Of a stretch of DNA of 64,000 nt, positions 1 through 64,000 are shown piece by piece. The position numbers were made by a program, and so were the translations under genes. The stretch is from Lepidodermella squamata. Lineage: Eukaryota > Animalia > Gastrotricha. Position 1 is the stretch's first letter. Each line of letters starts with the position of its first letter. A model generated the notes under the pieces. The model was not told the DNA's origin. It ran no database searches and saw only the letters and a list, made by a program, of their open reading frames with translations. The stretch covers positions 1,302,001 through 1,366,000 of the forward strand of contig JBLDXI010000021.1 of assembly GCA_047495785.1 (NCBI GenBank). The letters run 5' to 3'.

Positions 1-8
1 GATTTTAG

Positions 9-718
9 GCGAATTGATGCAAGCCAATGGCGCGGATGACAAAGCACAAGAGATATCGCCCAACGCCTTGTCTTCCGTCGATTTATCGACAATAAAACCT
101 TCATGCCGTCATTTTTTCAGCCACTACCTCGAGCGGATATACTATAAAACCGCAAGTCTAATGGCGAACAGTTGCAAAGCTGTTGGAGTTGTCTCAGACT
201 GCAACCCAGAGCTCGTTAAAGCTGCTTTTGAGATTGGTCGTGCAATTGGAATGGCCTTCCAAATTATGGACGATCTACTGGACATTACCAGTCAGCTCGA
301 ACCTGATACGCTAGGAAAACCCGCTGGTGCTGATTTGAAACTTGGCTTGGCAACTGCTCCTGTATTATATGCTTCGATGGAGGTTGATATTTTGCATTAT
401 TTATGTTGCTTAAAATGCAATTCTTGAATTTTGCAGCATCCGCAGCTTTTAGAATTAATCCGGCGGCGGTTCTCTCAAGAAGGCGATGTAAATACTGCTC
501 TTTCAATGATTCATGAGGTATGACGCAACTTGATAATATTGTTTGGCGCTAACAGATAATTTGAAAATTTCTAGTCTGGGGCTATCGACAGGACTCGAAA
601 ATTGGCCAACCAGCACGCCACTCATGCTGTTCAACTCCTTAATACCTCTTTTATAGACTCACCTTACCGAACTGCCCTATCGACCCTAGCGATGTTCGTG
701 ATAGAACGCAATAAGTGA
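9..718 (+). CDS. PDSS1: All-trans-polyprenyl (decaprenyl) diphosphate synthase subunit 1, last three exons (5' part lies outside the window)
   Basis: Trans-prenyltransferase motifs GELMQ, YYKTASL, AFQIMDDLLD (second DDxxD), GKPAGADLKLGLATAPVL. Spliced exons ~9-382, 437-517 and 575-718 end ...FVIERNK*. Confidence 0.9.
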
Positions 719-1368
719 CACGCGTAAACAAACAAAAACACATATAACAACTTTACCTATAAAACCAATGTTTGATGAAGTGCCGCTTCTTTCAAATCAA
801 CACGGTTAGATTAATGTTCACCCGTCCACACGTTCATTTTTCTGAGATATGATCGATTGTATCCTTGTTGCTGTTTAATATTAGTTTCTTACATTGCTCT
901 TATTCGACGTAAATGTTATTTTCTTCTGCGTCGGTGGTGAAAGCGATTCAACGGGCAAAGAAGATCGAAAACGATAATAAATACAAGATGAATTTGTTTG
1001 AGACTGACTTTTTCGAGATTAAACAAACAAAATACCAGAAAATAATCTAGTGCAAACAAAAAAATAATGATATGAAGACACGGAATCTCTATGAGTAAAC
1101 GCGCCAAAAGATCTAGCCGCCTGAATCACTGCTATCCCAGAAATTACTGGGCCGTTGTGTGACGACAATACCGGGTGAAGCACCGAAATCAGGCGTGGCT
1201 CCGAAGCTAGGCGAGCTGCCCAAACCAGCAGCCGCAACGAAACCACTAGGAGCAGGACTATTTCGGGCTATTCAACACCCAAAAATGTATAATTTTTCAT
1301 GTCTACCCGAGGTGAGATTACCTGGCTTACATGGCTGAGACGCAGTGCCAAAAGAAGCACTGCCACCG

Positions 1369-2240
1369 AATTTATTTATTTATTTATTTATTTATTTATT
1401 GAGCATAAATCCCATTGTTGAGAGCTCGAAGTGTGAAAAGGGGCGAGTGAAAAAACAATTAGGCAGAGATACGGTGTCTAATCAAGCCGTTTCATAAGTC
1501 GCAACAATCAGTACACAACAATACAACAAATGTAGTAAAATAATCAACAATTTAAGAAGTGTTCGTAGACTATTTGTCGGCAGTCTTTTGCGCTCGCGCA
1601 AGCTTTGAGACCGCAGTCGCACGTTGGTAGAGTGCCGTCGTAATCGCCAATATCGATTGCTCGATGTTGTGAGCAATGGAAATTGACTGGCAGGGTGTTG
1701 AAAAAATTCGGGCCTCGATAGCTCAGGCTGGCCATTCCGAAATCGAGCCGCATCTTCGGTACCTGGAAGGTTAAGCGCGAGCTGCGAAGGCGACTTGGCT
1801 TGCTGACTGTAAATAAGTTAATAATGGCGTCAGGGGCTTCGCCAATTACGCATCGAAACATTAACGTAGCTAAGTGGACGTTGCGTTTTCCAGACAAGTC
1901 CAGCCAACCAAGCTCTTTCCGTAAAGGAGCTGCGTCGGCATTGTACGGCGCGTTCATGATGATACGAACGGCTCTGTCCTGAAGGCTTTGCATTCGATCT
2001 CTTGAAGTTTTGCAGGCTTCGCCAATGACTGTGTCGCAGTAATGCAAATGCGAAAATACCAGGCCGTTTGCCATCGCCTTCAGACACATTCGGTTCAAGC
2101 CATTTTTCGCGGCGAGCTGAAGTGCGAACAGGCCTTTGCGCGCCTTGCGACACGCGCTGTCGATGTGGTCTCGATGGAGAAGTTTGTAGTCGAATGTGAA
2201 TCCCAGTAGTCGCATCGATTCAGTTTCCTCTACTGTTCAG
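1369..2240 (-). mobile_element. 5'-truncated non-LTR retrotransposon (CR1/L2-like), C-terminal part of ORF2 plus 3' UTR and (AATA)n tail
   Basis: ORF 1544-2215 has RT thumb and C-terminal signatures (MRLLGFTFD..L...HI, SHLHYCDTV, LQDRAVRII, LGWL, SLSYRGP.FFN.LP). The (TTTA)n tract at ~1370-1400 is the element's 3' tail. Confidence 0.85.
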
Positions 2241-2902
2241 TTTTTTTTTGAATTTTTGCAATTATAAACATAAAATCGATGATCTCATGGAAATATTTAT
2301 AAACATAGTTATTTAATTGCCAAGGTTTCTGCCATGACTGTGCTCTGTGCTTGCCATTTTCACCTTACTATCAACTATCAATGGTTTCTGATGTCAACTA
2401 AATTCGCGAGGGCAATATCAAATTATCGTAGAATCAGTAGAAAGAGCACCGTCATATTTTATTTCATCTTCAAGTGCAAAACGGATTTTTTCATTTGTCC
2501 ATGTCGTCTCAGATAGGCAAATATTCCTGATACCAGATTAATACGATTACAATAATTAGGTAGCATTTGAGATATGAGAAAACTAGCATCATCTTAATTT
2601 CAATGCGCCTTTGAAGCGCAGACCTGCACAAGCGATGGAGTCGTGTAAGCTCGTGCGTCACGAATGCTATAATAGTATTTCCGCCAGTTTTCACTAATAT
2701 GACAAACAGCTACAAGTAACGAAGATTGATAAATACCAATATTACGTAACGCGATAACTATACGATGATACCCAAAGGCTTATCATTACGAAATGCCGAT
2801 GGTTCGGTGACAATCGCGGGTGAGGCTGTCACGATGGAGTACACGCGTAAGAATATGTATGTAAAGCATATGCCAAAATGGTAGGTAGCTACTATTGATT
2901 AG

Positions 2903-3835
2903 TTATTTCTCCCCGACGCTGATGAGGTGTTGGTGGGCGTTGTGATCGGCAATATTTGTTTTGTAGAAAGACCTTTCGTTATCGGCATTATCGTTCTCTT
3001 TCCCGATCGATACGCGTGGAAGCTTGTGCGAGAATTCGAGCGCCAATTTGGCGAAAGTGAGCAAAAAATTAGCTACGACGAGGTTTACCAAGTTACGAGG
3101 CAGGAATCCCTGAAAACGTTAAAATTTTCAGCCTTCAAGTTGGAAGAGAATTTTCCTGATTTCTTACCTTAAGGTCCACATTGTATATGTATGTCCATAA
3201 ACATTTGTTTGGATCATCGGGTAACTGCTTCCAAGACATGCCAAGTGGTAGGTTTTCGCCCCTGCATGAACGGATAAATAACGAACTGCATCACACGATG
3301 CCTCACTTGCACACATACCTAACAATTTTTTTCGAAGGAGGGTGGAAATCGTACTTTGGAGGGTCGGCTACAGACGCGCCATACTGGACGAAGAGGCCTT
3401 TCGAGATTTCACGGTAGAAGCGGATCGTGTAAAACTCTCGGTCGCTGATGCCGGATTGACCCTTCGCAATCGTGTAAGCTACATTCCAATCATCGCCCCG
3501 CTCAAGAATCTAGGGAAAAATCGTAATAAAATACCATGCGGGACGAAATCAAGCAAAAACAGTACTTTATCCATCGCAAGGTTAGGAAACCAGTCGCATT
3601 TCCCTTCCTGAACTATTGCTCTGAAAGCAGTTTCAGCCGAGCAGTTCATGACGATCTGGCTTTTCCAGATTGTGCCGTATTTCGGAACATGGCCTTTAAA
3701 AACGACGCCCTCGTGGATGTCGGTTCCGCAGTGTCTTTCCCAGTTTACGTCATCCGTGCCTGCCAGCCAGCCAACAGTAATCTCAGCAAGGCTCTTCCTA
3801 AGTCGCTCAACCTCAGACTTCTGCATTGCAGCCAT
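2903..3835 (-). CDS. START-domain lipid-transfer protein, paralog 1 (3 introns)
   Basis: Spliced product contains W..., ISDREF, IVR|GENLPLG, YNVDLK|GFLPRNLVN and the C-terminal lid helix typical of START domains. Confidence 0.85.
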
Positions 3836-4591
3836 GAACGTAATATAACTATGTGTATTGAAGCCTAAAAAAACGGGAAATTTGTTGTCACCTTACAACT
3901 GGACAATTAGTATTTTCTAGAAATAAAATTCTATAGCTATAGGATAGCGAGTATTAAGGCGAGTTTTATTCATCTAGCGAAGCGCAGCCGTATCCAAAGT
4001 AAATAGTGGGAGTGGCCCCACTGACGATATACGAACGAACTGGAAAAAAAATCCGCATTGAAGCACCGATTAATCGGGGTGGCACCGTTTTTGCCTCTTG
4101 CCAACCCGCCGTTATCGCCGTTTCGTTCACGGCACCCACACCGCAAAAGTTGTCTGTCCGGTGATGAGATCAAAAAGATTGCCGTGACGAGATGATATAT
4201 ATTTCACAATTTCGTCAGAAAGTGACGTTTTCACCACACCGGTTCTCCGTAAAAAAATACGCAAATAGATTAATTTTTATTATTTTATTATTTTTCAATC
4301 AAATAATAAAAACAATCAGCCTGATGGCTAATTTTTTTCTCAGGTACACTTTCCTTGTGTGCTTCTCAAACAAATTTTACATCAAGAGCCTCATTAGTGA
4401 GATTTTACATTATACCCACTGAGTCATCGCACTTGAACTTTACTTTGTGACAAACTTGAATTATTTCGTTCAAAGAAATAAGCTGAAATTCGATAACCTC
4501 GAAACAAAAGAGGTGATGACAGATTCGTTGTACGCCGATAACGGTGTCGTGAATAATTATAAAATATATCAACAAAGTTGGAGGAATAAAT

Positions 4592-5610
4592 TTAGTGCTG
4601 AGGCTTCTTCTTTTTATTCGATTTGGCCGTTGCAGGTCTCGGTGAGGTGGACGGAGTCGTTGGAATTATTTTCGTCTCTTCAGCTAGCCGCCGAGCGTAG
4701 TCTTGGCAGGCTTTTACGTGTTGTAGTAAAAAAGAACTGGCGGCGAGATTCATTATCGACTTCAGAATGTATCCCTAAAATAGCATAGATAGAAATGACG
4801 ATCTAACTTGTTTAAATTCCGAAATACCTTAAGGTCGACGTTATAGATCAACACTGAGTGGCACCGGATTTTGCCGTTTTCTTGAACAGGGGTGAAAGAC
4901 CAGCCCTGGGGTAAATATTCGCCTCGTATGCAGTCGCTAATAGGCACCTGTTTGTAGCAGTCGTTCGGAACTGATTGAGCTAGCGTGAAAAGCGTCTCGA
5001 CTTCGCCAGGATGGCTGCCTTGCGGTGACTTAGCCGCAACTTTTCCCGCAAAGCGGATGAACACAAAATCGCGATCACTAACACCGGTAACGCCGTGTAT
5101 GCGTTGTTGTAGCACGCTGTGATCTTCACCGCTCGCCAATAAATGCGATTCTTTCAGTTTTGGAATCCATGAAATATCAAGGTCTTGAGTAACTGATTTG
5201 AAAATTAGAGCTGGCGGGCAATCTAGCATGAACTAAAATTAAACCAATTAATTCTCTGATTTTGAATTATTTAATTAAAATTTTACCTCAACTTTCCAAA
5301 CAGTTCCCATATCGTCAATATTGCTGTTGTAAATTCTTCCAGTCTCCAACGTTTTCCCAGTTTGATGCTCCCATTTGTTATCATCGGTTCCGAGAAGAAT
5401 CGGCAAGGCTACTTTGTGTAAATTGTTCCGCAAACATTCGACCTCATTCGAGCTCAAAACTCGGGGTGAAATCATTTCCGGTTCATCGGCATCGCTTACG
5501 GGCTCGTCGTTCTGGTTGTGCTCGGCTAAGGATTTGTTCTGCTTATGATTGTGGTGATGCTTGTGATGGTTGGCGTTGTTATGCTTGTGTGCCGTCTTTG
5601 TCGAAGACAT
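4592..5610 (-). CDS. START-domain protein, paralog 2 (2 introns), with His-rich N-terminal and polybasic C-terminal extensions
   Basis: GTVWKVE, VSDRDFVFIRF, IRGEYLPQG, YNVDLK|GYILKSIMN; ends ...SNKKKKPQH*. Confidence 0.85.
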
Positions 5611-7622
5611 TTTAATTAATTAGGTAAAATCACTCGGTTTAACTGATTGTTCTTAAAGCTGCTAGAAAAAATGAAACATACAGTGAAAAAAGGGAGCCTT
5701 TATAACGTGTAGCATTAACGTGTAACAAGACAGAACTTGACCGTGCGGAAAACAAAAAAATGTTGGCAACACGAGTGACGAAACACCTAGATCCTGCAGC
5801 GTGGTGTTATATAAATTGAAAGGGTGGTATAGGACGTCGTAGGAAGCGGCATGACATGACGAAATATAATAATATAAGTAAAACACTTCTGTGGTAAAAT
5901 AATTGAAAAAAATTCTCTCATGCTAACACAACGCCATGCTACCCAAAATACACAATTGAACCGAAAATGAGTAATACAAAAGCTACTATTCTCCCACAAA
6001 AAATTGACGGTTGGAGCCTGCATGCTGCAGCCCCGGCAGTAGCGTGCCGTTTCGTTCATACACTTGACAATTATATATCATTACAAGCACGACTGAACAT
6101 GATGATGCGTGGAAAGCATTATATATTACGAAGAATTCACTACTGTTGGCATGTATTATGAAGCCAAGAGCTAATATTATATATATTATATTGTATGATT
6201 TATATAGTGAATTCACAGAATAAAAAAGTGGCGTGATCCTTTGCACGGACGCGCGCTTTTTTATTTACCAGTGCTTTTCCAATATAATTGTTGCGCAGAA
6301 TGATGTAATAATAGCAAATAAAGCGCATTTTTTGCGCATTTACTCTTAGTAGTAAAAAACGCGCCATATGCTATATGAGCGTAGAATGAGTCACGCGCAA
6401 CCACCTTGCCGTAAGACTGCTAATGGCAAATGGCACGATGAGCCCCACCGATTTTTTCGTCACATGCCGGCATATCAAAAATTGGCGTCCTGTTGTGGAA
6501 ACAAATTCACACGTTTTTGACCGCCTAAAGGTGACCGTTTTAGGTTATCGACCTGTCGATGCCGCCGCGGCGTACAATAAAAGATAGAGAACACTGTCTC
6601 GTGGTAACGAGCCATAAAAAGTTAATCCCTAGTTCAAAGACACCTTAAATTTTGGCTAAAAGACCCGGCTTCAATTATTTATAACTGCGCATGCGGACAC
6701 ATTTTGACCTAAGGTTCAGTGAAAAATAAAGAAATATTATTGTTGTGTCTTTGAAACCAGTGAAAATACGAATATGATAATGGCGGCTGTAAAAATCAGA
6801 CGCGACGCCTGCATAAATTGCATTTTTATAAGATACATATAAGACCCAGGGCGCATCCCTTGTCGATGAAAAACACGGCGTCACGCGCTGTTTGCCCGAA
6901 TAAAGACAGTCGGGTCACAATAATGCTGAGTGCGAAATAAAAGCCTTGGCTATTAAAATTCGACATATAATCGAGTTTAGTGGTCTCAAGGATTTTTTGA
7001 ATGAACCCGTTGATAACTAAATAGCTCTTAATACCTTTAGCTTAGCGCTATTAATTTTTCTATTGATTTGTTGAACTCGTTTCACGACGTGCGCGCATTA
7101 GTCGAACAGGAAATTGATGGCATCAAGGAAATTCGATAAAGAAGCGTTTCAAAGAATCCATAAATTTTGCATAAACACATTTACGGCCTTGCGTAAGAGC
7201 AAGAGATAGAGGGTGTATTTTGGGAGTTTGCATCAATTAATTATTCGTTGCGCAATAAATTCTTCGAAGTAATCTGAGGTGAGGAATCTTCCTAATAGAT
7301 TTTCAAATAGTTTATAGTGCTAGTGGCTAGTGCTTCCACGTCAACCTTAATCTTTTGAGGTGGATGGGAGCTTCCTAGAGGTCTGAATTAAAAAAATTGA
7401 AAATCTAAAGTGCGGTTCACAAACTCGTGTGTAAAATATGTACACATTCATGATTCATTGTTCATTTTTTACGCGCAAAATTCATCTCTTGCAAAAACGG
7501 TCGAGATGCCATTTGAATCATGAACGATGAACGAAACCCGCTCACAAATTATTTGTCATAATAATTCATGATTCAAATAGCGATTTTTTTGTGTGCGAAT
7601 TAGCCAAAATAAAAAAAACTAA

Positions 7623-7691
7623 GCCACCACCGAGCACTGAACCCAGAATACTGATTTAGCACGGTTGGAGCTAAACCACTATGCTAGTAGC
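7623..7691 (-). ncRNA. Degenerate tRNA-like Pol III cassette in the left arm of the foldback element
   Basis: Minus strand reads GCTACTAGCATAGTGG (A-box-like) ... GGGTTCAGTGCTC (B-box-like) ... TGGTGGC, which closes an acceptor-like stem, followed by an oligo-T run. Confidence 0.45.
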
Positions 7692-8126
7692 AAACTTCGG
7701 TGGTTGAGTTCGTTTTTGTCATCATATACCATTTTGCTGTTGACTTGCAGTATCAGAGCTGCAAAACTAGCGCGAATTAAATTTTCGCATTGTTTAGACT
7801 ACATTGCCCGCTTTAACGCTAGCAATTACACCAAATTTTGGATTCATAGCAATAGCCGATAAATCATCGCCAAAAATGACTGAATCGAATAGTTTGAACC
7901 CCAATGATTTATACTTCTGAAAAATGTATCGGTTTGGAATAATTAATCGGCCCAATCAGAGTGCTCTAGCCGAAGATAAAGGTCAAATGATGTTATTCAT
8001 GGAATGGATTTTATGGAAAATAATCGAATTGTTAACGAATTTTTCCAATAGCTCTCGGAAAATCTAAGTTAACAGTTAACAACGAGAATAGGAGATAATG
8101 ACGCTAACGCTGTAATCAACAAAAAC

Positions 8127-8207
8127 GCACTGGTGACACAGTGGGTTTAACACGTACTATCATGCCCAGTGTCGTGGGTTCTGCGCCCTGCGGGCGCACT
8201 CCTTTTT
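8127..8207 (+). ncRNA. Degenerate tRNA-like Pol III cassette in the right arm of the foldback element
   Basis: GCACTGGTGACACAGTGG (A-box-like) ... GTGGGTTCTGCGCCC (T-arm/B-box-like) ... GGGCGCA, then CCTTTTT. Confidence 0.45.
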
Positions 8208-8710
8208 AGATCTAAATCGGGCACATAAAAAAATGGCTAAACAGCTTCTTGAATCATGAATTATGGTGAGCGGGGTTCGTTCATCGTTCATGATTCAAGT
8301 GAGCCTGCAAAAAATCTTTTGCATCATTCATGTGGAAAACACGAGTTTGTGAATCGCCCTTACATCTAGGAATTCAAGAATCGTCCCTCTTTAAGTCAAC
8401 ACACTTTTTACCATTTGCTGGAAAATACAGAAACTATGCCAAACCCCCTTTTTTCACTTGTCACCTGCAAAAATGCTGGTTTCGAAATTCCAATTCCCCT
8501 AATCCCAATATCCACCAATGTAAAGTAGGCCAGTATAAAAGCACTCAGTAGGAAAATTTCGTAATTTGCATATCAATATATTTTTAATTTCATAGAGCAA
8601 TAAAATTCAACACTTGATTCGAAATGAGCACAAAACACGGAAATCAACAATTAGATTGCGAAAATATATAATCCAGATGCTAAAGTATAGTATTAATCTA
8701 GCAGTCGAGT

Positions 8711-9594
8711 TCATTTTTTGCCGGCAGCCGTAACTTCTGCAGTTTTCGCAATAATAGCCTTGGCGAAATCGATCAAAAACGTAGTGGTGACCATTCGAAT
8801 GACTTTCTTCGGCAATAAACCCTGGATCGGCACAAGATTATTAACACTGCTTTTTCAAATTAAGGTGGAAGCGGTACCTTAAGATCCAAATTGTTGAGCC
8901 ATACAATAACACAGCGATTAGGATCAGTTGGATGAGGTCGCACCAGGCAACCTGAGGGCATGTACTCGCCTCGAATGCACTTGGGTCGTTTCGGGCAGTC
9001 AGGGTGAACTATCGACTCTGTAAGCTCATAAATAGAGCCATCGCCCATGATTTGCCGGAATCTCAAGTTCACAAAGTCTCTGAAATAAATAAATTATTGG
9101 CTTCCTGCCGAGTTCGAATGATGATATTAACCTGTCATCTACAGCCGGAATACCAGCTGATAACGTGTAGCTGATTTCCCAACTTTCATCAGGTGCTTCC
9201 TCCACTAATCTGTACTCGCCAACATGGGGCGCCCAATCGGTGGGTTTAAGAGTATTTATGAAAATGTGTCGGAATTGTTCAACACTGATAGCCAGTTCGC
9301 ACTATAAATGAGTAGAAGTATGTTGGAGCTAATTTTAAAAGGGCAATCTAACCTCCAGCTTCCATATTATTCCCATCTTTTTGTGCTCTCCACGATAAAC
9401 AAGGCCGGTTGTAGTTTTATCCTTACCACCTTTTAGCTTCCAGGTTTTATCTGTTGTCTCGTCGAAACCCGTGAGGAGAGGCCAAACAATTTCATGAAGC
9501 CGGCGCCGAGTATCATCCAGCTTAAAAAATATATATTAATAGTCTCGAAAAATCAGTGCTCATTTCATACCTCCTGATCCGTTTTTAGAGGCAT
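8711..9594 (-). CDS. START-domain protein, paralog 3 (4 introns)
   Basis: MPLKTDQE|LDD..., GIIWKLE|, VDDR|DFVNLRF, CIRGEYMPSG, NNLDLK|GLLPKKVI...AAGKK*. Confidence 0.85.
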
Positions 9595-9711
9595 TTTGCA
9601 GTTGAGGTTAGCTCGGCAGTGAAATCGTCCAAATTAGTTAACTATAAAAAATACCCTATGGACTTGCTGAAAAGTATTGTCGGGTTAGATAACGAGGGCG
9701 GCTTATCATTT

Positions 9712-11788
9712 GGCATGTGAAGGATTTTATTTGTACCACCATCCGTCATAGACGCTCTCGGCGCGTTGACTCGAGCCTCATAACGAGTAAAATGTATCAA
9801 AACAATCATGTATGTAGTGTAAAAATATATAAAATGAGGGTAGAAGTGGTATCATGCCATTCGTTGCTGTCTATTAGAATTCGCAATGTAAAAACGTTCA
9901 ATGTAGTTGGAGCGTTATATTAAAATCCATTGGCGGCTATCAATTGTCGCGGCTGAGGAAGCTACTGCGTTTCGAAGGTGCCACGCAGGGCATTTGCTTT
10001 CAAGCACTTGTCGCGCTGTTTCATTGGCAGGCTGTATTTCCGCGACGAACTTCAGGTATTCAGCCACCTCAAGGCCGCATGCCATGGAGCGAGAGCCATA
10101 GTTCTTAAGGGCGTTTTCAAAAACATCATCAATAGCTTCGACGCGGGCATAGGCAATGACGTCGATAGGGTCGGTCTCATAGGGCAAGTCAAGGAGGGCT
10201 CGAAGGGCGTGGGCCTGTAGATCAAGAAGGTGCTGTTTTGTCGAGGGAGGCTGGCAGTAAAACGCGGGCGCCGCGTAAATAATAACAGATTCTAAAAGCG
10301 TCCTATAAAAAGACAAACACAGCCGCTTTTCGAGGACATGGCGCCGCGCCAGGCCATACAAGGCACCGACGCGGGGCTTAAGTTTAGCCGCGATACAATT
10401 AACATGATAGTTCCACGACAGTTGTGGCGTTAAGTTAAGGCCCAAATATCGCACCTTAGTCACTTGTGGAATGGGTTGCCCATAGAGCTGAAGTAGCACA
10501 GTTGGCGGTGTTCCACCGTAATGTCCAAAGATCATCGCCTCACATTTGCAAGGGTTAAGTTTCAAGCGCCAACGATTGCACCATTTTTCAGTCGCCGTGA
10601 GGCGTCGCTGGAGCCGCTTGACACATGAGGCGTAGTCTTTCCCGTATGCCCAATTAATCGCGTCGTCGGCGAAGGTCGCCTTCCCAACTCGGCGCATGCC
10701 GTCGTCCGGGGCGAAAGACTTTGGCTGCATTTCTGCCGCGTAAAAAATAAAAAGTAGAGGAGACAAAGGCGACCCCTGTGGTACGCCGCAAAAAATATTT
10801 TTACTATCGCTGAGTTCGGATCCTACTCTTACCCGGAATGACCTGTCTTTTAAGAAGTCGGAAATCCATCTAACAATTGAAGTAGGAACACCAGACTGTT
10901 TTAGTTTGTACCTAAGACCATCGTGCCAGATGCAGTCGAAAGCGGCTTTGAAATCCAACAGAAGAGCAACTAATTTATATTTTTTAGACAGGGCTATACC
11001 AATATCACTGATGAAAAGGAAAATTGCATCGATGGTGGACCTAAGTGAGCGAAAACCGAATTGGTGGGCAGGCAGAAGTTTGTGTTTTTCGATAAAATAG
11101 TATAGAAATTTAGCAACAATAATTTCCAAACCTTTGGCCAGCGTTGGCAGGAGCGACACGGGCCTATATGACTCTGGGAGACGCGAATCTTTCCCTTCTT
11201 TCAAAATAGGTACAATAATAGCAATTTTCCAAACTAACGGTACGTAGCCGCTGTTCAAACTCAACTTATAGAGACATCGCAGGTGTTTAACCAGAGGCGA
11301 GCCCCCGCGCTTTAGAAGCACGTTTGAAACGTTATCATGCCCAGGGGCCTTCCACTTCAAACCTTTGAGCATTTGACGCACCGCCCATTTGGGCACATCA
11401 ACTGACTGGTCCGTCGGTATCGTCTCGAGCGGCTTCAGGCTGTCGTCGTTCGCCACCTCAGAGCTGACCTGCTGCCAGAATTTAACATCTTCTGCCCTGT
11501 TTGAAGTGACAGGCGGTCCTTCGGCGACTTTGCCGAACGTTTCCGCTAAGAGCTCGGCCTTACCCCTGTCTTCTAAAATATTCGTACCTTGTGCATTGCG
11601 AAGAGTGGCAATTTTCCTCTGGCGGCGTCGACGTGACAGCTTCGAATTGACGGCCTGCCATGCTGACCTGCTTTTACTTTCATTAAAAAGCTTCGCGATT
11701 TTCCTGAGAAATTTTTCGCACTCGGCGATTTTTTGATTCAGCACTAGGCGCCTGATGATATTGCTCAGCGTATTGATTTCGGCTTTGA
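9712..11788 (-). mobile_element. 5'-truncated non-LTR retrotransposon (Jockey/I-like) with an uninterrupted reverse-transcriptase ORF (9915-11744)
   Basis: KAPGHD, YRPVSLL, QFGFR, LLDFKAAFD, GVPQGSPLSPLLF, FADD, YLG motifs. AATAAA near the 3' end (~9725). Candidate 7-bp TSD ATCATTT at 9705-9711 and 11789-11795. Confidence 0.92.
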
Positions 11789-12510
11789 ATCATTTCTATC
11801 ATTTCGCTTCGAGTCTCACAGGCTCGAGTTGGTAGAAATTGAGATAAAGCGAGCTGGGGGCTGTTTTACGCTATAATCTAAACAATATAGGGATTTAGAA
11901 TTTTTTATTTTAGCATCTGCTAGTTTCCCTCGCAATAATAATTATCACAGAAGCTGTGCGAGAATCGCGCAGCTGCGCGGTCGGTCGATGCCTTATATTC
12001 TACGGAAATAATGCAATAAAATAACGCCCTGATTTGCATCGCTAGTAGTTTTTTTTTATGGAATATGGCATCGGCTAAACAAATAAACCGGCAGTTTCCA
12101 TTTCGCTAAAATTAGTCTCGCCGTGTAGCTATTAATTAGGCGGTAGCGTGACGTCGATATAATATGCGGGTCGACGAAAACGAAGCGCGGACAGAATAAA
12201 ACTATTACACTGACTATTAAAACTCGAAAGAGACATATTACGGACGTGCAAAAGAGATGGCCTTGATTTTATTGCGATTAAATGACAAATCTCGTCGCGG
12301 CAATCTTTTTCGTGCCGAAAATCGATTATCCTGTAATCTCCGCCACAAATTTCGGAAGAAGAACAATAGAAAAATTGAATTGAAAAATACGACATTAAAA
12401 CTATTTAGTCCAGTGATTTTTATCGCACAAACTTTGTCAATCAAATAAGAAATTCAATATAATATTCTCGAAATTACACCGTGAATTAGATTTTATTATT
12501 TTCGTTTCGT

Positions 12511-13506
12511 TTATTTTCGTTCAGCGGCCAATTTTTTGCACTTGTTGACGCACGCAGTTCCAAATTCTGTCATGAAGGTTGCCATAACCTGTACGCATTT
12601 TAAGATAAATAGTTTCAATTTCCATCTCCGCAATGAAAACACGTTCTTACCATGTTGACAAGCGACCGTGGCATGAATCCCTATTAAACGCATAAAAATA
12701 TTATTGGATCAATTGGTCGCTCCAATTTCATTACCTTCATGTCAGTGTTGCTTATCCAATAAAACTCACTTCGATTAGGATTGTCTTTCAACGGTCTGAG
12801 GATTGCACCACTAGGCAGATCCTCGCCCCTGATGCAAATCGAATTAGGGTCAACAATATTTAAAATAGAGCTTTAACCTGACGCAACCGGATTCTTTTGT
12901 GGTTGGGGCTTTTGGATGATCTGTCTTGACAGTCAGCAATAAGTACCCGCCGTCATCCAGCTTTTTCTGAAAATTGATGCTGACGAAGTCACTGGGAAAT
13001 GGATTATAAGAAATATTTTCCGGCTTCATTTGTTTATAGTTTCCAACCGATTTGAAGCTCCACCGAACCCTCCAGTGACTGAATACGAAACCTGCCAATT
13101 TTCAGATTTCTCAAGAAACTCGTATCGTTGAATAGGAGGAACCCAATCGACAAGGTCCCCTTGCCTCACAATCCGATTGACGTACTCTTCAGGTGAAACG
13201 TCGATAATCAACTAAATAGAGAAAGTGACGCTAAATGACGTGAAAAATAGCATATCGCAAAGCCACCAACTTCAAGTTTCCAGACAGTGCCAATCTTTGG
13301 ATGAGATCCCTTGTAAACGAGGCCTGTGGTCTCTCGATCAGAGCCCCCTTTCAATTCCCAAGTTTTATTCTCGAAATCGCTGGCCATTGGCCATACCGTT
13401 GCCTCAAGATCGGTAAAAATGTCTTGAATCTGTACAAATGTGGGGAAAATTGCGGTAGTACAAATTTGGTGAAATAACCCACTTCTTTCTCGGTTTTGTA
13501 TGACAT
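12511..13506 (-). CDS. START-domain protein, paralog 4 (6 introns)
   Basis: MSYKTEKE|IQDIF..., ASNR|DFVSINF, CVR|GEDLPSG, NTDMK|GFMPRSLVNM|VMATFMTEFG...AERK*. Confidence 0.85.
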
Positions 13507-14078
13507 GATCTTAATAGGTGCAAGTAATTGCAAATTTAGGTATGATTAGTAGAACTGAGTTTTGGCTTTGTTCCCGTTATATCTTTTAACGTGGTCATGA
13601 ATAAGCGAGCCATGAGATAACGATTGCGGTAATACGCGATAAAGAATCACCGCCGTTCAGTAAGCCGATAGGTTCCCATTTAGATTTTTTCGACCTAATA
13701 ATTAGAACATACGATTTAACTATTTTCTTTTTTCTCTTTTGAAGTTTTAACAGGCAATCAAATTTTCCAAAGCGGGAGAGCATTTGCTACATTCGTCCGC
13801 GAATTTGAATATTTACCTGAGAAATTCCGGAAAAAAGAGGGTTCGGTATCAATCGATATTCTACCAAGTTTTACCATTAATATCATAACTTTTAGGATTT
13901 CTTTCAAATTTCAAGCGGTTTCGAGCTGGCATTTCGAATTTTTGGAACCTTCATAGCAAGAACATCGCCTCCCATTTTAGACTTTCTGCTCCCATGATGC
14001 CTATTTTCGTCGATTGAGTTTTTCTGGGACACATTGCTAACACATAACTAGTAGTGTTAAAGTCTTTTATGGTGTTTT

Positions 14079-15066
14079 TTATTTTCGTTCAGCAGCCAAT
14101 ATTTTGCACTTTTTCACGCACGCAGTTCCAAACTCCGTCATGAAAGTTGACATTCCCTGAAATATTTTTGAAACAATTATTGAAAAATTTGTCCGTTGCT
14201 AACATAATGGAACACGTTACCAAGTTAATGAGCGACCGTGGCATGAATCCCTATAATACACATAAAAAAAAGATAATTGGACCAATTAGTCACGCCAATG
14301 TCATTACCTTCATGTCAGTGTTGCTTACCCAATAAAACTCGCTACGATTAGGATTGTCTTTCAACGGTCTGAGGATTCTCCGCCCTGTAAAAATCAAATT
14401 AGGGTCAAAAGTCAAAAATATTTAAACCAGAGTTTTCACCTGACGCAGCCGGACTCTTTTGTGGTTGGGGCTTTTGGATGATCTGTCTTAACAATTAGCA
14501 ATAAGAACCCACCGTCATCCAACTTTTTCTGAAATTCGATGCTGACAAAATCGCTGGGAAATAGATGATAAGGAGTATTTTCTGCTGAAGGCTTCGTTTC
14601 CTGATTTTTACAAACCGATTTGAGACTCCAGGGAACCCTCCAGTAATTGAATAGGAAACCTGCCAATTTGCAGATTTCTCAAGAAACTCGTATCGTTGGA
14701 TATGAGGAATCCAGCCAACAAGATCCCCTTGCTTAACAATCTTATCGACGTACTCCTCTGGTGAAACATCGATGATTAACTTGATAAAGAAAATGGCGTG
14801 GAACGTCGACAAAATGGCTTCAATAAACAACAAACTTCCAGTTTCCAGACAGTGCCGATCTTAGGATGAGATCCCTTGTAAACGAGGCCTGTAGTCTCTC
14901 GATCAGAGCCCCCTTTCAATTCCCAAGTTTTATTCTCGAAATCGCTGGCCATCGGCCATACTGTAGCTTCAAGATCGGTGAAGATTTCTTGAATCTGAAA
15001 AATATGGGAAAATTAATTGTAAAATTCAGTGTATTAGCCCACTTCTTTCTCCGCTTTGTATGGCAT
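14079..15066 (-). pseudogene. START-domain paralog 5, frameshifted by a net 17-nt deletion at the start of exon 5
   Basis: Close copy of paralogs 4 and 6, but exon 5 starts GGCGGAGAATCCTC instead of GGGCGAGGATCTGCCTAGTGGTGCAATCCTC. This removes GExLPSG and gives a premature TAA at 14348-14350. Confidence 0.75.
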
Positions 15067-15501
15067 GATGGTATATGGGATGGTAATTGCAAATTTAGGT
15101 TTTGATTTGTAGAGCTGCTTTGCTCCCGTAATCCGTGATATCTTTTAACGTATGGTCATGAATAACCTAGCTATGATAACCGTAACGGTAATACGCGATA
15201 AGGAATCATCACCGCTGTTCAGTAAGCTGACAGGGCCCATTTTATATATTTTGACTAAATAATTGGAACAAAAGATTGAATCTCGAGCGGCTGAATTTAT
15301 TTCGGCTCAAAACCTCCTTCAGTTCATTTCTTTAAGAAATATCAAAATATTAAAATATTACCGAATTTTTCGGACGGTGATCATGCTCGCAGAAAGGCTG
15401 GTGAATCATTGTTTATTATTTATTCAGTCGCTCTCTGTAGCGAAGCCCATGCGCGGCTGCTATTTTTATTGCTAATGAATTTAATTGTTGGGGCCCGAGA
15501 C

Positions 15502-16073
15502 GAAATTCGGCCCGAACGCGTTCGGGTCAGCCCGTACGCGGTCGGGTAACGGCACTTTACCACTCCGCGCTCGGGCCGGTTTAAAATATGCCCGTATGCG
15601 GCGTTTACTGTAAATTTAATATTTATTCGAGAGAATCACGCTTCACCGCACACGGGCCGGCCAAGGTGCCAGCCCGAGCACGGCGGAGAACAATGGGATC
15701 CAGCGCTATTGTTCAGCGCCGTACTTGGGCCGCCGGGCTCGGGCCTCTGGAATCGGGTCGTCGGGCTTGGGTCGCCGGGCTCGGGTCATCCTACAACCAA
15801 CGCCCACCCCGACAATTTTACCAAGTCCCGGCCCGAGCCCGGCGGCCCGAGTACGGCGCTGAACAATAGCGCTGGATCCCATTGTTCTCCGCCGTGCTCG
15901 GGCTGGCACCTTGGCCGGCCCGTGTGCGGTGAAGCGTGATTCTCTCGAATAAATACTAAATTTACAGTAAACGTCGCATACGGGCATGTTTTAAAACGGC
16001 CCGAGCGCGGAGCGGCAAATCAATGCTATCCTTCTGCGTACGGGCCGGCCGGAGCTCGTACGGGCCGAGTTTT
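15502..16073. repeat. GC-rich long inverted repeat (foldback/MITE-like), arms ~245 bp, spacer ~85 bp
   Basis: 15563-15745 is almost the exact reverse complement of 15829-16012, and the two mirror ORFs in the track are near-identical. Repeated GCCCGAG/CTCGGGC motifs. Confidence 0.85.
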
Positions 16074-16378
16074 AGCGGTAACACCGGAAGAGCCGGAAGA
16101 AATCACAGAAAAATCCGATTGCAACTGATTCAGTAATAAAATTGACAATCCAACCCAAATTATCTAAGTTCTCCGGCTTTTTTATCACTGCTGACAGCTA
16201 CTCAATTGCCAGTTTAACGACAATCCGAATTTTTCCTGCCATTATTAAAAAGAGTATCGCCTCTCATTTGGTCTTTCTGATCCCTTTTACGCATATTTTC
16301 TTGGATTGCGTTTTAATCATGGGGCACGATGCTTTTACCTATAATCGATAATTAGAGTTCAAGCGTTTTTTAATGTTT

Positions 16379-17361
16379 TTATTTTCGTTCGGCAGCCATT
16401 TTTTTGCACTTGTTCACACACGCAGTTCCAAACTCCGTCATGAAAGTTGACATCACCTGTAATTTTTTGAAGCAATTATATAATTATTGCTAACATAATG
16501 GAACACGTTACCAAGTTAATGAGCGACCGTGGCATGAATCCCTATTAAATGCATAAATGGATTATTGGACCAATTAGTCACACCCAAGTCATTACCTTCA
16601 TGTCAGTGTTGTTCACCCAATAAAACTCGCTTCGATTAGGATCGTCTTTCAAGGGTCTGATGATCGCACCACTAGGCAAATACTCGCCTCTGCAAATCAA
16701 GTTAAATGGCAAATATATGAACTAGAGTCGGCTGACAAACCTGACACAACCGGACTCTTTTGCAGTTGGAGCTTTCGGGTGATCTGTCTTGATTGTCAAC
16801 AGCAAGTAAGCCCCGCCCTCGAGCTTTTTCTGAAAGTTGATGCTGACAAAGTCGCTGGAGAGAAGAATTTGAAGTAATGCCAGATCAAAAAGTGATTCCT
16901 CAATAAATTTACCGGCTGGAAACTCCGGCAAAGCCCTCCGTAACAGAATAAGTCACTTGCCAATTTTCAGACTTTTCGAGAAACTCGTATCGCTTGACGT
17001 GGGGAACCCAGTCGAGGAGCTCACCTTGTCTCACAAAACGCTCGACGTACTCATCGGGTGAAATGTCTAATACCAGCTATAAAAATGGATTGGAAATAAA
17101 AAATCGCCGATCAGGGAAGCTAACCTCAAGTTTCCAGACAGTGCCGATCTTAGGATGAGATCCCTTGTAAACGAGGCCAGAATTCTCGCGATCAGAACCG
17201 CCCTTCAACTGCCAAGTTTTATTCTCGAAATCGCTCGCCATCGGCCATACTGTAGCTTCAAGATCCGTGAGAATGTCTTGAATCTGTAAAAATATGTGCA
17301 TGCTATGATAGCCTAATTTCGCAGCAAATTAGCCCACCTCTTTCTCTGTTTTGTAAGGCAT
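16379..17361 (-). CDS. START-domain protein, paralog 6 (6 introns, intact)
   Basis: MPYKTEKE|IQDIL..., VSSR|DFVSINF, CVR|GEYLPSG, NTDMK|GFMPRSLINL|VMSTFMTEFG...AERK*. Confidence 0.88.
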
Positions 17362-18214
17362 GATCTGTTATAGTGGACTAGTATGTTAATTTATATACGT
17401 ATGCTTTTTTGAGTGAAATATAGCTATGTAACCGCTTTGGCTAGCTGTGTACTAATAGTCGTCCCGTTATATCTTCTAACGCGGTCATAAATTAACCAGC
17501 CTTGATAACGGTTGCGTTGATACGCGATAAAAAATTACACTGCGCAAAAAGTCCGGGCATCAGCCCTTGATTCGCATGGGTCGTGAATTGCGAAAAATTA
17601 CCATGATCTTGATCTTGAAGTTCATACAGTTGTCTATGAATGAGCCGGAAGTGTGCGCCACTGAAATTTGTCCGGATCATGTCGTGTCAAAGTAAACCGG
17701 ACTTATATGGGTGGAGTCTTGTGACTAATACAGCAAAAGGTCAGAGTAATCTTTGGGGGTTCCATTCGCAAACATTTATTGGAGAGAGAACTATGGTGAA
17801 CAAAAAATGAATGAATCAGTTTTTTAAATCGTATCATATATACCAGGTTTGCCCGTTTTCAAGCTCATTTATGCATAACCAGACTCCGGACTTCTGAACC
17901 TTAAAACAGGTCGAGAATGGTCTGAAATGAGGGAATACTCTATGGGTAGTCATGGGGAAATATTATCTCCCCTCCCGATCTAAAACGGAGATTTAGAGAG
18001 TGACCGCCAACCTAGTTACAATTAGTTTGAATCTCGGGCGGCCGCAGCGTTTTACTCTGTGTCGAAAACATTATAAATTCTTTGATAAAATGTATGGCAA
18101 TGTTGAAAAATATCTCAATATCGTCTTCCATATTAAGGTTATTTTGTCCCCGGACAGTGATCTCAAATTTTATTGTTTGGCAAATCATTGTTCCATTCAG
18201 TCGCCGTAATGAAG

Positions 18215-19161
18215 CTAGGGCGATGTTCGCGCGGCTGCCAACTTTTTCGCCTTGGCTGTGACAGCACTGCCGAATTCGAGCATGAAACCAGATAGTACCA
18301 TGTTGATAACAGAGCGAGGTATGAAGCCCTGAAATAGGTAAATTTTGCATATAAAATTGAATATAGAAAACGGAAAACAAAACGCACTTTCATGTCAGTA
18401 TTGCTAATCCAATGCATTGTACTCTTGTTCGGATCTCCTTCAACAGGAATCAGATAGCTAGCCGAAGGCAAATATTCACCCCTAAAATAAAAAAATATAT
18501 AAATAGGTATCAATAATTTATTGTTAGATTTTACCTAACACAGCCAGAAGTTTTCGGTTGAGCTGGATGGTCAGTCGCAACAGTGAGAGCCTCAAGACTG
18601 CCGTTCTCGGTCAGTTTTATAAAATTCACACTTAGGAAATCCCTGATGAAGATTTAACATGAATAAATCACAATCAACATAGTGAAAAATGTATCTTACC
18701 GAGCGGAAACTGGACCTATCCGGTTAGCGTAGGACCAAGTCACCTCCCAATCATTATTCGGACTGCGCTCTACAACCTTGTAATCGGAAAGATTAGGCAC
18801 CCAGCCAACGAGGTCGTTTGAAAAAATAATCTTCTCCAAATACTCCTTAGGCGATATGTCGATATTAACCTATTTACGAATTTATTGAGTGATATTGCTG
18901 ATTGTCCGTGACAGTGATTGAACTTACCACAAGCTTCCACATAGTGCCAAGTTTTTCGTGTTCAGCGCGATAAACCAGACCTGTTGTATTGATATCGGTT
19001 CCGCTTTTGAGTGTCCACTTTTTATTTTCGACATCACTAACCCATGGCCAAATAGTATCATAGGTATCCTTGCGGATCTTATCAAGCTAAAATTGAAGGC
19101 ATAGGAAATTAAAAGTATCATTTAGGAAAATACTTACTTCCTCTGCGGTTTTGTAGGGCAT
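18215..19161 (-). CDS. START-domain protein, paralog 7 (5 introns)
   Basis: MPYKTAEE|LDKIRK..., GPVSAR|DFLSVNF, CVR|GEYLPSA, NTDMK|GFIPRSVINMVLSGFMLEFG...TSP*. Confidence 0.88.
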
Positions 19162-21195
19162 TCTTCTTTACTTGATAACAAGTTGGTCTATGAAAGGAAG
19201 ATTTGAAATAGCAAAGCCCAAAATTTCTAATATAACGATCGTAATAGCTGCTGTATATTTCTAATGTAAGAAATGTCCGCCAGTAAGAGTGCCTAAAGCG
19301 TAGTGTAGTATTTTATTACGAGAATAATCAATTTTTTTCCAGGCAAGTTTTTTTCACGTGTTTTTCCTATCCTATACTACATAGCTCTATATGTAGTGAG
19401 CTACGGAACGTTTGAATCCACCGGGGATTTTTTCAGAAGGCGTATACGCTGTGCACACAAGCTATGAACGCCATTAGGTGAATGAAACAATGCCTCATGT
19501 CTCAGATAGAGGGTCATATTTGTGTTAAATTTACAGGGTGAAAACTTGAGATGTGTCTGTTAAAAGTTTAACATCATATAAGGATATAGAACGAATTGAA
19601 AATCATTCGATAGGTAATTGAAAGAAATTGCATTTAAAATTAAAATCCAGCGTCCGCGAGACATTATAGATCTAGGAGAATTATCGCTCTTTGACTATAT
19701 ATTATAGAATCCTATAAAATCGAATGCACATGAAAGGAAATGCATGCGACGCTTGAGTTACTATTGCTAGTAGAGGAATGGCGAAATCGATAAGGAGAAG
19801 GGATAGCTTGATTCGCCGGCGCGTTGTATTATATCTGAGAGCATCTTCTTGATGCGATCAATATAGGAAGCGATATTAGGACCTTCACGGTTCATGGTCA
19901 AAATTTGATAACAAATTCGATCAACAATGATTCAACGTTTTATAATAGATAGTAGAAGATTTAGCAATTGAAATCGAAAATGAGCAATTGTCAATGACAT
20001 TTTGAGCGCCGTTGAATATTCTCGAATTCGGAATCTCTCCTGCAGAACCGTGCGGAACTGATCAGGACATAGATTTGATACAAATGGACAGATGGACAAA
20101 TGGATTCATCGATAAGGGCAAAGGCTCGAATATATGCAATTTTGAAATGACTTTATTTTAAAGATAAATCTCCGTTTAGGACGGAAATCAAAATTAAATA
20201 ATGAAACGCATTTTATAATTGATTTGATTCATATAATTCAAGCGATCGCAATCGCTCCAAGCAACAGGCCAAGATTCCTAACCAGGGCCAATAGGCCGGC
20301 ATTGCCTTGCCAAACAAGTTGCAAGTTGCTATAACCATCCTGCATTGCAAAGGATATGTATAGCCTTGATTTGATCGAAGTGCATGGGGATTATACATCG
20401 TCGCTCGTGGAACCCTGACAACAGAAGCCAAGAAACGTCTTCACGATTACGGAATCAACAGCATCGCGGCTATTGAAATCGCTTCAAAAGCCCTAGGCAT
20501 ATTATCAGAATCGTAAGTTTGAATCGTACAACGACGATAAATGGTTTATAGAGCTATATATACATTCAGCTATCGATCGATTTGCAATATATCAAAACAA
20601 TGATAAATCGAACGTGATGTTTTCAGGCAAAAAATCGGGGTAGTCCGCCCACTTACACGTCACACGACTTAGGACGAGTGCTTAAGCTTTACCGTACTAG
20701 GCCTTTGTCCGGTTTTGTAAACCATCAACGACCAACGACCAGACGCTGCAAAAAATAGTTGGACTTTGACACATCAAACCGAGCCTAGAATGGATATCAA
20801 GTTTGTTAGAATGGCGATTCAATAGATGTTTATTTGTTTCAACGTTTTAACGAAAGGCTGCGCTGAGCTTGGGGACTACATTAACGCAGAAAGTGTACAG
20901 CAATACAAGGTGGAGCCGACCGCGCAAAAACGAGTGGTCAAGTATAAGGAATTCGCATTCAAATCAAAGAATTGCACTTTGCCTTTTGTTCGAAACCCCA
21001 CAACAAACTCATCGGTCCTATGTGACGATTGAAGTTTAAAAAATGCTAAATATCGCTATCTAAAGCGCTAAAAACCAGAATATGACTTCAAGAACAAAAA
21101 AAAACCAATGAAGTCTCATTTTTTCGGCAAAAATGTACAGAATTTTTTTTCAAATCTTAATTTAATGGCCATTGCCAGCTTGATATTTCGAATTA

Positions 21196-21573
21196 CAGAG
21201 CCAGGCAAAAGTTATTCTACAGACGCATTTCTTATTATCATTATTGTCATCATTAGGAGTCATATGACCGTCAATTTATTAAACTTCTTTATTTTCATGC
21301 CGACATTTCGTGTATTAGGTTGAAGAAGTTGTCGGTCACATGACTCCTAATGACGACTCCCGCTCTCGACGGCAGACGACATTACACCTTCTGTCATCAA
21401 AGACTCGTCAAGAATTGTTAATAACCCCTTTATACTAGATGAAAAATGTCCTCTACCGATAAAACATAACTAAAATTAACTATATCAATGTCGGCTCACT
21501 GACTATTGAATTTTCAATTAACTAACTAATCATAATAAGAAATGCTTCTGTAGAATAACTTCTGTTGGACCCG
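21196..21573. mobile_element. Tc1/mariner-type MITE (~380 bp)
   Basis: Flanked by TA on both sides. ~45-bp TIR with core AAGTTATTCTACAGA(C/A)GCATTTCTTATTAT. Second internal inverted pair at ~21247-21277 and ~21328-21357. Confidence 0.7.
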
Positions 21574-22408
21574 TATCTGGATGCGCTTTGCGGTTAGTGA
21601 GAGACATTTTATAATTTGGCAGGATTCAGGATTTAATTTTCCACACATTTTACTTTTATTTTACACATCCGAGTGTCGAGATACTCCTAGAGATATTAGG
21701 AACGCTAGGCGCTATCGAATTGATTTTCTATTTTTCTTTTACTCTCAAAATGAATGAAGGAAAACCACTTTTTGCTTGATTAAGTGAAGCGTTTCCTGAG
21801 CCTCAGGTGTTGGCTAAATAGGCCGGCACACGTGTGAATGCTAATGCGACGTAATAATTCGTCATCATCTGCCCCTATATTGTTTATTTATTTATTTACA
21901 AGGCGAGTCATCGACCTTTAGCGCCGAGAAACGCGCAACAGCCATGTCTGATGCGAGAGAGAGAGAGAGCACTTTCACTCGCTGCTCGCCGGCTGATGCT
22001 CAGCGAGGCACAGTTGACAAACAACAAAGAGCTAACGACAAACGACAGACCGGTGCGCGCTTAACTGGCGTAGTATAGGTACACACAACATGCCTAGCAG
22101 AGAAGTCGCTCGACAACCAACACAAAATATATCACAACACAGATTTAACGCACGTTCTATTCTCTTCTCTCTATTCAGCTGTTTTCGCGGCTGCTGTGAA
22201 TAAACTAGCTCGTACTCGCCACCACTGCAAGCCACCGCCGCAAAACGTGCTGCTAACAGTTTTCAGCTCAACCTGGAGCTTGCCAGAATAAACTTTGCAA
22301 TTTTTTCATGTTGTGATATCTTTATTTATTTACCTACCTACCTACTAGAAGCTAATGGCTAATTAAACTAATGTTTAACAGCACTTTTGTCACTGTGGCG
22401 TAGGATGA

Positions 22409-25066
22409 ATGCCATCGACACCGATCAACATATTTAAGAGCAGTCCGCCTTCCGATGACCATGATCACCTGCTGGTGTGGAAGCGGCGCCGTCATCAAAT
22501 TATGGCCGTGCTATTTCCGCGCAATCGAAATCGATGCATATCATTCGTCTTTGTTTACCTCATCGTTTTATCGCTAATCACGTATTTCCTACTCGCGAAA
22601 TCAGCGCCTTGCTTCAGCTGTCTATGGATCTCGGATGACAGCAGACCGCTGAATCCACCGGAAAATAGCCAAGCTGGGCTTGAAGACAAAAAAGTACTGG
22701 ACAACGTGCTCGAGCAACTTAGAGAGCGCGTCGTTAAAATTTCAAATTTAACCGAAAATGGCCATCAGAAATCTATCGAAGAGAAACCACTTCCCGATGA
22801 AGAAAAGGAAGAAATTCGAACACCACCACCGGCGAAACTCGACCCTAGAGTTAAACAGGCCTTGGATGTCATTCAGGCGATAATCGATCAGCCATTTTCG
22901 AGTGACGCGGAAGAGTTCGAAAAATCCTCCATCCATTTTTATGGACTTCAGACGCGATTTGAGAACGTTTTCATGAATCTGTTGTTGCCACGTGATGACG
23001 ATTCTAAGGATGCGAACAAAAAGCGGCAGCTCAGAATGGCGACTGTTGGCGGATCGATTACGGTTGGGAATGGCATCCCGGTAAATTTTATCGTGAAAAT
23101 TTTTGTTTAATTCCAAAAATTATTTTATAGCGAGGATTAGGCTACTTCAACCATTTTTACAAATGGCTATCAGCCCCGCTGAAAGAGCACGGCATCGAGT
23201 TGACATTTGCGAACGCTGCTATAGGGGCGAGTGGGAGGTGAAATAATCAAAATTAGTAGAAAATTATTTCATCGACATTTTTTTTTCAGTGAATATTTTT
23301 CAATGTGCATAGAAGAATATTTCAACCTGAATGAAATTGATATTCTGCTGGTTGAATTCGCATTCAATGATGGTCGGTATGTTTTCTACATGTCCGGCTA
23401 CCAGCCTGACGGAGCTCGACCACTTGAAGGTAAAATTTCGGTGTTTCAGCCGAATTTTTGTTAAAATTTCGATTTTACTCTAGAACTCATCCGAGCTGTG
23501 TGGCGGAAGAACCCGATGATTCACATAGTTCTAGTGAATTTTCCGTTTATTAAAAATATTTTCAAGCTGTACTACCCGCCGAAATGCGAGTCTATTGAAG
23601 ACGACGTCTATCTAAGAGTTGCTAGGCACTACCAACTTTCCGCCATCAGGTGGAAACACATGTTTTGCAATAACAATAGCTCAACAATGACTCGCGAGGA
23701 ACAGCAAAAATTAGCCGGTAAATAATTTAAAAATTAATTAACCCCATTAAAGATTAAAGCCCAGAATGTTTTTAAGAAAATCTTTGATTTTTCTTTCCCT
23801 ATTGACACGTGCTATTTCGATAGAGAAAAAATTGGGGAGCAAGAATTCGAAAACCGCATATTTTTATCATTTACGGTTACGGAGAAATTCCAGTTTCAAG
23901 TTGGTCACGTGACCTTACCTGGTGTCACACCTGAGGGGTTATCTCGGGAACAGTGATAGCTAAGAAGCCGCTCTCAAAGAATTGGTTCATCAGCGTGATG
24001 AGATCTATCTAGAAATGCATTCAGTTGGGTCATAGGTGATATGTCATGCAAAATCGATTTTGATGTGACATTTTAGTTCAGTTTGGTGGGTTGTAGTCAC
24101 CATACAGGATTATTTAAATATATAGGGTGGTCGAATAATAAATAAGTTGATTATTATTAATTAAAAAAATCAGCTGATTTATTTGTATACTTTGTAGAAA
24201 TTTATGTCGCTGGCGATGGCAATCATCCGAGTTCATTGGTCCACCTTCAGATGGCCGAATTCCTTGTCCATTATTTTCGAACCGCTCTTCGCCATTTGTC
24301 TCATCGGCTGCGCATCGCTCGAGGCGCGTCGACCGTCGGCGCTATGCAAATCGCCGATAAACTGACAATCGACGAGCACGTTTCGCGGCTCGTCTACGGC
24401 TCGCCAGTTTTCCGCTCAACGTGGATCGATGCTTCAGACTGTTTCGCGTCTTTCGACCGGCCGTTTCGTCGTAATACTCGGCTCACTAAAGCCCTCGCCA
24501 ACGCCTCTAGTGATTTCTCGCTTGACAACGTATTCACGATAAATATTTTCGAAAAGAACGGCGCTTATTTCCAAGATAATCTTCAACTGTTCATCTTGGA
24601 AAAGTCGCCGTCTTATCTGAATTTTCAGTTGACTGATTTACGCCAACAATCGCCGTGCCGTGATTCGAAAATTGGCTTCGAACCGCGGCTAGCGATTGCC
24701 TATACCCTATGCAAAGACTGCTCCCCAGGTGAATTGCTCATCCAGGCAACTTTTGTGATGATGGATCACCAAGTCCACAACGCCTCAATTCGGCTCAAAT
24801 TGAAATCGCACGGCTTCAAAACCAACTACGTCCACTCGCTGCCGTCGTTTGCCGAACTGCTAGCGCCGAAAACCGGCCCGGAAACGGCGAGAAGTCGGTT
24901 TTGTGAAAACAACGAGAAGCCTTTCATCGCCAACATCCGGCTGCGAATCGACCAAACCAGCGTCAACTACCCTCTGCTTTTGCACGCTGTTGTTGTTAAC
25001 TATGACTGCTGCGATTCAAATCGGCAAGAAACAGCGGCAATTTACTCGGATAGTAGAGCGCTATGA
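22409..25066 (+). CDS. Type II membrane SGNH/GDSL-like hydrolase (start may be the second Met at 22502)
   Basis: N-terminal TM helix (ISFVFVYLIVLSLITYFLLA) and stem, then SGNH blocks: I TVGGSITVG, II NAAIGASGSEYF, III LLVEFAFND, V GDGNHPS. Five exons; the last intron is unusually long (~23720-24197). Confidence 0.75.
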
Positions 25067-25863
25067 GTATCAATCAAAATCTCTCCGTTTTTTGTTTTAT
25101 TTTGGAAGCTGGGATGAATTTTCGCCTTCATGGTATTAAAAAGGTCCTTTGTGATTAGGATTCATTGTACAGCTTATAGTTTTAACGATTTTGTTGATGA
25201 CTGCGATCGGAAAATAAAGCTGAAACTTTGGTTCGAAACGAACTCGGTATATTGATTGTAGCAACAAGTGTACAAAATGCGAGAGAAAAGTTGTAAATTT
25301 TGTAAGAGAGAGAGAGAGAGGCGCAAAAACCTCATAAAAGTTGCATGGCCTTTCGATCCATTCGCCGTTGCGCTGTTAGAAGACGGCACCGGCGGCGAAA
25401 GACGCTGCAGCACACGTGTTGTAGTACTCACGCCGCTAAATACTCACCGCTGCTGTATTAAGTAGGTGAAATTCTAAGAAAAAGACACATATCGATGCGC
25501 GTATATCGATTTCCGGTCGGCTGCCAAATACTTTCTGGGCGCCTGCTCCCTTTTCTTGCTATACCTATAACAATTCTACCCGCAAAACTGGCATTAATCA
25601 ACTAAGATGAAGCACCTCATAATGTACACTTTTCTATAATCTTGAAATTTCTATGTCGCTTGAATCCCGTATGAAACCACAAGGTTTCTGCGGCCAATTG
25701 AAACTACGCCATAGTTTGGACCCTTAATAAACTATGGACCCTTCTCAGATGAATTTATTCCTAAATCTTTCAAACTTCTAACCTGCATTTGTTAGCGTCT
25801 TATACGTATTATTGAACTTTTCGAATTTTCTCAGTTTTAAGTAAAATCAAGTGACTGAAAGCT

Positions 25864-26562
25864 ATGGCCACTGGTCAGACCAAGTTCACGAAAGAGCAGA
25901 TCGAGGTTCTGAAGCAAGCCTTCACGAAGTACGATAAAAACAAGGATGGGACCTTGATGGCAGACGAACTGGATGAGCTGCTCAAAGGATTCGGGCAAAA
26001 GGTGAAAACACGGGCAGAAATTGATTACCTCTATGGAGTTGTCGGAAAAACAAGTTTGTCAATTGTTCCTTTCAAGAAGATCTCGTATTCTTAGTAATTT
26101 TGTCCTCCAGCTAAGCAAGGTCTAACGTTCGACGAGTTCATCCGATGTGCTGAGGATACAATTGATTCGGCCAATTCTTTCCTGCAACTTCGTCAGGCCT
26201 TCCATTATTTCGATAAAAATGGCGATGGTTTTATAACGAAACAAGAATTGCTATCGACGCTCCGCTCGATGGGTAAAAATCACAGCTGTTAAATTTTCTG
26301 TGCAAAACCGTATTTTCGATATTTTCCAGGTGATACCATCACCGAAGAAGAGGGTGACCAAATGATGAAAGACTGCGATCTCAATAACGATGGCCGGATC
26401 GATTATGAAGGTTTGTTATCCTCAACGTTTGTCGTTTATTTCGTATCGTTATATAGATGGTCGTATAGATAAGTATCTGTATAATCCTATTATGTCTAAT
26501 TTTTTGTTCATTTTTCAGAATTCGTTCACATGATGCGGGATAAATTGAGCGGGATGTTATAA
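25864..26562 (+). CDS. Calmodulin-like EF-hand protein, copy 1 (3 introns)
   Basis: EF loops [37 protein letters not shown]; EF2 is degenerate; ends [10 protein letters not shown]. Confidence 0.85.
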
Positions 26563-28342
26563 TAAAAGCTTGCTGGGGAATCAAAACGTGCTATCGAAGT
26601 GGAACCTTCTCTCAAATAATAATTGTCAACATGAAATCTGCCATGCTTAAACATGTCCTACTTGTAACTGATTATTCAATTTGCTATAATAATTCTGTTA
26701 TATTTATAATAATTTAATCTTATGATTTGTCTTCATCTAAATTATCTGCTCTAACAGTCCAAAGCTAATATTGGAAAAAGTCTCTATTCTATATTGCAGT
26801 AGTAATCAAGTGCGCAAAACGATGATATTATGGTCAATTCGTAAACGAAACAACATTGTCCTTATTTTCAGACCCCTCAGGCCTTATCTCAATGTTCATT
26901 GTACCAAATATGAAGCTCATGTTGAAGGAATACTCGTAGTAAAAAAGAAATGTTTAGTTTATCGAAACCCGAATTTTCCTATATACCTATTTTTAAGTTG
27001 ATTCGAAGAAATAAAAAAGTGAATTTATTATATTTATTTTGAAAATCGATGAACAGGGTTTTTTAAGGTTCTGTTCATGAAACAAACAGGCGCGTTAACA
27101 AGGTAAGGGAACGTTCTACGGCTACCAAAGATCAGCATATACGCATCGATTTTTTTTTAAGGAGGAGCACATATTTGACAGTCGCAATTTTAGCCGAAGT
27201 AACCCAGGAATCTCATAACAGTTGTTTCATTTAACATGAAATGAGCTCATGGTGAAACGCTTGAGCAGCCCCAGAAAATTGATCAGAAATAGACATTCGC
27301 GTAGCCCGAAATGCTGTGCAATGGCTGCGCGTTTGTGCGGCCGATGAGCCTTGAGATGTCGGCCATACAGCCAACAACTTCGGTATAGGCCATACAAAAC
27401 AGTTTGTGCGACAGCCTTCCGCCGCAATGACATCCGCGACTCAGCGCACCAGTTGTGTGCGCACGCACAACTGCGGCAGGGTGAACGCGGCGAAGTCTTG
27501 TAATTGAGGCATGAGTATGCGAGCGAGTGTGAGTTAGCACGCGACAAAGACATAAGTCGAGTGTCTTTCGTTGAAGTTCGACCGGTCGAATTTCGAATGC
27601 TTGTCCAAAATCGTTTATAAACTCAGCATTTTATGGAAATTGTCCCTGGGTCGTAAGCAATTTTTTGAGCCCATCCGCTTTTTTTAAACGGCCGACCTGC
27701 GCGAGTTCGAAAACGGTAAAAGACTTCACAACAAAAGACTATAAATTTGCCTTTATATTTTTATCAACAACACAAGTTATTGAAAATTGATAGACTTTTA
27801 TTTTGAGCCTAATTCTTTGCACAGGAAATCAAAATAATTTCTTCAAAATAGAAATCTCGCTTCGAATCATAATTTATGAAATCTTCAAAATGTTATACAT
27901 TACCATTCGCGCATATAATGTTGTAGTTATTTAATTTAGAACTGCCGTGCAAGTACTTTCTGAGTGCCCGCCCGCTCTCTTGTTCGGCTTGCCTGCTAGA
28001 CCTAAGTATAGCAAGTATAGCCGCAAAACTGGCATTCGCGTTTCTCTATTTCAATTATAACCTCATACGAAACAATATTGCAATATCGAAAAATTCCTTG
28101 TCGCCGAAACCCCGAAGGACGTCCACATAGTTTTACAACACTTCGGCGGCCAATTTAAACTACGCAATCGGAGTTGGCATCGCTACCAGCGTTTGGGGCC
28201 CTATCTGCCAGACAAATTTTATTTCTAAATTTGCGTGATCGTCTTTCAAACTTCAAATCTGAACTTCTTCGTTTTTATACACCTTATATTGAACTTATTC
28301 GAATTTTCTCAGTAAATCCAGTATTAATCAACCGATATAACG

Positions 28343-29151
28343 ATGGCAGATAGTCAGACCAAGTTCACGAAGGAGCAGATCGAAGTTCTGAAGCAAGCCT
28401 TCACAAAGTACGATAAGAACAAGGACGGGCAATTGATGTCAGACGAGCTCGATGCGCTGCTCAAAGGATTCGGTCAAAAGGCGAAATCCCAGGCAGAAAT
28501 TGAAAGCCTTTATGGCACGGTTGGAAAATCAAGTTTGTCAATTTTCCCACGCTGTCGCAATCTTATAGACATTTTTCCATCCAGGTAAGCAAGGTCTAAC
28601 GTTCGACGAGTTTATCCGATGTGCTCAGGATGCGATTGATTCGGACAATTCTTTCCTGCAACTTCGTCAGGCCTTCGCGTATTTCGATAAAAATGGCGAC
28701 TTTTTTATAACGAAACAAGAATTGCTATCGACGCTTCGCTCGATGGGTAAAAGTGGCGATGAAAGAGCTTTTAAATTCAACAATTTTTTTTTCAGGTGAT
28801 ACCATTACCGATGATGAGGCTGATGCAATTCTGAGAGACTGCGACGTCAATAATGATGGCCGGATCGATTATGAAGGTTTGTTTGGATTCTCCTCAACTA
28901 TTATGTTTTCCCAAAATGTCCTAACCCCATGTCACATCCAGGATAATTTTGTTGAGAAAATATGATGTAAATTCAATTTGAAAAATTCTTTCCGCCCCGG
29001 TCACAATGCTGACAATTTGATTTCACAGTGTACCAATCACTAGGTAATTGGGAAAGAAAAATAATTAAACGCTCTCGATTATCGCTATCCCATGACCTAA
29101 TAATGATTTTTTTCAGAATTTGTCCGAATGATGCTGATGAAAATGGAGTGA
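28343..29151 (+). CDS. Calmodulin-like EF-hand protein, copy 2 (tandem duplicate)
   Basis: Same exon structure as copy 1. Loops [37 protein letters not shown]. Upstream and 3' flanks are also homologous to copy 1. Confidence 0.85.
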
Positions 29152-32100
29152 TGGCAGGTTGGAATAATTGCCATTCAACCAAAACGTGCTATGGAAAAGT
29201 ATAACCATATCTCAAATAACTGTCAAAAATGAAATCTGCCATCATGCTACGTCCTACTAGTCGTTGATTATTCGATTGGCTTTTTAGTTACGTTATTTTA
29301 TGATGGCTTCATCTCAATTATCTGCTTTATGTCTAATGCATTTATTGTTATAAAATATTATTAAAAAATGTCTCTATTCATCAAGTGCGCAAATTGATGA
29401 TGTGTCCAGTTTTAATACGCCAGTCAATTAAATCACTAATATATTTTCGTCAATGAAAAATGCGTGGTGTTGGCTCACCGCTTGCTTGTGTATAATATTG
29501 AAATAAAATAAAAACGAGTCATAAATATACTATATAATAAAAAGCAGCATTTTTATATCCACGCCTTTATTGAATCCCTGCCAATAACGCGAAGCCGTAG
29601 TTTGTGTATTGTATATCGCCTGGCAGACGTCAAGGAACTTACATGAATACCTATTTTTCAAATCGAAATCATTCATTCAAAAATCATTTGTTTACATTTA
29701 TTTATAGCAATGCCTGAATCGTAGTTATAAGCGAAAACAGGAAATACGTCGTTACTTATTTTACGTCACATGGGTAATCGCCTTCGTTTTTGTAGGAAAT
29801 TGGCTGTAGCTGTTGAAATTGAATGAACGGAAGCACTTCTAAACTTTCATTGAATCCAAAAAAATTGACAAAATTGACCAGTGACCGCTTTGACGTAACT
29901 CCGTCGTAAGGTTTCCAAAAGCCGATATTCCAGAATTCGGTGAATCACCATCAGGTGCGAATCCTAACCTATTGAAGACACTAGACGATCGAAGCCTTGA
30001 TCGCACTGAGATGCCGTTTCCTATGTAAGAATTAGCTAATTGCGATTCATGACCCCTTCCCAGGTCTCCTATTAACCCCTGGGATCCTTTCTCTGCAAAT
30101 CGATCTGCAAGCAAAATGTGTTGTGTGAGTTCAAAATTCGTGCGAGGTTTTCGGAGAATTAATTACTGAAATTGGCTTCCTAATTGACTCTGAAAGCTTC
30201 CACATGGCTAGGTGTTGCAGCGCCCTCGTGTTATACCTATTCTATTTTAGGCTAAGCCCTTCTTGCATCAGCTGATCTGTTTGAAATCGTGGTCCCAAAC
30301 TCGTGATTCGATAGTTTTTGTTTGAGACAGATCGCGCAATCAATCAATTGTCCACAACCCTGCGATTTTAGATGAACTCGTAGCATATTAAATTGTATTA
30401 ACCAAGCGCCACGAACGTTAATACTTGCCTTGATTTCTGTTACGAAGCAGCGAAGTGACAAACTAGCAATGACAAGACAAGACAGCAAGTGACAAATAGC
30501 CTTAATGATAAAAACGTTCGCACAAGGCCATTTTACTCCTTTTCTCTAGTTTCAGATAAGTGAATAATTTTACCATTTGCCTCAGTCTTTCTCTTTAGTT
30601 TGGAGTTTTCCAGTGCGCATTTTGTTTCTGATTTTGTTTCCGAGATTATTTTCTAAATTTTCTGAGATTATTAGCCTGATGATGGGTACGTGGAAACGTC
30701 GCTGAACTTCCACACTATCGGAATAAAATGACTCGAGGTCGCAAAACTGTCGTCATACTGTCGTTTCCGATTTTCAATATTCCCTGTCTTGAAATCTTTC
30801 GCGCGAGCATCGGCGCGAGCATATATTCCGCAGCGCTTGAAAAATTTCCGAGACGTGTTTACCTTACTAAACTCCCTGTCAAGCTTATCTGTAAGACGCA
30901 TTATGAATGGCCCTAAGACTTGCGTTATATAGCTCATATTAAACAGGTTGTGTTCAATTTAAGAAAACAGCGCTCCGGTTAATCCGGAAAACATGTCAAC
31001 CGTGGAACCTGGGCGAAAGTTCCATTAGATTAATTCAATGACTTGTGCTTTACCCATTGCATCAAAGATCTGTTGACAATGTCGGTTTCAATCCTTGTCA
31101 AGGAAAAAGCATGACGGCTAGACGTCTGGAAACCGCAAATTAGCCACTTAGCAATGGCCATATTGGTTATTACAAGGCTATATTAGTCGTTTTTCGGCAA
31201 TTTCAGACAATTTTATTGCATAGTTTTATTGCACTTCGAGGTTTCATTATATCCAGGCTATGAAAGGAAACCAATATACCTCGGGATATTGTGGGATCTA
31301 TCCACGTACGCAACAAATGCGCATCAGAAAAATTCGTTCTCTTCGCGATGCGATTTTTCAATGAGGCAGAGCCACTGGCCATGGATTAAGTTCGCTACTC
31401 CCAATTTAGATATAATATCTATCAAAGATCACATTTCGCATTCTCGCGTCGCGAAGATGCCCACATCCGCGTGCGCTTCGCGCTTCCGGCAAGATCGGTC
31501 TCGTAATAATCACCGTCTTGCGGCAAAAAACGCGCGCACGCTTCCTGTGTCATAACGCTGCGGGACAAGATTTGTACTTCTTTTATCATTTCGATTCATG
31601 GGAAGCTGAATTTTATCTAACGTGCGATCATAGTTTTGTTAAGAAACTGCCCACGCCGTCACAGCTATCTTCATATTACTCATCTGGGTTGAAAAATCTT
31701 GATTCTATTTAGGAACCACGCCTCGGCCACCCTCGGCAAAATTATTGCGCAAAAAAACAGCCGGTGCATTACCTTTGTTTATGGATGCGATCGAACCGGT
31801 GCAAAAAAACAAACGCCTAGGTTAAAATTGACGACACTTACTAATTCTTATTTTTTTCCACTTGTCAATTTTTCTATGGATTTCTGCCAGTTATACCTTA
31901 GGAAAACGAGTAGGGTATAAGAGATTAGTCACAGTTTCTAAATTTAGGCACTCTATTTTTTTTACCTACGATTTTGTACCTAAAAATGCCATTGTTACAC
32001 ACGCAAACATGGACGCATAAAGTCATGCGCCAGTCGAAATTTTGGAACAAATATATCGTCAATTATTGCGAGCTGTTCTCGCGTGATTAATTTGTTCTCG

Positions 32101-34423
32101 ATCGGTAGTCAATCGCCATTATATAAAGTAAATTTGTATTTAAATGATTTTGTAGTTTGAAGTGCACCCCACGAGACGCGGATGAAAAAACTCGCGCGCT
32201 TAGTTCGATTTTTCGGTGTTTTTGCGCGCATGACCCGCGGATGATGCATGCAATAGGTGTAAGTAAAAAATGATACAATTCCCGGAATAAATAAACCAAA
32301 CGAGACCGGAAAAGTCTCTCGTCATCGTCATCATGCAATCATCAAGCCTACGCGTTGTCTATTTTTTCGCATCGATATAGCTTCATTGTGCGCCGCCTTC
32401 AGGCGCGCTTCCTCTTGGTGCGATGACCACCTGATATACTTTTTTTTTATATAAACATCCTCGTCCTCAGGAAGCTGTGCTATTAAATATGAAAACTTGC
32501 GACATGCGGTGCGATTTCAATCTATGGCCTCGCGATTTAAATAGCCTATCAAGTCTATAATAGTGTAAACGATGCGATTTGTCGAAAAAAGCCCTTAGAA
32601 TATAATGCGCTTATACTTGGCGAATTTCGCGGCCACCTCTTGGCATTTTTTTCACCCACCTTTATTATGAAATTATACACATATATACTCCCACAACTAC
32701 GCCGTACTAATGCACACAAGTGGGCGACCACATGTGCTGTCTATTGTTTGTAATGGGCGGAAAAAATATTCCCTCGACAGTTTTTATTGTTATAATTTTT
32801 GAACAGCGGGGTTTGGCCGGCATAGACGCAGCATCAGCTCTCGATTATATATGGTTTAAACCCCCCGGAAAAAAAACGCGCCGCCGTTCCAACTGTTGAA
32901 ATGAGCAGCGCCGATTTTGCTCCAACACTCCTACACGTTGCCACGTTTCAATAATTAATGACGAAAGCGGCCAAATCGTGCGCGCATTTAAACGTTTTTT
33001 CCAACAGTTTTTTACTCTCGCACAAATCCTGCTTCATTCATGCTTTCGCCTCAAACACGTCTCCTTGGCGCGTTCTACGTCAAACGGCTTTTGTCTCATT
33101 AGCTACTGGGAAACCGCAGCAGTTGTATTTACCTTGGACGGGTGAAAAATTGCGTGGTCAAACCAGCGTTTTTTCCTGATCTGTAAGCTTAGATTAATTA
33201 TACATGGTAGCTACGGCGTAGTAGTGATTCAGTCTTGGTCGCCAGCATCGCCGTGTGATTCTCACAGTAGTCATGCTTCGAAGACGCTTCGTCAAACATT
33301 AATTTTGCGCCTACGGCATTTTTTCCGCGTTGGCCAGCCGCGCATCATTGGCTAAAATATTGTTATAACCTATTTTTTCTTGGAAAAACAACTTTTTTCT
33401 GTGGTTAATTGCGGCTGAAATTTGTCCTAAAGTGCTCGGTCGTAAAGAAATTCTAAAGAGCAGACATCAATTTTGACGCAGGAAGGGGGCCATTATTTGT
33501 TGTAATTTATCGCATTTTACTGAATGAAAGTCAAGTTTTGCGTGGGATTAATGTTCAAATAAGTTTCCTTTATAAGAATGGCGACCGATCCTTTTAGTAT
33601 TCCCAATTCAGTCTCATGTCATCCTTTTAACGGCGATGAATATAAAAAACATGACTACGCTCCTGTTTTTAGTTGCGATGATACATGTCTAATTAGATTT
33701 GTAACGGCGTTTATCGGACATATTATTATTGCTTGCCGATTCGCGTTGTTGATAGTAGTTTATTTACGCCTTCGATGTAGCGCGCGAGATAATTCACCGC
33801 GTCCAGTGCGCTTTTAACTGCGCGCCTCTTAAATATTACTACCATGTATAGGAAGTACCAATAACTGCTGTCAAATTTATTGTTTTTTTACGGTATTACG
33901 CGCGCCTTTGCTTTAGCAACACTGGCGAGGGCGCATTTAATAGTGATGACTCATCGCCTCGTCATGGCAATCGCAGCCGAGTGCAACGTCTTTTTACGCT
34001 AACTTATTCATACCTTTTAGGCGCTAAACTGATGTAATCCAATCGCAGTTAGCGATCGATGCTAATATCGTATTGCGCAATGTTTTTTCCGCCTTTATTT
34101 CTGTCAAAATTTCGACGCCGGTCAGTTTTCTTGTATTCACGCCCGACTGGAGTATACGCCCACGAGGCGATAAGAAAACACTACGGTGCTATTATTATCT
34201 GCCCGCGATATCATGCGCAGTCTTTTATGACCGCCATTTCTAACAGGAAACTTCGGGACATCTGTCCTCCTTACGTCATATCGGTCTTTTGGCCCCACAT
34301 ATACGCCAACTATCCCACTTCCGGCGGGGCTAATTCACGACTTGTTTTTTAATAGAAATTTACTTGAATAAATTTTGCTGATTTGAAGCACAACCTCTGG
34401 AAAGCATACGATTTTGTCATCTA

Positions 34424-35596
34424 ATGGAAAAAACTTTTTTGGCATTGTTGCTATTACACGTTACGTCCTGTTTGTGCCAAGACATCGATAACCCTAAGCT
34501 GAGGGATCCTTTCGTCAGTGAACTTTTCGCTCAAGCCGATTCGGAATGCAGCGCGCCCGAAGGCGACGGCCTTATGTTCTCGTGTGAACACCGCACCCCG
34601 GCTGTTGTAGCCGTCGAAGCTGGCGAATCGCTCACACTCAACTGCAGCGTCTCAGGCTCTCGAAACCCTGTTGTTCGGTGGATAAGGAATCGCAAAACTA
34701 TCGCAATGGTAATTTCTAGAAAAATTAAGGTTAATAATTCAAGACCATTTTTTCCGGTATTTTAGGGTGGTTCTCGTTCTCGACGTGGCGCTGGCCGCCC
34801 GTTCCTCAGGACCGAGCTGCTTCACCACGTGATCAACTGCGCTACGCCGAAAGATGCTGGCATCTATGAGTGCGTAGGCCAGGCCGATGGTGTTGTCATT
34901 CGTCAAGTTACCAACGTCTTTGTAATCACCGATAAGTCAAACAACGGCGTCGCTAAGTGCGCCGCATCAGCGCAGGCTAAGCGCGCGCCCCGCATCTACG
35001 CATCGACCGAGACCATTTTCGACGCACCCGAGGCGAAAGCGCGCCTCACGTGCCGCGCCTCAGGCTCGCCTGCGCCCACCATCTCATGGTACAAACGGCA
35101 AATGGACATGAGTTTTGCCAAGATTGAAAACAAAGTAGCTGGTCACTTGATCCAACCTAACGGCGACCTATTGATACCACCGCTATCCCTCGACCCGATT
35201 CACTTTTCCGAATACAAATGCGAGGCGAAAAATGAAGTTGGCGAGGATTCTGCTACAACCTACATTCAAGTGGTGAGTGGTTACGCGTTTAATTATATGT
35301 CCTAATTAATTTTATTTTTATTCTAGATGCCAACAGCAACACAAGAGGAGTTGGCAATGTTGGCTCCTGAGCGCGGCGAAGCTCCCGTTGAAGCTTTCGA
35401 TGACGCGGAAACTGGCTCTGAAGATGACTTACTAGCGCTAAAAAAGCGGAAACGAAACCGCCGACAATTATTTTGGCAACTAGCTGACGCCGACACGGAC
35501 ACGCATGAGGTGAACGAGGACGACGTCGCGGAACAGCTATCTAGATTGTCGACAGGAGATCTTGTTAGCCTTATAGACCGGCTCGAACAGCAATGA
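34424..35596 (+). CDS. Secreted two-Ig-domain protein, ImpL2/ZIG (insulin-binding-protein)-like, with an acidic C-terminal extension
   Basis: Signal peptide MEKTFLALLLLHVTSCLC. Ig1 LTLNCSVSG..P.VRW...INCATPKDAGIYECVG; Ig2 LTCRASGSPAPTISW...PNGDLLI...YKCEAKNEVGEDS. Introns ~34709-34765 and ~35273-35326. Confidence 0.7.
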
Positions 35597-37019
35597 TAGA
35601 AAATTTCCAAAAAAATTATAAAAAAAATTCCTCGTTTTTATTACGAAAAAATATTGTCAACAATATTGTCACGTCGACAAGCAAATTTTCTCAGGTGTTG
35701 TCTTGTGCCGGTCGCATCTCGCATAGTCATCTTTTGAACTAGTTGGTCATTTATTATAGCTTGGAAAATTTTCTATATAATATTATAAACAACATTTTTT
35801 TAGTATTCTTCAAATTTTCGTTGCATGCGCGCATGAAGAGGCGTTGTCTTGTTGTGTGTTCTAAAACACCTGAGGATGATGGTGATGATATGGGCGAGTC
35901 ATGTCGTTTTTACTTCGGTTTTTTATTATCATCTACTTCTCTTCTCGAAACTCTGTGCCACACCTGCTTTTGTGCTAATCGTCATTCTCTACTGACGAGC
36001 CAAACGAGTGTTTTGTTATATAAAAAAATTTAAGCATTATTACGATGATGATGATGACGATGATGATAAAAAAGTTGATGAATTCGCAGCAAATAACTGC
36101 CTTTTTTCAAGTGTTTGAACATGTTTAATTTATTCCTACTCCATGCATTCCTTATATTGAAGCACCCGAGATTGCGGCCAAGGATTTCAAGGTAGGTATT
36201 TTTTTGAGATTTCCCCATATCTCGAGTTCAAATTTGCCAGGAAACAGTGGCGACGTGCTTGTTTTTCAAGTGTATAGACGTAGAGGAAAATGTCAGGTGG
36301 AAATAATTTGAGTTGAGGGTGGTTGACGCAGACGTACAATTTTTGTCCAGACTCGTCACATCCGCCCCGTGCTATACTACAATTCCAAGTACAAATTGAA
36401 CTTTCAACTTTCGTACTTAAAAGTAGATCCGGTGAATTTCCTGATAATTAAAATTCCTCGTAACAGTTTAAGGAAAATTAAATTAGTGTCGTCCTATTTA
36501 TAGCTATAAAGGTACAACCTCATTCATTATGAGTTATTTTCCTTAGGAGACAAGGATGAAATTTAAAAATTTCCCTAAAATCGATGGAGCACTCGTTTCT
36601 TGCGCCCGCATACGTCCGATTTTAATTACAAAATTATTTTTTTACGGGGGCGAACAATTTAAAAAAAAACACCAAAATAGGCAGCATCACTAATAATTGA
36701 AAATTACATTATTTTTTTAGCGTATCGCCCTAATAAACGATCATTAAAATGTCATTCATTAAAATGCTTTTTATTGCCAAGTATTTTGCATGTCAATCAT
36801 GATAGTTATTTTTAGCGATAAAAAATTAGCACAGCTAATTCGAAAATATAAAAAAATCAATGATATAAGTATATAGTTATGAATGAATTTAACGTGTGAA
36901 AAAGGGCCAGCCACAATACGAGCCGGAAATTATCATACGTTTTCTAAAAGAGGCAGATGAAGAATATTATTTTAGCATAGCTGCATTGCAAAATATATAA
37001 GCGAGGTGTTCAAATCAAA

Positions 37020-37556
37020 TCAAAGCGCCGTCATTTCGTTATTATTGATGCTGATTTCGATTATTCTAGTTGTTGTTTGAACTTTCGTTACAGGAGGCGG
37101 TGATTTAGTCGCACTTTCAGTCTCCGTGCCTTCCTCGTCGTCCTCCTCAGCCGCACTATCATCCGAAGCAATGTCTCTCGTGATTTTAAGGGGTTGTTGA
37201 GTAACTGTATCGCAATTGATTCCACGCCCGGTATTCTTATCTGGTGATGTAAGGGCAGGTGATTTCTTATTCTTGGACATCGCTATAGCGCGATCTGTCC
37301 TCGAATCGAGCAGGCTGTCTACCACTGTCGCTACACCGACGGTTACAACAAAAAACAGCCCGCCGCAAGCATTCGCGAGTAGCATCATACCTAGACCTAT
37401 AAGAAATCGCCGTAAATTTTGAGAAAGTAACGAAAATATTCACTTACTGATTTCCACAGTCATAGCGAACTCAGTGTTGGTAAAAAAATATCTATAAGGA
37501 GAAACCTGAACTCGAGTATAATGACGAAAGCGATCACTGTAATACCGGATGAAGGC
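37020..37556 (-). CDS. Last two exons of a small orphan membrane protein (5' exon not resolved)
   Basis: An exon ending ...FTNTEFAMTVEI|gtaagt splices in frame to SLGMMLLANACGGLFFVVTVGVATVV (hydrophobic helix), followed by an acidic Ser/Thr-rich tail. Confidence 0.45.
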
Positions 37557-38519
37557 TGTTTATTGTATGCAAACACTACTTTAGTGAATAGTCAGTCGAT
37601 TTATATAGAAATCGTTCTATTGTTCCACAGCGGATGTAAAAAAATCTATCATGCCCATCACCAAACAATTCTCGCCGAAGATGATGATGGGTATGGTTGC
37701 GATAGAAGCAACACTCCGATGTTTGCGGATATATATTATATAAGATATTTGGAGGGGAAACTCTGACTGCTATGTCTATTCATTCTATTATTAAACGCGT
37801 TGTTTTACCGCGGCACTGTAATAGTGTTCCGAGGCCGCGATCTCAGCGGCGAGCCTGTCTAAGCTCGTCGGTTGTACTGCTGTTCGCTATATGCTATTTA
37901 TGTTTATTTTTGTAATAATTTTTTACTCTCACCCAGTGATGTACATGCCATTCTTTGGTTTTTGCGCGCAGTTTTGTGTGCGCGTGCGCTCTGGGAAATG
38001 GCCGCGAACGAGAGACACGCGATGGATGTTGTATCATCATTATGGTGCGGCGCATGTTCTTTGTTATTACATTAGCGACATCGTGGACAACAAAAAGTCC
38101 GCCTTAAATCCGGTGCCGCGCCGTCACCTATAATATAACATACTATCATATAGCTGATTTATTCATTCGTCCCCAATTTTTTTTTCGGTCACTCTTCTTA
38201 TTGCTGTCTTCTTGATGAAATTCCCCATCGCCCTTAATAATAACGCCTGTTTTTTGTTGACAAAGAATAGCCCCAGGGTGCAATATCCTGTAGATGTGTT
38301 TTCGTATTTATTACGGTTCTCACGCTCTAAATATAGCCAATGGCGGAAAGCAATACGAAAACGCAAGCGATAACTGACAAGCGACTCAATTAACACCTTG
38401 TATTGTTTTGACACGAATTCGTTCTGAAGCCGAAGAGACGACGTCTCTCTTCATTCTATAAACTGAGTACAGATTATATTGATTTTTCAGGGTTTAAATT
38501 TACGTTTTTTTTTATAAAA

Positions 38520-39450
38520 ATGCCTTACAAATCAGAAGCCGAGGTTGGTTATTTTTTATGTTCGATTTCGCAATTTTTCTTATAAATTTTTTAGTTGGAG
38601 GAGTTGCGGAAAAACCTCTACGACACCGTGTGGCCTCTGGTCGGCGACATTGAGAATAAAAACTGGAAGCTGAAAGCTGGCACTGATCGCGAAACGACCG
38701 GCCTCGTGTACAAAAGCCATCACGAGACCTTGGGAACCCAATGGAAGGTCGAGGTACATAATTTTCCTGAATTTTGATAGCTTTTTGTAACATTATTTTG
38801 TCAATGTGACAGGCCGTTTTGGACATATCACCTGGGCAATACTTCGAAACTATATTGATGAAGCCTGAAATGACCGATTGGATACCGAATTTAGCCGATT
38901 ACAAGGTGATCGAGCGGAGTCCGAACAGAGACTGGGAGGTGACGTATTCCCACGCGTCAAAAATGGGACCGATTTCAGCCAGGTACCATTTTTGAAAACA
39001 TTGTTCTGATTCTACAGTTCGCCCTTCCAGAGATTTTGTAAATATCAATTTCTACAAGACCCTCGAAGGAGGCCAACAGCTGGGTATAATCGCGGAAACT
39101 GAACATCCTGACATGCCGGATAAATCAAGCGAAGGAATAGTTCGGTTTGTATTTCCTTAAATTATGTGAAATAAGGCTATTTATACGCTGTTTTAGCGGC
39201 CAATATTTACCATCGGCTAATTACCTTGTGCCACTGGAAGGGAATCCGAACAAGTGTACTTTTTACTGGCTAAATAATGTCGATCTCAAGGCATGAAGTT
39301 TCAAATCTGATTACCAACTTATTGAATTTTTACCAAATAATTTAGGGATATTTACCGAGACAACTGATCAACCTGGCAATGAGCAGCGTCATGCTCGATT
39401 TCGCTGCAGCTCTGATTGGCAAAGCCAAGAAAATCAACTCGGCGAATTGA
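38520..39450 (+). CDS. START-domain protein, paralog 8 (5 introns, last one GC-AG)
   Basis: MPYKSEAE|LEELRK..., GPISAR|DFVNINF, IVR|GQYLPSA, NNVDLK|GYLPRQLIN...NSAN*. Confidence 0.88.
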
Positions 39451-39805
39451 TATATCAAAGCCTGGAAGTAAACCACTGCCATATCCTTTTAATTTCAACC
39501 TTGCCAGTGCCAATTTAAACAAGCTCCAGTGAAACCGTGTGACAATGATTAGCTAGACATTTTTGTAAAGTAGAATTAGGCTTTTATTAATGGCTTGATA
39601 TTGTCCATCCAGCGGGAACAGTTTTTCGGAAATGAGGTCGATAATAGCTCAATGTAGATGAATTATGAATTCATGGCCACATTGAATAGAACATTCACAG
39701 TGCGTAATCTTCTCTAAAGCGGTGACCTGTATATATATATGAATAAATTTGTAAGAGAATCGCAAACCGTCTTGTCAATCAGGTTTATATACTTTCCATT
39801 CTGAA

Positions 39806-40733
39806 ATGGCTTTCAAATCAGACGCTGAGGTTCGATCAATCTTTCAAATTGAGAACTCCAAATTATTTTCTTTAAAGTTGGCAGATATTCGAAACAGCCT
39901 GTATGAAATTATTTGGCCGTTGGCTAGCGATACAGAAAATAAAACTCATTGGTCTCACAAATCTGGCAGCAACCGCGAGAAGACGGGAATCGCGTATAAG
40001 GGACATCACGATAAGATCGGCACGACTTGGAAAATTGAGGTGGGTGATGTTTGTATTTCAAGGGCTGAGGTTTGATCGTTATAATTTTCAAGGTAATTAT
40101 CGATATCACTCCGAAACAATTTTTCGAGAAAATTATCCTTGCCAATGACATGTCGTGGGTGCCGAATCTCAAGCAATACAGCGTAGTCGATAGGGGAGCG
40201 AAGAATGATTGGGCAGTTATTTACAATTTCACGTCAAATATTGGCCCGGTTTCAGCCAGGTAATTCCAGGTAATTTACAATTTGAGCTGAAAAATGGTCT
40301 ATTCACAGGGATTTCGTGAACATTAATTTCCACTATCCTGATATTGGAGAGGGCTCCTGTTTGATAACAACAATCGGAATCGAACATCCCAACGCACCTC
40401 CAGTAGCTAAAAACGTGGTCAGGTTCGAGTCTTAAAATCCCATTCATTTTTTAATTTAAGGCAATTATATTGAAGAGGCCAGTATCTGCCATCGGCTTGT
40501 TACTTGAGGCCACACCCCGAAGATCCTAAGCGATCAGTCCTTCATTGGATAAGTAATGTCGATATGAAAGTAAGTTTGTTGTACAAGTTATTGTTGAGAC
40601 TTTACCGGCATGATTTCCCTATAAACAGGGCCTTATACCTAAAAGCGTTGTAAATCTCGCGATATCGACTTTCATGTTGGAGTTTGGGGAGGCTATTATA
40701 GCCAAAGCTAAGCAAATGTCGGCCGAACAGTAA
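39806..40733 (+). CDS. START-domain protein, paralog 9 (5 introns)
   Basis: MAFKSDAE|LADIRN..., GPVSAR|DFVNINF, VVR|GQYLPSA, SNVDMK|GLIPKSVVN...AEQ*. Confidence 0.88.
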
Positions 40734-41175
40734 CAGCGGGAAAAACTATAAATGCGCTTTTCAATTCAAGAACTATTCCCTTGTCGCTTTTGAAATCGAA
40801 AATAATGAACCATTAATGAACCTTTGCTGTTGTGCCTTCTATATTTTCCTTGTCCATATTGTAAATAAAAAATAAACCCTTTCTGGTTCGACGTGAGAAT
40901 AAAATTGGTCGAATCATGGTTAAACTCTTTGGAAAACATATATTTTATGAATGCTGTTAAAAAAAGTACTATTGTTAATGTAAAAGGCGGCCATCATTCA
41001 GAAATAATTCATGAATTGTCGGCTTCGCGCGGTCAAAAAATGACATCGTAGAATGCCAATTTTTGACCGTCCATTGCGGCTGTATAAAAAAGCCGAGATC
41101 AGAAGAAGGACCTCGCAGTTTCATCTCGGTTTTTCAGAGAAATCCACCAATTTTAAACAGAACCAAGCACTAGCC

Positions 41176-42105
41176 ATGGCTTTCAAATCATCCCAAGAGG
41201 TAAATTTTTCACGCGATAAGATGAGTGTAAGTGTAATCTCCATATGTCTAGCTTGCTAATATCAGAGACAATTTGATGCAAGTAATCTGGCCGCTGGTGA
41301 CCGACTTCGAGAACAGAACGTTTTGGTCGAGAAAAGACGGCAAGGACGTTGAAACGACTGGCATTGTTTACAGCGGCGATCACGAAAAATTAGGAACAAT
41401 TTGGAAAACGGAGGTAAAAATCTTCGAATATTCTTAAGTTCTAGAGTCAGCAAAAGAGTTTTTAAGGTTGTCATCGATGTCTCGCCTGATCAGTTTTTTC
41501 AAAGTGTCTATCTTGCAAATGATATGAGCTGGATTCCGAACACAAGCAACAGGGTTGAAATCGATAGGAGCCCTGAGAATGATTGGAATGTTACCTATTT
41601 CTGCTCGCCGGCTCTCAATGCAGTATCAGGCAGGTAAGACTTTTCCGTCAATTCGTGTAGCTAGTTTCTATGCTTGCAAATTTGCCAGAGATTTTGTCAA
41701 CGTCAATTTTTTCTACCCACCGATGAACGACGGTGCAAGGCTCGTGACTACAGTTGCTATCGAACATCCAAAAGCTCCGCCTGTCACGAAGGATTTAGTT
41801 AGGTTCGGCCGGATTTTCATACTTTTTATATCCTTCTTAGTTCTTGAATTTCAGAGGCGAGTATAGGCCATCTGCTTGCTTCATAAGGCCGTATCCTAGT
41901 GACCCGAGACGTAGCCTTTTGAGTTGGATAAGTAATGTTGACCTCAAGGTACCAGTGACCTCACCAACATCGTGAAAGTAGCTTAAAGATTGTTTTTCAG
42001 GGAATTATTCCGAAATTCATGGTGAATATGTCGCTTTCCAGCTTCATGCTCGAGTTTGGAGAGGCAGCTATTAAAAAGTCGAGGCAAATCGCATCAGGGC
42101 GATAG
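41176..42105 (+). CDS. START-domain protein, paralog 10 (5 introns)
   Basis: MAFKSSQE|LANIRD..., AVSGR|DFVNVNF, LVR|GEYRPSA, SNVDLK|GIIPKFMVN...SGR*. Confidence 0.88.
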
Positions 42106-42202
42106 AAATTGAGAAGCTAATCAACTTCGATTCTTAAATCGACTCCTCAGACCATGCTTCAGTTCCTGATGATTTCAGGATATATGCTTGATGTAAAACG
42201 AG

Positions 42203-42519
42203 TACCGTGACGCGCCCAAAATTTGGACACCCCAAATTTGGACACTTTGAGCTTTAGCCCCAAATGTCAATTTGTGCATAACTGATAAAAATGTAAAAAT
42301 TTCACTGAAAAATAGCTCCCTTCATGGGCTTTCCAACGGTTCCAAATTTGCCAGACTTTCATGTACTATCGATTTGCGAAAAATCGCCGATGCTCGATCA
42401 CTCAGAAAGGTGTTTTGGGACCCCCCTGCCAAACGCTCACCAATGAACGGTTGGGGCTGAAATTTTTTTGCACATAGGGATTTACTAAACTAAATTCTGT
42501 AAAATTTCCCGTTACGGTA
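42203..42519. mobile_element. Small MITE-like element (Tc1/pogo-type ends)
   Basis: Ends TACCGTGACG...AAAATTT and AAAATTTCCCGTTACGGTA are inverted repeats. Internal direct repeat AAATTTGGACAC x2. Confidence 0.5.
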
Positions 42520-43180
42520 CTTAAATATATTTATTTACACTTCCCACAATTCCCGTGAATAAAACTAAAGGCGACAGAGTGTTCACAACTTTCAATAAAA
42601 ATTTGGCATCCACTTTTGATTCTTAACTATTCAGAAAGTATTGACAATAAAATCCTGACAGGGCTGATTTTCTAGGCGGTGTTCCTAATCGCAAATATTT
42701 CCTGATAAGAAGAAGCCGATGAGTGAAATCTTCGTCATTTTTTTCATTTCAGGGACATTTTTTCCAAATTTAACTCCTATTTTTATCGATTTAGGCCCCT
42801 TTCCCTGGTGTAGACAGTGCTCCCTTTGATATCTCCTTCATTTATTGTTTTATTGAGTTCTTGACAAGCGGAAAACTGCTAGCGCGAACCAGGAAATGAA
42901 AAACTAGTGACGAATCATGTCGGCATGCATAAACATACTAGTTTCAGAGATATCTCCTTCTTATTCATCTATGAAAACCAAAATTACTATAAACGGATTT
43001 TAGAGACGAATTAAAATATAAAATTCGTGTTTTTTATACAATAAATCCTGTTCTATACAGCGCCTCTATATATATCATTTAGTTTTAATTCAGGCGTAGA
43101 CAGCCTATCCATGCGCATCGAATGCACTGCAGTCAGCTTTCACCGTATCAGTTTGCCGAATAAAAACCAGCTCAACACTA

Positions 43181-45452
43181 ATGAAAACATTCATCTGTCT
43201 CATTTTCCACATTTTGATCTCCTGTGAGAGATCGCTGTCGTCGGATGTCTATTGCCCAAGCTTCGTTCATGCTCATCGCAAATCCCTAACCACTAATATC
43301 ACCTGCGTGATTGCAGATGATACGGATACGCAGGTGAAACTCGACAAGGTTCGGTGGTACACATCAGCAGATCCAGCAGATCAGCACTTTTCGCTCGCCC
43401 CTGGGTCTACTTACGGCAAATATTCCTTCAGCTTAATGCAACTGAACGAATCTGCTATCGAAGCGAAATTGACTATTGAAGGAACGCTTCAGCCCTCGGA
43501 CTATACAAACTACTACCTTTCAGCGATTATACCTGGGAAAGGCCTTGTGACCTCTAAAATCACTCTAACAGAGAGGGGCCAAGGAATAGCGAAGTTTGAG
43601 TGGTGGGATTATGTGATATTCGCCCTCATTCTAGTTATTTCATCGGCAATCGGAGTTTACTATGGATTTTTCGGTAACAAGCAGAACAGCCAGGCGGAAT
43701 ACATGTTAGGCGGCCGTCAAATGGGCTGGGTGCCTGTATCCCTAAGCCTGTTAGCCAGCTTTTGCTCTGCTATCACAGTTCTAGGCACCCCTAGCGAGAC
43801 TTACACCTTTGGAACACAATACTCGATGATTTCATTTGCCTACCTCTTCATGGCTGCTGCTGCGGCTCACGTCTTCCTGCCAATTTTCTACAACCTTAAA
43901 ATCACAAGTGCTTACGAGTACTTGGAAATGAGATTCTCGAAGCCTGTTCGCCTTATTGGCGCCGTTATTTTTGTTATTCAAATGGTGCTTTACATGTCTA
44001 TGGTGATTTACGCGCCCAGTTTGGCTCTGGAAGCTGTCCTTGGGTTAAATTTCTGGTTTTCAGCCTTAACAACTGCTGCGGTATGCATTTTCTACACATC
44101 GCTGGGCGGCATGAAGGCGACAATGTGGACAGATGCTTTTCAAGTGATAATGATGTATGTGGGTGAGTTTCGATCCGCTGGAGACAAGTTTTTAACCTCA
44201 ATCTTCGTGTCTTTTTCCAAGGTTTCTCCGCAATCCTGATTCAGGGTTGTATTAGAGAGGGCGGGTTCGGCAAAGCTTGGGAACGAGCTGCCGAGAGAGG
44301 TCGAATACAGTTTTTTAACATGGACCCGGATCCTCGAATTCGGCACTCGTTTTGGACGGTCACCGTCGGCGCAACATTCACTTGGGCCTATACGTACGGC
44401 GTAAATCAGACCCAGGTTCAAAGAGGACTTTCAACGCGGTCGTTGCGAGATGCGAAAATTGCTTATTGGCTTAACATCCCTGGGCTGATTTTGATGCTTA
44501 TACTTCCGGTTATGATTGGAGTTGTAGTATTTTCCCACTATCGGGATTGCGACCCAGTAAAAGCTGGTAGGTTTCTTCCTCTTTTTCCTCCATTCCTATT
44601 CTTCGCTATTCGAAAGGTTTAATTACGAAACGAGACCAGCTGCTGATTTACTATGTTACCGATGTTGTAGCCGAGGATTTGCCCGGAATTCCCGGCCTGT
44701 TCATCGCTACATTGTTCTCAGCCGCTCTATCGACGATTTCATCGGGAATTAACGGCTTAGCAGCAGTTACTTGTCGCGATTTTGGCGTCGAGACCCTCCT
44801 GAGGTCGAAGGGTTACTCTGAAGGTCGAATTACGTGGATTGCCAAAGTCATTTCAGCCCTTTACGGCGCGTTATGTATACTGCTAATTTTCCCTATCCAA
44901 TACCTACCAGGACTTCTGGACTCAGCGCTCGGGCTATTTGGAGCCTTAGGTGGTCCGCTATTAGGAATTTACATTTGCGGAGTCTTTGTGCCCTGGATCA
45001 ACAAATTCGGAGCCTTAGCCGGCCTTTTGTCATCACTAGCAATCACTATATGGATGACCCTCAGTGAAAAGATGTCCCCGAATGTCCCATCCGCTCAACG
45101 ATTGCCATCAGTGTCAACGCTCGGATGCGAGAATGCGATTTTGCCTAAGCCGATTATTCCGAAATTTTACCCCGAAAGGCCGCTTGATTTCAACAGGCTG
45201 GATGGAATTGAAAATTTTTATGCAATTTCTTATTTTTATTTGTCAATTATTGGCATTGTCATCTCGGTCGTTGTTGGCCTGGCCGTTAGTGCTGTTACTG
45301 GCTGGAAAAAATTGGAGGATTTTCACGACCCGCGACTACTGCACCCAAGCGTTTACCAACTTAATTCTTTCTTTTTCAAATCAAAGCGCAGCAATTTTGT
45401 GGGACAGAATTGTGAATTTATCGAAAAAGATCAGGAAACTCGACATCTTTAA
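43181..45452 (+). CDS. SLC5 sodium:solute symporter (SMVT/SMCT/NIS-like) with an N-terminal signal peptide and Ig-like domain
   Basis: SLC5 motifs WDYVIF..IGVYYG, YMLGGRQM, SLSLLASFCSAITVLGTPSE, SAYEYLEMRF, YTSLGGMKATMWTDAFQ, DPDPRIRHSFW, YGVNQTQVQR, PGLFIATLFSAALSTISSGIN. Introns ~44163-44221 and ~44567-44617. Confidence 0.93.
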
Positions 45453-46011
45453 ATCTATTAAAATAAAGAAATTTGTCGCGTTTTTACTGGATTTTGAAGT
45501 AGAATATCTATTAGAAGAATAGTGGAAGAATAAGAGATGGAAGAGAAGGAGGAGGAAGAAAAGCCGAAATTTATTCTCAGATGACGAAAGATATAGAGCA
45601 TCTATAATACAACCGGTGCACTTATTGATCCGCGCATCGTAAAAGCGAGGTTTATTCAGTGCAGTTTTTACGAGACCTGTGAGACTACGGCAAAATTACA
45701 TGTGAAAAATTACTATGCGTAATATATGAATGTAGCCTTTGTGTATACGTACATCGCAGTACCAGAATGACATTTTGAAAATGCTTTCACGCAGTGATAT
45801 AATACCTATACCATTTCACGGTGGCGTTGAATATAAATCCCGCTTACGTTTATTATAAAGCGCTGAATGTTCTGCGCAGAGATTCTAGTCCTACTGTCCC
45901 GGCCTGATAATAGAGTCATCCTACATAATGATCCTGTGGTTGCTTTGCCTGAATAGCACATTCTCGTTATTTTTAAGGTGTAGTAATACACCGCCGTCGG
46001 CGCCGAGTAAA

Positions 46012-46433
46012 ATGTAAGTGCAAGTTTCTTATATAAATATACTAGTAAAAGCTTCTTCTTAATCACAGGGGAGCAAATATGGTCAACTATCAACAGCTTC
46101 AGGACATGATGAAACACGGGAAAACTGTCATTGTTGATGTCCGCGAGCCCCATGAACTCGTCACAGATGGCAAAATTCCGAACTCAATTCATCTACCTCG
46201 TAAATTAACTGGGAATATTACTGATACTTAATTAATCAATTTTTCAACTATCAGTGGCTGAAATTGGGCATTTCGCATCGAAAATTCCATGCGAAAAAAC
46301 CGATAACATCGTGTTATACTGCCGATCGGGAGCACGGGCTGGTGATGCTGCTTCAACGTTGAAAGACATGGGCTACTCTAAGGTCTATGTTTTCCCGGGT
46401 GGCGTTCGGGAGTGGATGGCCAATCAAAAATAG
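46012..46433 (+). CDS. Single-domain rhodanese/sulfurtransferase, copy 1
   Basis: IVDVREPHE, GKIPNSIHLP, active-site loop LYCRSGARA, FPGGVREW; missed by the ORF track because of two introns. Confidence 0.88.
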
Positions 46434-46853
46434 CTGCTTACGACACATCAATAAAGAAACCCTGTGAAAGCTGGATTTTATGCTTTTTTTATATGCTGAT
46501 TTCATGCAATTTTGCGATTTTTTGGAATAAAATTGATTCGAGATATGAAATTATCTTACTGCTAAATATAGGCTGTAGACAAGTCTTATCAATTCCTCTC
46601 TTTCATAGTAACGCTGTAGCGGCCAATTTATTATGTGGGAATAGGTTATAGGAACTATAGTTAGGATTTTTTCCTATTCTTCATTTTTTGCTTCCATTGA
46701 TGACCAGCTATTAGAAGAAAAAATAAGAACGTTCCATCACACGTTTCATGCCCAATAGGTCAAAACTGAGAAATTTATTCACTTTATTTTCCCCCAGGCT
46801 GTAAGGCAATTTTTACCCCTTATTTTATCGCCAGCGAATTCCTATAAACTGAA

Positions 46854-47277
46854 ATGTGAGATTTTATTATTTGATAATATTATATTTAAGCTCAACGAGG
46901 GTAATTTTTATAGGGCCTCGAACCATGTGAATTATCAACAGATCAAGAACCTCATGGAATCAGGTAAAACAGTGATCGTCGACGTCCGCGAAGCTTCTGA
47001 ACTCGTTACCGATGGCAAAATTCCAATCAGCGTCCATCTACCCCGTGATTTTTAGATGAATCTTTATTTATTCATAATTAATTTCTAATATAATGCAGTT
47101 GGTGAAGTCGGCGATTTCCCCTCCCGTGTTGACAGCTCCAAAACTGATAATGTTGTGTTATACTGCCGATCTGGAAACCGGGCGGGTAAAGCTGCAGTTG
47201 TGCTCAAGGAGCTGGGTTATACGAATGTTTTCGTCTTCCCTGGCGGTGTCAAAGAATGGATGGCCAATGAAAAGTAA
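46854..47277 (+). CDS. Single-domain rhodanese/sulfurtransferase, copy 2
   Basis: IVDVREASE, GKIP.SVHLP, LYCRSGNRA, FPGGVKEW; same intron positions as copy 1. Confidence 0.88.
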
Positions 47278-47382
47278 AGACCTTACATCACCGTTGAAAT
47301 ATTCTCTCGAATTATCGATAAATGAGGCAAGAAACAATTTAAAATGAGGATTTATTTCTGTTAAAGCTAATAAATGATCCAA

Positions 47383-48268
47383 TTAATCTTGAAATTTATC
47401 ACGCGGAGTGTTGAACGGCGAATTAGCAGAAAGGACCGAAAGACGCGACTTTGCTCTATTGGAACTGCCTGAAGGAAGAGACCGAATTTGAACAGCGCCG
47501 CCATTATTGCTTGCTGATGAGGCCAAAGAGCGCTGTTGGCCTCCTGATTGTAGCGATTTCCCGGATGTCGCCGACCTTTTCCAAGACAGATTTTTCGAAA
47601 TTGGCTGGTCCTTTGTGGACTCGAGCGTGGCTTTTAAGAAAGCTTGCGCTTCCTCGTACGGGAAATTTACCGGGTCTTTATGCCGCATTTTGAAGTATTG
47701 CATCGCTTTTCGTTCTGTTTCGACAGCTGAAAATAGGAAAAAATTATTCATTCAACTTCTCTACAATAAAGTTAGCGAAGATTAAGCTAGAAAATGTGTT
47801 AAAGAAAAATAAGGTTCAGAGATTTAGGCTTCAGGAGAAGTTCAAGCTTTCAGTTTGCCAACCTCGCAGAATTCTTTGATTATTCAACACAACCTCTTCC
47901 TCCAGTCTCGCTAAATAAGCCTGAGCTTCAGCCGCCTTTTCAGCTCGGGTTTTTACATAAAGATGGGGGAAAACTAATACAGCCAATTTTTGGGCGTTAA
48001 ATGGGATTATTTTTCCGACAAAAGCTCACGAAAATTTACCTAGAATGACATCTTCGCGGTTAATGTCCTTTGTCTTGTCGGGTGGGGGTGGCTTCATTTT
48101 CGCCTTAGCCAAGTTGACGCTGACAACTATGTCATCAAGCAGCGCTCTTCTGGCCACTTGTCGTTCTCTGGAACTCGCGCCAACACTGGAGCTGAAGTCA
48201 TCAGGGGCTACGGACTGTATATCAAATTTGCGCTCGGCTTTCCAAGGCCTAGGCCTGACACGATCCAT
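47383..48268 (-). CDS. Uncharacterised three-exon protein
   Basis: ORFs 48026-48268 and 47383-47751 are joined in frame by a middle exon (VFPHLYVKTRAEKAAEAQAYLARLEEEVVLNNQRILR) with canonical splice sites; no recognised domain. Confidence 0.55.
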
Positions 48269-48803
48269 GTTTTAGAAGCAGCCGGAAGTATACTGGCTCA
48301 ATTTGAAGCTACGTAGTCGAAAGAGATGCTTTACGTATGCATATTGCGGCGAACAGACCACCTACCATCGATGTCAATCTCATGGCAACAAAAATCGTTA
48401 ATAATTATCGGAAAAATCGCACTGCACCAACCACTCCGTTATTTCGATCTATTTTTTTTCCCGTTTATTGTTTTATTTTCAAATCTCAAGGTAACTGCGG
48501 TTCGTTTTTTCACAACCCTCGCGGGATTATGGAAAATTGAGGTGTCTAAACTTTTGTTCGAATTCCGGTACTTCATTATTCAAGAAAACATCAAGGGTTT
48601 TTTATATAGTGTGGAATCCATTCATGAAGAAAATTTCTTTCAGCTACCTGAATCATGGACAATTTTAAACAAATCTATTGATATTATGATGAATGCCAGC
48701 GGTTCGCATGGATGCAATAAAATAGATAAAAAAGTTTTTATTCGCAAATTTGTGTGTAAAATAATTATGACTTGCACTTGATTTCTATTTTGTTTGATAA
48801 ACG

Positions 48804-51742
48804 ATGGGCGGACGTGCTTCGAAGTCGCCGCCTCCTCGCAACTTGGAGGAGGAGCCGGAGGTTGAGACGAAGATCAACCCAGAAAGCAGCCGAATTCTCA
48901 GCAGTGGTTACAATTTAGTCCAATTTCTGCCAGAAATAGCCAAACTCGTACGAAAATATTGCAGAAATGGTTTTTTTTCTAAAATCACTTCTTCAGATTG
49001 CGCTTCAAAAAGCAGAAAAGTCGCAATTTGCCGAAAATATGAAGAAAAATTTGGTTGAGGCAGATCAAGTCATCAATACCGTCGTTCCATCAGGAGATTA
49101 TTCTGGCCTCATGCTAATTCACATAATCGCGTTATACGGCATCGATGACGAAGAATCGGGCAAAATCATCATCCAATTAACAAGAGACATCAACGTCCAG
49201 GTATGCCTGATGATGATGACTGGGGCCAAATTTATTGTCCCATTTTAGGTGAAGCCCGAGGAGAAGCATACGGGTGGTTCAGCCCTGCATCTTTGCGCTC
49301 TGACGAACAACTCGGCCATTCTCACGAAAATTTTGATGCTTAGAACCGATGCAATTATCGATCAAAGAGACTCGCATGGTTTCACACCGCTGCACCGAGC
49401 CGTTTTCTCCGGGTCGACAGCTGTTGGCCGGTTGATAATAAGGCGATATCCCGAACTAGCTGATCAAACGGTATCGAACGATATTGAGCAATCTGGGGCG
49501 TTGGCTGGCATGAATTGCCTGCATTTAGCCGTAGTAGCCGCGCTTAACATGACCTCAAAGCAACGAGAACCTCTCTATCATCTTGTCGATTTTTTAATTA
49601 AACAAGGTCAGAACAAAAAAATCCATATGCTCTATCTAATATTTTACGCCTAGGTTGTGATGTTAATGGTAGGGATGGCAATGGTGGAGCCACCCCAATC
49701 CATATTGCAGCTTCAAGGGGTGTTAACGACCTCCTATACCTGATGCTCAACAGCCGCGATGTAAAAGATTCGATTGATGATGCTGCAGGTAAAACTGAAA
49801 AACCTTTTTTCGCTGCGACTTTTATGACCGCATTTCGAAGGTTTAAATGCTCTGCATGTCGCTGCCATTTCAAACCAAATTATACCGATAAACATGCTGC
49901 TGATGCGAGGATTCGATGTCAATACGGTAATTCTTAACAGCCTTGATTATTTCGTTAAAAATCGCATTTTTAACAGCGAGGAGCCAGAGGGGAGACTCCG
50001 TTAATGGCTGCGGCGATGGCGAATAGTCTTGAAGCCATCAGGCATCTGATTGAGAAGGGAGGCAATGCGAGCTTAACCGACAATACGGGAGCGACAGCTC
50101 TGCATTACGCAGCAGCAACAGCCTCTCCAGACGCCTGTTTCGAAGTCCTAAATCTAAGCGAACTTGAGGTGAATGCAATAGACCAGAACGGCGGCACTGC
50201 TTTACACACCCTCGCGCTTCGTTACACGTCCCTACCACCTGAAGCTGCGTTGAAAACTTGCCAGATTTTGGTCGATTTTGCGATTGATATCAATATTGTC
50301 GATCACTTTGGCAACCGCGCCTACAAATACATCCCGGCCGATGATAAAGAAGCTCAAGCTGTTTTCGGACGATCTCATTTGTACAACTATGACAACTTCC
50401 ACGATCGGGCTTTGGAAGATGACGAGCAAGTCCGTTTACCGGTTGGTTTGCCCAGGTTGCCGGTCTCTAGGTAAGACTTGTTGATACATAATCATCCTAA
50501 ACTTGTGAGTTTGTTTAAAGAAACTGGCTGCAAGAGATGGTTAAATCTTACGGTCCTGCAGCAGAGGTGGAGTATAAGAAGGAGTTCGAAAAGCGTCTCT
50601 ACTACTTCCCCGGCGAACCGCGAAGAACGCCACCCCTGGAGAGGGACCCTGACTGGTGGCCGAGTGAGACGACATTCCCATATACGGAAGCTAACAAGAT
50701 TCTAGCTGACCGACAGGACGTTGGCCCCCGCCATCCTGCCGCTATTATTCCTCTGGGACCTGATCCTCTTGTGGAAAAGTTTGACAGAATCAAGCCTGAG
50801 CTTGACGAGTATGGTAACATCGTTCTGAAACCGTACCAACGCCGCGAAGACCGAAGCAATGTTCTGCCGACGCGAGTTAGGCCTAACAGACCTGCCTTGG
50901 AGGTTTACAAGCCAGACATGTTGAAGCGGAATTACGCGGACGAAATTCTGGATCAGCAAAATGCAGAGGAGCAGGCTCGATTTGACTGGGAACGTGACCA
51001 CAAGTGGTGGATGCGTAATGATTTCAGGAACAACGTCGATCGCATGCCTGCCAGTAAACGGCCGGGTTACATTCCAGGATACACGAAGGAAGACATGCTG
51101 TATCAAACTGACATTGAATTTCCGCCCGATGTTGATATCAGGAAATACACGACTGACGCCCCGGTTAATCGCACCCCGGAGGAATGGGTGAGGCAGGTGG
51201 ACGAGAAAGCTGCAAAGATCCGCCGACCTCCTACAACCAACAGGGCGAAAGAGGAGGATCCGAATGATCCTAACAACATCAAGTTTGAGGACAAATGGGA
51301 CCCTAATAGGAGACCACCACCCCCGCCGCGGCAACAGGAAGTTGAAATTCCATTGACAACAACGCTCTACGCGCCTGATGGCCAACCCGTCTCAGTTGTC
51401 GCCCTACGTGATGGACGCCCTGAAGTCAGACGAATCATCGACCCAATGAGCGGTCAGCCGATTCAGGTCGTTGAAGGACCGGGTGGGCAAGCATTGCGTG
51501 TGTATGAAGCACCGAATGGTCTTCCTGTGATAATTTCAGACGCTAACAACCAGGCTTCGATTGTGATTGGGCCTGATGGTGATGCTGTTCGAATCAATAG
51601 GCCCAGTAACGGGAGAGCATCTGCTGCTACTAGTTCTATCGTCAGCGCAAGACTTGGAACGCCTACCCCTAGGAACAAGGAGGAGCAGCCGACCAGACTT
51701 GCTCCCGATCACCAGCAGGCTGCAGCTCAGGGATACTACTAA
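48804..51742 (+). CDS. Ankyrin-repeat protein with N-myristoylation motif and a long Pro/charged C-terminal region
   Basis: MGGRASK start. Ankyrin cores GGSALHLC, GFTPLHRA, GMNCLHLA, GATPIHIA, GETPLMAA, GATALHYA, GGTALHTL across short introns; terminal exon ~50520-51742. Confidence 0.8.
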
Positions 51743-51866
51743 ACATAGCCCTTCTCATCCTACCATGCACTTTCAATAAAGAGTGGTTTTTTCAATCACA
51801 ATCATTTTATTCACTGGGATGTGTAAAATCAGCGGTTTCGTTCATCATAATTGGGTTAAAACTTGA

Positions 51867-54144
51867 TCATTGAGGCTGGACGACAGGTGAAATGACAGGC
51901 TGATTAATAACTTGGCCAGCAGCAACAGGAGCAGCATAGCTGTAAACTTGGGTAGCACCTTGAGTCGGGTAAACCGGGGCAGCAACAGGAGTAGCGTAAT
52001 TGTAAACTAGGGTAGCACCTTGAGTTGGGTAGACCGGGGCAGCAATCACCTGAGGCGCCCGACATTGACTTTTCCAGATTCCGTAGAAAAAATACAGCAC
52101 GAATCCGAGGAACATCCACCCAGCAAACCTCACCCACGTCGGCGCATCGAGCGAAACTAGCAGGTAGAAGTTGACAGTTAGGGCTAGCACCGGGATGAAA
52201 GGCGAGAGGGGCACTTTGAACGTCTTGAAGTGCAAATTCTGCGGCAGAAGCCACAGCCTGAACGTAAATACCGTTGCAATAAGGCCGAAAAACACAATCA
52301 GCACCAACGGCCAGAAATCACCGGGCCAAGATACTACCGTTGTCTGAATCATCAGGAACAACACACTCATGAAAACGGCAACCATGACCAGCATAGAGAC
52401 TAAGGTTGCAAGGAGGGATGTGAAAGGTGTAGCTACTTCGCCGTATCTTTTGAAGTTGACGATTCCAATCAGCAATTCCAGCTTCGTTGGCCAACCTTCA
52501 TGGCGGCCTGCAGTAAGCTGGACAGTATCAGAAGTAGACACAGATGCTTCATTCACAGGATTCTGATCATCGCCATCATCTGTATCAATGAAATGAGCCC
52601 TATACCGAAGAACTAGGACCGAAGCTGCTACTAACGAATATGCACAAAGTGTTCCTATTGAGAGCATGTTAACCAAAGCATTCACATCGAATATCGCGGC
52701 GAAAAATGCTGTCATCAAGCCGGAAATCATCGTGGCGATGAAAGGCGTTTTCAGTCTGCGGTCTATGCGACCGAGAAAGGAGAACAACAAACCGTCTTCT
52801 GACATGGCGTAAATGATGCGAGGCATCGGAAACATGAGGCCTAGCGCGTTAGTAACCACGCCCAGTAGAGCAGCACCGGCTATGGTAGGTGCGCCCCCTG
52901 GCACCTTAGCTAACAGGTTGAACGGCTCTAGGGCGTAATAAGGCGTATTCATCGTGAAGACAATGGACATTCCGACGTAGCAAACCGTGCAGAGCCCCAG
53001 TGATAGGACGATACTCAGCGGGATGTTACGCTGCGGTTTGTAGACCTCCTCGCCGGTGGTTGCAATGCAATCGAATCCAATGAAAGCGTAGAAGGCCATC
53101 GAAGCGGCTGTCATCACTCCACCAAAGCCGTACGGCATGAAACCTCCTGTCCCAAAACTGGTTACGTTAGCGGCTTGAGCGGCTTCTTGAGCTTGCTCGG
53201 CGCTAATGCTCCAGAGAGATGTATCGATGTAGAATGGGCCAACGATGATGATGTAAGCTGTCACGCCTACGTTGAGCAAGACGAGGAAATTGTTGAGCGT
53301 AGTTGATTCCTTTACACCAATCGCCAGTAAAACTGTTAACCAAGAATTAAGATAGGTGAAACATATCACCGAATTAATCAACCTGTTAGGACGAAAACGA
53401 TCCCAAACGCAAGAGGATCAAAATAGGCCCCCAAATAAGGTAGCCCGATCGGGAGATACTTGGTGAAGGTAGTGCTTAAAACTCCGTTTGCGAGAACATC
53501 GATGTACGTCACAGCAGCACGAGCGACGCTAGCAGCTCCAATAACGTATTCCTAAGATTTCGAAAAGAAATTAAGGATAAGTATGTTTGATTCATAATAA
53601 TGAAGCGTACCAAGATCATATTCCAGCCGACGATAAATGCCCAAAGTTCTCCGACTGATACGTAGGTGTAAACGTAAGCTGATCCGGCTCGCGGCAATCG
53701 TGCACCCATCTCAGCGTAACAGAGACCGGAAAAAAGCGCTGCAATACCAGCTATGATAAAGGACAGGAACATTGCCGGGCCACTCTGGAAATTTAAAATG
53801 AGGTTTCAGTCAATTTTTCCTATCTTCCTGACTTACATGCAACCTGCCTGCGTCAGGAGCTGGTTTCAGAATAAAAATTGATTACTAGGTTTGGGCGGTG
53901 AGTTTGAAAATTTACCTACAACCTATAAATAAAATAAGACAGAATTATTGGTTGAAACTTTGCGACTGATCATTGATCTTACGTAGATTCCAGCCCCCAA
54001 CATTGAGCCGGTTCCCAGACATGTTAATTCAATCAGGCCCAAGCATCGCTCCAGAGCTGTATCTCCCAGATGATTGACTTCGAATTTCTTCTTTCGAATA
54101 AGCCAAGCTGGAGTGAAACTCCGCCAATTCATGTTGAGAGGCAT
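51867..54144 (-). CDS. Cationic amino acid transporter (SLC7A1-4/CAT family)
   Basis: [97 protein letters not shown]. Confidence 0.93.
51918..52045 (-). repeat. 60-nt coding tandem repeat (~2.1 copies) in the C-terminal tail of the CAT transporter
   Basis: [20 protein letters not shown] / [20 protein letters not shown]. Confidence 0.9.
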
Positions 54145-54878
54145 TCTTTCACCGGGAGATCCCTCTTCAGCCTTGAGTGACTAAAACTTTCCACTATGTG
54201 TAAAGAAAATCTAGGTGAAATATAGGCTTATCGTATGTATGTGCTTTAGTAGCATGAAAACCAAGGCAAAAAACTGAGCTATATTAATACATGTTTGACG
54301 GTATTGAGATACGCCTTTTTAACAATATGCAGGCATGCCGGCGTATTTGTTTGTTTGCATGGTTACTATCATTCAGGTGCGTATGGGGCTCTATGATAAT
54401 GGGTTTCCTTTACCACAGAGATTGCAAAATAACTAGACTAGAAACTTGAGCACAATCTATTGCGGTGGCGTTCCGTTGTCCTTTCTCAGAGGGCCACTTA
54501 TGGTGTGCCAACGCCACATATTTGAGAACACACCTGCATCTTGGTGTCAGCTGCTTTATGAGCTCAAGTTATTTAGAGCTTCAATGTTGAAATTCAAAGA
54601 TTGAGTTCGAACGGAAAATTCAGCAAGAGAAAATTAGGAATTTGAACGAAAAATCATGATTTTGTCGATCGCAGAGGATTTCCAGCACCGCTTCATAGTA
54701 TAAGTACAATTTTTCGGTGTGATTCTATTCAAAATATCTCAATAATGGTTGTCAATGAGAAATGTTCAGTACTAATGCAGTCTTTTGCATTTTTTACCTG
54801 CACCGCATTCAGTAGTTTGGCTGTAGCTTTTCTATAGAAAGTAGCTGCCTTAGTTTCGTATCGCAATTTTTTCGAAAA

Positions 54879-55532
54879 ATGAACGATCAGGAAAAGAGAG
54901 CTGATTATGTAGCTAATCTTATGTCAATGCGACCTCTTCGTGAGCGAGTAAGGCCTACGAAAGCCCGACCTGATTACTACGAGACCAGAAAATTAGCTAG
55001 AGGTAACTTCGCCAACGATCTCGGCTACCTCTATCGAGATAAATACGTCCTCGACGGGCGGAGGGACCCCGAATTCGCCGCCTTAATCACCCGCCCGCCG
55101 ACCCAGGGCGGTTTCCACAAAAGCTACGGCACTTCAGACCTCCTCGGACCCCCGACTACTGAGCGTGGGGTCGAGGCGATACAAGCGCGGAAATTGAACC
55201 TTCGCCACGAAGATCAGCAGTTGTCTATCAGTGATAAAAAAGCCGACTACGTTGCTAATCTCATTTCAATGCGGCCCCTGCGTGAACGTGTTAAGCCAAC
55301 CATAGCCCGGTCGGATTACTACGAAACTCGAAAATTGGCTCGTGGCAACTTCGCCAACGATTTGGGCTACCTTTACCGCGATAAATACGTCCTGGAAGGC
55401 AGGCGGGATCCAGACAATCAGCAGCTCATGGTGAGACCGTGGACTAAGAACGGCTTCCACAACCTGTATGGCACAGGCGATTTGTACGGCCTGCCCTCGA
55501 TAGAGCGAGGCGATCCGAGAGAAAAATTCTGA
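54879..55532 (+). CDS. Intronless orphan protein made of two 114-aa-period repeats
   Basis: K6-G97 repeats as K120-G211. The core DYYETRKLARGNFANDLGYLYRDKYVL is identical in protein while many third positions differ. Confidence 0.8.
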   Translation: MNDQEKRADYVANLMSMRPLRERVRPTKARPDYYETRKLARGNFANDLGYLYRDKYVLDGRRDPEFAALITRPPTQGGFHKSYGTSDLLGPPTTERGVEAIQARKLNLRHEDQQLSISDKKADYVANLISMRPLRERVKPTIARSDYYETRKLARGNFANDLGYLYRDKYVLEGRRDPDNQQLMVRPWTKNGFHNLYGTGDLYGLPSIERGDPREKF

Positions 55533-56181
55533 CCAGCCATTTTGACGATTCAGTTTTATTTTACCATTATATAACATAACAATTATAACATTTTTATCAG
55601 GTGCGTCTAACACTCTACTACCGAAATTAAAGCGCAAGGCAATATTAAGGTGGCTGTGGTTCATTACAATAAAAAGTCGAGGAATGTGTTCTGATCTATC
55701 GCGAGAGTAAGAAAATGAATGTTCCTTTTCCCGAAAGATAGGTAAAAGTATAAAAATTACAACCCTTTTGGCAGCTCAAAAAAGAAACGTGCTACAATTA
55801 AAACCAAAGCTGCAGCTTATTTTCTCATCTTTGGCATGCAGGCAGAGAATAGGAAGCTCTGGGTGTAAAAAACAACCGTCAGAATCACAAATAATATAAG
55901 TATGCATACGTTAACTAAAAGCAGCAGCAGTTTACCATGTAATGTTATATCGCGAGTAATATAGCTTCGATTTAAGGTGGCTTGACGCGAGAATACTAGG
56001 AGATGACTGGAAATGCGGAATTCGATGAGCAAACAAATCAAGCGCTTTCAACAACTCAACTACCAGTGAAGCAACTCTCGAAATACATAGCAAAAAACGA
56101 AGACAAGAATGATGAAGAAAATATGGTATTATCATTATAGGTACAAAAATTGCAACAAATTCTCTCGATTTTTCTCGGCAA

Positions 56182-59100
56182 CTAGTTGGAAGATTCATCG
56201 TGGTCAAACTCGCCCAGGGCCTCGGCCGGTCGAATCCGCGGCTTTCGAGCAGGCGGCATAGGCGGCAGGCGAACCGACGGTTGTTGCCCGTTCTGAGGCG
56301 CCTGGTAAATCGGCTTTTTCGTCGGCGGTTTCATGCGCCACTGAATGACAGGGCGGTTGCCGGTCAGGCGCGAGTATTTCGTCGAAGCAACGTAGCAAGA
56401 CTTGACCGTTAGAACGACAGCTTCCATCAGATTTCGAGCCGCCTGGATCAACGACGTCGCAGATTCGAGCGAGTGGTGAGCAGCCAACTCGCCGCTGATA
56501 TTTTCCACATCCGCCTTAACTTTACTGCAAATACTCAATTGATGGCAGTGAAGCGTGATTCGCTGTAAATACGCGAATAAATCTTTTTTCGTTATCGAAT
56601 CAGGGCACTGGTCGCCGACTGATGTCGCCAGCTTGTCTAGCCGCTGGCCCAAGTCCGAAATTCGACGCGCTGCTTGGATAACGTCCATTACAGTGCGAAG
56701 CGGGCCGCGATTTCTCGTGAAATCCGTCATCTCCATCATAATAGCACACATTTGCTTCGACAGCTGAATCAACTCGTTGCCCGCTTCGTCCCATTTGCCG
56801 ACCTCCTTGTTGAAGCGCATTCGTTCCTGCCGGAAATACTCGATTTGCTCGCGAATTTGTTCACGCTGCTCAGCCGACCACGCCATGACCATTTGCTCAC
56901 GCTCGGACGGACCCTGAGCCGAGGTGTCTCGGGCGGTTGATTCGCGAACTAAATCCTCCTGTTCGGCGGTAAAACGGCTCGACGCTCGACTCGACGATTG
57001 CGGGTTCAGTTGCGGTGCCGGGTCGAACATCATGTCAACCATCGATTCAGACGGCTGTAACTGCGGCGCCATTTGGCTGGTTAGCATCATATCTGGCGGT
57101 GGGCCTAGAATCCGGCAGGCATCGGCGGAGGCTTCGTACAACTGCCTCGCCGAGTCGACAACCGCATTTTCGTCCAGCTGGTCGAGTTGACCCGATGCCA
57201 GCGCTTTCATCGCAGCACTGGCGATTTGCAGGAAAGCAGGCAGGGCGACATCGTTAAGCTGGGCGGCCGATGCCCTGAGACGGTCGGCTAGCGGGTCGCC
57301 GGGTGGTAAGCTATCTGCGTAGGCGTTCAGCCGCTGGCAAAGGCGTAACACCCTGGCCCTGACCAGCGCAACGCTTTGCTCGAAAGCAGCCGCGTCGCCT
57401 TGTTGCAAGAAAGCAACGCATTTGTTCACGTCCTCCAAAACATGATCTTCGCAAATCGCGAAAAAATCGTCGACGGCCGTCAGCGCGTCAATGCCGCCCA
57501 TCAACACGAAAACCCCGTCCAGCCATGCGCCTTTAAATGTTTCAGCGCAGTCGATGGCTTGGTTCGACTGGGGCCGGTAGCCCAGCAGACGGGCGACCGG
57601 CGGCATCAGATGAGCGAGGTCGTAGATTTGGGCGACGGACATAGCGACAGCGCGGATGGTTCGGTCGTCCGACGAAATTGCGCAGGACATGCGCGATACA
57701 GCCAGCATTTGAGCTGCATGCTCTTTAAACATAGATGCGTAACGCTCGACTGCTGCCGTATCGCCTTGCTGGGCGGCTGACATAAGCGCTAACAAAGGAG
57801 CAGCTGGGTCGACAAAACAGTCAGAAACGTTATCAGTAACAGCTCGTCGAAGCTGGAAAAATGATCACTTAGTTTAAAGCCTCCTTAAAAAAATCATCAA
57901 ATTAACTTACATGAACCCGCAAATTGCTCATTTTCTGCAACAAATTGTCCATGCAACGAGGAATCGCATCGCTGGGACGTCCAGTAGCCACACTCACAGC
58001 GTATTCTCGTAAAATATCCTGTAACGCCTGGCGCATCATGTTACACTCGTTAACAATTTGCTGGCGATGTTCTTCGCGAGTGCAGTGTGAATCGGCGATA
58101 TGGGCAGCACCTGAAACAACTGACTCGAGTCGGGCCTCGAAAAACGGACGCATTCTAGCTTCGTCGTAAGTCAGTGGGTCGATGGTGATTTGTTGCAGAA
58201 ATTCGTCAACGTCGATTTCTAGATCGCCAACGCCGGCCGGCCCGCTTCGAAGTTGCGGCGCCAGGTTAGCCGGCCGTTGGGCGATTTTCCCGCTAGCCGC
58301 CAAAGCCATGCGAATTAACGCATCGTCTATCGCAGCTACAGCGGAATCTCTCGCTTCGGCTGATTCTCTCACGTCAGGATGACGGATATGCGCCTGTAAA
58401 TCACCCGCAACGTTATAAAAGTTTTTTAATCAGAATTTTTCTTTTACTTTTCCGGCTGCAAGCATCAACTCAATGCTCCGTTTCAAATCAAGTCGTGCTG
58501 CCGAAAGCTCGTCCTTACTTCTCACATCCATCAAGTCAGCAGTCCTAGCAGCCGCTAGTACGTCGGTGTGTTGCCATATGTTAGTCACATCAGCCACATT
58601 TTTGGCATATAGACCTTGGTTATCACCACTTGCCAACAGGTTGTGAATATGCTCGCGCAGCTTAATGAGCAATAAAATTGTTATCTTAAAGGCTAATTAG
58701 CATAATAAAACGACGTTAACGTACCACTTGGTGAATGTGCCCTAACTCAGCCAAGTCGAGGGAGTCGGCCGCAGCTAATAGGCGAGCAACGGCGAAAAGC
58801 AGTTGTCGGGCAGTAACGGAAACTGCAGTGCGTGATTCAGGCGAAAGAGGGTGGCTAATCGACAGTAAGAAAATTATATAGGTAGATATTTAATTATCAA
58901 GCGAAATTGCCTCTAACCTGCACATAAATTCAACTGATTGATGGAGACCAACGCCGGCCTCTCGAACGTTCTGAATAGCAGCGGTTAGTTCATTATGCAG
59001 CTCGTGGTTTGAAGCAAAAAGATGACTCTTCTCTTCGAAGCAATACTCCATTTGTCGAGCGAGATTATCCACAGATGAGTCTATCGCCTCGAGTGTGGTT

Positions 59101-59327
59101 TTAACCTTTTTCGAACAGCCCTTCTTCAGTTGCGATAGCGTTTCTGCATCTTTACATTGATCCAAAATCGTGACACTTTGTATAAGTGGCGAGAGGGCAT
59201 GCTCTGCGGTGAGAGTGACACAGTTTTTCAGCGCATCTGTAAATCTAGCACTTGATGATTTGAGCGGTTGCATCGGCAAAGGACGCCCATTGGTGCTCGC
59301 CCGCAGATTGCCGCGAGACTGCAGCAT
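56182..59327 (-). CDS. CTNNA: Alpha-catenin (divergent N-terminal and middle domains)
   Basis: Actin-binding domain KWDEAGNELIQLSKQMC.IMMEMTDFTR.RGPL...CPDS.TKKDL.AYLQRI...LIQAARNLMEAVVLTVK..YVASTKY; RRAVTDNVSDCF; CEDHVLEDVNKCV. Confidence 0.92.
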
Positions 59328-59500
59328 AGCAGAAAACACACGGCAATTTAAAAATGGGCCTATTAAAAAAATACAAGTTGGATAATATGATGACGTAATC
59401 AATCGGTCGACTATGACGCTAATTCAATTTCTCGCAGCGTTGACAAGCAAATGCGTTAAATCGCAACAATCAGAGTGAAAGCCAGGAATATTATTTCGAT

Positions 59501-59970
59501 TTACTGCTTGAGAGCTTCAGCTAGATGCGATTTAAGACGATCGTGTAACTGGGGTATTTGGCTGATGTGTTTGCCAATGACATCGGCGGCACACTTTTCC
59601 AAGTCTTCGTGTGCTTTGTTCTTTGCCGCCGAGGAGCCTGAGGTCAAAGCGTCACGTAGACGATCTTGGCAATCCATGGCTCCGCGTTGCATTCGGTTTT
59701 GAAAGTTTTCTAATTCATGATGCAAGTATTCGTTGGATCTGGCAAGTGGTTGCTGGCATCTTTCGATGCAATCCTGTAGATGTTGAGCAGATAACTTGTC
59801 GTTCTCTGCACACTTGATACCACATTTGAAGAAAGTAACCTAAAGAACAAATTGCTAAACAATTAGTCCTATTTCACCATCCTAACCTGCATTTTACGAA
59901 TATATTGTCTATCAAGCGACTCCATCATTGACTCAACTTCACTCTGCATCTTGCGCTGTTGCTCTTCCAT
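59501..59970 (-). CDS. FAM136A: Protein FAM136A (1 intron)
   Basis: MEEQQRKMQSEV...LDRQYIRKMQ|VTFFKCGIKC...CIERCQQPL...ELENFQNRMQRGAMDCQD...LEKCA, with paired CX3C motifs. Confidence 0.9.
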
Positions 59971-60740
59971 TATTTTCGATTAAGTACTTCGATCAAAAAT
60001 AAAGATTTTAAAACCTTAAACACAAAAGATAGCTGCAAGTACCATATACAGTATTCAGTATTCGATATTTGACCTCAAAGCTTGAAATAATAAACAGCTC
60101 AAAAGAGATGACATGTTTTGAAATTGACGGGTAATATTCATCATAAAAAGGAAGTCGGGTAAAGGGGATACCGGACAGCAGATGATCACGACGTCTTGGA
60201 ACTTACCTCAGAGTTCAGAGCATCTTGAATGTTGAATAAAGGTTGTGAAAAGATACTAACGCCGGCAAACTGTCTCTGCCATGAATGCCAGCAAGAAGAC
60301 AGATGACCCAAAGGAGACGTTCTGCAGCCGAAACTCGACGAGAAAACGTTTTTGCCGCAGAAAAACAAACTGTAAAAAAACGCGGTTTCTTTTTTATGAA
60401 CTAATTTATCACGATTCATTCATTCATCAAAAAAATTACTGCTTTTTTACAATAATCAACTTTTAACTTTTCAACCGGGAATTTCAAAAAGTGTTTGCAT
60501 TTTTTGGCATCCGTAATCTATTTTTCTAATTTATTTTTCTACTCCTTTGTGCCACTTGGCCCGTGTAAAACATCGCTACAGCGGTGACTCGGGTGCTAAA
60601 CTCTCACTCAAACTGATGCCCAAGCATATCGTCGGGCAACTGGCGATTGGGCTTATAAATCCATCCATCCATCCATTCTGGCTCGTCTGAGGTCAAATGT
60701 CAAATGTCAAGTCTCTGCATGGCTTGTTTCTTAGCCTTCT

Positions 60741-63700
60741 TGTCGGCAACGGGTTGCTCTGCCATGTAGAAGATGGCCCCAGGCTAAATTTCGCATGCTC
60801 GGCTAGGCTTGGCCAGTCGAGCTGCGAGTTGGTTGAGAAACGAATTTTATTCGGAGCCGTCCCTATTCATTTGGTATTTGGTCACGACTAAAAGAGCGGT
60901 CATTTACAACGGCGGCCCCCATCACGCCTATTTCTGGGTCGAGGAGCCTAATCCTTTGCCAGGCCTGACGATAACCCCAAATTACGGCGTTATTCCTGTA
61001 GGTGGCACTGCCGAGCTTCAAGTCACCGTCCAGCCTACTGGGCAAATGAAATTTGACACGAAAACGCTTATTTCCATCCGTGATCACCCAACTTTGGACC
61101 TGAGAATCGGCGGTAGCTCCGAACCGTCGTCAGTTGATATTGACCTTTCATCGTTCAAATTCGCTGGCGGAGTCCCACTTGGCACTTCAGCGACGCTACC
61201 GTTCGTTGTCTCGAACAAATGCACAGTTCGGTCGCAGGTCGTCTTCGATTTGTCTCGATACCGTGATTTTTCAATCAAAACGAAAGCTGAGCGCATCATA
61301 CCAGGTGAGTGATTTGACTCGAGTGCCTAATTTTTAAAACCTATCTGAAACCTTGGGGAAATAGATGCCGATTTCCGTGAGTTTATGTTCACACCTTGCT
61401 ATATCTTGCGTACTTATATAATCAATCAATTTTTACCCACCTATTTAAATCACGAATCTTCCCCTTATTAATTGCGCAGGAAATATTATTTACCTATTTC
61501 TGCTCAACATCCGAATTCGTCAATGTCGTCATGAATTAATTTCAAAATTGTACATTGTTGTCACGTAATTATCCTATTGTTTTCGGCGTAAATTTCAATT
61601 TTTTTTAAATTTCTCTTTATTTAAAAAACAGAGGAAAACACGTAAAATTCGCTAAACCCTGGCAAGTACATGTTGCTCCTGTCTGCAAATGAAAGTACCG
61701 AATGCACGCTGATTTTCACGCCAAGTGAAATCGCTAGTTACGATTTTGGGATTCCGGTCAGTGTCAACGAGACGATGTGTCGACTTCCCCTACCTACTCC
61801 TTTACCGAGGACACCCATCGCAGCTTCCCGGCGTCCATCGTCAATCGTTGTCGAACAAATTTTGACACCGAAGCCAGTTCCAGTCCGATTAACAACGCCT
61901 TGTCGGGTAAATTGCGAAATTATTCTGAAGAACTAGCCTCCTTATAGGTATATGTTTTTTTCAGCGAGTTACCGTCACTGCGATTCGTCAAACTTTGAAA
62001 TTATCTTCGACAACAATTGACTTTGTCCTACCTGTCGGTTACGAATTGAAACGTCGCGAATTCATGATTGAAGAGCGCAAAATGTTGACGATAACTAATG
62101 TTGGCCCAATTCCGTTAAGGTGGCGAATGGACCTGGCCGCGATTCCCGATACAGGGATATTCAAATTTTTCCGGAGTAACGGCGTTCCATTTTTGACGCT
62201 TGGCGATTCAGGGACAGGCTTCATTGAAGATTCGCTCGAACCACAACAATCTCAGGAAATTTTAATCATGTTCTGCCCTATTGCGGCAGGTGAATGAAAG
62301 TACGATGTCCCGATTTACCTTAATGAGCGAGAGCGACCCTGCCAGTCGTTGCATCTCCACGGCTGCGTTCGTCAGCCGAAATTGTCATTCGACCCTGAGG
62401 CTATCATCATGGCGCCGGTGCCGCTTCAAACGAGGGCCGAGGCGAAACTCCAGATTTTAGCTTATGACTACCAACAGCAGACACCAATTAATGTTGACGT
62501 GCCGACGATAGAAAGCGAGGCTGGGCCTGTTTCGCCGATTACTGTTTTCCCCTCTGGAAATGTGATACGGCCGACTGCTGTTGACTCGGACGATGGCTTT
62601 AATGAACCAACTTTGTTGTCGTTAATGATTCTCTTCCAACGCGACCGCCCGATAAGTTTCTCGACAAAATTGGCTGTTTATGACGCTGAAGGGCGCCGAT
62701 TTTCTCTGCCGATTCCCGCAACTGCTGACAACTTTTGGCGACCAACTACGCTTTCTTGGCTGCGAATCAAGAGGGAGCTAAAACTGTTTGCGAAGAAGGT
62801 ATTTTCTTTGAAAATTAAGGTTGAACAACTTTAACTTTGCTTTCCTTGCCAGGCATGCGGTTGAAAGGTACAAAATCTGCGAGCACTGAAACCGTCAACA
62901 TGGGAGAGGCGATAATCCTTCGAGTTCGTTCACACAACTCTCAAGAAGTCACAGACCATCGACCCCAGCGAAGTGCCGCGAGTAGCGGTGGCGACTACGG
63001 CACAGTCGGAGGTAGGATGAGGCCCCAAGCACTGGCCACAACTCCATCGGCTTTTGACGTTACCATGTCAAGCTACGAACCGTCGAACGACTCCTCGTCT
63101 GATTAGACGCGAGACGGGGCTGTCAATCGTAATTTAGCATCAATGCAGTCTGAAGTCCCACTGCTAACCCAGCCCGTGAGAGGGCTTTGGTCACGGCTGG
63201 TCAACTACGCCTTCAGCCCGACTGAGTACAAGCGCCGCTCAGCTACAAACACCCTGGAATCAGCGACAATCGCCGCTAATGCTCTAATTACCTTATTAGG
63301 CGATAAAGTCAGCTCATCTGAGCTGAATCAATTGCTGTCGACGGCGTCGCCAAATAAATTTCACGTCGATAAAACTGATTTGGAGCATTTCATCATACCT
63401 GATGATGTGCTGGTATGTACCAGGGCACCAGTTCGGGACGAAAACGAGTTCGATCCCCACCCATCTTGAACTTCCCATCACCTTCGTCGCCCAGACGCCC
63501 GGTGTTTACAATTGCGATATCTTGCTCGCCTCTTCCACCGACTACCGCCTACTACGCCTTTCTGTCTCCGTCACACCGCCTGGTCAACAGGCTGATATTT
63601 TGTTCCGAAGCTCCGTCGGCCAGGTTGTCAATCAGTTGATTCCGATATCGAACCCGACCAACTTCCCGTGGTCGCTCAGGGCCACGATTATCGGCGACGG

Positions 63701-64000
63701 CTTCAGCGCGCCGAGCCGTCTTCAAGTGCCGGCGCTTCAGGTTGCCAACTTCCCGCTGACTTTCCACCCGACTAAGCCGGGTGAAAGCGCCGGCGAACTG
63801 GGTTTGACTTCAGACGATACTTCGGTTAACGTCAGATTCTCATTCCTGGTTAACGGCGTTGGTGAAGACCCACCGGCTCGGGATGCTGTCGTCATAGATT
63901 GCCAAGCAAATCAAGTGTAAGTTGAAAAAAGTTAGAATCTGCATATCTTATTTTTTTATTTCAGGATTGAACATACGGTAATCGTGACGAATCCAACACC
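60741..64000 (+). pseudogene. CFAP47: Fragmentary, multiply disabled CFAP47-like (ASH/Ig-fold ciliary protein) copy; continues beyond the window
   Basis: RILFGAVPIHL, HAYF.V..PNPLPG.TITP..G.IPVGG.AEL, FTPSEIASYDF, IPATADN match my recollection of CFAP47. Carries frameshifts and in-frame stops, has no N-terminal part, and retains introns. Confidence 0.7.

Follow-up and report, generated by a model that had tools for sequence, protein, structure and literature searches.

Does the run of START-only genes at this locus constitute a genuine lipid-carrier family particular to one lineage, and what might its members carry? Well-studied animals have few START-only carriers: three in mammals and one Start1-type gene in insects. 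A tblastn search of the window (the whole 64-kb stretch of DNA analyzed here) with two exon translations yielded ten co-linear sets of matches, and spliced protein-to-DNA alignment converted all ten into complete open reading frame models. The DNA is of animal and not of human origin. These ten START-only genes, each complete and multi-exon, occupy 2903-42105, with the c1 stop at the lower end and the c10 stop at the upper, exactly the limits given by an earlier sequence-only reading. Seven lie on the minus strand (c1-c7, 2903-19161), and the plus strand carries the other three (c8-c10, 38520-42105; Table 1). Retroelement and foldback insertions are located between copies.

Table 1. Positions and exon structures of the START family genes.
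Gene	Product	Position	Strand	Exons	Basis and remarks
c1	START-only, 253 aa	2903..3835	-	4: 3835-3566, 3509-3319, 3261-3168, 3109-2903	spliced model; introns all GT-AG; C-terminal extension
c2	START, 303 aa	4592..5610	-	3: 5610-5287, 5232-4828, 4774-4592	spliced model; His-rich N-terminal extension, Lys-rich C-terminal tail; in-frame 45-nt segment within exon 2
c3	START-only, 224 aa	8711..9594	-	5: 9594-9571, 9520-9353, 9301-9132, 9079-8878, 8821-8711	spliced model
c4	START-only, 220 aa	12511..13506	-	7: 13506-13483, 13429-13271, 13211-13048, 12991-12878, 12828-12735, 12680-12651, 12588-12511	spliced model
c5	START-like, 209 aa as modelled	14079..15066	-	7	c4/c5/c6 DNA alignment and spliced model
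c6	START-only, 220 aa	16379..17361	-	7: 17361-17338, 17283-17125, 17076-16913, 16854-16741, 16689-16596, 16541-16512, 16456-16379	spliced model
c7	START-only, 222 aa	18215..19161	-	6: 19161-19138, 19086-18928, 18869-18700, 18642-18535, 18481-18388, 18328-18215	spliced model
c8	START-only, 221 aa	38520..39450	+	6: 38520-38543, 38595-38753, 38813-38982, 39031-39144, 39197-39290, 39346-39450	spliced model; last intron GC-AG
c9	START-only, 221 aa	39806..40733	+	6: 39806-39829, 39878-40039, 40093-40259, 40309-40422, 40476-40569, 40629-40733	spliced model
c10	START-only, 221 aa	41176..42105	+	6: 41176-41199, 41252-41413, 41467-41633, 41689-41802, 41855-41948, 42001-42105	spliced model
Further member		C21:1.121 Mb			same contig, ~165-180 kb from the window
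Further member		C21:1.139 Mb			same contig, ~165-180 kb from the window
Further member		C9:1.308 Mb			other contig

Splice models were built from homology and consensus splice sites and were used for alignment (carried out exon by exon for the family), identity, dN/dS and trees; database and fold searches used single exons or naturally contiguous open reading frames. Introns measured 48-71 nt in all ten genes, were of the GT-AG type except for the one GC-AG intron of c8, and occupy positions common to family members. The first exon comprises 8 codons of the form M[PA][YFL]K[TS]..E in c3-c10 and 8-9 codons over c3-c13, where it is hydrophilic and runs straight into the START domain, while c1 begins inside the domain exon and c2 carries its His-rich extension ahead of the domain. 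Domain-only products of 209-230 aa account for 11 of the 13 family models, c1 and c2 being the two that bear short tails; with c2 included, the products in the window span 209-303 aa instead of the ~210-270 aa estimated earlier. The motifs R(D/E)F, RG(E/Q)x(L/M/R)P and N.D(L/M/T)KG were found across the copies, in agreement with those named in the sequence-only reading (R-(D/E)F, G(E/Q)x(L/M/R)P and N.D(L/M)KG), with c5 as the exception that lacks G(E/Q)xLP. In phmmer searches against the whole 121-Mb genome, exon-level E-values between copies reached 1e-10 to 1e-19, so that their likeness is not due to chance.

The family comprises at least 13 genes, ten in the window and three outside, and a genome search with exon A of c7 located 12 other family loci. 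The canonical STARD3, STARD10, CERT and DLC genes map elsewhere, apart from the family, and a distinct MENTAL+START gene occupies a separate locus on C11. When an N-terminal exon-A profile was compared with 1.84 billion proteins, only family members were matched, namely four relatives, all on metagenome contigs. Metagenome contig L008 keeps both order and orientation (c4-7-like, c3, c2, c1). Orthologue pairs exhibited 47-68% identity (68% for c3 and P0002/m3) and a pN of 0.22-0.38, their synonymous sites being saturated, and both tails of c2 are retained in its orthologue m2.

Evidence for the START domain came from profiles as well as from a modelled fold. Relative to the curated cut-off of 22 bits for Pfam PF01852 (START), contiguous orthologue open reading frames scored 52.2, 71.7 and 48.5 bits in matches that span 155-161 of the profile's 207 positions, and orthologue P0001 also scored above it (27.4 bits). 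The c1 orthologue on L008 gave 48.5 bits together with a STARD3 match at 1.8e-10, exon 4 of c3 gave 44.5 bits with a STARD5 match at 1.7e-6, and exon 2 of c2 gave 27.8 bits (E 2e-6); a six-frame Pfam START search of the genome had matches on c3 and c4. As modelled by AF2, the c3 orthologue (exons 1-D; pLDDT 87.8, pTM 0.83) adopts the helix-grip alpha/beta START fold, with MLN64/STARD3, StAR, BmCBP, STARD4 and STARD5 as top Foldseek matches (TM 0.75-0.81) and START domains in 40 of the top 40 (TM 0.65-0.81). Exon E, the C-terminal helix outside this model, can be aligned with the corresponding helix of StAR and MLN64, and an ESM Atlas search returned generic START clusters. No START protein in the PDB was matched by profiles of exon A and of exon B or by exon 2 of c2 alone. 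In a word-index search, exon 2 of c2 had no match and the c3-orthologue open reading frame retrieved only itself, while the genome's own STARD3 open reading frame retrieved one metagenome protein and one Anopheles protein at 25% identity. Neither a signal peptide nor a membrane segment, MENTAL or other targeting domain or mitochondrial presequence was found in the family proteins. The Pfam START matches of exons and orthologue open reading frames and the modelled fold thus bear out the predicted assignment as minimal START proteins.

Cavity positions were mapped through HMMER alignment to MLN64 and StAR plus the family alignment, with residue roles taken from published work (PMC8472075, PMC10232897). 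The polar cavity residues of STARD1/STARD3 are Arg351, an acidic residue at 332 (Glu169 in StAR) and Gln421 (PMC8472075). This conserved polar set is not retained by the family. The Arg351 equivalent was kept only in c1, c2, c3, m1 and m3, with Asn in c4-c11 except for Glu in c5; the position equivalent to 332/169 is S, T, N, Q or F in every member and acidic in none; and Met or Leu takes the place of Gln421, apart from two orthologues on L008 that have V and W there. The polar residues thought to hold the sterol hydroxyl are therefore mostly absent, and a binding mode of the STARD1/3 type for sterols should not be assumed. Pocket columns, as mapped from STARD3, were no more variable than the rest (1.78 versus 1.73 bits; 41% of random column sets reached at least that value), and no sign of diversification centred on the pocket was seen.

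In the tree, where the outgroups were few and only of the STARD3 and STARD10 types, the family forms one clade with moderate support (76/96). This clade and the exon A common to all members uphold the proposal of a lineage-specific family, and the locus is a lineage-specific expansion of a well-known domain. Because synteny and orthologue pairs are kept in a deeply diverged relative, known only from metagenome contigs, most paralogues are ancient and were present in the common ancestor. Synonymous saturation made dN/dS unusable for every orthologue pair and the majority of paralogue pairs; among c4, c5 and c6 it was 0.07-0.12, with 0.07 for c4 versus c6. The family's copies have been kept under purifying selection, which is strong for the young c4/c5/c6. 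The terms "diversifying" and "birth and death" in the sequence-only reading are overstated, with paralogues that are mostly ancient and low dN/dS in the young copies; turnover amounts to one triplication (c4-c6) and one copy, c5, that is probably decaying.

The similarity of c4, c5 and c6 is also the sole point in favor of regarding the copies as artefacts of assembly, through haplotypes left uncollapsed or contigs duplicated, or the locus as a chance neighbourhood of different STARD subfamilies. Although these three are the closest copies, "near-identical" was too strong a description, since they share 81-89% protein and ~84% DNA identity, their introns have diverged and their dS of 0.43-1.03 argues that they are not assembly duplicates, the outcome that would have overturned the earlier proposal; all other pairs are synonymously saturated. 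With exon A, intron positions and a single clade common to all copies, and the canonical STARD3, STARD10, CERT and DLC genes located elsewhere, an artefact or a chance neighbourhood is barely credible. A mostly dead array, the decaying pseudogene cluster of past duplications, could be read from c5, from the GC donor of c8 and from the insertions between copies. In c5, alignment of c4/c5/c6 DNA revealed an 18-nt deletion that takes out the normal exon D acceptor and the RGEDLPSGAIL strand, so that the reading frame is kept only through an alternative acceptor; the dN/dS of its branch was ~0.37 versus ~0.05 for c4 (by arithmetic on pairwise distances), and c5 is probably defective or decaying. 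Against extending this to the whole array stand full open reading frames in ten out of ten genes with conserved exon structure, dN/dS of ~0.1 in the youngest copies and four lineages whose orthologues are intact in a relative that has reached synonymous saturation, which makes a dead cluster highly improbable.

We consider it likely, instead, that the products of the ten genes and of the at least three elsewhere make up a family restricted to one lineage: soluble lipid-binding proteins that consist of a single START (helix-grip) domain and belong to the StAR/STARD3-like branch of the START superfamily. The family grew by tandem duplication, mostly before the split from the deeply diverged relative, and a recent triplication gave rise to c4/c5/c6. 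By analogy with STARD4/5 and with the START domains of StAR/STARD3, each protein would most likely act as a cytosolic shuttle that picks up one hydrophobic molecule at one membrane and releases it at another, and the cavity differences may turn the paralogues into a carrier set whose members differ in part in the ligands or membranes they serve. Sterols are the probable ligand class, with carotenoid-like molecules as a possibility. A whole-genome six-frame, loose exon-by-exon search, which is not proof of absence, did not find an oxidosqualene cyclase or a convincing squalene epoxidase; its matches were only a prenyltransferase beta subunit and a COQ6-like FAD monooxygenase. Transport of a carotenoid or other isoprenoid pigment in place of a sterol, as by the silkworm carotenoid-binding protein or lutein-binding STARD3, is suggested by the BmCBP structures among the top fold matches of the c3-orthologue model (ranks 6-12), by BmCBP among the sequence matches of the c4-7-type orthologue and by the extensive loss of the sterol-hydroxyl residues. 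STARD3-type START domains do bind lutein (PMC8472075, PMC4973302). However, the scores for StAR/STARD3/STARD5 surpass those for the carotenoid-binding protein (1e-10 to 1e-16 versus ~3e-3), and we regard a pigment-carrying family as unlikely.

A more speculative extension of the preferred soluble-carrier reading, which we hold to be doubtful, would be a private system of several carriers that handles dietary lipids in an apparently sterol-auxotrophic micro-animal of an essentially unsampled lineage, with c1-c3 (Arg) and c4-c11 (Asn) binding different lipid classes, for example sterols versus carotenoid-like or other isoprenoids. On this view c2, which shares its His-rich head and polybasic tail with its orthologue, might represent a membrane-anchored or metal-responsive START protein without a described counterpart. 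The expansion is real, old and conserved, and with such a well-known domain the general surprise is modest. A 13-gene, anciently kept, syntenic set would nevertheless provide a natural experiment in re-tuning one helix-grip cavity; its distinct cavity residues, together with the lack of a detectable oxidosqualene cyclase, could show how dietary lipids are distributed in sterol-auxotrophic invertebrates. The family also marks a fast-evolving animal lineage otherwise seen only in metagenomes.

Literature searches for a described animal START-only expansion and for the accessions of the metagenome samples found nothing relevant, and the scallop "StAR-like-3" is an ordinary MENTAL+START STARD3. 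By sequence, StAR and STARD3 are the nearest solved relatives with STARD5 close behind: among PDB sequences the c4-7-type orthologue matched StAR (2e-16) and then STARD3 (1e-12), the c3-type orthologue matched STARD5 (1.8e-8) and then STARD3 and StAR (~1e-5), and STARD4 and STARD6 scored far below StAR/STARD3 for the c1-type and c4-7-type lineages. Alignment with STARD3/MLN64 and StAR is co-linear across nearly the whole domain, with the motifs RDFV, VRGE..P and N.DLKG.P in common. In contrast to these proteins, the family has neither the MENTAL domain of STARD3 nor the mitochondrial presequence of StAR, its N-terminal half is family-specific and too divergent for profile detection, and instead of being one gene it is a tandem set of 13 members. 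BmCBP of Bombyx mori, a STARD3-branch START domain from an invertebrate and a strong fold match, carries a non-sterol isoprenoid, but its sequence match is weak and it is a single gene derived from Start1. The analogy with STARD4/5/6 drawn in the sequence-only reading applies to the START-only architecture (~210-225 aa, no targeting signal), and STARD5 is both the best PDB match of the c3 lineage and a close fold match of the c3-orthologue model (TM 0.81). It does not clearly extend to ancestry, as the best PDB matches were mostly StAR/STARD3; the three vertebrate genes are dispersed, whereas the family described here is arranged in tandem.

The gene models, searches and trees described here show a START-only family of 13 members that is largely tandem and, as judged from its sequences, ancient, constrained and part of the StAR/STARD3 branch. 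Searching the window with three exon translations (tblastn) returned ten co-linear match sets, seven at 2.9-19.1 kb on the minus strand and the other three at 38.6-42.0 kb on the plus strand. These were modelled with a spliced protein-to-DNA aligner written for this analysis (GT-AG introns in all phases, a frameshift penalty and cross-copy references), and the final models, c1 to c10, were put together after junction inspection. Each of the ten is a complete ORF (209-303 aa) with introns of 48-71 nt (GT-AG save one), and their total span is exactly 2903-42105, so that the ten START paralogues proposed by the sequence-only reading were recovered within the same limits. The motifs it had named, R(D/E)F, RG(E/Q)x(L/M/R)P and N.D(L/M)KG, occur in the models as well, the last straddling the D/E splice junction, but c2, at 303 aa, lies beyond its length range. 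Genes c3-c10 open with a common first exon of 8 codons (M[PA][YFL]K[TS]..E), followed by exons A to E, and agree in five intron positions; c4-c6 carry one additional intron within the last exon, and c1 and c2 have fewer introns than c3-c10. Pairwise protein identity between window copies is 27-89%.

Exon queries against the whole genome (121 Mb, 151 contigs; window C21:1302001-1366000) recovered every window copy and three more loci, all intact when modelled (c11, 230 aa; c12, 224 aa; c13, 228 aa), two of them on the window's own contig, ~165 and ~180 kb upstream, and one on contig C9. A family of ten, as first counted, is thus correct for the window but falls short of the 13 members found genome-wide. 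A six-frame Pfam START scan placed four canonical START genes elsewhere. The MENTAL+START STARD3 orthologue among them matched just two proteins in 5.8 billion sequences, one from a metagenome (49% identity) and one from Anopheles (25%), which places the animal in a fast-evolving or essentially unsampled lineage.

The window is DNA of an animal other than human, and its introns are very short. Its ORFs are few and split into short pieces, GC is ~40-45%, and it holds metazoan genes for a vinculin-family protein, a CAT-type amino-acid permease and an SLC5 symporter, together with Ig-domain exons, a CFAP65-like protein and a polyprenyl synthetase exon. The two ORFs between the START sub-clusters are probably exons of one gene. 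The reverse-transcriptase ORFs indicate retroelement insertions into the START array, and the inverted repeat between c5 and c6 is a foldback or MITE-like element.

Coordinates of features in the window, elsewhere in the genome and on metagenome scaffold L008
Feature	Location	Strand	Remark
Polyprenyl-diphosphate synthase exon	window 14-427	+	Pfam polyprenyl_synt, E 1e-24; window opens inside this gene
RT-tail ORF	window 1544-2215	-	just downstream of c1; similar to ORF at 9915-11744; no Pfam match
START genes c1-c7	window 2903-19161	-	2-6 introns each
c2 C-terminal tail	window 4592-4680	-	Lys-rich
c2 N-terminal extension	window 5454-5610	-	His-rich; runs of H, K, N
Non-LTR reverse-transcriptase ORF	window 9915-11744	-	between c3 and c4; 609 aa; RVT_1, E 3.7e-33
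Inverted repeat, 243 nt	window 15503-15745, 15830-16072		90% complementary; 84-nt spacer; mirror-image 93-aa ORFs, both strands
ORFs of 233 and 276 aa	window 22409-25066	+	neither with a Pfam family
c8 last intron	window 39291-39345	+	GC-AG; sole non-GT donor of 45 modelled introns in the ten window genes
STARD10/PCTP-like gene	outside array		six-frame Pfam START scan
RhoGAP-START (DLC-type) gene	outside array		six-frame Pfam START scan
MENTAL+START STARD3 orthologue	L006:2384-3559 = C11	-	six-frame Pfam START scan
CERT-like gene	outside array		long N-terminal region + START; six-frame Pfam START scan
Best sterol-synthesis search matches	C21:1511477, C9:3716432, C26:1323099-1324002		
L008 START genes	L008:431-6781		1-2 introns each
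L008 counterpart of c2 extensions	L008:4355-4480		His/Lys-rich head and basic tail retained

The claim that the family is lineage-specific rests on absent relatives, and a word-index sequence search for relatives returned none; an exhaustive HMMER search was therefore run with an exon-A profile (13 sequences, 53 positions) against 1.84 billion representative proteins. Only six had E<=0.001, two of them spurious (a bacterial T9SS protein in which no stretch matched and a repeat protein). The four real matches (P0001, P0002, P0004 and P0005) came from ENA/Logan metagenome assemblies; as far as public data show, the family is restricted to this animal and to a single uncultured relative or a small number of them. 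P0002 and P0004 share one 23.8-kb scaffold, L008, where the spliced aligner found four START genes (c4-7-like, then the orthologues of c3, c2 and c1) in the order and orientation of the window minus strand. P0001 is orthologous to c12 and sits on a different scaffold from that sample. Introns are fewer in the L008 genes than in c1-c7 and lie at mini/A and A/B in the c4-7-like gene, at D/E in the c3 and c1 orthologues and at C/D in the c2 orthologue; pooled, they account for four of the positions that the window genes share, a pattern that points to ancestral positions and heavy intron loss in the L008 relative. The head and tail of c2 are kept in its deeply diverged orthologue and are thus selected features.

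Only single exons, or ORFs uninterrupted in the DNA itself, went into searches and folds, and joined models served for alignment, identity, dN/dS and trees. Pfam START scored above cut-off in c2 exon 2 (27.8 bits) and c3 exon 4 (44.5 bits), and in the PDB exon-D and exon-C+D queries matched MLN64/STARD3 and STARD5. Exon-A and exon-B profiles matched no solved protein there, so that the N-terminal half is family-specific. Since the metagenome relatives are intron-poorer, their contiguous ORFs could be used as queries of Pfam and the PDB, the best PDB sequence matches being given here. The c3 orthologue (exons 1-D) gave Pfam START 52 bits and matched STARD5 (1.8e-8), STARD3 (1e-5; residues 29-183 against 43-196) and StAR (4e-5); the c1 orthologue (exons 1-D) gave 48 bits and matched STARD3 (1.8e-10); and the c4-7-type orthologue (exons B-E) gave 72 bits and matched StAR (2e-16), STARD3 (1e-12), STARD5 and STARD6 (~1e-10) and the Bombyx carotenoid-binding protein, BmCBP (~3e-3). 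Modelled in AlphaFold2 from an eight-row alignment, the c3 orthologue (183 aa) reached pLDDT 87.8 and pTM 0.83, with MLN64, StAR, BmCBP, STARD4 and STARD5 as best Foldseek matches (TM 0.75-0.81), so that the whole protein, including its divergent N-terminal half, is predicted to be a START helix-grip domain. Pfam, PDB matches and AlphaFold2/Foldseek thus confirm the assignment as START proteins, the predicted fold being of the StAR/STARD3 (+4/5/6) branch.

Several histories of the array were weighed. Window and metagenome orthologues share 47-68% protein identity with pS 0.78-0.88 (fully saturated) and pN 0.22-0.38, indicating that the two organisms are deeply diverged and the proteins constrained. 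The ML tree (LG+C20) paired c1/m1, c2/m2 and c3/m3 (m1-m3, the L008 orthologues) as well as c12/P0001, no pair having support below 96/94, placed the L008 c4-7-like gene beside (c6,(c4,c5)) and united c7-c11 (100/99). All 18 family rows formed the single clade that had been anticipated (76/96), set against a small group of STARD3-type and STARD10-type outgroups only, without STARD4/5/6. Rapid birth and death finds no support in a family this ancient and constrained. That several copies might be assembly duplicates is excluded by c4/c5/c6, the only window copies young enough for dS measurement (dS 0.43-1.03, dN/dS 0.07-0.12); described earlier as near-identical, they have 81-89% protein and ~84% DNA identity and diverged introns. 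The sequence-only reading was right about ten genes but overlooked an 18-nt deletion in c5, which takes out the normal exon-D acceptor and the RGEDLPSGAIL strand, the reading frame being preserved solely via a downstream acceptor. A c5 branch ratio of ~0.37 vs ~0.05 for c4 (our own arithmetic, c4/c5/c6 distances split over three branches) is consistent with relaxed constraint on this deletion-bearing copy.

Adaptive diversification is likewise not supported, given the low dN/dS of this trio and pocket columns that are no more variable than the rest. Cavity positions were mapped via HMMER alignment to MLN64 and StAR and the family alignment. Reviews describe Arg351, acidic residue 332 (Glu169 in StAR) and Gln421 as shared by STARD3 and STARD1 through conservation and as probably ligand-relevant, and in STARD4 Ser136 and Ser147 sit at the STARD3 Arg351 and Ser362 positions (PMC8472075; PMC10232897). 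At the Arg351 equivalent, c1, c2, c3, m1 and m3 carry Arg, the c4-c11 group has Asn (except for Glu in c5), c12 has Val, and both c13 and m2 have Gln; position 332 is acidic in no member, Gln421 is replaced by Met or Leu, and the Ser362 equivalent is strongly variable. The sub-groups clearly differ in cavity chemistry. The 13 mapped columns (1.78 bits vs 1.73 for the whole protein, p ~0.4) show no excess variability and no statistical sign of pocket-focused diversification.

Three sterol-synthesis enzymes were sought by loose, exon-wise six-frame Pfam searches of the genome, which found no oxidosqualene cyclase (best match, a protein prenyltransferase beta subunit), no clear squalene epoxidase (best, a COQ6-like FAD monooxygenase) and one ambiguous squalene/phytoene synthase family match that could be NDUFAF6. 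The animal may be a sterol auxotroph, a lead rather than a result from so loose a search. Family members would shuttle lipids through the cytosol, their ligands differing in part. A sterol is the most likely ligand, with carotenoid-like molecules as a serious alternative. The lipid-transfer domain that has expanded here is a known one, and expansions of this sort are familiar.

What the first reader, a model, noticed from the sequence alone, without database searches (positions are those of the whole stretch)
43181..43620. Signal peptide and Ig-like domain fused in frame to an SLC5 sodium-solute symporter
Seen: one uninterrupted exon encodes a signal-peptide-like segment (MKTFICLIFHILISCERSLS), then ~110 aa with an Ig-fold pattern (NITCVI...VRWY...AKLTI..LQPSDYTNYYL..; F-strand Cys replaced by Leu, an extra A-strand Cys in VYC, sequons NIT and NES), running directly into the SLC5 first helix (FEWWDYVIF). 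Known: SMVT/SMCT/NIS-type SLC5 proteins start with a short extracellular N-terminus and have no Ig domain, while unrelated SLC16 monocarboxylate transporters need separate Ig ancillary subunits (basigin/embigin). Inference: this may be a transporter with a built-in extracellular Ig module for trafficking, adhesion or ligand capture (a transceptor). I do not know this architecture from any described protein.
Basis: partly seen in the sequence, partly recalled or inferred. Interest (0 to 1): 0.85.

Follow-up and report, generated by a model that had tools for sequence, protein, structure and literature searches.

The report
Sodium transporter with built-in Ig domain
A small invertebrate's gene for an ordinary sodium-driven nutrient transporter (SMCT/SLC5A8 type) carries, in the same exon, a secretion signal and one antibody-like (Ig) domain at its outer end. 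I found this layout in only one other unidentified animal, in none of about 230 relatives from other phyla and in no paper; what the domain does, and whether it is in the mRNA, remain untested.

Summary
Exon 1 (43181-44162) is one open frame. It encodes a signal-like hydrophobic start (aa 1-20), about 110 aa with Ig hallmarks (C42, W59, L97/I99, D107, Y111, Leu113 at the F-strand Cys position), then helix 1 of an SLC5 transporter.

- **Transporter:** Pfam SSF matches from aa 174. The best solved relative is human SMCT1, whose residue 5 aligns with aa 134. Three exons give 720 codons.
- **Ig fold:** The N-terminal part has no Pfam hit. A single-sequence AlphaFold model (core pLDDT 74-85) matches only Ig domains, both in Foldseek and in an exhaustive VIA search (Z 9.8-12.6). 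The best match is Kirrel3 Ig5, which is also the only borderline sequence hit (E 0.009).
- **Distribution:** A homologous extension (E 4e-8) with the same Cys pair, a shared sequon and an ERGQG junction sits on two SMCT-like genes of an unidentified animal in ENA metagenomes. The other 228 relatives examined lack such a domain; 226 have N-terminal tails of 36 aa or less.
- **Same genome:** The scan noted a second such gene elsewhere in it (s1-374263), which I did not test.
- **Open:** RNA evidence is inconclusive and function is inferred.

Verdict: a real, lineage-restricted new variant of a known transporter family, of moderate interest.

The parts
43181..43240 (+). Start codon and signal-peptide-like segment (aa 1-20: n-region MK, hydrophobic core TFICLIFHILIS, small residues S-L-S before the likely cut)
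   Evidence: Kyte-Doolittle window above 1.6 centred on aa 6-11. The same feature is at the start of P0005 and of the L005 ORF. In-frame stop 27 codons upstream. No SignalP tool was available.
43241..43570 (+). Divergent Ig-like (I-set/V-set-like) ectodomain, aa 21-130. Cys25 and Cys42 are conserved, the F-strand Cys is replaced by Leu113, and there are sequons at N39 and N89.
   Evidence: AF2 single-sequence model has strands at 37-45, 58-60, 81-89, 92-100, 110-117 and 121-128, with block pLDDT 66-85. Foldseek gave at least 204 PDB hits at E<=1e-3; all 50 matches shown are Ig-fold domains. VIA exhaustive search: all 50 top rows are Ig domains, Z 9.8-12.6. ESM Atlas shape and feature searches return only IgSF clusters. 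Profile against PDB sequences: Kirrel3 Ig5, E 0.0087. No Pfam hit.
43571..43594 (+). Short junction ERGQGIAK (aa 131-138) between the last strand and helix 1. ERGQG is invariant in the three family members.
   Evidence: Alignments A1-A3. Human SMCT1 residue 5 aligns with aa 134.
43595..44162 (+). Rest of exon 1: SLC5 helix 1 onward (aa 139-327 and the first base of codon 328)
   Evidence: Pfam SSF 7.3e-22. SMCT1 7SL9 E 7.9e-66, SMVT 3.8e-60, NIS 4.4e-51.
44163..44221 (+). Intron 1 (59 nt, GTGAGT..AG, phase 1)
   Evidence: Sequence and exon bookkeeping. The neighbouring gene has 49-59 nt GT..AG introns in spliced contigs.
44222..44566 (+). Exon 2, middle of the transporter
   Evidence: Translated in its own frame it continues the SSF sequence. 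Exon lengths 982+345+836 = 721 codons including the stop.
44567..44616 (+). Intron 2 (50 nt, GTAGGT..AG, phase 1)
44617..45452 (+). Exon 3, C-terminal half of the transporter with the SAALSTISSG sodium-site motif, and stop TAA at 45450-45452
   Evidence: Pfam SSF 5.6e-08. SMCT1 residues 317-572, E 3.3e-43, with SAALSTISSGINGLAA aligned to [16 protein letters not shown].
45462..45467 (+). AATAAA, likely polyadenylation signal, starting 10 nt after the stop
   Evidence: Sequence; inference only.

Best explanation
This is an intact three-exon gene for a 720-aa SMCT-type (SLC5A8/SLC5A12-like) sodium-coupled transporter. The usual few-residue extracellular N-terminus has been replaced by a cleavable signal peptide plus one fast-evolving, probably N-glycosylated Ig-like domain, joined to helix 1 by an eight-residue junction (ERGQGIAK). 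Shown: the open frame, the SSF identity, the Ig-like predicted fold, and homology of the extension in a second animal. Inferred: the signal peptide is there because a folded domain of about 110 aa cannot be carried across the membrane by helix 1 acting as a reverse signal-anchor. The domain would then sit on the outer face of the transporter next to helix 1. It most likely acts as a built-in accessory module for folding, surface delivery, stability or placement through protein contacts. That is the job separate Ig subunits (basigin, embigin) do for SLC16 monocarboxylate transporters. The transport core itself probably works like SMCT1. The family appears restricted to a small spiralian lineage; other notes of this scan suggest the genome is a gastrotrich.
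For: ORF and gene model. SSF. SMCT1 is the best solved relative, and its residue 5 aligns with aa 134. Ig fold; protein-language-model neighbours are all Ig clusters at 0.87-0.89; Kirrel3 Ig5 at sequence level, E 0.0087. Homologous extension in P0005 (E 4e-8, 26.5% identity over 113 aa), with signal peptide, a Cys pair at the same 17-residue spacing, an aligned N-x-S/T sequon (NES/NDT) and ERGQG. P0005 and P0006 lie in ordinary animal gene neighbourhoods on four assemblies from two studies. None of 228 other SMCT-like proteins from many phyla has such a domain; 226 have tails of 36 aa or less, and the two longer tails (77 and 90 aa) lack a signal start and look like annotation artefacts. DNA contigs of a close relative (X2) cover 42950-43488 and 43562-43842; the only indel listed there lies upstream of the ATG. 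The first in-frame ATG after M86 is M175, beyond helix 1, so a start inside this exon would give no working transporter.
Against: No RNA evidence: the RNA-like run X1 has no contig on 43183-43580. It has almost none on exon 2 either, so it decides nothing. No Pfam Ig model matches, and the canonical B-F disulfide is absent (sequence). The independent fold of P0005's extension was low confidence: pLDDT 45, beta-rich only. The extension diverges far faster than the core, about 27% against about 70% identity. In the second paralog of the other animal it is split over two reading frames, so the constraint on it may be weak. The accessory-module role rests on analogy only.
Confidence: 0.6

Rival explanations
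1. The Ig part is coding, but the main transporter isoform skips it. An upstream or spliced-leader acceptor near 43563-43571 (tcactctaacag|AG) would give a normal short-N-terminus SMCT, leaving the Ig-bearing form minor or absent.
For: Other scan notes report spliced-leader trans-splicing in this genome (not tested here). A plausible acceptor lies just before ERGQG. X1 shows no cover on 43183-43580.
Against: No ATG lies between M86 and helix 1, so such a message would need a start codon from the leader. The extension is conserved as protein, in frame and without an intron before helix 1, in two species. X1 also fails to cover exon 2, so its silence is uninformative.
Confidence: 0.1
2. The extension is a tolerated, slowly decaying relic of an old exon capture with no present function. 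The transporter works in spite of it.
For: Fast divergence, about 27% identity against about 70% for the core. Loss of the canonical Ig disulfide. The frame split in the L005-L008 paralog is identical in four assemblies. Poor AF2 confidence for P0005's copy.
Against: The signal peptide, the Cys pair at fixed spacing, one aligned glycosylation sequon and an open frame are all kept between two species whose intron positions already differ. A useless 130-aa N-terminal domain that must be translocated would be expected to be lost quickly.
Confidence: 0.15
3. The Ig domain is a true recognition module (adhesion or ligand capture), making the protein a transporter-receptor (transceptor) or anchoring it at specific cell contacts.
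For: The nearest structures are membrane-proximal Ig domains of adhesion molecules: Kirrel3 Ig5, DIP, Dscam, NCAM2, fasciclin-3 and lachesin clusters. Fast evolution is typical of recognition surfaces.
Against: A single Ig domain with no known partner. There is no cytoplasmic signalling motif tested. Structural likeness to adhesion Ig domains is generic for the fold.
Confidence: 0.12
4. Assembly or gene-model artefact: two separate genes (a small secreted Ig protein and a transporter) wrongly read as one.
For: None beyond the lack of RNA data.
Against: One uninterrupted frame with no stop, no ATG before helix 1 and no intron. The same continuity is seen in P0005 on four independent metagenome assemblies and in contigs of run X2 across the junction.
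Confidence: 0.03

Closest known systems
Human SMCT1 (SLC5A8; PDB 7SL9) and the SMCT/SMVT/NIS branch of SLC5
   Same: Transport core: exon 1 from aa 134 aligns with SMCT1 residues 5-196 (E 7.9e-66) and exon 3 with residues 317-572 (E 3.3e-43), including the S-x-x-L-S-T-x-S-S sodium-site motif. About 50-55% identity to animal SMCTs.
   Different: SMCT1 and 226 of the other 228 relatives examined have only about 9-36 residues before helix 1 and no signal peptide. Here 138 residues precede it: signal peptide, Ig-like domain and the ERGQGIAK junction.
Basigin / embigin, the Ig-domain ancillary subunits of SLC16 monocarboxylate transporters (for example PDB 6LZ0, 9L0B)
   Same: An Ig domain held at the outer face of a monocarboxylate-type transporter close to a membrane helix. 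Basigin and embigin chains are among the Foldseek and VIA matches.
   Different: They are separate single-pass proteins that partner an unrelated transporter family (SLC16, MFS fold). Here the Ig domain is covalently fused to helix 1 of a LeuT-fold SLC5 protein. No sequence relationship was shown.
Membrane-proximal Ig domain of Kirrel/IRRE-type adhesion proteins (Kirrel3 Ig5, PDB 2CRY)
   Same: Best structural match: Z 12.6, 115 residues aligned, rmsd 4.1. It is also the only sequence-profile hit near significance, E 0.0087. Atlas Kirrel and fasciclin-3 clusters align over the Ig domain plus the following helix.
   Different: 20% identity, no Pfam Ig hit, the canonical disulfide is missing, and what follows is a 13-helix transporter rather than a single anchor.
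P0005 and P0006, SMCT-like genes of an unidentified animal in ENA metagenome assemblies (loci L001-L008)
   Same: The same architecture, with a homologous N-terminal extension, the Cys pair, ERGQG and helix 1 in one exon.
   Different: 50% identity over exon 1. The first intron is at a different position. P0006's extension is split over two frames.

Membership tests
SLC5 / sodium:solute symporter family (Pfam PF00474), SMCT-SMVT-NIS branch | Match to the SSF profile above the curated cut-off | tested here: met
   Exon 1: 78.2 bits (cut-off 22.8), profile positions 1-157. Exon 3: 32.5 bits, profile positions 291-404.
SLC5 / sodium:solute symporter family (Pfam PF00474), SMCT-SMVT-NIS branch | Closest characterised relatives are SMCT1, SMVT and NIS rather than SGLT-type members | tested here: met
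   7SL9 E 7.9e-66, SMVT 3.8e-60, NIS 4.4e-51, vSGLT 1e-14 to 1.8e-18. Named database hits are SMCT1/2-like.
SLC5 / sodium:solute symporter family (Pfam PF00474), SMCT-SMVT-NIS branch | Conserved Ser/Thr-rich sodium-site motif in the helix after PG.PGLF | tested here: met
   PGIPGLFIATLFSAALSTISSGINGLAA aligns with SMCT1 [28 protein letters not shown].
SLC5 / sodium:solute symporter family (Pfam PF00474), SMCT-SMVT-NIS branch | Complete, uninterrupted coding sequence across all exons | tested here: met
   982+345+836 nt gives 721 codons including the stop, with GT..AG introns of 59 and 50 nt. Each exon was translated in its own frame. The joined protein was not built.
SLC5 / sodium:solute symporter family (Pfam PF00474), SMCT-SMVT-NIS branch | Sodium-coupled uptake of a substrate | not testable with these tools
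   Needs expression and uptake assays.
Immunoglobulin superfamily domain (I-set/V-set-like) | Two-sheet Greek-key beta sandwich with Ig strand order | tested here: met
   AF2 model core pLDDT 74-85. All 50 top rows of an exhaustive search of 48,161 PDB chains are Ig domains, Z 9.8-12.6. Foldseek probability 1.00. The model comes from a single sequence, and P0005's model was poor.
Immunoglobulin superfamily domain (I-set/V-set-like) | Match to a Pfam Ig-clan profile | tested here: not met
   No family at E<=1 for aa 21-138. hhalign against the window's own I-set exon gave no match. The only borderline result is a profile hit to Kirrel3 Ig5, E 0.0087.
Immunoglobulin superfamily domain (I-set/V-set-like) | Canonical B-strand Cys to F-strand Cys disulfide, and C-strand Trp | tested here: not met
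   C42 and W59 are present, but the F-strand position is Leu113. In P0005 the Trp is Phe. A different Cys pair (C25/C42, spacing 17) is conserved in all three members. Whether it bonds was not tested.
Basigin/embigin-type transporter ancillary subunit | Separate single-pass Ig protein that binds the transporter non-covalently | tested here: not met
   The domain is fused in one exon to helix 1. The likeness is functional analogy only.

The most novel reading that the evidence does not exclude
A lineage of microscopic spiralian animals has made a small gene family of sodium-coupled monocarboxylate-type transporters with a covalently built-in Ig receptor domain. The domain binds a partner (a cell-surface protein, matrix or microbial ligand) and so couples recognition to transport or places the transporter at defined cell contacts. 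That would be a self-contained counterpart of the basigin-MCT pair, or a true transceptor.
Probability: 0.12. Interest if true: 0.8.

Novelty: new variant of a known kind. Interest (0 to 1): 0.5.

Why it matters
Polytopic solute carriers normally acquire Ig domains only as separate partner subunits: basigin, embigin or neuroplastin with SLC16 transporters and PMCA, and beta subunits with sodium channels. A natural covalent Ig-SLC5 fusion, kept in at least two species and several paralogs, offers three things:

- A simple system to ask what an Ig module does for a transporter, by deleting or swapping one N-terminal domain.
- An example of how a signal peptide is recruited when a multi-pass protein gains a large extracellular N-terminus.
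- A case of exon capture in a poorly known phylum.

It does not change what is known about SLC5 transport itself.

Tried and rejected
1. Exhaustive HMMER of aa 21-138 against 1.84 billion representatives gave four hits, all giant bacterial repeat proteins. The match is a 40-50 aa stretch repeated up to ten times per protein and spanning repeat borders. I treat these as repeat-inflated chance matches, not relatives.
2. A word-indexed search restricted to aa 1-140 found nothing.
3. Two scans of JGI metagenome contigs, one with the family alignment and one with P0005, found no relative.
4. Pfam on the domain gave no hit.
5. Comparison with the bona fide I-set exon 8 kb upstream (34829-35302) showed no likeness. 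That neighbour is therefore not the visible donor of the domain.
6. AF2 of P0005's extension as an independent fold test had too low confidence to use.
7. RNA support: the only RNA-like run is small and patchy. A 30-nt loose end at 43690 matches nothing in the window and was set aside as a paralog or chimeric contig.
8. Polymorphism among L001-L008 was too low (0-2 differences in the gene regions compared) for any selection test.
9. Rfam scan of the window found nothing.
10. The ESM Atlas feature search with the whole of exon 1 gave no usable hit.
11. Two of the three literature searches looked for an Ig domain on an SMCT/SLC5 transporter and found nothing relevant.

Full report
**What is in the sequence**

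The ATG at 43181 opens a 352-codon ORF on the + strand, and an in-frame stop lies 27 codons upstream. The frame reads as follows:

- aa 1-20: a short basic and hydrophobic start.
- aa 21-130: a stretch of about 110 aa carrying C25, N39-I-T, C42, W59, N89-E-S, L97/I99 and D107-x-x-x-Y111-x-L113.
- aa 131-138: ERGQGIAK.
- From aa 139: FEWWDYVIF, the first helix of an SLC5 protein.

No stop, ATG or intron separates the N-terminal part from helix 1. The chance of 138 open codons at this base composition is about 2e-4.

**Gene model**

| Part | Coordinates | Note |
|---|---|---|
| Exon 1 | 43181-44162 | 982 nt |
| Intron 1 | 44163-44221 | GTGAGT..AG |
| Exon 2 | 44222-44566 | 345 nt |
| Intron 2 | 44567-44616 | GTAGGT..AG |
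| Exon 3 | 44617-45452 | 836 nt, ends in TAA |
| AATAAA | 45462-45467 | starts 10 nt after the stop |

- The exons add up to 721 codons including the stop, so the protein is 720 aa.
- Introns of 49-59 nt with GT..AG ends are seen in spliced contigs of the neighbouring gene, so these intron sizes are normal for this genome.

**The transporter part is an ordinary SMCT-type SLC5 protein**

- Pfam SSF matches exon 1 from aa 174 (78.2 bits, cut-off 22.8) and exon 3 (32.5 bits).
- Among solved structures the best match is human SMCT1 (7SL9). Its residues 5-196 align with aa 134-325 (E 7.9e-66), and its residues 317-572 align with exon 3 (E 3.3e-43). The Ser/Thr-rich sodium-site motif is included in that alignment.
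- SMVT and NIS follow, and vSGLT is far behind.
- Named database relatives are SMCT1/2-like proteins of many animal phyla at about 50-55% identity.

**The N-terminal part is predicted to be an Ig domain, but a very divergent one**

- Pfam finds nothing at E<=1.
- A single-sequence AlphaFold2 model gave a beta sandwich with core pLDDT 74-85, followed by the helix-1 helix.
- Foldseek against the PDB returned at least 204 hits at E<=1e-3; all 50 matches shown are Ig-fold domains, among them basigin and embigin in their transporter complexes.
- A search of 48,161 PDB representatives that does not depend on Foldseek gave Ig-superfamily domains in all 50 top rows, Z 9.8-12.6. The tool's own calibration puts a typical best Z at 7-8, and 4-5 at rank 50, for models without a real match.
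- The best match is the membrane-proximal Ig5 of Kirrel3 (Z 12.6, 115 residues aligned, rmsd 4.1).
- A three-sequence profile of the domain finds the same Kirrel3 chain as its only near-significant sequence hit (E 0.0087).
- ESM Atlas shape matches are Kirrel, lachesin and fasciclin-3 clusters. Language-model neighbours are all Ig clusters at 0.87-0.89, which the tool rates as a lead only.
- The canonical B-F disulfide is absent (Leu113). A different Cys pair (C25/C42) is conserved.

I rate the Ig fold at about 0.8. The caveat is that the model rests on one sequence, and the fold of the homologous P0005 segment came out at pLDDT 45.

**The extension is not a one-off**

- A search with the exon-1 ORF put two proteins from ENA metagenome assemblies on top. 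They cover 85% and 74% of the query, while all other SMCTs cover 51-64%.
- P0005 has its own signal peptide, then ECPKYVHIHRK..IICYI, an NDT sequon aligned with the window's NES, ERGQG and helix 1.
- The N-terminal part alone matches at 26.5% identity over 113 aa, E 4e-8. The Cys pair has the same 17-residue spacing in the window, P0005 and the L005 ORF.
- P0005 and P0006 lie at two different loci among ordinary animal genes (laminin-G, exostosin, BRO1, VPS13). They are found on four assemblies from two studies.
- Their first intron sits at a different position from the window's, so the two animals are not close.
- In the P0006 locus the extension is split over two frames near a T6 run, identically in all four assemblies. 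This could be a frameshift or a 41-nt intron; I could not decide which.
- Another note of this scan (s1-374263) reports a second Ig-SLC5 gene elsewhere in this genome. I could not read that DNA.

**How rare is the layout?**

- I located helix 1 in 230 SMCT-like proteins returned by two searches, covering vertebrates, echinoderms, molluscs, annelids, brachiopods, bryozoans, arthropods, hemichordates and cephalochordates.
- Only P0005 and P0006 have a structured extension.
- Two others have 77-90 aa of low-complexity sequence or sequence that is not signal-like, which looks like an annotation artefact.
- All the rest have 36 aa or fewer.
- The searches are length-limited: to 616 aa for the exon-1 query and 721 aa for the L001 C-terminal query. 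Longer annotated orthologs could have been missed.
- The exhaustive HMMER search with the domain alone found only repeat-inflated bacterial matches. It did not list the window's own protein, so this genome's proteins may not be in that library.
- The two literature searches for an Ig domain on an SMCT or SLC5 transporter found nothing relevant.

**Is the Ig part in the message?**

I could not settle this.

- The one RNA-like run (X1, same strain) has zero mismatches and spliced joints on the neighbour gene. It has no contig on 43183-43580, but almost none on exon 2 either, and only depth 1-7 elsewhere in the gene, partly from a paralog.
- The DNA run X2, about 96-98% identical, covers 42950-43488 and 43562-43842. 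The only indel listed there lies upstream of the ATG.
- Other scan notes say this genome uses spliced-leader trans-splicing and is probably the gastrotrich Lepidodermella squamata. I checked only that the window's GC content (42.7%) matches the 43% published for that genome (PMC11660948).
- A possible acceptor lies at 43563-43571. A message spliced there would have no ATG before helix 1 unless the leader supplies one.
- Protein-level conservation of the extension in two species is the main argument that it is translated.

**Most likely mechanism**

SLC5 proteins have an extracellular N-terminus (established for SGLT1 and NIS), so a signal peptide plus ectodomain in front of helix 1 is topologically sound. 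Large N-terminal ectodomains of multi-pass proteins generally need a cleavable signal peptide, which fits its presence in all three members.

The domain is tethered by only eight residues, so it should sit on the outer face next to helix 1. I propose that it is a built-in accessory module for folding, delivery, stability or placement of the transporter. This is by analogy with basigin and embigin for SLC16 transporters and is an inference, with confidence about 0.35 for this specific role.

| Question | Confidence |
|---|---|
| The architecture is real | about 0.85 |
| The domain has an Ig fold | about 0.8 |
| The domain acts as an accessory module | about 0.35 |

Its fast divergence (about 27% identity against about 70% for the core) fits either a recognition surface or weak constraint. 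The rivals are isoform skipping, a decaying relic, a true receptor function and an artefact. They are listed with their odds in the rival explanations.

**Verdict**

This is a real, lineage-restricted variant of a known transporter family. The architecture is new as far as I could search, and the function is untested.

Noticed in passing
window 34424-35305 (+): A separate IgSF gene 8 kb upstream: signal peptide (MEKTFLALLLLHVTSCLC) and at least two Pfam I-set domains (E 1.8e-07 and 4e-12). It has no sequence likeness to the transporter's Ig-like domain.
   Followed up: partly
window ~38595-39300, 39806-40805, 41273-41900 (+): Three tandem paralogs of a gene with no Pfam match (shared motif IWPL..D.ENK..W..K.G...E.TG..YK.HH..LGT.WK.E). 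The middle copy is spliced in run X1, with 49-59 nt GT..AG introns and 0 mismatches.
   Followed up: partly
window 42195-42949: A 755-bp segment is absent from contigs of both X1 and X2 (joint 42194 to 42950). Its part at 42188-42585 is high-copy (summed depth above 2000 in X2). It is probably a polymorphic insertion of a short repeat element in the transporter's upstream region.
   Followed up: no
L005 5891-6260 (also L006-L008): In the second Ig-SLC5 paralog of the metagenome animal, the signal peptide and first strands are in a different frame from the rest of the domain. The switch is near a T6 run and is identical in four assemblies. It could be a frameshift or a 41-nt intron (6015-6055).
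   Followed up: partly
window 46079-46433 and 46927-47055 (+): Tandem rhodanese-like small genes just downstream of the transporter (Pfam Rhodanese E 3.3e-07 and 3.2e-10 for the first copy).
   Followed up: no
window 9915-11744 (-), 51867-53381 (-), 56182-57795 (-): A retroelement ORF with reverse transcriptase (RVT_1, 3.8e-33), a CAT-type cationic amino-acid permease exon (AA_permease_2 and AA_permease_C), and a large vinculin exon (4.8e-118).
   Followed up: no
window 43690 (run X1): One low-depth X1 contig fits from 43690 onward but carries 54 unrelated letters before it. Their shown 30-letter consensus matches nothing in the window. It could be a paralog transcript, a chimeric contig or an unknown splice form.
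   Followed up: partly
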